Of a DNA stretch of 61,404 bases, positions 1 through 61,404 are shown piece after piece. Position numbers and translations under genes: made by a program. Source of the DNA: Chiloscyllium plagiosum. Its lineage: Eukaryota. Positions within the stretch are counted from its first letter, which is position 1; each line of letters starts with the position of its first letter. The notes under the pieces are model-generated. The model did not search any database and was not told the origin of the DNA. It saw nothing but the letters and a program-made list of their open reading frames with translations. Location: assembly GCF_004010195.1 (NCBI RefSeq), contig NC_057719.1, forward strand, positions 12,340,207 through 12,401,610, in the 5' to 3' direction.

Positions 1-200
1 TGTCAGGGGTAGGTTCTTTACCCAGAGAGTGGTGGGGGCATGGAATGCTCTGCCTGTGGGAGTGGCAGAGTCAGAATCATTGGCGACCTTTAAGCGGCAA
101 TTGGATAGGTACATGGATGGGTGCTTAAGTTAGGACAAATGTTCGGCACAACATAATGGGCGGAAGGGCCTGTTCTGTGCTGTATTGTTCTGTGTTCTGT
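1..200 (+). mobile_element. CR1 LINE 3' end
   Basis: FFTQRVVGAWNALP motif and cctgttctgtgctgtattgttct tail. Confidence 0.75.
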
Positions 201-1374
201 AATGATACAAGTAGCAGGATTTTGGTTGAACTGGCATTTATGGAGGGTGAAAAGAGGGTCAGACAGCACAGTGGTGGATTGTTCACATCTCGAGACAGCA
301 GGGGGCTTGTACCAATTAATGAAACTGTTGCAACTCTGCAACATTGAATTCATATTTTATGACAGGAACACACAATGTCAGTTGATATTGCTGGAGTGCA
401 ATGATTTAGGCAAGATCCCTCCGACCTGGTGTGAATAAACCCATGTGTGAAATGAAAGAAGCTGAACAGTCTAGTCAGCATCTCTTTCAAGGAGATGCAG
501 AAGAACTGCCCATTTACTTCATTTTATTGTATAACAATGGTTGCCACCTTTGCCTATATTCTATGGATACTCTGCCTGAAGGCATATCCTTCATTCATTA
601 TGGCTAATTCTCTGACTGGAGACATTTTCTGTCCACAGTGTTGCATTGCCTACTAATCTCAGAGATTGGGGTGAGGAGGCAAGTCTCAAATTTCTCTCAA
701 CAGAACCAGCATCACAGCTGCCCTACTGATTGCTACACGTGACAATAAATCAATCAATCAAAGTACAGTGTAAAGCTTTGCTTACGAGCAGAACAGGCAG
801 ATCATAGTAAGCAAGGATGTACAGATCAGAAATTGTTAAAAATACTTAGAGGCATACATTGCACAGGGTGTGTGCTAGATGAGATCAACTCGAGCAAGAT
901 CAGCATTACTTTGAACCGCAACTAAACTCCAAAACAAATGTGAGCGTTGCTGGATGCAAGATTTTTTTTATATGACTCAATTAATTTATTCATCCCTTTA
1001 GCAATCTACTCAACTTCAGAATTGGTTATCTCCACCACAGCAATCAAGACAATACCAAAGATCAACTAAAAGCAGCACAATAAGACGCAGGACATAAAAG
1101 GACCAAATAGTGACAATTTATTAAGGTTCAGGTGCTCGGCTAAGTACATGTGTACGTATTTCAGTCCCTGTCATGTTGGGAATGGTATAATGGTTTATAG
1201 TTGAGAGAGAAATTTAAAATTGAACATACCAGGCCAACCACTGTCCATCATCTGTTGAATTTGTTGGCCTGTTTTTGTTACTACATAATTGTTACATAAT
1301 TATGTAACTTAAACCTTTTTACTTAGTCTGTAAGAAAGATTTCAATGCACTCACAGTTTCTTGAACAAAATACA

Positions 1375-1855
1375 GAGTGCAGAAAAGATTTATAAAGATG
1401 TTACTGGGACTGGAGGGTTTGAGTTACAAGGAAAGGTTGGGTAGGCTGGAATTTTTTTCACTGGAGCATAGGAATTTGAGGGGTGACCTTGTAGTGGTAT
1501 ATAAAATCGTGAGGGGTACAGTTAAGGTGAATAGCCATAGTCTTCTTTTCCTAGGGTAGAGGAGTTCAAAATTAAAAGGCGCAATTTTAAGGTGAGAAGA
1601 GAAAGATTTTAAAGGGACCGGAGGTGCAACTTTTCCCACAGAGGGTGATTCACATGTGGAACGAATTGACAGAGAAAGTGGCAGATGCAGGTACAGTTAC
1701 TACATTAAAAAAAATACTTGGACAGATACATGGATGAGAAAGTTTTCCAGAGAACTGGGCCAAACCGAGGCAAATGGGACTAGTATAGTTTGGAAAACTT
1801 GGTCAGCATGGACAAGTTGGACTGAAAGGTTTGTTTCCATGCGATAAGACTCTCT
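1375..1855 (+). mobile_element. CR1 LINE 3' fragment
   Basis: QKRFIKMLLGLEGLSYKERL...LRGDL. Confidence 0.8.
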
Positions 1856-2235
1856 AGCCTGGCTCATTTTTGCTAAACCAGTCAGACCGCACAAACTTTG
1901 GAGTCAGAGACGTACAGCATGGAAACAGACCCTTCGGTCCAACTTGTCCATGCCGACCAGATATCCCAACCCAATCTAGTCCCACCTGCCAGCACCCAGC
2001 CCATATCCCTCCAAACCCTTCCTATTTGTATACCGATCCAGATGCCTCTTAAATGTTGCAATTGTATCAGCCTCCACCACTTCCTCCACCAGCTCATTCC
2101 ATACACGTACCATCCTCTGAGTGAAAAAGTTGCCCTTTAGGTCTCATATCTTTCCCCTCTCACCTTAATCCTATGCCCTCTAGTTCTGGACTCCCAGACA
2201 CAGGGAAAAGAACTTGCCTATTGACTCTATCCATG

Positions 2236-2684
2236 ATTCGGAGATGCCGGTGTTGGACTGGGGTGTACAAAGTTAAAAATCACACAATGCCAGGTTATAG
2301 TCCAACAGGTTTAATTGGAAGCACACTAGCTTTCGGAGCGATGCTCCTTCATCAGGTGATTGTGGAGGGCTCGATCGTAACACAGAATTTATAGCATAAA
2401 TTTGCAGTGTGATGTAACTGAAATTATACATTGAAGAATTGATTGTCTGTTAAGCCTTTCATCTGTTAGAATACAGTATTCTAACAGATGAAAGGCTTAA
2501 CAGACAATCAATTCTTCAATGTATAATTTCAGTTACATCACACTGCAAATTTATGCTATAAATTCTGTTACGATCGAGCCCTCCACAATCACCTGATGAA
2601 GGAGCATCGCTCCGAAAGCTAGTGTGCTTCCAATTAAACCTGTTGGACTATAACCTGGCGTTGTGTGATTTTTAACTTTGTATC
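2236..2684. mobile_element. Fold-back Penelope-like terminal-repeat insertion (inverted arms 2266-2474 / 2476-2682, extra ~30 nt tail on left)
   Basis: Near-perfect palindrome centred on A2475; CTATCCATG duplicated at 2227-2235 and 2685-2693; interrupts a minus-strand CR1 3' fragment. Confidence 0.85.
2590..2624 (+). ncRNA. Minimal type I hammerhead ribozyme motif (PLE family A); mirror copy on minus strand at 2324-2358
   Basis: CAC-CUGAUGA-A-GGAGC(AUC)GCUCC-GAA-AGCU-A^GUG: intact core, 5-bp stem II, 3-bp stem I, palindromic AGCU replacing stem III. Confidence 0.75.
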
Positions 2685-2929
2685 CTATCCATGCCTCTCA
2701 TAATTTTGTAAACCTCTATAAAGGTCACCCCTCAGCCTCCGACGCTGCAGGGAAAACAGCACTAGCCTGTTCTGCCTCTCCCTGTAGCTCAGATCCACCA
2801 ACCCTGAATTTATAAACTAACATGGAGTAACCGAAGTATTTGAAGGCATGTGGAGATATGGGGAGGGCAGGACAAGAAGAAATATTAGAGATGTCAGATT
2901 TATAGGATGCAGATAAAGTAGTCATAAAC

Positions 2930-5900
2930 AGGCAGTACTGAACCTGGTTATAATCTTCAAGTTTTCATTTTGTATTTTGATAGCTTTATGAATTTTATTA
3001 ACGCAATGAGGACCGGGGTGTTAAAACAAAAGTGGGTAGCTGAACGCCAACAAAGTTATTCAACATCGTGGAGGCGGGGTGCCTGCTCTAATCCATGCTA
3101 CGAAAGAGACCGACAGCTGTTGAGCCAGCCATGACACACTACAGTCAAGTGCTGTGAACAAAACATCCAATAGACAAGGGCCCGGAAGGCGGGAACTCAA
3201 CTGCTCCCGAATTTGGTTTTTCTTTTCTGTAACGTTCAAAACGTGGTTTCAAACAGTTTCAGAGTACCTCCAGGGAACATCACCCAAACCGCGCAATCCA
3301 AGTCCCACCCGATATGAAGAAAAGGACGTGAGAATCAAAACAGCTCGAAAACAAAGATTAACTCAAAAACATAAACAAGGCTAAATAATAAAGTTCTAGA
3401 TCATCCCCACCCACTTCTCCCGAATTACTCACGATTTTTAAAAAGCAAATTAGGACATATTTAAATTCGAGCATATTTTAACCGATAGAGTCCATTTATT
3501 TTTGGAAAAACAGCACAATGACTGCTGAATTACATTATTATCCATAAAGAATATGTATTGCACAAATACTAATTAAATGCAAGTTTATGTAACCATTTAA
3601 CTGTACACTATTGCAATAGCACGTCAAAAAAACCCAGCAAAAGTGCACACTTTAATGCAATCTAAGACTACAAAGTTACATTAACTAATCTCTTGTTAAG
3701 ACAGCACCAGAAAATATATTTCGTCAAAACAGCTTATACAAGCACCCAAATATTAGGCTTAACGCATAGCAATAGTTTCAACTCCATGCTAGGATTTTCA
3801 AAATATAAAACGGTGAGCTCTGAAGCATGATCATTAATAGAATTAAAATATATTAATTTTCTTGCATATGACAAATGCATTTAAAATATTAGGATTGATT
3901 GTACACAGGCGGGTCTCAAACAAGCCTGTTTTTTTAAATCAAAGGGAGGATTAAATTATTACAATAGAATAAATATCTTGCAATTAAAGTGAATCAACAC
4001 TGCAATTAGTAAGTCCAAGTACGTGTACAAGACTCGTGTTTTTGAGTGCATTTACCTCCTTCCAAAAACAAACGATAGTGAAGGCGAAAGACACTCCCCT
4101 AAACGTGTCGAATGCCAAAATACAGGCCCCAATTCCTCCTTCAAAACCCCACGTCCGTTAGAAAAAGCTGTGTTCCACTTACCAAATGATTATAAATCCC
4201 TCCTCGAGATTCTCCTGAGCTGAACTGTAAATTTATCCAAGATGAGGAAGATAAATAAAAAGAGCTCAAGTGTAGGAAGGCTCTTTCTTTGGTCTTCACT
4301 AAGAAGTGCTCACTTAGCAACAGTTGTCCCAATAATGATACAATAAACACTATATATATGTATGATTTCTTCTGTCGTGTCCCGCGTGCTTTTTATCTCT
4401 CCTCTCGCTCCCCTCCTCGCTTACAAAGCTGGAGGTGAAAATAAATTAATCTTCATGTGCACAAACTTAAAAGAGGATGGTTGGTTTCTCTCGTTTAATC
4501 TCCCACTGAATCAGAAAGCTTTGAAAAATGCAGCAGAATGATTTATTATTTTTTTCCAATTAAAAAAAGGTAAGCTATCAGCTAGAGTAAATGTGGGAAC
4601 CTTTACGCTGCTGCTCGTCTTTTCCCTCACACAAAAAAATCTAACAACCGGTTGCAACCAGTTCTTACTGGGAGATTCCATCTTCATGTAGACATCCGGG
4701 AAAAGACGGAAACACACGAACAGCCACCGAAACCTTCCCCCTTTCAGCCTGTTCATTTTAAGGAATAAAATTCTACCTACTTTTTAAATCAACGTTTGGA
4801 TGATTCATTGATTTTCTTTATCTCTTTCTCCCACCCCCGAATGTGATCTCAGTTATATTTGGAGGGTTTTTTCTACATCTCCTGCCATGTGAAAATACAT
4901 GAATTGCACCTCTTGTAATACGAATGTTTTTTTTTAAATTAAATAAATGGACTGCAATCTTCATCTATTTGCACTTGGACACGACCGATTCTGAGGTGAC
5001 GGGAGTTAATTTGTTATTTTTCAGTCACAGGTTTTAGTTACATTTTTACCGCGCTGCTGGCGGATACATTGTAACAAACGCCGCAGAATTATCAATGCCA
5101 TAGATACAGGCTGCGTTTTTCCAGGTCATTCTTGCTTTGGGGCAATTGCTTGGCTATATTTAATATACGGTACATATATGTATATCTGGATTGTTCCAGT
5201 TCCATATCGCTTGTTCCACCCGCAGAATCTATATAAGGTAATCACCAATCACGCACCCCCAACTCTCTTCGAATCTTACTCATGAATGGGAACTCACGTC
5301 ACGAATCATAAAATCATTTTATAATGTAACGCCTTTTTTGTAAGGGACTGGGTGAGGGATTTGACCCAATGCAAGCCTTTCTCCCTTTTTTTTTCTTATT
5401 TGCTTATTACCCTCTTCCCAAGCATGTATTTACGATTAGTCGGAAGTTTGTGCAGAGCGCGACATGAACGCAGTTCTCTTGCTTCCTTCTCGCATACTGC
5501 AGTGAAAAAGGAGGGTTTGGCGTGGCTATTTTGTGTGGATGTGACTGGATATTGCCCGAACAACACGCGAGGCACGTCCCCCTCCCCTCCCCTCCCGTCC
5601 CCGAAGATACCAACCGTCCGGGATTGTTCTGGGGTGTCTAGGAATTAGGGATTGATCTCCTGCTGACTGTTGCGAACAAACATATAAGTCGAGAACCAAA
5701 ATGTGTGTGTGTTTTCCCATTTTCCTTAGAATTGTTTTGTTCATTCGTTACAAAAATATCAGAGATGACTGGGTGGGGTTGTTGAGGTCAGCAAGAAGTA
5801 AGCACTGCAGACGCCCTCTCATCGCATGTTGTAGACCTTGGGTGAAAATATTGCTTTAAAACTAACTCCAGTTTTTACCATTTTGAGTATTCAGTTTCTT

Positions 5901-6220
5901 TTAAAACAATTTGTTGCTGTACCACTGAATTTTTTAAACGCACGTAGTCAAGAACAATGTTTTCTTTATGTATACAGCAAAGCTACCCCTCAGTGGAAAT
6001 TAAATCAGATCTAACTGCAAATTCAATTTTATATAGAATATATTTTGTACTTAATCCATGGCGTTCTGATGTTGATTTTTGTGTTTTCAATTATAATCAA
6101 AATTAGCTAGCCAATGAGATTTTCTTCCCAATTAGAATGTTGAAGGTCTGTCACCTGTGGGAAAGAAACACATTTTGGTGCCATTTTTTAAAAAAAGCTT
6201 GCCCTCTGCTCCTTGAACTT
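2930..6220 (-). promoter_or_regulatory. TE-free CpG-richer island: probable promoter/5' non-coding exon of an unidentified minus-strand gene
   Basis: No recognisable repeats over ~3.3 kb; many CpGs; CArG/TATA-like CTATATAAGG 5229-5238, CCAAT 5245-5249, CRE-like TCACGTCA 5294-5301; minus-strand TTG|GTAAGT donor at 4182-4177. Confidence 0.5.
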
Positions 6221-6224
6221 GTGC

Positions 6225-6500
6225 CAATTTTAGCTCAGTGGGTTGCACTCGTGCCTCTGAGTCACAAACTTGTGGGTTCAAGTTCCATTTCAGGGACCTG
6301 AGTCTAAATTCTTGGCTGACATTCCAGTACCAGAATTGAGAGAATGCTGCACAGTTTGAGTTGCTTGACGGCTTAAACCAATGTCTTATTTGCACTCTCT
6401 GGTGAACATGAAAGCACAGTGACAGATTTTCCTAGAAAGTTCAGGAAGGATCTCCCCGGTTTCCTGAGCAACATTATTTGCCAACTAAACCTAAAAACAG
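6225..6500 (+). mobile_element. DeuSINE-like (SacSINE1-like) element, diverged; related minus-strand copies at ~31210-31470, ~34740-35060, ~46050-46310
   Basis: tRNA-like head (tagctcagtggg, gggttcaagttcc) followed by Deu-domain-like gaatgctgcac...ttaaacc...ctggtgaacatgaaag. Confidence 0.55.
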
Positions 6501-6705
6501 ATTAAATGAAAACAGAAAGTGCTGGAGAAAGAAGGCTACATACAAAGACAGCAGCAGATCTAGGGCTAAAATGTGAATGTGGGAACAAGGTGGTATTTTC
6601 AAGAGAGAACTACAACGTCAGGGATAACCAATGCAATTATTGGAGGACCAGTCTTCATTTACCATTTAGGGACTTTCATAGCTTTCTAGATTCAACATTA
6701 AGTTC

Positions 6706-7360
6706 AGGATAGTGAAGAAGGCATTTGGTATGCTTTCCTTTATTGGTCAGAGCATTGATTACAGGAGTTGGGAGGTCATATTGTGGCTGTACAGGACATT
6801 GGTTAGGCCAACTTTGGAATATTGCGTGCAATTCTGGTCTCCTTCCTATTGGAAAAATGTGAAACTTGAAAGGGTTGAGAAAAGATTTACAAGAATGTTG
6901 CCAGGGTTGGAGGATCTGAGCTATAGGGAGAGGCTGAACAGGCTGGGGGCTGTTTTCCCTGCAGCGTCGGAGGCTGAGGGGTGACCTTATAGAGGTTTAC
7001 AAAATTATGAGGGGCATGGATAGGATAAATAGGCAAAGTCTTTTCCCTGGGGTCGGGGAGTCCAGAACTAGAGGGTGTTGGTTTAGGGTGAGAGGGGAAA
7101 GATATAAAAGAGACCTAAGTGGCAACTTTTTCACGCAGAGGGTGGTACATGTATGGAATGAGCTGCCAGAGGATATGGTGGAGACGGGTACAATTGCAAC
7201 ATTTAAGAGGCATTTGGATGGGTATTTGAATAGGAAGGGTTTGGAGGGATATGGGCCGGGTGCTGCCAGGTGGGACTAGATTGGGTTGGGATATCTGGTC
7301 AGCATGGACGGGTTGGACCAAAGGGTCTGTTCCCATGCTGTACATCTCTATGACTCTATA
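6706..7360 (+). mobile_element. CR1 LINE 3' fragment
   Basis: ORFs 6712..6984 and 7007..7279; ctctatgactcta tail. Confidence 0.88.
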
Positions 7361-7670
7361 ACTTCAGACCATGAACTCTGTCCTCCAATTTATTTTTCTG
7401 CCCCCCCGCCCCACACACAGTGACCCAAAATATTCACTCTGATTTCTCTTCACAGGTCTGCTGAGCTTTTCCAACAGCTTCTGTTTTTTTATCTAGTGTT
7501 CTTTCTTTTGCTTTGACCTATATTCGGCTGTTAACACATATTCTGTAGGTACTGAACTCCTCTATAACCCCATTACCACCCCCTTTTTTGCCTTTTTTTC
7601 CTATGACACATAATCTCATGACTTCCTTCCCCTCGATAATCTTCCCTTGACCTTGCTTTCTGTTCCACTT

Positions 7671-8068
7671 GGCAAAAGTGGATCCTGCAGATGCCGGAGA
7701 TTAGAGTCAAGGTTAGAGTGGTGCTGAAAAAGGACAGCAGGTCAGGCAGCATCCGAGGAGCAGGAAAATCAACATTTTGGGCAAAAACCCTTCATCAGGA
7801 ATGAAGCTGGGAACCTTGGGGGTGGAGAGACAGGTCATGAGGACGGTGCTGAGCTGGAAGGTTGGGACTGTGGTAAGGTGGGGGGAGGGGAAATGAGGAA
7901 ACTAGTGAAGTCCACATTGATGCCCTGGGGTTGAAGGGTCCCGAGGTGGAAGATGAGGCATTCTTCCTCCAGGCATCGGGTAGTAAGGAAGTGGCAGTGG
8001 AGAAGGCCCAGGACCTGCATGTCCTTGGCAGAGTGGGAGGGGGAGTTCAAATGTTCGGCCACGGGGTG
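7671..8068 (-). mobile_element. Penelope-like element 3' fragment: GIY-YIG endonuclease C-terminus plus family B terminal repeat with decayed hammerhead
   Basis: ORF 7835..8062 AEHLNSPSHS...RCLEEECLIFHLGTLQPQGINVDF resembles the PLE endonuclease C-terminal signature; directly followed by cctgatgaagggtttttgcccaaaatgtt. Confidence 0.8.
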
Positions 8069-8195
8069 GGCTCCATCTTTTTCTACAGTATAAAACCCAT
8101 CACTGGTCCAATTCTCTCTTCAGTTTACAAGAGGAGTAATATTGTAATTGAAGTGTTAACTCTTTCTTCTCAGAAGCTGCAAATATGCTGAGTTT

Positions 8196-8670
8196 ATAGA
8201 GTGATAAAGTTATACAGCATGGAAACAAACCCTTTGATCCAACTCATCCATACCAACCAGATATCCTAAATTAATCTAGTCCCATTTGCCAGCATTTGGC
8301 ACACAAACCTGTAAACTCTTCCTATTCATATACCCATCCAGATGCCTTTTAAATGTTGTCATTGTACCAGCCTCCACCATTTCTCCTGGCAGCTGATTCC
8401 ACGCACGCACCACCCTCTGCGTGAGAAAGTTGCCCCTTAGGTACCTTTTAAGTCTTTCCCCTCTAACCTTAAACCTATGCTGTCTAGTTTTGGACTCCTC
8501 CACCCTGTGGAAAATACCTTCACTATTCACCCTATCCATTCCCCTAATGCTTTCATAAACCTCTACATGGTCACCCCTCAACCTGCGATGCTCCATGGAA
8601 AATAGACTCAGCTTTTTCAGCCTCTTCCTATAGCCCAAAACCTCCAATCCCGGCAACATTCTTGTAAATC
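8196..8670 (-). mobile_element. CR1 LINE 3' fragment
   Basis: ORF 8276..8659. Confidence 0.85.
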
Positions 8671-9239
8671 GATTTTCTTCATCACTTTCTGTTTTTCTGT
8701 TAGATCACCAACATCTGCAGTGTTTTGCTTTTGCTCACAACAGGTGATCAAGTAATTATTCCACCAATAAATGTGAGGCTTTGCTGTGTGAAAACCAGCT
8801 GTCGTGGTTCATACTTTACTGAAGTTACTACACTCCATTGGATATACGTGCTTTGGGCTCTCCTCAAGTTAAGAATGGTGCTATGTTAAATGCAAGCATT
8901 TGTTTTTATCCTGTTGACTTAGCTCATGAATTGATTGCATATATCTCCTTAATTCACTGGTCAGATCTTGAGTATAGGGGTTGGGACGTCATGTTGAGGT
9001 TGTCTCGGACGTTGGTGAGGTCTCTTCTGGAGTACTGTGTTCAGTTCCGGTTGCTCTACCCTAAGAATGATATTTACAAGGATGTTGCCAGGAATGGACT
9101 GGAAAGACATTTGGATAAGTTCATGAATGGGCCAAGTTTTGGCAGGTGGGACTAGTATAGATTTGGAACGTGGTCGGCATGGACTGGTTGGACTGAAGCA
9201 TCTGTTTCCATGATGTATTACTGCATGACTCTATAAAGC

Positions 9240-9321
9240 CTCCTCTAAATCACAAAAAAATTCAGCAGGTAATAGGAAAAACAAATGGAACGTTAGCCTT
9301 TATTTTGAGGGGAATGGAATA
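9240..9321 (+). mobile_element. Old CR1 fragment, left half (continues at 19092-~19700 after the DNA transposon)
   Basis: Joining across the TA gives GMEYKKRQVLLKLYKALVKPHL, a CR1 ORF2 C-terminal motif. Confidence 0.8.
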
Positions 9322-9667
9322 CCGTATATAATCATGTATAGGTCGAGTTTTGCAGACCATTTTCAAGCTGAAATTAGGGGGTCAGCTTATACACGAGATA
9401 TTATTTTCGAGGGGATGAAAATTCATGCTTGATGTGAGTCAAAAATGGACAAACAAGACCCAGATTTCTAGATAAAATAATAAAGAACAAAAGGAAAAAG
9501 AATTATGGCCATTGTTGAATATTTATCTACAAAAGAACTGTCTTAATTCTGCCTATTATGGTAGAACGGTACTGTCATACCATATGTCAGTTAGCAATAC
9601 CGTAAAGTACACATAGGCCTACATATATGTACAAAAGTTGTTAGGCATACCAACAAGTGGTCAGTCC

Positions 9668-11346
9668 ATAGAGTCATAGAGTTGTACAGCATGGAAACCA
9701 ACCCTTTGGTCCAACCCGTCAATGCTGACCAGATATCCCAACCCAATCTAGTCCCACCTGCCAGCACCCGGCCCATATCCCTCCAAACCCTTACTATTCA
9801 TATACCCATCCAAATGCCTCTTAAATGTTGTAATTGTACCAGCCTCCACCACATCCTCTGGCAGCTCATTCCATACACGTATCACCCTCTGCGTGAAAAA
9901 GTTGCCCCTTAGGTCTCTTTTATATCTTTCCCCTCTCACCCTAAACCTATATGCCCTATAGTTCTGGACTCCCCGACCCCAGGGAAAAAACTTTGCCTAT
10001 TTATCCTATCTATGCCCCTCATAATTTTTTTAACCTCTATAAGGTCACCCTTCAGCCTCTGACGCTCCAGGGAAAGCACCCCCAGCCTGTTCAGCCTCTC
10101 CCTATAGCTCAGATCCTCCAAAGCTGGCAACATCCTTGTAAATCGTTTCTGAACCCTTTCAAGTTTCACAACATCTTTCCGATAGGAAGGAGACCAGAAT
10201 TGCATGCAATATTCAAACAGTGGCCTAACCAATTGTCCTGTACAGCCGCAACATGACTTCCCAACTCCTGTACTCAATACTCTGACTAATAAAGGAAGGC
10301 ATACCAAACGCCTTCTTGACTATCCTATCTACCTGCAACTCCACTTTCAAGGAGCTATGAACCAGCACTCCAAGGTCTCTTTGTTCAGCAACACTCCCTA
10401 GGACCTTACCATTAAGTGTATAAGTCCTGCTAAGATTTGCTTTCCCAAAATGCAGCACCTCGCATTTATCTCATTTAAACTCCATCTGCCACTTCTCAGC
10501 CCATTGGCCCATCTGGTCCAGATCCTGTTGTAACCTGAGGTAACTCTCTTCGCTAGGAGAAAGTGGGGACTGCAGATGCTGGGGATCAGAGCTTAAAAAT
10601 GTGTTGCTGGAAAAGTGCAGCAGGTCAGGCAGCATCAAAGGAATAGGAGAATCGATGTTTCAGGCATAAGCCCTTCTTCAGGAATGAGGAGGGTGTGCCA
10701 AGCAGGCTAAGATAAAAAGTAGGGACACCTCCATTTTTGGTGTACCTCTTATGCTCGCATCCAAATCATTTATGTAAATGACAAAAAGTAGAGGGCCCAG
10801 CACTGATTCTTGTGGCACTCCACTGGCCACAGGTCTCCAGTCTGAAAAACAACCCTCCACCATCACCCTCTGTCTTCTACTTTTGAGCCAGTTCTGTATC
10901 CAAATGGCTAGTTCTCCCTGTATTCCATGAGATCTAACCTTGCTAATCAGTCTCCCTTAGGGAACCTTATCGAACACCTTACTGAAGTCCATATAGATCA
11001 CATCTACTGCTCTGCCCTCATCAATCTTCTTTGTTACTTCTTCAAAAAACTCAATCAAGTTTGTGAGACATGATTTCCCATGCATAAAGCCATGTTGACT
11101 ATCCCAAATCAGTCCTTGCCTTTCCAAATACACGTACATCCTGTCCCTCAGGATTCCCTCCAATAACTTGCCAACCACCGAGGTCAGGCTCACCGGTATA
11201 TAGTTCCCTGGCTTGTCTTTACCGCCCTTCTTAAACAGTGGCATCACATTAGCCAACCTCCAGTCTTCTGGCACCTCACCTGTGACTATCGATGATACAA
11301 ATATCTCAGCAAGAGGCCCAGCAATCACTTCTCTAGCTTCCCACAG
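9668..11346 (-). mobile_element. 5'-truncated CR1 LINE nested in the DNA transposon, interrupted by a PLE repeat at ~10556-10725
   Basis: RT/C-terminal fragments in ORFs 10957..11328, 10678..10866, 9936..10307, 9748..9939; ctctatgactctatg tail on minus strand. Confidence 0.88.
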
Positions 11347-11837
11347 GTCATGAAATAAAATCAGAGGAGCAGTAAAAACAAAAAAAGACTATTAGTATTT
11401 TATTAGAAATGACCGCATTAAACTGTTAATACAATATGATAAACACTTTCCATCAAAAAACTGATATTCACAGCAAAAAACTCTTCTCATTGGAAATCAC
11501 AAATATCATTGGATAGCTGCTTAAAACAAAAGTTACCAGTACATGGAAAGGTCCATTAGAATCCTTCAAATTCATTGTCCTCATCAGTTGTACCACTGAA
11601 TAATTCATTCCAATCGTCTGGGTCAAGCATATTGTCCTATGGATCATCTTCATCTGCACTCTCAAGGGGATCATCAATTGATTTGTCATCACTTCATTCT
11701 GACCATAAATAGTCATCCTCCATATCATCTAAAGCATTAGAAATTCCACATTTTTGTAGGCTTTCACAATAATTTCAGTTTTCAGGACTTTAACAATCCA
11801 CTTGCATACAGTTGCAAGTAATGGAGCACGCATGTTA

Positions 11838-14800
11838 TCGACTCATAGTTAAGTACAGCACGGAAACAGACCCTTCCAACTCGTCCACGCTGACCAGATA
11901 TCCCAACCTAATCTAGTCCCTCTTGTCAGCATCCAGTCCATATCTGTCCAAACCCTTCCTATTCATACACCCATCCAGATGTCTTTTAAAGCTTGTAATT
12001 GTACCAGCCTCCAACACTTCCTCTGACAGCTCATTTCATACACATACCACCTTCTGCGTGAAAACGTTGCCCCTCAGGTTTCTTTTATATCTTTCCCCTC
12101 TCACCCTAAACCAATGCCCTCTAGTTCTGGACTCCCCCAATCCAGGGAAAATACTTTGTCTATTTAATCTATCCATGCCCCTCATGATTTTATAAACCTC
12201 TATAAGGTCACCCCTCAGCCTCCAATGCTCCAGGGAAAACAGCCCAAGCTGATTTAACCTCTCCCTACAGCTCAAATCCTCCAACCCTGGCAACATCCTT
12301 GTCAATCTTTTTTGGACCCTTTCAAGTTTCACAACATCATTCTGATAGGAAGGAGACCCGAATTGCATACAAAAGTCAAAAAGTGGTCTAACCAATGTAA
12401 TGTACAGCCGCAACATAACCTCCCAACTCCTGTACTCAATACTCTGACCAATAAAGGAAAGCAGCCTCATGTCTTCTTCACTATCCTATCCACCTGCGAC
12501 TCTACTTTCGAGGAGTGATCAACCTGCACTCCAAGTTCTCTTTGTTCAGCCACATTCCCTAGGACCTTACTATTATGTGGATAAGTTTTGATAAGATTTG
12601 CTTTTCAAAAATGTAGCACCTCACATTTATCTAAATTAAACTCCATCTGCCACTCCTCAGTTCATTGGCTCATGAGATCAAGATCCTGTTGTAAACCGAG
12701 GTAACCTTCTTCACTGTCCACTACACATCCAATTTTGGTGTCATCCACAAACTTACTAACTATACCCCTTATGGTCACATCCAAATCATTTATGTAAGTG
12801 ATGAAAAGTAGTGGACCCAGCACCAATCCTCTGGTCACAGGCCTCTGGTCTGAAAAGACAACCCCCACCACAACCCCCTGCCTTCTCCTTCGAGCCAGTT
12901 CTGTATCCACATGGTTAGTTCTCCCGTATTCCACGAGATCTAACCTTGCTAACCAGTCTCCCAAGGGGAACCTTATCGGATGCCTTACTGAAGTCCCTTA
13001 TCAATCCTCTTTGTTATTTCTTCAAAAAACTCAATCAAATATGTGAGACATGATTTTCCAAGCACAAAGCCATGTTGACTATACCTAATCAGTCCTTGCC
13101 TTTCCAAATACATGTACATCCTGTCCATCAGGACTCCCTCCAACAACTTGTCTACCACCGACATCAGGCTCACTGGTCTATAGTTCCCTGCCTTGTCCTT
13201 ACCATCTTTCTTTAATAGTGAAATCACATTAGCCAACCTCCAGTCTTCTGGCACCTCACCTGTGATTATCGATAATACAAATATCTTAGCAAGGGGCCCA
13301 GCAGTCACTTCGCTAACTTACGACAGAGTTTTTGGGTACACCTGATCAGGCGCTGGGGATTTATCCACTTTTATGTGTTTTAAGACATCCAGTACTTCCT
13401 CCTCTGTAATATGGACATTTTTCAAGATGTCACTATCTATTTCCCTACATTCTATATCTTTTATGTCCTTCTCCATAGTAAACACTGATGCAAAATACTC
13501 ATTTAGTATCTCCCCCATCTCCTGTGGCTCCACACAAACACCACCTTGCTGATCTGCAAGGGGTCCTATGCTCTCCCCCGTTACCCTTTTATCCTTAATG
13601 TATTTGTAAAAACCCTTTGGATTCTCCTTTACCCTATTTGCCAAAGCTATCTCATGTCCCGTTTTTGCCCTCCTGATTTCCCTCATATGTATACTTCTAC
13701 CGCCTTTATACTCTTCTAAGGATTCACTCAGTCTATCCTGTCTATACCTGACATATGCTTCCTTCTTTGTCTTAACCAAACCCTCAATTTTTCTAGTCAT
13801 CTAGCATTCTCTACACCTACCAGCCTTTCCTTTCACCCTAACAGGAATATATTGTCTCTGCTCTCTGGTTATCTCATTTCTGAAGGCTTCCCATTTTCCA
13901 GCCGTCCCTTTACCTGTGAACATCTGCCCCCAATCAGCTTTTGAAAGTTCTTGGCTAATACCATCAAAATTAGCCTTCCTCCAATTTAGAACTTCAACTT
14001 TTAGATATGGTCTATCCTTTTCCATCACTATTTTAAAACTAATAGAATTATAGTCGCTGGCCCCAAAGTGTTCCCCCACTGACACCCCAGTCACCTGCCC
14101 TGCCTTATTTCCCAAGAGTAGATCAAGTTTTGCACCTTCTCTAGTAGGTACATCCACATACTGAATCAGAAAATGTTCTTGTATACACTTAGCAAATTCC
14201 TCTCCATCTAAACCTTTAACACTATGGCAATCCCAGTCGATGTTTGGAAAGTTAAAATCCCCTACCATAATCACCCTATTATTCTTACAGATAATATCTG
14301 GGATGGGATCTCCTTACAAGTTTGTTTCTCAATTTCCTGCTGACTATTAGGGGGTCTGTAAAACAATCCCAATAAGATGATCATCCCTTTCTTATTTCTC
14401 AGTTCCACCCAAATAACTTCCCTGGATGTATTTCCGTGAATATCCTCCCCCAGTACAGCTATCCGTTATCAAAAACACCACTGCTGCTTCTCTCTTGACT
14501 CCCTTTCTGTCCTTCCTGTAGCATTTATATCCTGGAACGTTAAGCTGACAGTCCTGTCCATCCCTGAGCCATGTTTCTGTAATTGCTCTGATATCCTAGT
14601 CCCAAATTCCTAACCATGCCCTGAGTTCACCTGCCTTCCCTGTTAGGCCTCTTGCATTGAAAGAAATGCAGTTTAATTTATCAGTTCTACCTTGTTCTGT
14701 ACTTTGTCCCTGCCTGCCCTGATTGTTTGATTCGCTTTTGTTCTCAACTGTACCAGTCTCAGATTGATCTCTTTCCGCACTATCTCCTGGGTCCGACCTC

Positions 14801-16135
14801 CCCTCCCCACACCTTACTAGTTTAAATCCTCCCAAGCAGCTCGAGCAAATCTCCCGGCCAGTACATTAGTCACCTTCCAAGTGTTCCATTTCCACTTGTA
14901 TCCAAGAGTCCCATTTCTTCTGTACTAAGTCCTTAAAAGGTTTATCCAGTGGCTGCACCATGTCCGTAAGGCCTCCAGGAATCATTGCAAAGTCAGCATT
15001 GCAGGTGCAATCCGTCCCTCTTGTACAGGTCACTTCTACTCCAGAAGAGATTCCAATGATCCAAAAATGTGAATCCTTCTCCCATACACCAGCTCCTCAG
15101 CCACGCATTCACCTGCTCTATCCTCCTATTCCTACCCTCACTACCTCGTAGCATGGAGTAATCAAGATATTACTACTCTTGAGGACCTCCTTTTTAAGTT
15201 TCTGTCTAATGCTCTGTAATCTCCCTTCAGAATCTCATCCTTTTCCATTCCTATGTCATTGGTTCCAATGTGGACAATGACCTCCTGCTGGCCCCTCTCC
15301 CCCTTGAAAACATTCTGCACCCTCTGTGAGACATCCTTGATCCTGGCACCAGAGAGGCAACACACCATTCTGATTTTTCGCTGCTGGTGAAACTTCTGTC
15401 TGTGCCTCAGACGAGAGAGTCTCCTAACACAATTGATCTCTTGGAACCCGACGTACCCCTCATTGTATTAGAGCCAGTCTCGATACCAGAAACATGGCTG
15501 TTCGGGCTACATTCCCCTGAGAATCCATCACTCCCTACATTTTCCAGCATACTGTTTGAAACAGGGATAGCCACAGAAGACTCCTGCACTACCTGTCTAC
15601 CTCTCTTACCTTTCCTGGAGTTAGCCCATCAATGTGACTCCATCTGCGACTTTTCTCCCTTCTTATAATTGCTCCCCTTTTTTATTTCTCCTTGCTCTTG
15701 TAAATTCCTCATTGCCTCTACCGTCTCTCCAATTGATCCATTCGATCTGACAGGATTCGCAACCATTAGCATTTATCGCAGATATAATTCTCAGTAAGAC
15801 TTAAACCCTTCCTGAACTCCCACATATCACTCTACTAAGGACCATTTTTGCTTTTTCTAATCTACAGACCCAGAAAATAGTACCGTCTTATTCCTCTACA
15901 AACACTGCTCCAGGCTAACTTATACTTATGGCTTATATTTTTAAGTTTAATCAAGGGACACATCTTAAATAAAACAAAGAACCCACTCTACTCACTATTG
16001 TAGATTTACAGCAAGGCTATACTTAAAACTATTCACTAATCTGTTTCTGTGCTGACCTCTCACAAACAGGTATCTCCAAGATCAGTTGTGAATTTCACTG
16101 CTTGTTAATTTTCCTAGACACACTCTGATGAAAAT
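11838..16135 (-). mobile_element. Near full-length (~4.3 kb) CR1/HER1-type LINE, decayed; ORF1 SGNH esterase-like, ORF2 APE endonuclease + RT
   Basis: ORF1 motifs IVLGDSLV, VHIGTNDIG; ORF2 FNARGL, GDFNFPNIDW, NYRPVSL, QHGF, FVDDTKIG; CR1 3' end at ~11845; TGTTA at 11833-11837 and 16136-16140 as probable TSD. Confidence 0.9.
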
Positions 16136-16522
16136 TGTTACCCTCTGTGAAGCTTTTTTCCCCTTCTTGCATCCAACTGTCCCATTTATTCTGTACTAAG
16201 TCCTTAAAAGGTTTATTGATGCTAACATCCAATGGCTGCACCATGCCAGTAAGGCCTCCAGGAATCATTGCAAAGTCATCATTGTTAGCTTGAAGTTCAC
16301 TGATAACTCTTTTCACTCTGTGCGATCCAAACATATCTGAAACTAGTAAGCTTTTTTTCCTTTCTAAGTCCACCTGGTCACATATTCCAAATCTCCCTCA
16401 TCCAAGTCTTGCAGCCTGTTTCATGGATGAGGAAGACACTGCCTTTTGGAAATTTCTGTTTGGGCAGAGTTTTCTGCTTATAAATCACCATAGACCTTTT
16501 TTAGTTCCATCTGCCATACAAC

Positions 16523-16887
16523 TTACAGATTACTTACAGATTACAGATTACTTACAGATTACAGATTACTTACAGATTACTTACAGTGTGGAAACAGGCC
16601 CTTCGGCCCAACAAGTCCACACCGACCCGCCGAAGCGTAACCCACCCAGACCCATTCTCCTACATTTACCCCTTCACCTAACACTACGGGCAATTTAGCA
16701 TGGCCAATTCACCTAACCCCTGCACATTTTTGGATTGTGGGAGGAAACCGGAGCACCCGGAGGAAACCCACGCAGACACGGGGAGAATGTGCAAACTCCA
16801 CACAGAGAATCGCCTGAGGCGGGAATTGAACCCGGGTCTCTGGCGCTGTGAAGCAGCAGTGCTAACCACTGTGCTACCGTGCCGCCC
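16523..16887 (-). mobile_element. Full-length HE1-type tRNA-derived V-SINE with (TAAGTAATCTG)-like repeat tail
   Basis: GGGCGGCACGGTAGCACAGTGGTTAGCAC head, GGGTTCAATTCCC B box; TSD ATACAAC at 16516-16522 and 16888-16894; removal restores transposase VLGCMADGT. Confidence 0.88.
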
Positions 16888-17881
16888 ATACAACCAAGTA
16901 CAGACAGTGAATTGACTCCATTCATGGCCAGTAGTCTTAACCAAAACTGTTTTTGCTCCAATCTTGTCCACAGTTCTGTTCCCTGGTATATCAAAGTTCA
17001 GTAGGGTTTCATTCATATTGCATGAGAGCCTGTACCCATTTTCTTCCGACTTCTGATTACAAATCAATGGAACCCAATTAACATTATTAAGATATGCTGG
17101 TAGACATTGGACAATCTTGGTTTTCTGTCTGAGAACTAAATCATACCTTTTCATAAACCTAATGTACCATCCAGCACTGGCTTTGAAATCACTGAATTCA
17201 TCTTTTCTTGCTTCGTTTTTGGCATGTATTTTTATACATTGTCAAGTTACTATGCTTCTGTTCTGACAACACTGAATTACCCAGTCAGCAATCTTTTCTT
17301 CCAGTTGTAGCCTTTTGTTCAGCTTTCCTTGGTTGGCATAGTTCTGTTTTGGTATAGCCTTTAGACTTTTCTCCTCCAATTTCAAACAAGTTTTTCAGAA
17401 ATACAGAATTCCCTTGCAGCTACGCTATTTTTGTTCTTCTCTGCAACTTCAATAACTTTTAGTTTAAACTATGCTGTACACTTGTTTCTTCGTGATGTCA
17501 TTTTGTCAGAAACATTTGCGGGAGTTTTACAATAAGTTCAGAGCACAACTGTACACGACACCCACTTCTAAGAAACTGAGGCAACAGCGGGAAGACAAGG
17601 TCAAGAGTTGCCATAAGGTACCGTAGATATTTGCATGCACAGGTCAAATATATGCATGTAAATATATAATTATCAACATTCAATTTAATGAATTGAAAAT
17701 CACGTTGCACAAATATATATTGGTGTGCATAATATGTGATGACACAGGTATTGCATTTGAATCAAAATTGTGCAAATCATGCCCTTTAAGGTTGCATATA
17801 TAGTCAGGAAGAGACTCCCGAAAAGCTAGGGTCCACTTATACACGAGGTATATGAAAAATGCCAGATATTTTGCCCAAAAA

Positions 17882-19055
17882 TAAGGACAAACCAGGGAAT
17901 TATAGACCAATGAGCATGATGTCGGTGGTGGGCAAGTTGTTGGAGGGAATCCTGAGGGACAGGATGTACATGTATCTGGAAAGGCAAGGACTAATTAGGG
18001 AAAGTCAACATGGCTTTGTGCATAGGAAATCATGTCTCACAAACTTGATTGAGTTTTTTGAAGAAGTAACGAAGGGGATTGATGAGGGCAGAGCGGTAAA
18101 CGTGATCTTTATGGATTTCAATAAGGCGTTCGACAAGGTTCCCCATGTGAAACTGGTTAGCAAGGTTAGATCTCATGGAATACAGGGAGAACTAGCCACT
18201 TGCAAACAGAACTAGCTCAAAGGTAGAAGACAGACGGTGGTGGTGGAGGGTTGTTTTTCAGACTGGAGGCCTGTGACTAGTGGAGTGCCACAAGGATTGG
18301 GCTGGGTCCACTACTTCTTGTCATTTATATAAATGATTTGGATGTGAGCAGAAGAGGTATAATTAATAAGTTTGCAGATGACACTAAAATTGGAGGTGTA
18401 GCGGACAGCGAAGAAGGTTTCCTCAGATTACAACAGGATCTTGATCTATTGGGCCAATGGGCTGAGGAGTGACAGATCGAGTTTAATTTAGATAAATGCG
18501 AGGTGTTGCATTTTGAGAAAGCAAATCTTAGCAGGACTTATGCACTTAATGATAAGGTCCTAGGGAGTATTGCTGAACAAAGAGACCTTGGAGTGCTGGT
18601 TCATAGCTCCTTGAAAGTAGAGTCGCAGGTAGATAGGATAGTGAAGTAGGCGTTTGGTATGCTTTCCTTTATTGGTCAGAGTATTGAGTACAGGAGTTGG
18701 GAGGTCATGTTGTGGCTGTACAGGACGTTGGTTAGGCCACTTTTGGAACATTGCATGTAATTCTGGTCTCCTTCCTATCGGAAAGATGTTGTGAAACTTG
18801 AAAGGGTTCAGAAAAGATTTATAAGGACGTTGCTAGGATTGAAGAGTTACAAATCACACAACACCAAGTTATAGTCCAACAGGTTTCATTGGAAGCACTA
18901 TCTTTCGGAGCGCCACTCCTTCATCAGGTGGTTGTGGAGTGATATGGGCTGGGTGCTCGCAGGGGGACTAGATTGGGTTGGGATATTTGATTGGCATGGA
19001 TGACTTGGATGAAAGGGTCTGTTTCCATGCTGTACATTTCTACGACTCTATGACT
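17882..19055 (+). mobile_element. 5'-truncated CR1 LINE inside the right end of the DNA transposon, interrupted by a PLE fragment (~18845-18939)
   Basis: ORF 17859..18215 RT motifs (NYRP, QHGF, DFNKAFDKV); CR1 3' end with gactctatgact tail. Confidence 0.85.
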
Positions 19056-20579
19056 TACACATGAGATCGACCTACACATGAGTATATATGGTACAAAAAA
19101 AGGCAAGTCTTACTAAAACTGTACAAGGCACTAGTGAAACCTCACCTAGTATACTATGAACAGTTTTGTGTTCTTATTAGAGGGAGTTCAGAGTGATTTC
19201 ACTAGATTATTCACTAGTATGGAGGGATCTTCTTATGAATAGAGGTTGAGTAGGTTGGGCCTATACTCATAGACAAGACAATCATACAGCACAGAAACAT
19301 ACTGATTCGGGTTTAGAAAAATACGAGGCAACTTTATTGATTCTTAGGGGTTTTGACATGGAAGATGTGGAGAGGCTGTTTCTCCTTGTGGGACCAGAAG
19401 ATATAATTTCAGGATAAATGGTTGTCCAGATAGGACAAAGTTGACATGGAATTTCTTCCCTAAGAGGCTAGTGAATCTGTAGAGTTCTATCACACAAATC
19501 CCTATAAAGGCTGGATCATAAAGTATATTTAATTCTGAAATAGGGTAAATTTTAATCAGTAAGGGAATTAAGGGTTATGGGCAAAACAGAAAATTGGACC
19601 TGAGGATTATCAGATTGGCCATGATCTCATTGAATTGTGGAGCTGACATAATAGATTGAATGACCTATTTCTGCTTTTATGTTTTTTTGATCTCTGAAGC
19701 AACTATTATAGAAGCTGAAGGACCCAAGTTAATTTATTTTCGTTTAACTTGTTCCTTTAATGTTGGAAGCTCCTCTATCTTATTAGGCATTATGTAATGA
19801 CCATTGTTCCTAATGTGGCTTACCAATGGAACTATCAATCTTTAATTAGAAAATGTGTTTTTCTTTGCAAAAGGACATGTAGGCAAAAGTTGATTGCAAC
19901 TGTAATTGAGTGGCTGCCTGTTGAGAGAGAGAGAGAGAGAATCTGGAATGTCACACTTGATGCACGTCAAAAAAGCTTCAAATGCAGTATAAACTGAACT
20001 TGTAATCTCTTGGGAGTATTGCAGACTGTGAACATGATTGCTAAAAAAGGCAGCAGTTCTGGGCAAAAGACATATTTACAATTTCCCCCTTTCAAGAATA
20101 TTCAGAGGCAGGAGTTAAAATTCTGGTCTCTGTGGGTTAATGGTCAGAAATCTTTGTGTATGAACTAGTGTGTTGTGAGTTTCATCGTTCTGAGGACAGG
20201 AAATACTCCTGCAGAGCAGGTAAAAAGGTGTTTCCAGTCAGCCACTGTTGAATGGAATCAGGACAAAAGAGTTTCAATCAACCTACAAAGCTGAGACTCT
20301 CGAAATTCACCCTTTAACAATCAACATCAATGCTACCAGTGATATTCAATGGCTGCAATGTTCAACTATCTGCTGTTTACAAACAATTGCAAAAAATATC
20401 TTTTTTTAACCTTTTACTTTTTGCAATCATCTCTTAATTCAAATCTGTGTGTTTATGCATTTCATTTCTAGTTCTTCGCACATTTAGTAATGAATTCTCA
20501 GTCTTTCTGTTAACTTAAATAAGCCTAATTAAATTTGTTCCCTTTTAAAACATAAGGTAATTTGGGTCTGGGGTAAAGT

Positions 20580-21093
20580 CATAGAATCTCTACAGTGTCG
20601 AAAGAGACCTTTTAGGCCATCAAGTCTGCACTAATCCTTCGAAAAGCATCCCAGTCAATCTCTGTAAATCTACTGAAAACAAATAATGCTGGAGATCACA
20701 GTTGGTCAGGCAGCATCCACGGGGAGAAAACAAGCTAAGAGTCACCTAGACTCAAAACGTTAGCTTGCTTTCTCTCCATGGATGCTGCCTGATCCACTGT
20801 GATTTCCAGGTATTTTTGTTTTTAGTTTTGATTCCAGCTTCTGCAGTAATTTGCTCTTACCTTGTAACTCCACATTCACCATGGCTAATCTACCGAGCCT
20901 ACACATCTCTGGATGCTAAGGACAATTTAGCATGGCCAATACACCTAACCTGCACATTGTTGGACTGTGGGAAGAAACACATGAAGACACAGGGAGAACA
21001 TGCAAACACACACATGCAGTCACCCAAAATTGAGATAGAACCTGGGTCCCTGGCGCTGTAAGGTAGCACTGCTAACCATTGTGCCATTGTGCT
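20580..21093 (-). mobile_element. HE1-type SINE interrupted by a fold-back PLE-like insertion (~20668-20860)
   Basis: SINE head at ~21050-21093; inverted gctggagatcacag...ctgtgatttccag arms. Confidence 0.7.
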
Positions 21094-21417
21094 ATATCCA
21101 TAAAAGAAGGGGTCCTTATAAAATTAACTTTGATGCAACCAACGAAAGGGCAGATGAATAACCAAGATGAATCAGTTCACCCTGCCTCATCAATTTTTGA
21201 TATGGAGGTGCCAGTGTTGGACTGGGGTGTTCACTTGAGAATGTAACTTTTAAAAAGTTCTGGGATTTACATATGAAGGAACTGAAACCAACATGCCCAT
21301 TCTAAAAGATGAAAGACTTAACAAACAATCCAGGTCATTTTCAATATATAATTACAGTTACATCACACTGTAAATTTTGCTATAAATTCTGTGTCTTATG
21401 ATCTTATAGTCCACAAC

Positions 21418-21452
21418 TACCTGATGAAGGAGTAGCGCTCCGAAAGCTAGTG
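21418..21452 (+). ncRNA. Minimal hammerhead motif (PLE family A) within repeat ~21204-21490
   Basis: UAC-CUGAUGA-A-GGAGU(AGC)GCUCC-GAA-AGCU-A^GUG. Confidence 0.68.
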
Positions 21453-21879
21453 CTTCCTATTAAACCTGTTGGACTATAACCTGATTTGTAACTCTGCCAC
21501 ATCAGGGAATTATGATTTAATGTATCATGCCTAGAGCCATAGTAAGTTGAGGAACCTTATCCAGAACTGCTTGGAACAATAGATTAGGCAGAAAGAAAGA
21601 ACTGATACTGATATATAGTGTTTAATTAATGGAATAAGAGCAATGCCAGTATTCCAAGGCCATTTTTAAATAACTCTTCAGACAGTGTTGAGCTGCTTTC
21701 TTGAAATGGTACACTCTGTGTGGCATAGGTACTTCCACAATGCTGTCAGGTGAAGAGTTGCAGAAATTTGGGTCAGCAACGATGAAAGAACAATGCTACA
21801 TTTATAAGTCAGAGGATGTGTGACTTGGAAGGAACTTGCAGGTTGTAAAATTCCCATGCATTCCTATAGGTAAGTTATC

Positions 21880-23995
21880 AAAACCAACTAAAGGCCAGCA
21901 GAAAAATAATAATAGAAGATACATTTTGAGGGTAAACTTGCAAGTAATATCAAGATGTCCATCAAGCATGTCTTTTAATATATTAAAAAAAGAGACCAAA
22001 GTGAATGTAGGCCCTACAGAGAATGCGGATGGGGAAATAATAGTGTAGGAGCTAAGAATGGCTGAGAATTTTATCAATATATTATTGTTCATGTTGAAAG
22101 AAATTAATATCATTCCAAAAATACTAAATAATCAAAGGCAAAAGGAGGAGAGGAAATAAGTACAATAAGTATCACTAGAGAAAAAGTACTAGGGAAACTA
22201 ATGGGGCTAAAGACTGATAAGGTCCTGGGAAGTGTTGCTGAACAAAGGAACCTTGGGATGCAGTTTCATAGTTCCTTGAAATCTATGTATTCTACAGACA
22301 GGGTTGTGAAAAAGGCATTTGGTATGCTTGCCCTCTATTGGTCAGCGCATTGAGTATAGGAGTTGAGATGTCATGTTGTGTCTGTACAGTACATTGGTTA
22401 GACCATGTTTGGAATACTGCATGCAGCTGTGGTCTCTCCACTATAAGGAAGATGTTATGAAATTTGAAAGGGTTCAGAAAAGATTTACAAGGATGTTGCT
22501 GGGGTTGGAGGATTTGAGCTATCGGGAGAGGCTGAATTGGCTGGGGCTATTTTCCCTGAAGCATCAGAGGCTGAAGAGTGACCTTATCGAAGTTTATAAA
22601 ATCATGAGGGGCATGGATAGGGTGAATATTCAAGGTTTTCTCCATGGTGTTGGGGAGTCCAAAATTAGAGGGCATAGGTTTATGGTGAGCGGGGAAAGAT
22701 TTTAAAGGGATCTAATGGGCAACCTTTTCACATAGAGGGTAGTATGGAATGAGCTGCCTGATGAGGTGATGGAGGCTGGTACAAGTACAACATTTAAAAG
22801 GCATCTGGATGGGTGTCTGAATAGGAAGGGTTTCTCAAGATATGGGCCAAAATGCTGGCAAGTTACATTAGATCAATGGAGAATATCTGGTTGGCATGGA
22901 TGAGTTGGACCAAAGGGTCTATTTCCATGCTGTACATCTCTATGACTCTAAGTCCCTTCGACCTCCTGGGACGCACCCTAGGATCTTAAAAGAAGTAGAT
23001 ACAGATGCACTGGTTGCAATCTTCCAAGAATCCTTAGATTATGGAACAGTCCCACAGATGAGAAAACTGTCAATGTTAACACTTCATTTAAAAAGGAAAG
23101 GAAACAAAACAGAAATAACTATAGAATGTCTAGCTTGACATCTGTTATTGGGAGAGTGTTCTACTCAATATTAGGATACAATAGTAGAACGTTTAGAAAT
23201 ACATAAAATGATAAAGCAGAGTCAGCAAGGCTCCTTGAAGGAGAAATCATGCCTGAAATATTTATGACAATTCTTCAAGGAGTTAACAAGCAGAATAGGT
23301 AAAGGGGAACCCGTAGTTGTAATTTACTTGGATTTCCGGAAAGTATTTGATCAGGTTCCACATGTTTGACTATTATATTCATAGAGTCATAGCACAGAAA
23401 CAGAAACTTTGGTCCAACACATCTGTGCCGAACAGATATCCCAATCTGAATAACTGAATGAGAACTGAGTCCATGGTGTTAGAAGTAGTTGATTAGAATG
23501 AATTGAATTGAATTTATTGTCACGTGTACTGAAGGACAGTGAAAAGCTTTGTCTTGCGAACAATGCAGGCAGGTGACATAGTTAATTAGCATAGATAAGT
23601 AAATAATAGGTAAACAGCCACAAAAACAAAAACATAAGTACAGGGAATGGCTAATTAATACTGACAGAGAGTAAGGAAAAGGGTTACATTTTCAGAATGG
23701 CAAAGTATAACTAGTGGAGTGCCACACGAACCAGTGATGGGACCACAGTTATTTACATTATATATGAATGACTAGGTGGAGGAAAGTGAATAACACTGTA
23801 GCCATGTTTGTGAATGACACAAAAATGGATAGCAAGGCAAGTAGTGAGAATGACACAAAGAGCCTATAGAGGGATGTGGACAAGGCAGGGGAATGGAGTT
23901 GGGGATTGTCAGATCAACCATGATCTTGCTGGATGGCAGGGCAGGCTTGATCGGCTGAGTGGCCTGCTTCTGCTCTCATGTCTTATGGTCTCATA
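21880..23995 (+). mobile_element. Old CR1 RT fragment with a younger CR1 3' fragment (~22218-22950) nested in it
   Basis: KETKVNVGP...LMGLKTDK resumes as SP...THPRILKEV after the insert; ORF 22373..22705. Confidence 0.72.
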
Positions 23996-25332
23996 GCTAC
24001 AACACCATGCTTGAAAGGTAGATAGCCCACAAGAACGCCCAGGCAGCTGGGGCACTGCTGAGCTTTCCTTATTTTAGACATGTGAGTCTCACTCAGAGTG
24101 CATACTGCTGTTCTGAGTTTTGCTTTCCCTTGCGGGCCATAAACCCACTATAGTCACAACTATATGGCACCATGACATTGGAGGGTCACGGTTTTTTTTT
24201 ACTGTTCAGCTGGGAAGTGAAGTGAAGACAAATGAGTTGTATATGTGATGCTTCCCTGTCATTACACTTCACAACAAATTAATTGATTGCTAAACAGTTG
24301 ATGGCAGTATTTCCTTTGGGTAAATTGGCTTTTCAGAGTGAATCAGTGTTATTCTGTTGAGTGAATGATAGCAGGGCCCTAGGACAGTGCATGTAGAACA
24401 ATGGGACCAATGTCAGAGTTTTCCTTAATGATGGTGCAATGTTGATACCGGAGGCAGACAGCTGAAGAAGTGCTGTAACCAAGGATTGGTGCACTGTATG
24501 GACAGCTTGGAGTTCTTGTTGAAAGTGCCATAGACCTCAGCAGCATGGCTTTGGGAGATGACACAGAGTTAGACCTCTGCTTCTGAGCCAGAAGCTCCGG
24601 GTTCAAATCCCAAACACGTTCCAAGAAGATGCATTTATAATGTGGGCAAACAGATGGATGATTAACGTCCAAATCCTTCCAACACACCACTTGTGGTTCA
24701 GTGTCCAGTGAGCCATGCTTGATGCAGTGAACCTTACATTACAGCTAACAGCCTCAGGCTCACCATCTCAAAATCTTAAAAACTGCTTTCTGTGCCAGAG
24801 AATTGTGCAGACTCACCGCTCTCTGGGTGAAGATATCTCTCCTCAGGACTGAGATGTGGAGAGATTTCTTAAGAGTGGTGAGTGATCAGACATGATCATA
24901 TTGAATGGCAGAGCAGACTGCAAGGACCAAATGGCTTACCTCAGCTGTTATTTTTTATGTTCTTATTCTCTGTCACAGAAAGCAGTTGAGCTGAAACTAT
25001 AAACTATGAAGCTTTTCCAGAAGGAGTTAGATTCAATTCGGAGGGCTAAAGGGATTAAAAGGTATGGGGAGAAAGCAGGAACAGGGTTGGATGATCAGCC
25101 AGGATAATTCTGAGTGGTGGAATAGGCTTAAAGGGCCGAATGGCTTACTCTTACTCCTATATTTTATAGTGTCTTCTATGTCTCTTAAGGGAATGGGCCG
25201 ATGGAAAATAGTGTGGCAAAATGTGAGATTATGCACTTTGGTAGAAAGAAAAGCTGTATGTTCTTTAAATGGAGAAAGACTGCAGAAAGCTACATCATAC
25301 AGGGATTTAGGCATCCTTGTGTATTCCAAAGG

Positions 25333-26780
25333 TAAGGTGAGAGTGACAGCCCATGATATCAAGGCCACATTTGACTAAGTGTGCCTTCAAGCCCTAACAA
25401 AACTGGAAACAATGGGTATTGGGGGGAAGTTCTCTGCTGATAAGAGTCATACCTGACACATAGGAGGAAGGTTGTTGGAGGTCAGTCATCTCAGCTCTAG
25501 GACACTTCTGCAGGAGTTCCTTACAGTAGTGTCCTCAGTTCAAAGATCTTCAGCTACTTCATCAATAACCTTCCTTCCATCATCAGGTCAGAAGTGGGGA
25601 TGATTGCAGTAAGTTCAGCACCATTCACAACTGCTCAACTACTGAAGCAGTCTATATTCAAATGCAACAAGACTTGGACAATGTCTAGACAAGTGGCAAG
25701 TAACATTTGCTCCACACAAATTCTAGACAATGACCGTCTTCAATAAATGACAATCTAACCACAACTACTTGACATTTAGTTGTGTTACCATCACTGGATC
25801 CCACACTATCATCCTGGGGGTTACCATTGACCAGAAACTCTGCTGGACTCACCACATAAACACAATGGCTACAACAGCAGTTCAGAGGCTAGGAATACTG
25901 CAGTAAGCAACTCACCTCCCGATTCCCCAAAGCCTGCCCAACATTTTCAGTTAGTCTAGGTGATTACTTACAGTGTGGAAACAGGCCCTTCGGCCCAACA
26001 AGTCCACACCAACCCGCCAAAGCGCAACCCACCCACACCCCTACATTTACCCCTTCACCTAACACTACGGGCAATTTAGCATGGCCAATTCACCTGACCT
26101 GCACATCTTTGGACTGTGGGAGGAAACCGGAGCACCCGGAGGAAACCCACGCAGACATGAGGAGAATGTGCAAACTCCACACAGTCAGTCGCCTGAGGAG
26201 GGAATTGAACCCGGGTCTCTGGCGCTGTGAGGCAGCAGTGCTAAACACTGTGCCACCTTGCTGCCCACCTGCATCTGCAACGTAAAGTCAGGAGTGTGAT
26301 GGAATACCCCGCTACTGCCCTAGATGGGAGCAGCTCCAACAACACTGATTGACACCATTCAGGACAAAGCGGTCTGTTTCATTGGCACTGTATCCACCAG
26401 AATCCACTCCCTCCACCACTGATGCTCAGTAGTAGCAGTGTGTACTATCTGCAAGATTGAGGACAGAAAATCATCAACATTCCATGGACACCACCTTCCA
26501 AACCATAGGAAGGTTAACCAGATACACGGGAACACCAGCATCTGCAAGTTTCCCTCCAAGCCATTTGCCATCCTGACTTAAAACTATATTGTCATTCCTT
26601 CACTGTCACTGGGTCAACATGCTAAAATTCCCTCCCTAAGGGCATTCTGGGTCAACCTAAAGCAGGTGGACTGCAGCAGTTCAAGAAGACAGCTCGGCCA
26701 TCACCTTCTCAAGGGTAGCTCAGGATGGGCAATAAATGCTAGCCAACTCGTGATGCCTTTGTCCCACAAGTGAATTATTA
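25333..26780 (+). mobile_element. Second LINE family (CR1/L2-group RT, clade uncertain), decayed, with an HE1 SINE inserted at ~25961-26267 (-)
   Basis: VTAHDIKATFD, SAGVP..SVLS, FINNLPSII motifs; 3' end ggatgggcaataaatgct; related minus-strand copies at ~28210-30950, ~35700-38270, ~45330-46050. Confidence 0.65.
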
Positions 26781-26879
26781 AAAATCACAAAACGCTAGAA
26801 TACAAGTTCAGAGGGTATTGGGGAAGGCATTGGAATATTGTTCTTTATTTCAAAGGAAATGGAATATAAAAATAGGAAA

Positions 26880-27235
26880 TCATAGAATCACTAAAATGAA
26901 GAAAGACATCATTCAGCCCACTGAGTCTGCACCAACCCTCTGAAGAGCACCCTACCTGGACCCAGACCCTCACCCTATCCCTGTAACACCACATTTACCA
27001 TGGCTAATCCACCTAGCTTGTATATTCCTGGACACCATGGGCAGTTGAGCATGGTCAATCCAACTAACCCACAAATTATTGGACTGTGGGAGGAAACCAG
27101 AGCACCCAGCGGAAATCCATGCAGACACAAGGAGAATGTACAAACTCCACACAGACAATTACCCAAGGCTGGAATCAAATCTGGGTCCATGGTGCTGTGA
27201 GGCAAGGTACTAACTACTGAGCCACTGTGCCATCC
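26880..27235 (-). mobile_element. HE1-type SINE, diverged
   Basis: Similar to 16523-16887 across head and V-domain. Confidence 0.72.
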
Positions 27236-27657
27236 AGAGCCTAAATACTGTGAATGGTTTGGTCCACTTATATAAGGAAAGACATATTGCACTGAATTCA
27301 GTCCACAGAAAGTTGACTGGTCTGATCCCAGGTATGGAGGAACTGTCTTATGTGGAGAGATTGAGTAGGTTGGACCTGTACTCATTGGAGTTTAGATGAT
27401 TGAGAAGCAACCTTATTGAAACACACCAGATTCTTGGGAATTTGACAGGGTGGATGAGGAAATGTTATTTCCCCGCTGCGGGAGGATTTAGAACCAGAGG
27501 GCATAGTCTTTGGGTGAGGGGTCACTCTGTTAAGACAGAAATGCGGAGGAATTTCCTCTCTCAGAGGAATTATTTTAAAATGTTCATTCATGGGACTTGG
27601 TTATCACTAGGTGGTCAGCGTTTGTTGTCAATCCTTAGTTGCCTTTGGCAAAATGGT

Positions 27658-27846
27658 TGAAACTTTATTGCTGGAACAGCACAGCAGGTCAGGCAGCATC
27701 CAGGGAACAGGAGATTCGACGTTTCGGGCACAGGCCCTTCTTCAGGAAAGTTTTTCTCCTGTTCCCTGGATGCTGCCTGACCTGCTGTGCTGTTCCAGCA
27801 ATAAAGTTTCAACTTTGATCTCCAGCATCTGCAGACCTCACTTTCT
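27658..27846. mobile_element. Fold-back PLE family B mini-insertion
   Basis: Inverted arms; 16-bp TSD CCTTTGGCAAAATGGT at 27642-27657 and 27847-27862. Confidence 0.82.
27715..27748 (-). ncRNA. Minimal hammerhead motif (PLE family B)
   Basis: Minus strand UUC-CUGAAGA-A-GGGC(CUGU)GCCC-GAA-ACGU-C^GAA. Confidence 0.72.
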
Positions 27847-27927
27847 CCTTTGGCAAAATGGTGGCTTGAGATGGAAATGTGTTGCTGGAAAAGCGCAGCA
27901 GGTCAGGCAGCATCTAGGGAACAGGAG

Positions 27928-27963
27928 AATCGACGTTTCGGGCATTAGCCCTTCTTCAGGAAT
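27928..27963 (-). ncRNA. Minimal hammerhead motif (PLE family B), second adjacent copy
   Basis: Minus strand AUUC-CUGAAGA-A-GGGC(UAAU)GCCC-GAA-ACGU-C^GAUU. Confidence 0.7.
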
Positions 27964-28518
27964 TGGTGGCTTCTTGAACTGCTGCAGTCCATGGATCTGT
28001 GAAATTCTTTACTCCAGAGGCCTTTAGAGGTTGGACCACTAAGTATATTCAAGGCTGGGATGGACAGATTTGTAATCAACAAGGACATAAAAGGTTGTGA
28101 GAAAATGGCAGAAGAGTGGAACTGAGGTGTCAGGTCAGCCATGATCTCACTGAATGGCAGTCAGGTTGAATGGCCTAATTCCTCTCCTACGCCTTATGCT
28201 CTGTTGCTGTTTTTTCCCCCTATGTGTTAAAGATCAGAGATTTAGAAGTACTGTTGAAAGATGCTTAGCAAATTGCTGCAGTGTATCTTGTATATGGTGC
28301 AATCTGCTGCCACCCTACACAGGTGCCAGCTAAGCAGATTAATTGTCCTGGATGGTGTTGAGTTTTGCTGAATATTCATTCAGGCAGGTAGCCAATATTA
28401 CATAATTTGTGCCTTGCAATTTGAAGAAAAGTTCTGGGGAGTCAGGAGATGAGTTACTTACCGTATATTATCTAGCCTCTTACCTGCTCTTATAGGCACC
28501 ATGCTTACGTAGCTGTTC

Positions 28519-29510
28519 CATAGTGTCATAGAGTCATAGAGATATGCAGCATGGAAAAAGACCCTTCAGTCCAACTCATCCATGCAAAATTAATCTAGTC
28601 CCATTTGCCAGCATTTGGCCCATATCACTCCAAACCCTTCCTATTCATATACCCATCCAGATGCCATTTAAATGTTGCAATTGTAGTAGCCTCCACCACT
28701 TCCTTTGGCAGCTCACTCAATACACGTACCACCCTCTGCATGAAAACGGTCCCTCTTATATCTTTCTCCTCTCACCTTAAACTTATGCCCTCTAGTTTTG
28801 GATTCCCCTACCCCAAGGAAAACACCTAGCATACTTACCCTATCTGTGCCCCTCATAATTTTATAAACCTCGATAAACCTCTGATGCCCCAGGGAAAGTA
28901 GCCCCAGTCTATAGCTCAAACCTTCCAACCCTGGCAATATCTTTTCTGAATCCTTTCAAGTTTCACAACATTCTTCCTATAGGAGGGAGACCAAAATTGC
29001 ACACAATATTCCAAAAGTGTCCTGTCCAGTTGTAAAATGACCTCCCAACTCCTATACTCAATGCACTGAGCAATAAAGGAAAGCATATCAAACACCTTCT
29101 TCATTATCCTATCTACCTGCATCTCCACTTTCAAGGAACTATGAATCTGCACTCCTAGGTCTCTTTGTTCAGCAATACTCCCCAAGACCTTACCATTAAG
29201 TGTATAAGTCCTGATTTGCCTTTCCAAAATGCATCACGTCACATTTATCTACATTAAACCCCATTTGCTTCTCCTCAGCCTATTGGGCCATCTGATCAAG
29301 ATCCCATTGTAATCTGAGGTAACCTTCTTTGCTGTCTGCTACACCTCCAATTTTAGTGTCATCTGCAAACTTACTAACCATACCTCCTATGTTCACATCC
29401 AAATCATTTATATAAATAAAAAAAAAAGCAGTGGACCCAGCACAAATTATTGTGGCACACTGCTGGTCACTGGCCTTCAGTCTAAAAAGCAACCCTCCCC
29501 TACCACCACC
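28519..29510 (-). mobile_element. CR1 LINE 3' fragment
   Basis: ORFs 28916..29227, 29280..29492 (FADDTKIGG). Confidence 0.85.
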
Positions 29511-29865
29511 ACCATTCAGTTAAGCTTCTGATAATAATGATCTCTAGAATGTTGCTATTTTGTTAATACAATTGAATTTTAAGAGAGATATTTAGACTTT
29601 TGCTTGTCAGAGATGGTCATTATCTGACACTTTGGTGCTGTATAAATTATTACCACTTATTATCCAAAGCTGGAATAAAGCCTGTCTAGTTCATGTTGCA
29701 TGTGGGCACTGGCTGCTTCAGTATCTGAAGAATTGCAAATGGAATTGAACACTGAAAACATCTCTATTTCTAACCAGCTGATAGCCAAAAAGTCATTGGG
29801 TGTGGCAGGTTAAGAAGTTGAGCCTGAGACAATGCCCTGAGGAACTCCTGCAATTGTGTCTTGGG

Positions 29866-30046
29866 GATGGGCTGATTGGCCTCCAAAAACCTCAAGGTCT
29901 TCTTTTTGTATTGGTTTTCCCCCTGATTTGAAACTTTATTGCTGGAACAGCACAGCAGGTCAGGCAGCATCCAGGGAACAGGAGATGGGCTGATTGGCCT
30001 CCAAAAACCTCAAGGTCTTCTTTTTGTATTGGTTTTCCCCCTGATT
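29866..30046. repeat. 63-bp exact direct duplication flanking a 55-bp PLE fragment
   Basis: 29866-29928 equals 29984-30046; insert 29929-29983. Confidence 0.9.
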
Positions 30047-32289
30047 CCCATCTACCTGACTTTTGCTTGGGCTTTTTGGTGCCACATTTTGTTAAATGCT
30101 TCCTTAATGACAAGGGCAGTCATTCTCACTTCAACTCTGGAGATTATCTCTCTCGTACATGTTTGGCCCTCAGCTGTAATAAGAAGAGGGCTCATGGAAG
30201 AACACAAATTGACCATTCATGGGCAGTTTGTGAGAGAGTAAGCCAATTACACAGTCTATAACTGTGCGAATGACTAAGAAGACACTGATGAGCCATTTAT
30301 AATTGGTTGTGCCTTTTGCAGAAAGCATGTACATGGGCAACTTTCTACTTGGTTGAGTAGATGCCAATGTTGGAACTGTCCTGGAACAACTAGGTTGGGG
30401 GCACAGCTAACTCTGGATAAATAGACTTCAGCATCAAGCTAGGATATTATCTGGGTCCATTGACTTTACTGTATCAAGTGCCTTTGGCTGTTCCTTGATA
30501 TCATGTGGAGAGAACCAAATTGGCTGAAGGCTTGAATTTCTGATGATGGGCATGTTGGGTGGAGGCTGAGCTGAATTATTCACTCAGCACTTGTGGCAGA
30601 AACTAGTTGCCGAGGCTTCAGCCTTCTCTTTTCTATTCAATACCGGGCTCCATCATCAATGAGAGTGGAAATATTCATTAAATCTCATCTTCCCATTAGA
30701 TGTTTAAATTATTACTGTATCATTACTTATGACCCGATGTTGTAGATAGCAGAATTTAGATCTGGTCCAATGCTTGGAGAAACCACATAGCTCTGTCCAC
30801 CAAATTTTGATTCCATTGTTTACTATGCAGTTAATTCTGTACTGTACCTTCTTCAGATTAGTATTTCATTTTGAGAACACTCTATACTGCTCCTGCCGTG
30901 CACTCCTGCATTCCCAAGGTAAATTACCTTACCAGATTAAGGGATCTGATGGGCATTAAGACTACAGATTGTGGCTGAAGACAGTTCCGCTGCTGCTGAC
31001 ATGATCTTTTTAAAATCTCTGCCATTTAGCAGGGTGGCAGTTCGAGACAACACAAGTCAATCTGTACTCAATCTGAAGACAGTACTTCATCACTCCGAGA
31101 AATGTGTGATGGTCATTCCAATCATTGCTGCTGTAATGAGATTTAAATTCATGTCTTTGGATCGTTCATCCAGTTCTCTGGAGTAGCCCAGTAATATAAC
31201 AATTGCTATATTATTTTTGATATTTGTGCATAGCAAGCACCCACAAACAATAATGTGATAACTAACTAATAGGTTATTGAGGGATGAATATCACTCATAA
31301 CATGCAGACCTCCCCTATTCTTCTTCAAATAGTGTCATGATATCTTATAAGTCCACCGATGAGGGCAGATAGGGTCTCGGTTTAACATCTAATCCAAAAA
31401 GTGCTAAATAAAGTGTTGTCTCAGTACTGGACAAGCTTTGGGTTATGTGCCCTAATATCTCTCATGTGACTTGATGACAGGTTTTATTCAACAATGCATC
31501 TGTGAAACAACTCGAGAGGCTTTATTAAATTATGGGTGGCCATCTAAATCAAAGTTGTTGTTGTAAGAATTTCAGAATTCCTTCTCAGACTTTTGTCATG
31601 CCCTCTGCCACTGCTTCTACTCCTTGTTGAGTTCGGATTCCCCTGATAATGATGACTTTCCACATACCTAGCTTGAGCTGCTGGCTATTTGTGTGAAGCC
31701 ATACAACTCATGTGAATCCTCTATTTGACTGGTGAGACTAGCCTGAGCTGAGCCTGGTCTCACAGCTATGTTACTTCCACTAGGAATCACTTCTTGCACT
31801 AGCTGAGGTTATCATAAAGGACCTGCTCTCACACCTCACCACTTGTCTGAGATGTGGTGACCCTCAGGTTAAACTCGCCACCAGTCGTCTCTCTTTCTCT
31901 CTCTCTGTCTCTTCAATGAGAGAGCAATCTGTTGGCCCTGTAGGGATATGGTGACTCTACTTTTGCTAGGGATCAGGAATGAATGAGTCAGAAATAAGAA
32001 ATCTGGTTGATATATCTTCTCTTAATAAACGGGATGCTGAACTCAACACTTCTGTCAACATTAAATCATTCAATGAACAAAAAAAAAGTTCAAGAAAATG
32101 ATAGTTTATATGTTGTGAGTAAAATGTAATCATTCAAAATCAAAACAGGAGGCCAGGGACCCATTTCAGCCCTTTGAGAAAGCTCTCCTTAATTTACCCT
32201 AACCATCTTTGCCTACCATCCCCCTTCCCTCATTTATGTTTGGGATGAGCAGTTAACCTAATTCCAACTGTTACCCAAAATCCAGTCTC

Positions 32290-32622
32290 CTTGCCGGGAG
32301 AGCAGTGCGTTTAATTCCAGATCACAAAACAGTGCAAGAGGTGGAGGGGAGGGAGAAGGGGGTGAAGCGCGTTTCGACAGGGCTCTGGTAGCGTGTGTTT
32401 TGTATTGTCCGGCTGCCCGTAGCCCGGGAGGTGGAATCCCGAATGTAGCAAATGTGTTGCGGAGGCAGGGGGGCGCAGGCGCAGTGCAGACACATCCGCT
32501 CCGTTAGTGCTAGCGGGGGCAGGCTGCTGGGGATTGCGTGTATCCAAGGGGCAACGGGAGGACGGGATAAGACCCTGCTTCAGGACCCCCACCCATTCAC
32601 TCAGCGGTTCTGCTGATAATCT
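32290..32622 (+). promoter_or_regulatory. ZNF410: Putative ZNF410 promoter and non-coding first exon (3' end 32622; TSS unknown)
   Basis: Only CpG/GC-rich unique patch upstream of the CDS; NRF1-like GCGCAGGCGCA at 32473-32483; GC-rich boxes; CT|gtaagt donor at 32623. Confidence 0.65.
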
Positions 32623-35321
32623 GTAAGTCTGTCCTGTCCTTCCTCTTTTAGCTTTCAATTCAGCTTAATGAGAGGGAACAATTGTTATTTTGTATATGTA
32701 TTGTTTTGTTTAATATTTAGAAACCATGTTTCAAAAGGTATTCCTTCTTTTTGAGATCTCGATTTATTTTGCCTCGACTACTGTAACTACATTTCTTTCT
32801 CCCCCAGAGTAGTGTCGAACCTCCTTCGTTAATCTCCTGCATGTGGGAAGTAAACTGGGGTTAATGGCAGAGAGAAGATGTACCAGGTATTTCAGGCCAT
32901 AGGGCCTGAGCCTTCCCTGCTTAGTATTTAGTACAGGTGGCCAGAGATTTTGGTACATTAAGGGGGATAAAAACTGCCCCCATGTCAGGTGGGACCATAG
33001 GTGGTTTAAAATAATTATTAAAAGAATTGGTGTGAGGGAAGCGGAAAGGAGAATTTGATTTCTGTGGGAGGAATGAGTTGTTAGGATCTGGTATATGCTC
33101 CCAAAGTCAGAGGAGGGAAGCAGATCTGTGAGGGACTTCAGAACAGATTAGTTGAGATCCTTGAGGTGCCAGCACTGACACAGTGGATCAGATGGCTTCC
33201 TGTTGCAATTTTAAATTCTATAAAAGGGGAGTACATTTTAAAAAAAATCAATCACAGTTTGCTATATTTGGTCAACCTGTTCAGATATGTTGTGACACAT
33301 GTCTGACACAGTTGGGACTTGAACCTAGGCCCATGGCCCATTACCATAGTGTCTCAATAATCCTTTGTAAGGTTTTTTAAAATGATCAATCTGTTCAGGG
33401 ATTTAATGATACTCCTTTGGAGAAGGTGGGACTTGAAACTGGTCTTCTGTCTCAGAGGTAGGGATCCTACAAGAGCCTCTCATTCATGAGGTATAGAATC
33501 TCTGACAAATACAATATTTAATGTCCACCCTAATGGCCTAAAGTGGTGGTGAGCTGCAAGATTTAGGTGCACCCACAATGTTGTTGGGGAGGCAATTCCA
33601 GGATTTTGACCTAGCCACAGTGAAAGTTTTTCTGGTGCCTATTTGTTGCTGGATGGTCTGTCCAATTTTGTTTATCTTTGACTTTTTAATAACATTTCAG
33701 AGGGCAGTTAAAAGTCAACTACAATGTGGGTTTGAAGCTACAGGCCAAACAGGGTGAGGATGGCAGACCTCCCTCCCTGAAGAGCGAGTGAACTAAATTG
33801 GTTTTTATGACAATCTGATGTTTTATGATCACTATTATTAAGCTTAGATTTTTATTCCAGATTTATTAGTTAATTTAAATTTCTGAAATTGCTATGTTGG
33901 TGTGTGTATATATATCTCTCTCTCTCTAGAACATCAGGATGAAAATGTTGAACAGGAAAAGACCAGTTTGTCCATGTGGCCTTTTCTTTTGTGTGATGAA
34001 TTCTTATTTGTCAGGTCAGATAAGTCCTCACATCTTTGGTGCCGTGTTCTTATTTGAAGATGTCAAAAAAATCAATTCAGAAAGTGTAAGTTTCAGAGCG
34101 TCCATTTATTCGAAGTCATTTCAGTCTTGTTCTCATTCATTCACTTGGGTGGGACCATTATTCCTCAGTTCATTTTGATCTTTGGTGTCTCCTTCAATAT
34201 CTCCCTCAGTGCTCCCTCCATATTGCATTGAGCATGTCAGCCTGGACTGCACAGTCAAGACTATGGAGGGGGGTTTGAATCCACAATTCACCATTACTTC
34301 AATGTGTCCTGTTGACATAGTGTCATCTCACTGCTTGATCTTGAGGATGTTGAAGGCATCTTAATAGAGCCCCAATCCTATCCTCATCAGTATCCACATA
34401 CAGAGGAACCTCGTCTACCTGGAAAATGTGGGTGGGGAGTATTTCATTTGTATTTGCATACAGATTGCTGAACGTTGATCAGAACTGTGGCACATGGCTC
34501 ATCTACTGCCCTTGCTGGCCCACCCCTTCCAAACATTAACCAGCTCACAATATGCTAATATACTCTTGTACTCCACTTGTTTGCTCTTTTTGAGGTCAGT
34601 AAACTGATTAGAAAATGAACTGGGGACTTTTCAAATTATTGTGATGACGGTGTTTTTCTTAAAAATGGACGAGAGGTGGGTATTTGCACAAATGTCCTCA
34701 TTTCATCTTTTAAAAAGTTTTGTAGCCAATTAATTACTTTTGAAGTGCAGTCCGTGTTGTGATGTAGGAAATGCAGCAGTCAATTTGCAAATGCAAAATC
34801 ACTCAAACAGGCTTGTATAATGACCAGATCAACTGTTTCGGTGTTGTTGATGTGTAAATATTGGCCAAAAAACTCGCCTACTCTTCTCTGCTAATGCCAT
34901 GGGATCTTTTGTATCCACTTGTGAGGAGAGACTGCCCTGGTTTAATCTCTCATCTGAAAGAGTGCACAGCAGTGTTCCCTTAATATTGCTTTGGGCATGT
35001 CAGCCTGGCTTGTGCAGTCAAGGCTGTGGATTCAAGCCCCACTCCATAATCTTCTAAGTCATTGATACCAATAGAATCATGGCCGATACTACTGTTTTGG
35101 GTCAGCTAGTTTGAGTGAAAATGCTGAGGCAACGAAGCAGAGTGGATTTTTTTTCTGAGAGTGGGGCTAAGTTGTGTTATTTAGGGTAGTCTCCAGGGAC
35201 TGTGCCATCCCTGATCTGTGAGTCAAGTGCTAATGCTAACATTACATGTCTTGAGAAGCATACTAAAACTCCAATTTGATTAAGTTTTATTTATTTAACG
35301 ATTTCTAATTTTCTGTTTCAG

Positions 35322-35399
35322 TGAGGGCACTTGAAGATCAGTAAAGTGTGTCAGTGCAAAGTAGCCTCACCGAAGAAATCACCTTCCTATATAATTGAG
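35322..35399 (+). other. ZNF410: Putative ZNF410 5' UTR exon (78 nt)
   Basis: Branch-like ttctaat at 35303-35309, ttttctgtttcag acceptor, GAG|gtaagg donor; unique sequence with no ATG. Confidence 0.6.
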
Positions 35400-35699
35400 G
35401 TAAGGGTTGCCTTTGAAAAAATTGTGTCCAAATCCAAAAGGATGTGATTTTAGATAACATACAGTGGACCCTGCATTACTCTGATATTATGGGGTGAATA
35501 CTTTGAAAGGAAAACATTGCAGTACCGTGCCGAAGCAGCAGGGAGTGAGACTAATTATTCAGATTTTTTAGAGGATTGCACAGGCTTGATGGTCTCATTG
35601 GACTCTGTGTGCAGTTGTTGAGTACTATATAGAGCGTTGCTCACCTTATTTAAGGAGCAATGTAAATGTGTTGGAAGTAGTTCAGAGAAGGTTTATTTT

Positions 35700-38270
35700 T
35701 TATTTATTCACTTGTGTGGCATGGCTGTTGCTGGCTGGGCCAGCACATATTGCCGGTCTCCACTTGCCCTCGAGAAGGTGATGGTGAGCTGCCTTCTTGA
35801 TCCACTGCAGGCCATGTGATATAGGTAGACCCATAATGCTCTCGGGGAAGGAAGTCAAGGACGGAGAAGGAATGGAGATATATTTCCCAGTCTGGGTAGT
35901 GAGTGGCTTGGAGAGGATCTTTCAGGTGGTGGTGTTCCCATGTATCTGCTGGCCTTGTCCTTCTAGATGGAAGTGATTGAGAGTTTTGGAATGTGCTAAG
36001 GATTTTGGTGATCTTTGCAGTTTTTCTTATAGCTCGTACTCATTGCAGCTACTAATTATTGGTAGTGGAGGGAATCATAGAATCCCTCCAGTGTGGAAAC
36101 AGGCCATTCAGCCCATCGAGTTGACACTGACCCTCTGAAGACCATTCCACCCAGACCACCCCCCACCAACCCTATCTCCATAGCCCTGTATATCCTATGG
36201 ATAATCCACTTAACCACATCTTTGGACTGTGGAAGGAAACGAACCCCACACAGACACGGGGTGAATGTGCAAGCTCCACATAGACAGTCATCTGGGGTGG
36301 AATGAACCCAGGTCCCTCATGCTGTGAGGCCGTCGTGCTAACCAGTGAGCCAACGTGCCCCCCCAAATGGATGCGTCTGGCTGTGGTGCCAGTCAAGTAG
36401 GCTACTTTGTCCTGGATGGTGTCAAGCGTCTTGAGTGTTGTTGGAGCTGCACCCACCCAGGCAAGTGGGGCATATTCCATCACACTCCTGATTGTGCCTT
36501 TTAGATGGTGGACAAGCTTTGGGAGTTAGGTGAGATACCTGCAGCAGTATTCCTAGCGTCTGACCTGTTCTTGTAACCATTCTGTTTGTGGTGAGTCCTC
36601 TAGAGTTTCTGGTCAATGGTCACCCCAAGATGTTGGTAATGAGGTATTCTGTGATGGTAATATGATTGAATTCAAGGGCTGGTGGTTAGAATGTCTGGCA
36701 TGTGTGGTCAAATGTTACTTGCCACTGTCAAACCAACCCTGGATGTTGTACAGATCTTGTTGCATTTGAATATGGACTGTGTCAGTATCTGATGTGTTGT
36801 GAATGGTGCTGAACATTGTGTAATCCTCAGCGAAAACCCCACTTCTGACCTTATGATGGAGGGAAGGTTACTGATGAAGCAGTTGAAGATGGTTGGGCCT
36901 AGGACACTATCCTGAGGAACTCCTGCAGAGATGTCCTGGTGCTGAGCTGACTAACCTCGAACAATTAAAACCATCTTTCAATGTGCCAAGTATGACTTCA
37001 ACCAGTGGATATTTTCTGCTGTGATACCCATTGATTCCAGCTTTATTAGGGCTTCTTGATGTTACACTCAATCAAATGTGTCCATGGTGTCAAGAGCTGT
37101 CACTCTCCCCTCACGCAATTGAACCAAGGCTGTAATGAGGTCAGAGCTGAGTGACTCTGGCAGAACCCAAACTGGGCGTCACTGAGCAGGCTATTGCTGA
37201 GCAGATGCTATTTGTTACCACTGTTGTTGACATATTCCATCACTTTACTGATAATGAAGAGTGGACTGATGGGGCGGTAATTAGCTAGGTTGGATTTGCC
37301 CTTTTTTTTTGTGTACAGGACATACTGGAGGAGAAAGTGAGGGCTGCAGACGTTGGAGATCAGAGCTGAAAATGTGTTGCTGGAAAAGCGCAGCAGGTCA
37401 GGCAGCATCCAAGGAACAGGAGAATCGACGTTTCGGGCATAAGCCCTTCTTTGATTTTCAATACTGTCGGGTAGATGAGAGTGTTGTCATTGTACTGGAA
37501 GAGCTTGGCCAGGGGAGCGGCAAGTTCTTGACCACAAGTCTTCATTATTAATGATGGAATGTTGCCAGGGCCTTTGCAATATCCAGTGTCTCAGACTGTT
37601 TCTTGATGTCATGCGGAATGAATTAAATTGGCTGAAGACTGATATCTGTAATGCTAGGGACCATTGATGGAGGCCGAGATGGATTATCTCGGTACTTCTG
37701 GCTGAAGATCGCTGCAAATGCTGAGTCTTATCTTTTGCCCTGAAATGCTGGACTCTTCCATCATTGAGGATTTGGATATTTGTGGAGCCGCCTCCTCCAG
37801 TGAGTTATTTAATTGTCCACCGCTATTTACGACTGAATGTGGCAAGTCTGTAGAGCTTAGCTTTGATTTGTTGGTTGTGGGATTACCTAGCTTTGTCTAT
37901 CACTTGCTGCTTGTGCTGTTTGATATGCAAGTAGTCCTGTTTGGTAGCTTCAATAGGTTGACCTCATCTTCAGGTCTGCCTGGTGCTACTCCTGGCATGC
38001 CTTCCTGCACTTTTCATTGAACCTTGCTTGATGTTAGTGGTTTAATGGTGGATATGCTGAGCCATGAGGTTACAGATTGTGCTAGAATACAATTCTGCTG
38101 TTGATATTCTAAAGCGTATCATGGATGCCCACTCTTGAGATCTGTTTGAAGTCTGTCCCATTTAGCACAATGATAGTGCCACAGCACATGATGGAGGGTA
38201 TTCTCAATGTGAAGGCTGGACTTTGCCTCCACAAGGACTGTGCGGTGGTCACTCTTACTGATACTGTCAT
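35700..38270 (-). mobile_element. Second LINE family copy, decayed, with SINE (~36075-36362) and PLE (~37328-37452) insertions
   Basis: LKTCGQELAAPLAKLFQY, NLANYRPISPLFIISKVME, MEYAPLAW in ORF track. Confidence 0.7.
37328..37452 (-). mobile_element. PLE family B terminal repeat fragment (ribozyme core truncated)
   Basis: Same sequence as 10556-10683 and 53673-53750. Confidence 0.75.
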
Positions 38271-38323
38271 GGATAGATTGCCTTCGGAGGAGAGGTTGGA
38301 CAAGCTAGGCTTGCATCCTTGAG

Positions 38324-38456
38324 CTTAAAACAATGACTGCAGATGCTGGAAACCAGATTCTGGATTAGAGTGGTGCTAGAAAAGCACAGCAGTTTTCTTG
38401 CTCCTCGGGTGCTGCCTAAACTGCTGTGCTTTTCCAACACCAATCTAATCCAGAAC
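38324..38456. mobile_element. Fold-back PLE mini-insertion lacking the ribozyme
   Basis: Inverted arms; 14-bp TSD CTTGCATCCTTGAG at 38310-38323 and 38457-38470. Confidence 0.8.
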
Positions 38457-40123
38457 CTTGCATCCTTGAGGTTAGACGGGTACGAGATGAATTGATGAAA
38501 ACAAATAAAATCCTGAAGGGTCTTATCAGCATGCCTGTGCAAAAGATGTTTCTGCTTCTGTGAGAACTCAGCTTTAGGTGTCACCATTTAAAAATCAGGC
38601 ATTGGCCATTTAAAATCAAGGTGAGGCAAATATTTTCTTTTGAGTATTGTGACTCTTTCTCAAAAGGGGCATAGAATACAAGAGTAAGCAAGTGATTGTA
38701 GAACTTGTAAATGACACTTGTTACACCCGGTGTGGAATATTGTGCACAGTTAGGGGCGCCACACTGCAGGAAAGATGTGAATGTATTGGCGAGAGTGCAG
38801 AGGCGATTTATAGAATGGTTCCAGGAATGAGGAACTTCAGTGATGAGGATAGATTGAAGAAATTGGGACTGTTGTTCCTGGAGAGAAGAAGGCTGAGACA
38901 AAATCTGATTGAGGTGTTCAAAATCATGAGCTACTGGTCAGAATACATAGGGGGAAACTGTACTCTTGTAAAAGAAAGGGCTTGGATTTAAGTTGACGTG
39001 CAAACAATGCAAGGATAATGTGAGAAAAAAACCGTTAGGGTATGGAATGCACTGCCTGGAAATGTGGTGGAGCCAGGTTCAATTGAGGCATTCAAGAGGG
39101 TCTGGCATGATTATTTGGATAGAAATGGTACCCAGAGATACAGGGGGGAAAAGGCAGAAGATTGGCACTAAGTACTAGAACCAGTGTAGGCATGATGCGT
39201 CAAATGACCACCTTCTCCATTGTTTCCACCACCTTTCCACAGAATTTCAGAGTTCTTAAATCTTTTTAAGACAGTGGTAATGGGTGCTTTTGTTATAAAG
39301 AAATGGATGAAAGTTTATTGGGATAGGTAGGAACCTGGGGTAATCAGGTCAGCTGTGATCTTACTTAATGGCCGAGCAGTCTCCAGTGGGGCTGCTACTC
39401 CTAATTTGTTCTACAATCCTGTGAGAATATCCAGCAGCATCCAGGGGAGCTCAAGAGAAAGATAGTTGGCCAAGGTTGTTGCTGCACATTTCAGCGATAC
39501 TGGGCAAAATGAGCAGAGACAAAAATAGAAATTGCTGGAAAAGCTCAGCAAGTCTGGCAGCATCTGTGGAGAGAAATCAGAGTTAACATTTCGGGTCAAG
39601 TGACCCTTTGTCAGATTGTCTCTGATTTTCAGCATCTGCAGTTCTTTGGGTTTTTACTTAAATTGAGCAGAAAGTTGTGTACCGCTGAGCCATTACAGAA
39701 CTGACACTGCCCCTTAATGGTGTGCAGTTAACTTCTGCACTAACTTTCTCAAGAGGTCATTATGCATATGTATGCCTTGATGGTGATTTTTCTCCTGCCT
39801 TTTGAGATAGGAGCATCTCAGTCTCATCTTCCCACTCATCCCAGACTTATAGCAGGGGCAACCAGGTAGGGAGCAAGAGTGGGATTCTTCATTTGTTTCT
39901 TTTCCACCTCCCTTCTACTTCCTCCCCCTTTCCCCTAACTCATGATACTGAGGTTAAAGTGCATCTGAGCCACCAACTGCTGAGATCAACTAACCTGGCA
40001 TAGAACATGGATTAAGCTCATCAGCTGCCTATGATACGTAGCCGGTGCTGGGTTGTTTTATTGTTAAATCTCTAAAACAACAATGTGTGCTGCTTCTTTT
40101 CACAGAAATCTGAGATTGAATCT

Positions 40124-40156
40124 ATGTTGTCAGATGAACTAGAATCCAAGCCTGAG
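40124..40156 (+). CDS. ZNF410: ZNF410 first coding exon (exon 40106-40156; CDS MLSDELESKPE)
   Basis: ttttcacag acceptor at 40104-40105, ATG 40124, GAG|gtgagt donor at 40157; peptide matches the recalled N-terminus of vertebrate ZNF410; ends phase 0. Confidence 0.93.
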
Positions 40157-40722
40157 GTGAGTTGCAACAACTCTCTTAACTTATTGATTCAGGTTTGCAG
40201 TTTAAATTTCTTAGATTGTTTGGTGAAAGCCTCTTAGCATTATCAACTTCAGGGTGGCCTAAGAGCTTTGTTTTATGTATTTGAAGTGTTTTTGAAAATT
40301 GTTGAAGTATAGGAAAAGTGGCAGCTGATTTGTGAACAGCAAAAGACAATATTGTGTATTTGTTTAGGAGATTTTTGGTGGCTGGGTCAGTATTTATTGT
40401 CCATCCAGAATTACCTGTGAGAATTTAGTGGTGAACTGTCACCTTTAAACCTTTTGCATGCAGCCTGTTATAGGTATATCCACTGTGCAATCACTGAGTA
40501 AAGTTTTAGATCTGTGGACTGACAAGTGTCCAGGCCATGTTGAACTTCATCCTAGGATCTTAGTAGCAAATTGGTTAGTAAAATAGTTGATGCATTGGGT
40601 TTAAGTTCCCAAAACTCCCTTTATGTGTCTAAGATCCTGTTAGATTGGAATTTGGTGAAAGTAACTCTTTTAATCAAAAGGAAGCCAGAAAGCAGAAAAT
40701 CAGAGACTAATGGTTGACATTA

Positions 40723-41830
40723 TCATGGAATACAGGGAGAACTAGCCATTTGGATACAGAACTAGCTCAAAGGTAGAAGACAGAGGGTGGTGGTAGAGGG
40801 TTGCTTTTCAGACTGGAGGCCTGTGATCAGTGGTGTGCCACAAGGATCAGTGCTTTGTCCACTGCTTTTCGTCATTTATATAAATGATATGGATGTGATG
40901 AAGGAAGGCGTAGTTAGTAAATTTGCAGGTGACACCAAAATTGGAGAGTTAGTGGACAGCGAAGAAGGCTACCTCAGATTATAACGGGATCTTGATCACG
41001 TGGGTCAATGGGCTGAGGAGAGGCAGATGGAGTTTAATTTAGATAAATGCGAGGTGATGCAGTTTGGGAAAGCAAGTCAGAGCAGGACTTATACACTTAT
41101 TCGTAAGGTCCTAAGGAGTGATGCTGAACAAAGACACCTTGGAGTGCAGGTTCATAGCTCCTTGAAAGTAGAATCACAGGTACATAGGTTAGTGAAGAAG
41201 GCATTTGGTATGTTTTCCTTTATGGTCACAGCATTGAGTACAGGAGTTGGGAGGTCATGTTGCAGCTGCACAGGACACTGGTTAGACCACTGTTGGAATA
41301 TTGCGTGCAATTCTGGTCTCCTTCCTATCGGAAGGATGTTGTGAAACTTGAAAAAGTTCAGAAAAGATTCACAAGGATGTTGCCAGGTTTGGAGGATTTG
41401 AGCAATAGGGAGAGGCTGAACATGCTAAGGCTGTTTTCCCTGGTGTGTTGGAGGCTGAGGGGTGACCTTATATAAGTTTATAAAATCATGAGGGGCATGG
41501 ATAGGATAAATAGACAAGGCCTTTTCCCTGTGGTTGGGGAGTCCAGAACGAGAGGGCATAGGTTTAGGGTGAGACGGGAAAGATATAAAACGGGCCTAAG
41601 GGACAACGTTTTCACACAGAAGGTGATGCATGTATGGAATGCGTTGCTGAGGAAGTGGTGGAGGCTGGTATAATTACAGCATTTAAAAGGCATCTGGATG
41701 GGTATATGAATAGGAAGGGTTTAGAGGGGCATGGGCCAGGTGCTGGCAAATGGGACTAGATTAAGTTAGGATATCTGGCTGGCATGGACGTGTTGGACCG
41801 AAGGGTCTGTTTCCATGCTGTATATGTCTT
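40723..41830 (+). mobile_element. CR1 LINE 3' fragment (~1.1 kb)
   Basis: ORFs 40787..40984 (GVPQGSVL), 41257..41475, 41488..41673. Confidence 0.88.
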
Positions 41831-43552
41831 AACTGCCCTCAGGGTATTTAGGGATTGGCAATAAATGTTGGCCTAACCTGCAATACACTCACAATGAATT
41901 AATTTTAGAAAAAGTTACCTTAATACCTCTCATAAGGAAAATGGAAGAGGTTATTAATAAAGGGGTTATTAATAAAGAGTTAAAGCAGGGCACATGGATA
42001 AGTTAAGGTAATCAGAAGCAACGTAATTTTTGTGAAAAGCTCTCTGTTGGTGTGCTTTTGGAAAGTAATATGCACTGTGGATAAAGGGGAACTGGCGGAA
42101 GTACTGTACATAATTTCCAGAAGGCATTTGATAAGGTTTCTCATCAAAGGTTATTATTAAAAATATAATTTTACCATCTCGGGAGTAACGCATTGAGATG
42201 GATAAAACTTTTAGCTGGCTAGCATGAAGCAGAGAATAGGCATGGAGGGATCTTTTTCAGGTTGTCAGGGTATATTGACTGGTCTGCGAGAGGGATTTGT
42301 GCTGTGACTGCAACTGTTTACAATTCATGTCAATGATCTGGGTGACAAAATGGAAACTATTGTTGCTAAGTTTGCTGATGACACAAAGATTGGAAAGAAA
42401 TTAGGTTGTGAAGTGAGTACGAGAAGATAGATTGATTAAATGAGTGGGGGCAAAGATGTGGCAACTGGGGGAAGATTCAAATTGTCTATTTTGGCAGGAA
42501 GGATAAAACAACATTATGTAAAAGGCAAGAATTCTTTTTTGTTTACTCATGCGATGTGGCTGTCATTGGCTGGCCAGCATTTATGGCCTGTCTCTAGTTG
42601 CCTTTGACTCTGTAATGGTGAGTTTTTTTTTGAACTGCTGCAGTCCATGTAATGTAAGTAGATTATATACTTCTGAGATCTCGAGGGATCCATGTGTCTT
42701 TAGGCGTAGATCACTGAAGGCTAATATAAAGTAATTTTGAAAGCTAATAGAATGTTATCATTTATTGCAAGGGGAATTGAATACAAAAGTATGGAGGATA
42801 TGCTTCAGTTATTTAAGGCATTAGTGGGACTGCATCTGGAGGACTGAGTGCTGTATTAGTCATCATATTTAAGGAAGGAAACAAATGCTTTGGAGGCAGT
42901 TAAGAGAATGAATTCATAAAATGGACTTGTAGTGTAATGAGGACAGGTTAGGTTTATATCTGTTGGAGAGTAAGAAGTGACTTAATTCAAATATATATAT
43001 TTCTGAATGGTCTTGACAGGGTAGATGGGAAAAGGATATGGGAGAATGTAGAACTCGGGATCATTGTTTTGAATGTCAATCCCAGATTCTGGTTCGTGAG
43101 TCTTTGGAACTCTTGATGGAACCAGCAATTAGTTGAAACGTTATTGAATATGCATATTGGAAGGTAGATTTGAATTACAATTAGATCTGTCTTGATCATA
43201 TTGAATTATGGAGCAGGCTTAAGGGGCTGAATGGCCTAATCTTGTGCGTAGTTCATGTGTTTTTATGTTAGACAGGGCGTTCCAGGATTTTGACCAAAGT
43301 GACTGTGATGGAACAGCGATACATTTCTCAATGGGGATGATGAGTGGTTCGGAGTTGTTGATGTTCTCAAGTGTTGTCTGCCCTTATCCTTCCAGCTGGC
43401 AGTGGTTGTGGGTTTGAGAGGGGTTGTCTAAAGAATCTTGGTGAGTTTGTACAGCTTGAGTTATATGGCATGGAAACAGACCCACACCCCAACCGTGTTC
43501 CCAAACTAAACTAGTCCCATCATCTGCATTTGGCCAATACCTCTCCAACCTT

Positions 43553-43742
43553 ATAAAATAATAAAAGCAAATTACTGCGGATGCTGGAGTCTGAAACCAA
43601 AAAAGAAAATGCTGGCAAATCTCAGCAGTTCTGAGATTCAAAGCTTTGACAAAGGGTCAGTTAGACTCGAAACGTCAGCTCTTTTCTCTCCTTACAGATG
43701 CTGCCAGACCTGCTGAGATTTTCCAGCATCTTCTTTGGTTTC
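43553..43742. mobile_element. Fold-back PLE-like mini-insertion with variant hammerhead (UUGACAA...GAAACGUC)
   Basis: 14-bp TSD ACCTCTCCAACCTT at 43539-43552 and 43743-43756; inverted arms. Confidence 0.78.
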
Positions 43743-43889
43743 ACCTCTCCAACCTTTCCTATTCATGAACTTATTCAAATGTCTTTTAAATGTTGTATCT
43801 GTACCTACATCCACTACTTCCTCTGGCTCAGTGGTTAGCACTGCAGCCTCATAGTGCCAGGGACACGGGTTCGATTCCAGCCTCTGGCG

Positions 43890-44587
43890 TCTATGCCTGT
43901 GACCAGTGGAGTGCCACAAGGATTGATACTGGGTCTTCTACTTTTTATCATTTACATAAATGATTTGGATGTGAGCATAAGAGGTACAGATAGTAAGTTT
44001 GCAGATGACACCAAAATTGGTGGTGTAGTGGACAGCAGGATCAGATTACAACAGGATCTTGACCAGATGGACCAATGGGCTGAGAAGTGGCAGGTGGAGT
44101 TTAATTCAGATAATGCGAGGTGCTGCATTTTGGGAAAGCAAATCTGAGCAGGACTTATACACTTAATGGTAAGGTCCTAGGGAGTGTTGCTAAACAAAGA
44201 GACCTTGGAGTGNNNNNNNNNNNNNNNNNNNNNNNNNNNNNNNNNNNNNNNNNNNNNNNNNNNNNNNNNNNNNNNNNNNNNNNNNNNNNNNNNNNNNNNN
44301 NNNNGGGATCGGGGAGTCCAGAACTAGAGGGCATAAGTTTACGGTGAGAGGGGAAAGACATAAAAGAGACCTACGGGGCAACGCTTTCACACAGAGGGTG
44401 GTATGGGTATGGAATGAGCTGCCAGAGCAAGTGGTGGAGGTTGGTACAATTGCAACATTTAAGAGTCATTTGGATGGGTATATGAATAGGAAGGGTTTGG
44501 AGGGATATGCGTGCTGGCAGGTGGGACTAGATTGGGTTGGGATATCTGGTTGAACCGAAGGGTCTCTTTCCATGCTGTACATCTCTG
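43890..44587 (+). mobile_element. CR1 LINE 3' fragment spanning an assembly gap, nested in an HE1 SINE
   Basis: GVPQG...FADDTKIGG; 3' end at ~44585. Confidence 0.82.
44213..44304. other. Assembly gap (92 N)
   Basis: Run of N inside a CR1 copy. Confidence 0.99.
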
Positions 44588-46572
44588 TGCAAACTCCACA
44601 TAGAGTCATATTCTCCCCATGTCTGTGGGTTTCCTCCCACAATCCAAAGATGTGCAGTTCAGGTGGATTGGCCATAGATTGCCTATAATGTTAGGTGCAT
44701 TAGTCAGAGGGAGATGGGTCTGGGTGGGTTACTCTTCAGAGAGTCGGTGTGGACTTGTTGGGCCAAATGGTCTTTTCCACACTGTTGGGAATCTAATTTA
44801 ATCTCCGGCAATTCATTCCACATGCAAACCACACTGTTTTTTAAAAAAAAGTTGCCCCTCACATCCTTCTTAAATCTTTCTCTGCTCACCTTAAAAATAT
44901 GTCCCATTGTTTTGAACTCCCCCACCTTTCAGGCAGAAGACCGTTGCTATTCCCCTTGTCTATGCCCCTCATGATTTAATAACTTCTATAACGTCACCCC
45001 TCAACCTCCTCCACTTGAGAAAAAAGTCCCAGTCTATTTTTTTATAACTCAAATTCTCCAGTCCTGGTAACATCCTGCTGACTTGTTTCTGAACCCTCTC
45101 CAGTTAAATAATAACCTCCCTACAACAGAGCGACCAGAACTGTGCACAGTACTCTAGAAGAAGCCTCACCAACATCCTGTACAATCTCAACTGGATGTCC
45201 CAACTCCTATACTCAAAGGCCTGAGCAATGAAGGCAAACATGCTGCTGTTGCCTTAACCACTCTTTCTACCTGTGATGCAAATTTCAAAGAATTACGTAC
45301 CTGAATGCCAACACTACCCAGTGTTGAAGATGGTAGACACTTTTACTGAGCGCTGCGAAGCGAAGGAGTGAATCTTTGTTGATGTGGTGCTCATCAAGTG
45401 AGTTGTTTTCTCCTGAAAGTATCAAGTTTCTTGAGCGTTGATGGAGCTGTGTTCATCCAGGCAAGTGGGAAGTACTTCAATAAACCCCTGACTTGAACCT
45501 TGTAGACTGTGAGCAGGCTTTGGGGAGTCAGGCGATGACCGATTTGATGCAAGATTTCTAGCCTCTGACCTGCTCTTGTAGCCACAATATTTATGTGGCT
45601 AATCTAGTTCAGTTTCTGGTAAGTAGTAAACCTAAAGCTGTTGATGGTAGGGGATTCAGCAATTGTAATGTCATTGAGTAATAAGGGATGCTGGTTTGAT
45701 TCTCTTGTTGGAGGTGTTTGCTGCCACTGGCATTCAGGTGGCACAAATATCACATGCCACTTGTCAGCCTAAACCTTGATATTGTCGAGGTCTTGCTGCA
45801 TTTGTACATGGACTTTTCATTATCTGAGGAGTTGTGAATAGTGCTGAACCCTGTGCAATCATCAGCAAATATCCCCACTACTGATGGAGGGAAGGTGAAA
45901 ATGGTTAGGCCGAGTACACTACCCTGAGGAATCCCTGCAGAGATGTCCTGGAGCTGAGGTAACTCCAGCAACCATTTTCCTATGTGCCAGCTATGACTCC
46001 AACCAGCAGAGAGTTTCCCCCTAGGTTCCCATGGGCTCTAGTTTTGCTCGTTAATGTATTTTAGTGATTTTGATCAAGGAATAAATATTGTTTAGGACTC
46101 TGGTGAAAGCTCTTTATTGAAGAAAGCCTTGCTGACTTTGACATCCATCAAAAGCCAGACTGGGTCTTGATTTGAAGTGTGCTGCAAAAGATGGTGCCTC
46201 TAGCAGTGCAGCACTCCGAGTATTCCACTGAAGTGTCACCTCAGATTATTTATACAATGAGTTGCCCCCCCCCATGATTTCCTGACTCCAAGACAAAAGT
46301 ACTGCCACTGTGACAACTTCAAACACCATACACACTACCAGCCTAATCATTCTTTGTCAGATTTGGGCTCAGTATAACAAGTGTTATTATAACCATGGTC
46401 CTCAGTTGAATCCTCCTGCTCTGGGACTATTCAGGAATTTTGACTAGTGCCTCTGGTGAGGCGTGATTTGCTGTGTTAAAAGCACTATATGAGTACAAGG
46501 ATTTTTTTTTGCCGAAGACAGGCAATTAGTACTCATATTGTTAGACCTACTCTGTGAACTGTGAGGTTAACT

Positions 46573-46712
46573 GCGGTTCTGAAGAAGGGTCACTAGACCC
46601 AAAACGTTAACCCTGCTTTCTCCCCACAGATGCTGCCAGATCTGCTGAGTTTTTCTTGCAATTTCTGATTTTGTTTCTGATCTTCCAGCATCTGCAGTCC
46701 TTTGTTTTTTTT
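46573..46712 (+). mobile_element. PLE-like family C terminal repeat with hammerhead carrying a G12-to-A change
   Basis: GGUU-CUGAAGA-A-GGGUC(ACUA)GACCC-AAA-ACGU-U-AACC at 46575-46612; TSD TGTG(A/T)GGTTAACT at 46560-46572 / 46713-46725. Confidence 0.72.
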
Positions 46713-47242
46713 TGTGTGGTTAACTCCACTACCCAATATTCGTGGACTTCTTGTCAAGCCTGAGACTGTACTTGTAACTTCCCCTTCCTTACCTCAAACT
46801 CCTCTCAGTTGCTCACTTGCAGCATTAAGATTGGCTTTGCTTAAAGCAGAGTTGACGTCTCCATAATTCCCAGCTGTCCTCAACTCCTATGAAGTGTACA
46901 AAAGAAGTCCTTACACCCTCCGTGCTCCTGTTGTCTCTCTGTGAAGTGAACCACTGCTCTTCCACTTTGTAACTTGAGAGAGAGTACCATGTGAATTCTC
47001 GACCTTCTGAGCCCCAAGGGGACACTGGTGATTCCGTTGTTAAATGAGACCTAAATGGACTTTGACAGTAAATAAGGTGTGGCTTCAGGTATTCTCATGG
47101 TTATGACATTCATGATTTACTGTAACCTTGGAATCGTTTACTCTCTCTTGTCTGTCCTGTATTGTTGTTCTACCACCAGGTATCATAGCACTGTCATGTG
47201 TTTAGATTTAACTGCTGATGTTCTGACCTGCTTTATTTACAG

Positions 47243-47378
47243 TTGCTGGTACAGTTTGTCCAGAATACTTTCATACCATTGGGAAAAGGGTTTGAGGAGC
47301 CAGAACAGAGTGCTGGCCAATGTCTGCCTCCAAGCAAAGGCAGTGATAATACATTAGATAACCAAGCTCCAGTCTCTG
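47243..47378 (+). CDS. ZNF410: ZNF410 coding exon 2 (LLVQFVQNTFIPLGKGFEEPEQ...QAPVS)
   Basis: tttatttacag acceptor, G|gtaagt donor, 136 nt, phase 0 to 1; matches recalled ZNF410 LLVQFVQNTSIPLG. Confidence 0.92.
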
Positions 47379-49040
47379 GTAAGTGAAACAGAGTCTCTGC
47401 AATAAAGCAAACTCCAGTGAATACTGAAAATCTAAAATAAAAGCAGAAAGTGGTGGAGAAACTCAGCAGGTCTGGGAGCATCTGAGGAGAGAGAGAGACA
47501 ATTAACGTTTTGAGTCCAGTTTGACTCTTCTTCTGAAGAACTGCGGACACTAAATCAGAACCAAAAACAAGTTGCTAGAAAAGCTCAGCAGGTCTGGCAA
47601 CAGCTGTGAAGAGAAACCAAAGTTAACATTTCGGGTCCGGCGACCCTTCGAGTTCAATCAAGGGATGGGTCATCGGACCGGAAACGTTAACTTTGCTTAA
47701 CCTGCTGAGCTTTTCCAGCAACTTCTGTTTTGACTCTTCTTGTGAACTGATGAGCTTATTAAAAGAAAAAGAAGTTACTTCAGAAACCTCTGCAAAGTGG
47801 GAATGTGAGAGACTCCATAATTTTGCAGGGTGGATTTAAATATTTTTCCATGAAACTTTCCTTGTTACAGTGATGGGCAATGGGTTTGCGTTTCATTTTT
47901 GAGGTGTGCTGTTGGCTTTGAGCCGTTGTTTTCTAAGTTCCAAACCAACAAAGTGCCAAGCATCCCTCCTCTTACATTTTCTCCTGTGGTCTCTGAACAA
48001 TAAGGTCAGTTTGTGGGAAATGATAAGGCAGAAATGTAAAGGAGACGATTAACAAGTGAAAGAAGCCGTGATCAAGGGGAAAAAAGTGACATGAGGGGAA
48101 AGCTATGTGGTCTAAGGCTTGAAAGAAATGTAAAGACGATTGGAAGTTGAATGTTTAATCTCTGTTCGACACCATTTGAATCTAGGTGATGAAGCTCTCT
48201 ACATCTAGCCATCTCCCCTCTAATTTCTCAGTTGAGTTGCAGTTAGGCTGACATATTATGACAGGGATCAGTGATTTGGATTCTGCTGTTGGAAGCTTCG
48301 CAATTGCTACTGTTCAAGTGTAAGATCAAAAAGAGCATGGAGCAGCATATTTAGGGGCCAAGAGCTTTTATCTTTTCTGATGTGTGCACTTATAGTGGGA
48401 GTTGTTAAAGATACCCAAATATTTACCTTAAGGTAATGTTTTTTTAAAAAAAACATACTTTTTTTTAAGTTCCTAATTGAGAAGAACTGCAAAGTGTTTC
48501 GGGATCGATAACAGCAAAAGAAATTGAGCGACAAGACACCACGTTGACTCAATTCAAAATGTGAGGAGCTGGGACAAGCCGCAGAGCAGATGGTAGGCTG
48601 GCTGAAACAACAAAGTGAGAGGGCGTCAATGGCTAAAGTAGTTACTGAAACTGATTACAAGTAGGAAACTATATTTTACAGGGACCAAAGAATGAGAAGT
48701 GCAATTTTAAAATTTGCAGGCGATGTGGAGCTGCATCTTTTTTTCCCATTTGTGGGATGTAAGCCTTGCTGGCTGGCCTAGCACTTATTGCATATCCAAA
48801 AATGTCTGTGAGCTGAGTGGCTTGTTGGGTTATTTCAAATGTCTGCTCCATAACTGTGGGTCTGGAGTCACATGTCGGCCAGACCAGGTAAGGACAGCAG
48901 ATTTCCTTCCGTAAAGTACGTTAGTGAATCGGGTGGGTTTTACCGACAATTAGCTATGATATGTGGTCGCCATTAGACTAGCTTTTAAATTCCAGATTTG
49001 TATTAAATTTATATTCCAGCACCTACTGTTGTGGGATTTT

Positions 49041-49237
49041 GGGGTCGGTTAGCTCAGTTGCCTGTGATGCAGCATGAATTTAGTTCCCGCACCAGCTGAG
49101 GTTACCATAAGTGGCTCTCCTCAATCTCTCCTCTTGCCTGAGGCATGGTGACCCTCAGATTAAACCATTATCAAGTATCTACCTCTAACTACAGAATAGC
49201 CATGTGATTCGGTAGGATTACAGTAACTTCACCTTTT
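49041..49237 (+). mobile_element. tRNA-derived SINE of uncertain family; second copy ~31780-31965
   Basis: ggttagctcagttg head; shared agctgaggtta...tggtgaccctcag.ttaaac block in both copies. Confidence 0.5.
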
Positions 49238-49614
49238 ATTGTGGGATTCTAACTCATTTTCCCAGAACACTAGCCTGGGGTTCTGAATTACTCATCCAGT
49301 GACATTGCCACTACCTCTGAGTGACTGTGACAAAATACAGGAAAATATTACATTATGGAATGTTCTTGTTATTAGCAAATTAATTTAAATATAGGCAAGT
49401 ACAAGGGCTAAACTTTGCTGGGTGAATACGATCATATGGATTTTGGAAAGTCAGCATCAAGGTGTAATGGATTTAGGATTACAGACTAACAAATCAGTAT
49501 TTGTAGTCAGCATCTGCAGTCCTTGTTTTTACCTAGTTGGGTTAATAAGCTTTATTTTAAAAATGTAAACTAAAAACCGTTTCCTTCCTGGAGGGAAACA
49601 GAAAACACATTGAG

Positions 49615-49857
49615 CTCTGTTTAGAGCATACTTGGGGTACTCTGAACAACCTGTCCTCTGTTAGAATAAATGCAAAAATAATACCAGAAGTGAGAGACTG
49701 TTAACTTCGGAAAAGATTAAGCAGAGTGGGGCTCTCTGTTTAGAGCATACTTGGGGTACTCTGAACAACCTGTCCTCTGTTGTTAGAATAAATGCAAAAA
49801 TAATACCAGAAGTGAGAGACTGTTACCTTCGGAAAAGATTAAGCAGGCTGGGGCTCT
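49615..49857. repeat. Tandem duplication, unit ~119-122 bp, two copies
   Basis: ctctgtttagagcatacttggggtactc... starts at 49615 and 49734, few differences. Confidence 0.9.
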
Positions 49858-51782
49858 TAGAAATAAGACTGAAATGTGACAAAAAGCCTCAAGGGTATCA
49901 AAGGGTTGATGTAAAGATGGTTTCCCTTGCAGTGAAGGCCATGCTTTGGGGCCACAAATGTTAGGTAGTCTGTAATAAAGCCAATAGGCCATTGAATGGG
50001 AGCCTCTTTACCCAGACGATAATTGAAAGATGGAACTCGCTGCCACAAGGGTAGTTGAGGTGAACAGTATTGGACATGTTCCAGGGAAGCTGGATAAACA
50101 AATAAAGGATAAAGGACTGGAAGGACACAATGGTGTTGGAAAGGATCTGCAGTATTTGTGTCACAAACATGTGCCTTGCTATCTAACCCCTCTGTGTTTA
50201 GCACTCTGTGTCTCCAATCACAATCAGTTTATTCTTAGCCTGCTTCATTGGCAGGGTGTGAAGTCTGGCTCTGCTCTTTGTTAATATAAAGGTCTGATTG
50301 TTTCAGCTGGTCACTGTGTAGTTTCTAAACTCACTTGCATTATAAGATCACAACAAACACATGCAGCTGGCCTGGAAATGATTTTACTTTGAAACAGATA
50401 TTTATTATATCTTCCCTTTTAATCATCAAATGCTTGAGATGTTGGGGACATGTAAACAGGCAGTCAGGCAATTAGTAAAGTGCTAATTTTTTTTGAATTG
50501 AGAAAATATTGTAATGTTCAACTGCACCCACCCCCACAGTGATCTTTCTCTGTTTTTTTAAAGGATGTTGATTGTTACTGGGTGCTTCAGCCTTCTGCTA
50601 TACTAACCTTGTAAACCTTGACAATGATCCTGGGCAGGCAGGTTAACTGTTGGTTGCATGATGCTCACAAACAGATTTTGTACTGATGCTGGTAATTGGG
50701 GGACAGGAAGTCGGGGTTTGCTGGACCACCATCAAGAGTGGGATCCTGAGCTACTTTTGTGTTTCCAATACTTGCTCCTCCCTGGCCTTGCACACAATTA
50801 CAAATGGGAGAAATTAATGACCTGTATCAGGCATTGGCATGGAGTGCTGGTCTGTCAAGAACCAACTCTGCTCCCAGATAGTGTTCCCATTTAACCCCTT
50901 TTATGGCACCTCAGATTCAAACACAAAATCCAGCTGATTGGGCTCCCACTTAAATGGAGTTGTCAAACTGAGGGACTGTCGCTGTCTTGCAAATGCTGTT
51001 TTGCAGAAGGTGTTGGGGAATTCACCACATTTTACTGGCTGGTATTTATCCCACCATCAACATCACAAAGAAACAAGGCTGCAATAGGGTTAAGGTCTGG
51101 TCATGTCCCTACCATGAGCCAGGAGCCTGGGTTCAGTCTCACCTTCAGTGGTGTGTAGTACTATCTCTGAATAGATTAGTTAGGAAATATCCTGAAAGGT
51201 CTGCTCTAAAGGCTCTTATGATACAGTGGTAGTGTGCTTATCTCTGAGCCAGGGACCCAGGTTCAAGTCCCACCTGTTCCAGTGGTGAGTACTAGCGTCT
51301 CTAAATAGGTTGATCAGAAAGTTCTGCTGTCTGCATTTTGCAAGAAAATCCATAGAGAGCGTATTGTTTTCTTTAGAGAATTTAAGTTCTCAATCATCTT
51401 TACACTATTTGAGTTTCTTAAAGCAGGGACAAGAACAGAGGTTCCTGGAAAAGCTGAGTGGTTCTGGCAGCATCTGTGAAGGGGAATCAAAGTTAACATT
51501 TTGGGTCTGGTGATCCTTCCTCTGCTGCCAGACCTCCTGAGCTTTTCCAGAAACCTCTATTTTTGTTTTTGTTTCTGATCTACAGCATTCAGTGTTCTTT
51601 TGGTTTTCATAAAGTAGGGCATTGGCCTATCCTCAACTTGTGTAATTCTTTTATTCTTTTTATAGAATAGTGTATTTCCTCTTTGATTTCTATACTGTCG
51701 AGTACTTAATTGACCTTGGGGTGCTTTGCAAAGTCCCGAGGCTTTGAAGGGCACTATATAAATGGAGCATGTGGTTTTCCAG

Positions 51783-51962
51783 GTGAACCCTCTGCCTCTG
51801 ACCCTGGGCTGCCAATTCAAGCTGAGGGACCTGATGCCAGAAGTGTGACTGCTGCCAATGAAAGCGTGGATGGGAGTACTCCATGGTATCTCCGTGTACA
51901 GGAATTAGCCCATGACAGTCTTGTGGCTGCAACTAGAGCAGAACTGGTGAAGGATTCCAAAG
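51783..51962 (+). CDS. ZNF410: ZNF410 coding exon (GEPSASD...STPWYLRVQELAHDSLVAATRAELVKDSK)
   Basis: ttttccag acceptor, AG|gtactg donor, 180 nt, phase 1 to 1; contains the conserved PWxLRVQELAHDSLxAATRA motif (visible in ORF 51710..51997). Confidence 0.92.
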
Positions 51963-52962
51963 GTACTGACAGCTTTATGTCCTTTTTTGTTTTTTGATGT
52001 ATGCAAGTTCTTAAACGCTTCCTGCGGTGCAGTTGGCTGCCCAAGAATTATATCTTCTGAGCACCATGCTTGCATTTTCAAATTGCATCATGAGCAAAAC
52101 AAAAAGTTTCATTTCTAACATCCTGTCCTCTCTTGTTCAGCTCCTGTTTCTGCCATCACTCTGATCTTTCACCTCCTCTTTATCCTGAAGATGCCGACCG
52201 GCTGCAGTTGTGGGTTACTCCCAAGTATCCTCTCTGAAGGGGACAGGCAGCCCTTGGTGTCTGGAGCCGGGAGGATATCGCTGCTGTGGCCTGCCCCTTG
52301 GTTGCTCACTGTCAGTGGGCTCCCCTCCCCCCGCCCCCCCACACACCTTTTTGTACTTTTGGGAGGATCACCTCGATTTTATTTTTCAGTGGCACGACTT
52401 TTGTTTCTCTTAAATGCACGGGAACAAAAAATTGCTGGAGCAACTCAGCAGGTCTGGCAGCATCTGTGGAGAGAAAACAGAGTTAACGTTTTGAGACCAG
52501 TGACCTCTTGTTTTATTTTACCTTTGTTTCTCTTCTTCTGAATTCCCCCCCTCCCACACCGACCTCTCCCCAAAAATAGTATGGAAAGCAAAAGGGAAGA
52601 ACTTGCATCTCTGTCCCATTTTTGCCACCTCTGAACATCTCAACTTGCTTGACAACCAAGGAATTTCCTGTATTTCCCTACCCTTCACAAACTGGTCCAG
52701 AGGCATTGGAACAAATTGTTGTGACATTCCCTGATCTTCCCTTCTTCAAAGATTTGGAATAGGAACCACTCCTGCAAAGGAGGGCGAGAAGTAGATTGGC
52801 CATGTTCCATCGTATGGACTGGACTGGTGAAAATAGACAGAAGTGGGTACCACACAAACCCCAAGGACCATTTGTTTTGAAGAAGTGTAGCAACACTTGT
52901 TCCTCCCAAGGACGATCCAGATGCCGGAGTAAATAATCACATCCCATTACTAACCATGATGA

Positions 52963-53575
52963 GGCATGGTGGCTCAGTGGTTAGCAATACTTCCTCAGTG
53001 CCAGGGACCCAGGTTCGATTCCAGCCTTGGGAAACTGCCCATGTAGGCATTGCATGTTCTCCCCCTCCCCGTTTGTGTGGATTTTCACCAGGTGCTGTGG
53101 TTTCCTCTCAGTTCAAAGACATGCACGTTGGGTGGAATGGACATGCTCAATTGTCCAGGGATGTGCAGGCTAGCTGTGGTAAAAATACTATGCACAGTTA
53201 CAAGGATGGGATGCTCTTTGGAGGGTTGGTGCAGATTTGGGCTGTATGGCCTCATTCTGCATTGTAGAGATTCTACGTTGAATTAAGTTAATGGGCGGCA
53301 CAGTGGCTCACTGCTGCCTTACAGTGCCAGGGGCCCGGCTTCGATTCCAACCTCGGGCAACTGTCTGTATGGAGTTTGTACATTCTCCCGTATCTGCTCC
53401 TGTTTCCTCCCACAGTCCAAAGATGTGCAGGTCAGGTGAATTGGCCATGCTAAATTGCCCTTAGTGTTAGGTGCCTTAGTCAGGAGTCTGGGTGGGTTGC
53501 TCTTCGGAGGATCGGTGTGGACTTGTTGGGCCGAAGGGCTGTTTCCATACTGTAGGAGAATCTAATCTAATCTAA
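52963..53575 (+). mobile_element. Two tandem HE1-type SINEs (~52963-53280, ~53293-53575)
   Basis: ggtggctcagtggttagca / gggcggcacagtggctca heads, B boxes, V-domain, aatctaatctaa tail. Confidence 0.75.
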
Positions 53576-53672
53576 TTACTTGACATCTTTAAGGCCCACC
53601 TCTAGACTGTTTTCTGTCCATATACACGTATTACCAAGACTATTTAGACATGTCTGGTTTAACCAGTGCCAT

Positions 53673-53819
53673 GGAGAAAGTGAGGACTGCGGATGCTGGA
53701 GATCAGAGCTGAAAACGTGTTGCTGGAAAAGCGCAGCAGGTCAGGCAGCAGCCTGAATAAGGGCTCATGCCCGAAACGTCGATTCTCCTGCTCCTTGGAT
53801 GCTGCCTGGCCTGCTGCGC
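53673..53819. mobile_element. Fold-back PLE family B mini-insertion with hammerhead carrying a G8-to-U change
   Basis: 14-bp TSD TTAACCAGTGCCAT at 53659-53672 and 53820-53833; CUGAAUA...GAAACGUC at 53753-53780. Confidence 0.82.
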
Positions 53820-54008
53820 TTAACCAGTGCCATCCATATAAATGTTGGTAGATGGTGGCCTGTGTTGTTAATTTGTGCTGACACAACTGCAGTAGAAGAA
53901 GAAGCAGAAATTGTATTTCCGACAGGTAGTGGCCAGTTGAAATCTGCTTGCTGCCTGAGCACCGGTTTTTCTCGGCTGCCTTTTGTGATGTGTGATTTTC
54001 GCTTTCAG

Positions 54009-54174
54009 CAGAGCCCACCAATGACAGTAAAGCATCCAGCTGTAAGGAAGATTTAACTCCTGAGCTGCAGCACACCACTCCACGAAGTGAGAAGACCCTG
54101 AAGTGCTGTTATGACGGATGTAGCAGGACCTTCCTCTGGCATGCGCACCTGAAATATCACCTGAAAACACACAA
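54009..54174 (+). CDS. ZNF410: ZNF410 coding exon with C2H2 finger 1 (EKTLKCCYDGCSRTFLWHAHLKYHLKTH)
   Basis: tttcag acceptor (CAGCAG tandem), AA|gtgagt donor, 166 nt, phase 1 to 2, open frame with C-x4-C-x12-H-x3-H. Confidence 0.93.
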
Positions 54175-54329
54175 GTGAGTTCAAAACCATATTTCATAAC
54201 CACATGCCTGCACTCTGTATTTGGTTGGCAGTGGGGCAAAAAGTTTTTCATTTTCGGGATTGCTTGATACTGAGACAGATCTAAAGATGCAAATGCAAAA
54301 CCAAACTGTGACACAGAAATTTGCAAACT

Positions 54330-56515
54330 AAGTTATACAGCATGGAAACAAATCCTTTTGTCCAAATCGTCCACATTGACCATGTTCCTGAACTAAACTA
54401 GTGTTACCTGCCTGCGCTTGATCCACATCCCTCCAAACCTTTCCTATTTATGAAGCTATTCAATGTTTTTTAAACATTGTAGCTGTACCTGCATCCACCA
54501 CTTGCTCTGGAAATTGATTCCACACAAAAACCACCCTGTGTGTGTAAAAAAAAAAATAAAAAAAGTTGCCTCTCATGTCCTTTTTAAAGCTTTCTCCCCT
54601 CACCTTAAAAATATTCCCCCCCTTTAAAGCTCCCTCATTGTCAAGAAAAGACCCTTTATATTTCATCTTGTCTGTGTCCGTCATGATTTTATAAATCTCA
54701 GTAAGGTCACCCCTCAACCACCTATACTCCAGTAAAAAATGTCCCAGTCTTTCCAGTTGATATTTCAGCCCTTTCATTTCTGGCGAATCCTGGTAAATCC
54801 TTTCTGAACTCTCTCCAGCTTAATATTATCCTTCCTGTAACAGGTGACCAGAGCTGCATGCAGTACTTCAGAAGAGGCCTCACCAATATCCTGTATAACC
54901 TCAACATGATACCCCAACTCTTATACTCAATGGTCTGAGCAATGAAGGCAAACTTGCTAAATGCCTTCTTTATCACCCTATCTACCTGTGAAGCAAATTT
55001 TAAAGAATTATGCACCTAAACTCCTCGGTGTCTCTGTCCTACAACACTACAGAGGGTCGGTCTTACCATTAATTGTATAAGTCCTGCCCTTGTTTGTTTT
55101 ACCAAAATGCAATACCTCACATTTAGAGTCATAGAGATGTACAGCATGGAAACAGACCCTTCGGTCTAACCCATCCATGCCGACCAGATATCCCAACCCA
55201 ATCTAGTCCCACTTGCCAGCACCCGGCCCATATCCGTCCAAACCCTTCCTATTCATATACCCATCCAAATACCTTTTAAATGTTGCAATTTATCCAAAAT
55301 GGAATTGCATCTGCCAATCCTTAGTCCATTGACCGAATTGATCAAGATCTCTTTGTAATCTTAGATAGCGTTCTTCACTGTCGACTGTACCACCAATTTT
55401 GGTGTCACCTGCAAACTTGCCAACCATACTTCCTATATTTTCCTCTAAATCATTTATGTAAATGACCCAGTACTGATCCCTGTGGAACACTGCTGGTCAC
55501 AGGACTCCAGTCTGAAAAATAATCCTCCATCACTGTCTGTCTCCTACTTGAAAGCCAATTTTGTATTCAATTGGCAAACTCAGCGTGAATCCCATAACTT
55601 TATTAATTAGTGTACCATGCAAAACCTTGTCAAAGGCTTTCTTAAAGTCCAAATAAACAATGTCTACCGCTCTGCCCTCGTCAATTTTTTTGGTAATTCA
55701 TTAAAGCCATGCTAACTATCCCAAATCATTCCATGCCCCTCCAAATGCATATAAATCCTATCTTTCAGAATCACCTCCAACAGTTTAACCACCACCGATG
55801 TCAGACTCACAGGTCTATGGTTTCTAGGCTTCTCCTTGCAGCCTTTCTTAAACAATGGCACAACATTAACCACCCTCCAGTCCTCCGATACTTCACTTGT
55901 GTTTATAGATGATACAAATATTTCTGCCGGGGCCCTGCAATTTCTTCCCTAACTTCTCATGATGTCCTGGAATACACTTGATCAGGTCCTGGAGATTTAT
56001 CTACTTTTATGTTTTCTAAGACCTTCAGCACTTCTTTTCTGTAATGTGAACTGTTTTCAAAATATTAATATTTATTTCCTTGAGTTATCCATCTTTTGTT
56101 TCTTTCTCAACAGTAAAAATTGATTTGAAATATTCATTTACTGTCTCTCCTATGTCCTGCAATTCAACTCAAAGACGACCTCATTAATCTCTAAGGGTTC
56201 TACTCTCTCTCTAGTTGCTCTCACGCTCTTAATGTATTTGCAGAATCTTCTTGGATTATCTTTGAACTTACCTGCCAAGGCTATCTCACATCCCCTCTTT
56301 GCCTACCTTCTGAGGAATGCCCTACACTGTTTATACTCTTCAAGAGATTGAGTTGATTCCAGTTGTCAATATCAATTTTTTTTCTCCTTGACTAGAACTT
56401 CAATAGCTTTATTCATCCATTGTTCCCTAATCTTATCAGTCTTGCCTTTCACTCTAACAGGAACATAATGATTCTGAACTCTTGTTATCACACTTTTGAA
56501 GGTCTCCCACTTGTC
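54330..56515 (-). mobile_element. CR1 LINE fragment (~2.2 kb) with a younger CR1 3' end nested at ~55125-55290
   Basis: ORFs 54460..54777, 54722..55015, 55290..55490; second agagtcatagagatgtacagc tail at 55125. Confidence 0.82.
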
Positions 56516-57993
56516 ATTCAAGCGAAGGATATTAAAGGACCAAAGGGCTAACCAAAAAATAATTCAAGGTCCCCGCCTTCATTCACTCTCCTACCCCCTC
56601 TCCCATTCACCCTTCCACCGCCTCTCCAAATCTAACATTCTCTTCCCAGTGTCTTATGTTGAAGCAAATTTAAAGCCAGGAAAATTGGGCTCTTCTAGGT
56701 CCATTGCGTTTCCAACTTTTTCATGTATTTTAAAGGAATAGACTGTACACATATACCAAGACAAGCTAGTTTACAGACACTTTTCTTTTTAAGAAAAGGC
56801 CTATAAGTAAAAACAGAATGTCACAAAGCTGATCCCTTTTTTCTAAAAGCTGTTCCTTTTCTGAAGGATACTGTGTCTTTGATTTTTTTCAGAGGGGTCA
56901 TAAAACCCTCCTGGCTCTGAGGTGGCTAGTTTGGTATAGAGATGAGAAAAGAATTTGGAGAGGCCTTTTGTTTATATGTAAACAGATGAGACTTCACGCC
57001 AAAGTGGTCATGTTTTAGAAGTAACCTGTATAATGAAAGGGGAGTGGTCAGCTCTCTAGCTGAGAGTTCAGTCCAGAACTAGTTAGGAGTTCAGCTGTGT
57101 GGAAACAGGCTGCTAAACTCTCTTTCCTTCTGCCCTTCTAATTTTGGCCTGTAAGCATTTATTACATTTTGACTGAGTTTCAGGGGGGTTTGTTTATTGG
57201 GACTGTTGTGTATATTCAGAGCAGCATAATTAAGTCTAGTTTGAATAGCCTGTGTTCTTTGTGCTGTTCTTTATTTTTCATTGTGTAGTTTTGTGAATAA
57301 TGTCTTGCCTGTTTTAAAACCTGGTGGTCAACCTCGCTAACTTACTCTGGGTAATTTACACTGTACACTTAGCGAAACAAATTGTGAAGTTATGGTCTGG
57401 GCTGCCTGCATAAGAATGTTTTTGAGTGGTCTGGCCTAGTCCATAACAAGTGACTAAATTCTGCCCTCCCACCCCCACAATATATTTCACCCTTTACCAC
57501 CGATCTCTTACTTTACACTTTTACCGCTAAACTAATTTATTGATCAGGTGCAAAGTAGAAGGATAGCCACTGGAAAGGCTTTGACTTATTCACATTTATT
57601 TCGTTATTGCTGTCACAGCTGTGGTATGTGAATTTGAACCCCAGGCCCATCAGGACCGCTTTTCAGAAAGAAAACGAGAGAATATCACTAAAATAGTTTG
57701 AAGTTTGTATAGTAAATAAACAAAATAAACTGGAGGCCATGGGAGAATGTAAGGAATTAGAGCAGGATGTGGTTATTCAGCTTTTTGAGCCTACTCCGCC
57801 ATTCTGTGAAATTATGGTTGATCTGGTTCAATGGCATTGTCCAGCACTATCCCCATTTCCTTGGATAATTTTAATATGTAGGAAGTAAACCATATCTCCT
57901 GCTTCCCACACTTTGCTTTTGCACTGAGGCCTCGTTTTCCCCACTTCCTGACCACCATGTCTTGTCTGTCTACTCTCCCATCTACCTCGCTCG

Positions 57994-57996
<3 letters not shown>

Positions 57997-58040
<44 letters not shown>

Positions 58041-58060
58041 CCCTCTCCCTCGCCTTCTCT
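57997..58060 (+). repeat. (CT)n microsatellite/pyrimidine tract next to a 6-N gap
   Basis: Direct reading; N at 58061-58066. Confidence 0.9.
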
Positions 58061-58127
58061 NNNNNNCCTACTCCACAACTGCATCTTTCTATTTCCTTCC
58101 ACCTGGTAAATCCTCCCTTCCCAAAAG

Positions 58128-58309
58128 GAATGATCGCTCCTTCACCTGCCCGAAGGAAGGATGCGGGAAGAGTTTCTATGTGCTCCAGAGGTTAAAGGTC
58201 CACATGAGGACACACAACGGAGAGAAGCCGTACATCTGTCCCGAAGCTGACTGTGCGAAGAAGTTTACAACAGCTGGCAACTTGAAGAACCACATGCGAA
58301 TTCACACTG
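58128..58309 (+). CDS. ZNF410: ZNF410 coding exon with C2H2 fingers 2-3 (NDRSFTCPKEGCGKSFYVLQRLKVHMRTHNGEKPYICPEADCAKKFTTAGNLKNHMRIHT)
   Basis: pyrimidine tract + aag acceptor, G|gtacag donor, 182 nt, phase 2 to 1; two C2H2 fingers with HNGEKP linker. Confidence 0.95.
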
Positions 58310-59178
58310 GTACAGACTGGCATTAGCGCGTGATGTCACTTTTTTTAATGATTCCCAGCAAAATTGAGTTTCCATTCAGGTTTTTTGATGGCACATGTCT
58401 CTGTGAGAGTGGTTGTTCACCAACTCTGTCTGAGTTGTTGATGGCATCGCTGAGAGCCAACTTGTACTTTCAGTTCAAGCTTTGTTTTAATAATAACAAA
58501 ACATAGTTTGAGATTGTAGAAGTTTGTCCTGTGGGAATGCAAGGGATGTTGGAGAATAGTCAACATGAAAAGAACACAAAATATTTCTGGGTCATCATTC
58601 ACCGCTCTTTGGAAGAACGTAACCTTTATCCCACTCTGTGTGGCAAACACAATCTGGGCCAAGGTTTATAAAGATTCGGTTACATGTAACGCACAATTGT
58701 AATGGGGGAACATGGTGGCATAGCCATGGGATGTGGGTTCAAACCTCTGTACAGCACCACATTGTTGTGTATCTGTAAAATATTCCTTACTGTCCTGTTC
58801 TGACACCATCGTCTTGATAAATGATCATTTCTCTACCTTAATTAGTTTGTACAGTTTTGGATTACTTATTACTTTCATTAGACCCTCGGCATGTGACTCT
58901 TCTACTTATCACGTTATTCCAGTCATTTAATTTATCTCCAGCACCACCTTATTTTAAGTTTTTTGTAATTATCTCTCTGCCTCATTTTATTAGATTACAG
59001 ATCTTCCCTTCACTTGTTATTCAGCTGTTGACACTTTACTCGCACTGTCTAACACCATTGGCCATGTGCAGAGATGTATTATTTGACACTCCACTCACAC
59101 CAGTTGTATGAAATTTTGATCGCTGCCCTCGATCTCACTGCCTTTAAATTCTCTGTCTGTTTGCTCTGCTCTCTCACT

Positions 59179-59215
59179 TCACCTGACGAAGGGGCTGCGC
59201 TCCGAAAATTTGTGA
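59179..59215 (+). ncRNA. Minimal hammerhead motif (PLE family A relative) in a ZNF410 intron, sense orientation
   Basis: UCAC-CUGACGA-A-GGGGC(UGC)GCUCC-GAA-AAUU-U^GUGA; followed by the family A ttggtctataacctggtgttgtgtga segment. Confidence 0.6.
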
Positions 59216-59609
59216 TTTCACATAAACTTGTTGGTCTATAACCTGGTGTTGTGTGACATCAACCTTATTTCTCACTGTCTCTCCATTTTGAGGTTTGAAT
59301 ATTGTCACAATGAGAATTGAGAGAGGAGAGGGTAGCTATGCAAGTGAGGGCCTGTTAGATCTACTTAAACTTGGTCAGAGCTCCTCAATGTCCATTGCCG
59401 CTTCTGAGCTCAGAGACCCCAACATTTCAGCTCTTGACTCCCGCTTTTTGGAAAGCTCAGGGTAACTTTTGTTTTTGAACAATTTTCAGCCTAAGTGAAG
59501 GCAAGAGAACTTGCTTCCCTCCCCACCCTGTTACCTTTGTAGACACCACTAATGTGTTTTCCTTTCGGGGAGCCATGGTAATTTGCTGCTGTGTCTCCCT
59601 TTCCGTTAG

Positions 59610-59699
59610 GAGAGAAACCATTCGTTTGTGAAGCAGGAAGCTGCGGACGTTGTTTTACAGAATATTCCAGTCTTCGTAAACACATGGTCGTACACTCAG
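59610..59699 (+). CDS. ZNF410: ZNF410 coding exon with C2H2 finger 4 ([30 protein letters not shown]); gene continues beyond the window
   Basis: ccctttccgttag acceptor, CAG|gtactg donor, 90 nt, phase 1 to 1. Confidence 0.95.
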
Positions 59700-60624
59700 G
59701 TACTGGGCTCTTGCATTTGCTGTGAGAAGGGCAGGTGTGGTGTTAGGGCCATATGAAGCTGAATAGGGTGTGGAGCCATTTCACTTCCTGAGTGGAATTT
59801 ATGAAGAATGCCCTGTTCCAGGGCAATGTTTTATGTGGTTTAGTTTCCATCATCTTAGTCCAGCTCTCCTCTGCATTATCTTGTGTTGCTGCTACTTTTT
59901 CTTCTTGGTGCTTGTCTTGTTGTGCAGTTTCTCTATTATTTTGCCTCTCAGAATCACAAGATTGTTACTGATGAAGGCTCCCGCTTGGTCCTGCCTCAGT
60001 GCTTTGGACTGGCTGTGGTTTCCTCCTGTTCAACGTGGAGAAGACCGAAGCTGTTCCACTGCCAAATGTTCCCTCGCTTCACTTCCATTTCCCTTCATGC
60101 TCACTGTCTCCGAACTTGAGCAGACTAAAGGCAGTCAGTTACACCCTCTGACTTCTATCAGGGAGACTGTCTACTCACACTGACGTTAAATTTGCTGCTG
60201 TCATCTCTACCTTGTCCTCATCTGCTGCTGGAACTTTTATCTATGTTTTTGATACCCTCGCACTCGACCATGCCCCACCCTCACACATTAAGCTTCACCT
60301 GCTCCTAAGTGTTGCTCTTGTCCATGTCCTAAGCCGCACCGAGTTCTATCTGGACTCATGATTGTTTGTGTGTTACATAGAGGCGGCGGTGCAGGTGAGT
60401 GTGGAGAGGCAGGGGTTAAGGGAAAAGTAGATCACATTAGAAAGATTGGATTGGACCCAATCAAACCTCTGCTGGCATTATAAAAGCACAGAGCACTGAT
60501 AAAACTCAGAAGGTCGGCAGCGTCAGTTCGCTATTTAAAAGTAAAGTCATATTAGACTCTGAACGAGGCAAGATTTAATCAGAGACAAAACAAATTGCTG
60601 GAAAAACTGAGCAGGTCTAGCAGC

Positions 60625-61404
60625 ACAGAATCATAGAGATGTATAGCATGGAAACAGACCTTTTGGTCCAACCTGTCCATGCCGACCAGATATTCCAACC
60701 CAATCTAATCCCACCTGCCAGCACCCGGCCCATATCCCTCCAAACCCTTCCTATTCATATACCCGTCCAAATGCCTCTTAAATATTGCAATTGTACCCGC
60801 CTCCACCACGTCCTCTGGCAGCTCATTCCACACACGTACCACCCTCTGTGTGAAAAAGTTGTCCCTTAGGTCTCTTTTATATCTTTCCCCTCTCACCCTA
60901 AACCTATGCCATCTAGTTCTGGACTCCCCGACCCCAGGGTAAAGACTTTGTCTATTTATCCTATCCATGCCCTTCATAATTTTGTAAACCTCTATAAGGT
61001 CACCCCTTCAGCCTCCGATGCTCCAGGGAAAACAGCTCCAACCTGCTCAGCCTCTCCCTATAGCTCAAATCCTCAAACCCTGGCAACATCCTTGTAAATC
61101 TTTTCCCAACCCATTCAAATTTCACAACATCTTTCTGATAGGAAGGAGACCAGATTTACATGCAATATTCCAACATTGGCCTAACCAATATCCTGTACAG
61201 CTACAACATGACCTCCCAACTCCTGTACTCAATATTCTGACCAATAAAGGGAAGCATACCAAACGCTTTCCTCACTATCCTATCTACCTGCGACTCCATT
61301 TTCAAGGAGCTATGAACCTGCACTCCAAGGTCTCTTTGTTTAGCAATACTCCCTAGGACCTTACCATTAAGTGTATAAGTCCTGCTAAGATTTGCTTTCC
61401 CAAA
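60625..61404 (-). mobile_element. CR1 LINE 3' fragment running off the window
   Basis: ORF 60705..60977; near-identical to 9668-10450. Confidence 0.88.

Follow-up and report, generated by a model that had tools for sequence, protein, structure and literature searches.

Minimal hammerhead ribozyme motifs in short, probably Penelope-like insertions of a bamboo-shark genome

A 61,404-nt stretch of the genome of the bamboo shark Chiloscyllium plagiosum (the window) contains 19 minimal hammerhead motifs, six of them with an intact core. The motif combines a conserved core with a stem II that is paired and a stem I that is short; a palindromic tetramer takes the place of stem III. The motifs lie in short insertions flanked by target duplications. 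These insertions are likely 3' ends (pseudo-LTRs), truncated on the 5' side, of Neptune-type Penelope-like elements (PLEs) from at least two lineages, and the RNA of the parent elements is predicted to be cut only when motifs act as pairs. We give this reading a probability of about 0.88.

A first-pass annotation had described twelve motifs. Its six intact cores are all present where it placed them, each with CUGANGA, an extra A, a paired stem II, GAA, a palindrome, and H17, and its six altered copies (those starting at 7767, 10650, 18896, 43646, 46575, and 53752 in Table 1) were also located. Seven additional motifs are decayed or clipped at the 5' end. A single insertion carries both 2324-2358 and 2590-2624, one in each arm, and the six intact cores thus represent five events. 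Thirteen of the 19 motifs are damaged or clipped. All core letters (CUGANGA ... GAA A ... U H) are kept in eight, six of which also have a palindromic tetramer.

The extra A, located between A9 and G10.1, occurs in every copy, and the G10.1-C11.1 pair is G-C in 18 copies and G.U in one. Stem II differs in sequence among families A, B, and C and is paired in 88 of 89 cells across the 19 copies, a figure inflated by choosing copies partly for a recognisable stem II. The tetramer is palindromic in 13 copies, in the forms AGCU, ACGU, and AAUU; five of the six non-palindromic tetramers are a single CpG transition of ACGT. Stem I has 3-4 bp in family A, 2 bp followed by U.U and A-U in family B (3 bp in one copy), and 4 bp in the sole family C copy that keeps the 5' strand.

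The motifs are real and far above chance. A strict descriptor requiring a 3-bp stem I gave six matches, against a mean of 0.06 (maximum 1) in 400 order-2 Markov sequences. The tetramer is palindromic in five of these six matches, and in none from all 400 controls. Likewise, an IUPAC core pattern, written post hoc with the motifs already seen, had seven exact matches and none in 100 dinucleotide shuffles. An Rfam search of the window gave no hammerhead among 13 matches at E<=1.

The likeness to hammerheads might be accidental, if one or two repeat families happened to carry the right words and multiplied them. Copy number is not independent evidence, there being only three or four family-level sequences, and the Rfam result fits an accident. 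However, families A and B/C have nothing in common outside the core; both retain CUGANGA-A and GAA, and their stem II, palindromic tetramer, and stem I are kept in different letters. A metagenome contig, L002, is identical to the family A motif at 33 of 36 letters while its flanks fail to align by BLAST. Finally, the position of the motif in the element is the published one. This cross-family pattern largely refutes an accident, which we find barely credible.

The first-pass annotation counted at least three families. Several repeat families are indeed present, but they form two lineages, A and B plus C, the latter two having a 3' domain in common (~70-75%). The covariation that it described is overstated: the pairs do differ among A, B, and C at stem I, stem II, and the tetramer, but across only those three or four family-level sequences. 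In family C, stem II shows a double change from G-C to A-U in three of eight copies; no copy of this family has an intact core. The UUC/GAA stem I, cited as covarying, is a minor variant. The family B norm is C-G, U-A, U.U, A-U, a 2-bp type found in three of the four copies that retain the 5' strand, and the copy at 27928-27963 fails a 3-bp stem I test for this reason. The GAA variant makes up 0.1-0.4% of contig depth and 11-14% of RNA reads. The GGUU/AACC stem I and the AAUU tetramer are present in one copy each, and the GGUU/AACC copy has lost G12.

Damage to the motifs is mostly CpG decay, including that at G12 and the ACGU tetramer; the pattern is observed, and decay is its probable cause. 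In contigs aligned to one family B copy, the variation listed within the hammerhead span outside CpG sites falls at N7, at two positions of loop II, at the mismatched position in stem I, and, in one read direction only, at U4. These alignments comprise 41,815 and 38,472 contigs in two DNA runs. The genomic load is thus very large, as had been proposed: 19 motifs in 61 kb, and about 40,000 contig pieces per run matching family B.

Table 1. Insertions and hammerhead motifs in the window. Signed numbers are positions relative to the cut site; TD, target duplication.
Family	Feature	Position	Strand	Remarks
A	one insertion, fold-back	2232-2682		two head-to-head arms, 98% identical, centre ~2475; host site a CR1-like LINE fragment; TD 9 bp, 2227-2235 / 2685-2693; ~34-nt tail on left arm, none on right
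A	minimal hammerhead	2324-2358	-	intact core, AGCU; predicted cut after 2327
A	minimal hammerhead	2590-2624	+	intact core, AGCU; predicted cut after A2621
A	stub	18845-18939	-	hammerhead 18896-18930, boxes intact, AGAU non-palindromic
A	insertion	21198-21490	+	lone inverted tail 21198-21233, then forward end from -218; TD 11 bp, one mismatch
A	minimal hammerhead	21418-21452	+	intact core; predicted cut after 21449
A	divergent subfamily (~80%) stub	59141-59269	+	ZNF410 intron, sense to gene
A	minimal hammerhead in 59141-59269	59179-59215	+	intact, AAUU, 4-bp stem I; predicted cut after 59211
B	5'-truncated PLE end	7670-8070	-	endonuclease tail, stop, 3' UTR, decayed hammerhead, tailed 3' domain
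B	GIY-YIG endonuclease, C-terminal part	7877-8065	-	46/63 identical to P0001; in-frame stop 7835-7837
B	decayed minimal hammerhead	7767-7802	-	G12>A, tetramer AUGU
B	end with tail	10555-10725	-	hammerhead 10650-10685 with unaltered catalytic boxes; two CpG transitions private to this copy, one giving the tetramer ACAU and one in stem II
B	fold-back insertion	27657-27849	-	inverted piece 27754-27849 (+3 to +99, tailed), forward copy -30 to +61; tail on one arm only; TD 16 bp
B	minimal hammerhead	27715-27748	-	intact core, GUC cut triplet, minor GAA stem I; predicted cut after 27718
B	solo stub	27875-27963	-	-31 to +57; TD 9 bp
B	minimal hammerhead in 27875-27963	27928-27963	-	intact core; stem I 2 bp + U.U + A-U
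B	stub	37329-37451	-	clipped at -24, CUGANGA lost, tail present
B	fold-back without hammerhead	38327-38448		arms start at +3 and +31; tail on one arm only; TD 18 bp, one mismatch
B	fold-back, ZNF410 intron	53673-53827	+	hammerhead 53752-53784, G8>U; tail on one arm only; TD 12 bp
C	fold-back stub	20672-20860	+	hammerhead remnant 20737-20765 clipped at -24; inverted piece reaches +1 of cut site
C	fold-back stub	39511-39655	-	hammerhead remnant 39581-39615, G8>A, AUGU; tail on one arm only
C	fold-back stub	43553-43742	+	hammerhead remnant 43646-43680; tail on one arm only; TD 14 bp
C	solo stub	46573-46712	+	hammerhead 46575-46612, stem I GGUU/AACC, G12>A; TD 13 bp, one mismatch
C	cluster, ZNF410 intron, antisense	47426-47740	-	inverted piece and two tandem stubs; hammerhead remnants 47621-47649 and 47500-47537
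C	fold-back stub	51422-51600	-	hammerhead remnant 51491-51522
C	stub	52412-52522	-	hammerhead remnant 52481-52511; TD 12 bp

The evidence supports assignment to the minimal type I hammerheads of PLE terminal repeats, the class proposed at first pass. The proposed link through an endonuclease fragment holds for family B, in which an endonuclease tail lies 37 nt before the motif and is 73% identical to P0001; family A is tied to PLEs otherwise. P0001 is a whale-shark RT-GIY-YIG protein with a C-x4-C-x2-C linker, and its Pfam matches are to RT and GIY-YIG (E ~9e-5 each, at or below the cut-offs). By itself, the endonuclease fragment of the window matches no Pfam family, and the same holds for the reading frame of L002. 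A tblastn search of the window with seven proteins matched only 7877-8083; next to the A and C copies it revealed neither RT nor endonuclease.

Family A is linked to PLEs less directly, by the anatomy of its insertions in the window and by L002. In that contig the motif lies on the same strand, ~750 nt behind a frame with 39% identity to the linker and endonuclease of P0001. A Zn-finger-like C-x2-5-C-x2-C linker is present in P0001 and L002, and that part of the protein is absent from the window. Family C is probably a PLE family as well, judging only by the 3' domain that it has in common with B. Neptune is preferred to Nematis because only Neptune and Poseidon are reported to occur in vertebrates.

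Target duplications of 8-18 bp were found in 12 of 20 insertions at a score of at least 8, with boundaries placed by eye, against 2.5% in a random-pair control. One-sided tails of 30-50 nt and inverted 5' pieces are seen across A, B, and C insertions. In contigs from outside the window, nine opposite-strand joints occur among the 15 listed of 34. The window holds no full-length element.

The process by which such insertions arise may be as follows. The element carries the motif downstream of its endonuclease stop codon and ahead of its 3' end, as shown for B and as is likely for A and C. According to the literature, the tetramers of two motifs would base-pair in a transcript that is tandem or paired, forming two active cores that process the precursor RNA; this dimer processing may be weak, or helped by the element protein. 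The RT and the GIY-YIG nuclease would then copy the 3' end into staggered nicks. Copying would start at one of two sites 30-50 nt apart, giving copies with or without the tail, would stop early, and would often add an inverted piece. Once inserted, copies would decay, mainly at the CpG sites noted above. A lone dispersed copy has no cis partner, and so is most likely inert.

In all five intact copies tested, the double-hammerhead fold lies 5-14 kcal/mol above the dimer minimum, and also above two free monomers. These energies, from a model that ignores core tertiary contacts, suggest that short RNAs alone would not favour the double hammerhead. No pile-up of RNA ends was seen in one poly(A) single-cell RNA run, an ill-suited library in which 2,943 of 12,955,460 reads aligned; a second RNA run gave no aligned reads.

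Some copies could instead be kept by the host as active intronic ribozymes. The best candidate is 59179-59215, which combines an intact motif and the longest stem I with an orientation sense to ZNF410; in addition, family sequences occur in poly(A) RNA reads, in both directions. Yet this copy has neither a stem III nor a cis partner, and the mapped ZNF410 introns hold six motifs, four of them antisense and five damaged. Since six intact motifs out of 19 are explicable by youth, selection is not needed. Host retention is accordingly very improbable.

The 5' edges of the insertions are not evenly spread. Twelve of 18 main copies of B and C have their 5' end at -24 to -37 relative to the cut site, a span of 14 nt, and a smaller pile of B/C edges lies at +1 to +4. 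Stem I begins at -31 with the A of an initiator-like TCATTCC.

Tentatively, the B/C edges might be a fossil map of the RNA ends that RT ran off, with -24 to -37 marking the transcription start and +1 to +4 marking ribozyme-cut templates; we think this somewhat unlikely. The mRNA would then start at the hammerhead, and priming inside the first pLTR would yield huge numbers of 90-135 nt ribozyme stubs. If true, the pile at +1 to +4 would be genomic evidence of in vivo cleavage by a minimal PLE hammerhead, not shown by RNA-seq so far. If inverted and truncated copies pile up at +1 across several families with different flanks, cleaved RNA would have been used as a germ-line template.

Another model treats the 90-135 nt unit of hammerhead and 3' domain as a non-autonomous element of its own, a non-LTR retrozyme or SINE-like stub. 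Tandem units would be transcribed, self-cleave, and circularise, and PLE protein would move them in trans. The clustered starts would fit such a unit, as would the tandem pair at 47426-47665 and tandem joints elsewhere from 10686 to 10555 (a 132-nt unit; five contigs, two runs). Moreover, Li et al. (10.64898/2026.07.22.740005) report non-LTR retrozymes, a class derived from pLTRs, in the sole cartilaginous fish sampled. But two B copies and all A copies extend further upstream (-40 to -299), one of them into the endonuclease, and some joints start at the end without a tail (10685 to 10596), contrary to what one fixed circle would produce. There is one tandem only among the 19 motifs. Non-LTR retrozymes are defined by tandems of at least two complete type I motifs, whereas both cores of this tandem are damaged. 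Published units also average 363 bp in the sampled chondrichthyan. An independent element is thus unlikely, and truncated PLE ends remain the preferred explanation.

Still, the shark stubs resemble non-LTR retrozymes (10.64898/2026.07.22.740005): both are short non-coding units with a type I hammerhead, dispersed as monomers, that come from PLE pLTRs, a likely origin in the case of the shark. Among the retrozyme dimers of that study, one of nine tested cut in vitro. A further comparison is the Anolis element PAc, of the Poseidon clade (Frangieh et al. 2024, PMC11167929). Its RT start sites lie 111-118 nt into the ORF with the cut site at 26, that is, at about +85 to +92, near the tailed ends of the shark insertions (+94 to +104). 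As in the shark elements, the hammerhead is near the element end; no RNA reads were found to end at the PAc cut site, just as no pile-up of ends was seen in the shark run. The PAc hammerhead was shown to cut with protein help and is dispensable for insertion in vitro; cleavage of the shark motifs is predicted.

Endonuclease-bearing PLEs have an optional 30-40 bp tail at one end and 8-10 bp target duplications (Arkhipova et al. 2013, PMC3846280; Craig et al. 2021, PMC8557442), and a C-x2-5-C-x2-C linker precedes GIY-YIG in Neptune and Nematis. The 5' truncation, adjacent inverted 5' pieces, and partial tandems of the window are as described there, but its units are only 90-450 bp long, with no full-length copy. 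The clustering of B/C 5' ends at the front edge of the hammerhead is not described for PLEs in the available text of these two papers. The latter calls the in vivo role of PLE hammerheads unclear; with so many short insertions in one genome, that question can be put statistically.

The closest precedent is the minimal hammerhead in the pLTRs of metazoan PLEs, including fish Neptune, Poseidon, and Xena (Cervera and de la Pena 2014, PMC4209133). Those motifs likewise have a type I core without a real stem III, an extra base before stem II, G10.1-C11.1, a palindromic 15.2-16.2 region, and a short stem I, and each genome holds several consensus families of them. In length (2 bp), the family B stem I matches the Drosophila virilis variant. 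The published motifs too are mostly single and dispersed, with pairs 100-700 bp apart on opposite strands. That work reported thousands per genome (~4,000 in coelacanth, ~9,000 in Xenopus) and a genome-wide scatter of solo motifs in fishes, coelacanth, and Xenopus. The shark load looks larger, with some 40,000 contig pieces for one family. The absence of an Rfam hammerhead match despite tens of thousands of distinct pieces of one family indicates that standard RNA-family annotation misses the motif. The available text of PMC4209133 names no cartilaginous fish, though its supplementary alignments may hold shark examples. The kind has been known since 2014 and is ordinary here apart from its abundance; a known class of minimal hammerheads is thereby extended to the bamboo-shark genome.

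A strict descriptor of the minimal hammerhead ribozyme (CUGANGA, stem II of at least 3 bp, GAAA, U-H and stem I of at least 3 bp) finds six motifs in the window, compared with 0.06 expected from 400 Markov controls. Five of these carry a palindromic tetramer, a combination seen in none of the 400 controls, and the core pattern matches seven times in the window compared with zero in 100 shuffles. With self-comparison and a fuzzy search of the window the total rises to 19 motifs, in each of which at least stem II survives. An intact core together with a palindromic tetramer is found in six of the 19, two being the arms of a single insertion, and these are exactly the six intact cores recorded by the first-pass annotation.

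Because MAFFT set family A out of register with families B and C, a script was used to tabulate the base pairs of the motifs aligned on their structure. Stem II pairs in 88 of 89 cells across the 19 motifs, an A stands between position 9 and stem II in every one, and the tetramer is palindromic in 13. G12 is missing in six motifs, always from a CpG, and CpG transitions of ACGT account for five tetramers. Rfam gives 13 matches on the window at E<=1, with no hammerhead among them. The Rfam matches to mir-552 and mir-3910 at 2427-2523 were rejected, as they lie under the gathering scores and merely echo the fold-back.

The motifs fall into three families of repeats. Family A has five, with stem II GGAGC/GCUCC, tetramer AGCU and stem I CAC/GUG; the copy at 59179-59215 represents a subfamily at about 80%, with tetramer AAUU. 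Family B has six, with stem II GGGC/GCCC. The eight motifs of family C, none with an intact core, have GGGUC/GACCC or GAGUC/GACUC. Families B and C share a 3' domain (approximately 70-75% alike) and are a single lineage, while family A has nothing in common with them outside the core.

The family B copy at 10548-10732 served as the reference for reads and contigs from outside the window, taken from two DNA runs and two RNA runs. Contigs matching it at 80% likeness or more number 41,815 and 38,472 in the two DNA runs, figures that count contig pieces and not copy number. The usual family B stem I consists of C-G and U-A, followed by U.U and A-U. The GAA form, which had earlier been given as the stem I of this family, is not the norm, as it accounts for 0.4% and 0.1% of depth in the two contig sets and for 11-14% of the RNA reads. 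At the stem II and tetramer lesions of the reference copy, the intact letter holds 47-85% of depth, varying by run and site. Listed positions of the B hammerhead that vary at 10% or more include N7, two bases of loop II, the mismatch position in stem I, U4 and the CpG positions G12 and C17. At U4 the variation is one-sided, with 142 of 410 reads in one direction but 7 of 441 in the opposite one. In single outside contigs, only the hammerhead core of about 35-40 nt seems doubled head to tail (joints 10685 to 10651 and 10684 to 10645), which would be a ready-made dimer.

All three groups have the insertion anatomy of Penelope-like elements (PLEs), and inverted 5' pieces are present. Target duplications of 8-18 bp accompany 12 of 20 insertions, whose boundaries were set by eye, compared with 2.5% of random pairs. 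The tail, an optional 3' extension of 30-50 nt, is confined to one arm at 2232-2682 (+95 versus +61, counted from the predicted cut) and at 27657-27849 (+99 versus +61), and at 21198-21233 the inverted piece is just the tail. In all four window copies that were folded, and in both lineages, the tail is predicted to fold back onto the segment from about +18 to +28, with pairing sequences that are unrelated between A and B/C. The z-scores are -0.8 (2232-2326(-)), -2.6 (7670-7770(-)), -0.7 (37329-37426(-)) and -2.5 (46609-46712(+)), so that two of the four pass -2. This modelled fold could be a candidate structure for priming reverse transcription. A short family B piece (see table) is flanked on both sides by a 66-bp direct repeat whose two copies are 98% alike.

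Coding sequence connects family B with PLEs. The frame 7835-8065(-) encodes the C-terminal end of a GIY-YIG endonuclease, with 46 of 63 residues identical to the whale-shark protein P0001, in which a C-x4-C-x2-C linker lies between weak Pfam matches to reverse transcriptase and GIY-YIG. From the endonuclease stop codon to the family B motif is 37 nt. Pfam yields no family for this endonuclease tail, and tblastn of the window yields no reverse transcriptase or endonuclease trace beside family A or C copies.

For family A, a metagenome scan finds two contigs with a motif 33/36 identical to its own. The L002 frame, for which Pfam gives no family, matches the linker and endonuclease region of P0001 at 39% identity and ends about 750 nt upstream of the motif on the same strand. 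L001 has reverse transcriptase sequence on the strand opposite to the motif. Because their flanks match nothing in the window by BLAST, these contigs represent a related element and not family A itself. A match of 33 of 36 letters between non-aligning flanks would point either to a motif held under strong constraint or to horizontal spread long ago. An ATTAAA word, a variant of the poly(A) signal, follows the family A cut site by 12-18 nt (2633-2639(+)), and in L002 an AATAAA is spaced similarly.

Relative to the predicted cut, the 18 main B/C copies start at -299, -71, -37, -35, -31, -31, -30, -30, -30, -28, -27, -24, -24, -24, -12, +3, +4 and +23. These starts were read by hand, one -31 being uncertain by 2 nt, and the count omits inverted arms, the weak fragments 8673-8732 and 49508-49530, and family A. 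Twelve of the 18 lie within -37 to -24, compared with 0 and 1 in the flanking windows of the same width (binomial 2e-5, the window being picked after the fact). The four family A insertions begin at -40, -70, -147 and -218, without clustering. Among the 15 of 34 joints listed from outside contigs, eight of nine opposite-strand joints pick up again between -21 and -32, with the strongest support for -31 and -32, and a tandem joint does so at -32. In both read directions RNA depth drops about fivefold from -20 to -50, an effect of copy structure and subfamily divergence rather than of transcription.

Such a boundary could arise at the 5' end of the RNA or where the enzyme stalls. The RNA 5' end is inferred to be the simpler cause, since a stalled enzyme would halt on the 3' side of the structure. 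In both B copies extending that far, the A of an initiator-like word falls on -31; this lends weak support to a start there, because 1.2% of positions carry such a word. Counting against the RNA 5' end is the D. virilis element, whose start is placed in PMC2377424 46 bp ahead of a 75-bp intron, the end of which meets stem I according to PMC4209133; the start is thus well upstream of stem I. For family B, a D. virilis-like splice acceptor at the -31 boundary was rejected, the two preceding letters being TC in both copies reaching there. Four pieces begin at +1 to +4 (20735, 27754, 29985 and 38393). Templates already cut, or an enzyme stalled at stem I, may explain them; with several others beginning near +20 to +31, they are only a hint.

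The setting is vertebrate DNA with a G+C of 42%, crowded with CR1-like LINE pieces. The zinc-finger exon of ZNF410 has 61 of 62 residues the same as the Chiloscyllium plagiosum protein P0021, which marks the genome as bamboo-shark-like. The introns of this gene contain six hammerhead remnants, four of them antisense.

Features in the window and in two marine-metagenome contigs
Feature	Position	Strand	Remarks
ZNF410 coding exons (five)	47240-47383, ~51780-51964, ~54000-54175, 58126-58311, 59609-59701	+	tblastn
CR1-like LINE fragments	1543-2212 and throughout		65-92% alike, several nested or inverted; frequent targets of PLE stubs
Decayed pogo/Tigger-like transposase	16095-17241	-	Tc5 HTH match
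tRNA-like SINE-type repeat	~16575-16888		splits the pogo/Tigger-like transposase
58-nt family B piece from +4	29928-29985		within 29863-30046; identical to part of the 27657-27849 insertion
Direct repeat, ~120 bp	49615-49857		95% identity
L002, marine-metagenome PLE	frame 48-578, hammerhead 1330-1365		
L001, marine-metagenome PLE	42-341(-), hammerhead 966-1001		

Motifs of this type are described by Cervera and de la Pena (PMC4209133) as having no activity in monomeric form and weak activity in dimeric form, and Li et al. (bioRxiv 10.64898/2026.07.22.740005) report activity for one of nine dimers, with one species representing cartilaginous fishes. According to Frangieh et al. (PMC11167929), the hammerhead of an Anolis element cuts only with protein and is dispensable for insertion in vitro; reverse transcription there begins internally, at two sites bounding the tail. 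The five intact sequences tested here all accommodate a nested double-hammerhead fold, which is 5-14 kcal/mol less stable than the dimer minimum and never itself the minimum. The poly(A) single-cell RNA run X21, a library poorly suited to 5'-OH ends, gives 2,943 reads in both directions with no pile-up of read beginnings or ends. A second RNA run, X22, contributed no matching reads and weighs neither way. The single intact copy that lies sense to ZNF410, in one of its introns, lacks a partner in cis. It is concluded that the motifs probably served RNA processing of their parent elements, the dispersed copies being most likely passive relics.

The observation of the first-pass annotation is real and its classing of the motifs correct. 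A limited literature search found no paper on shark PLE hammerheads; where PMC6155905 mentions "shark", the word is merely a simile for the hammerhead shape. Repbase and Dfam may already contain families A, B and C. The architecture of the insertions is as described for PLEs in PMC3846280 and PMC8557442, and the motif is as described in PMC4209133, where such motifs are mostly single elements from truncated PLEs, with thousands in coelacanth and Xenopus. The motif class is thus already known from that account, and the shark families are a further instance of it.
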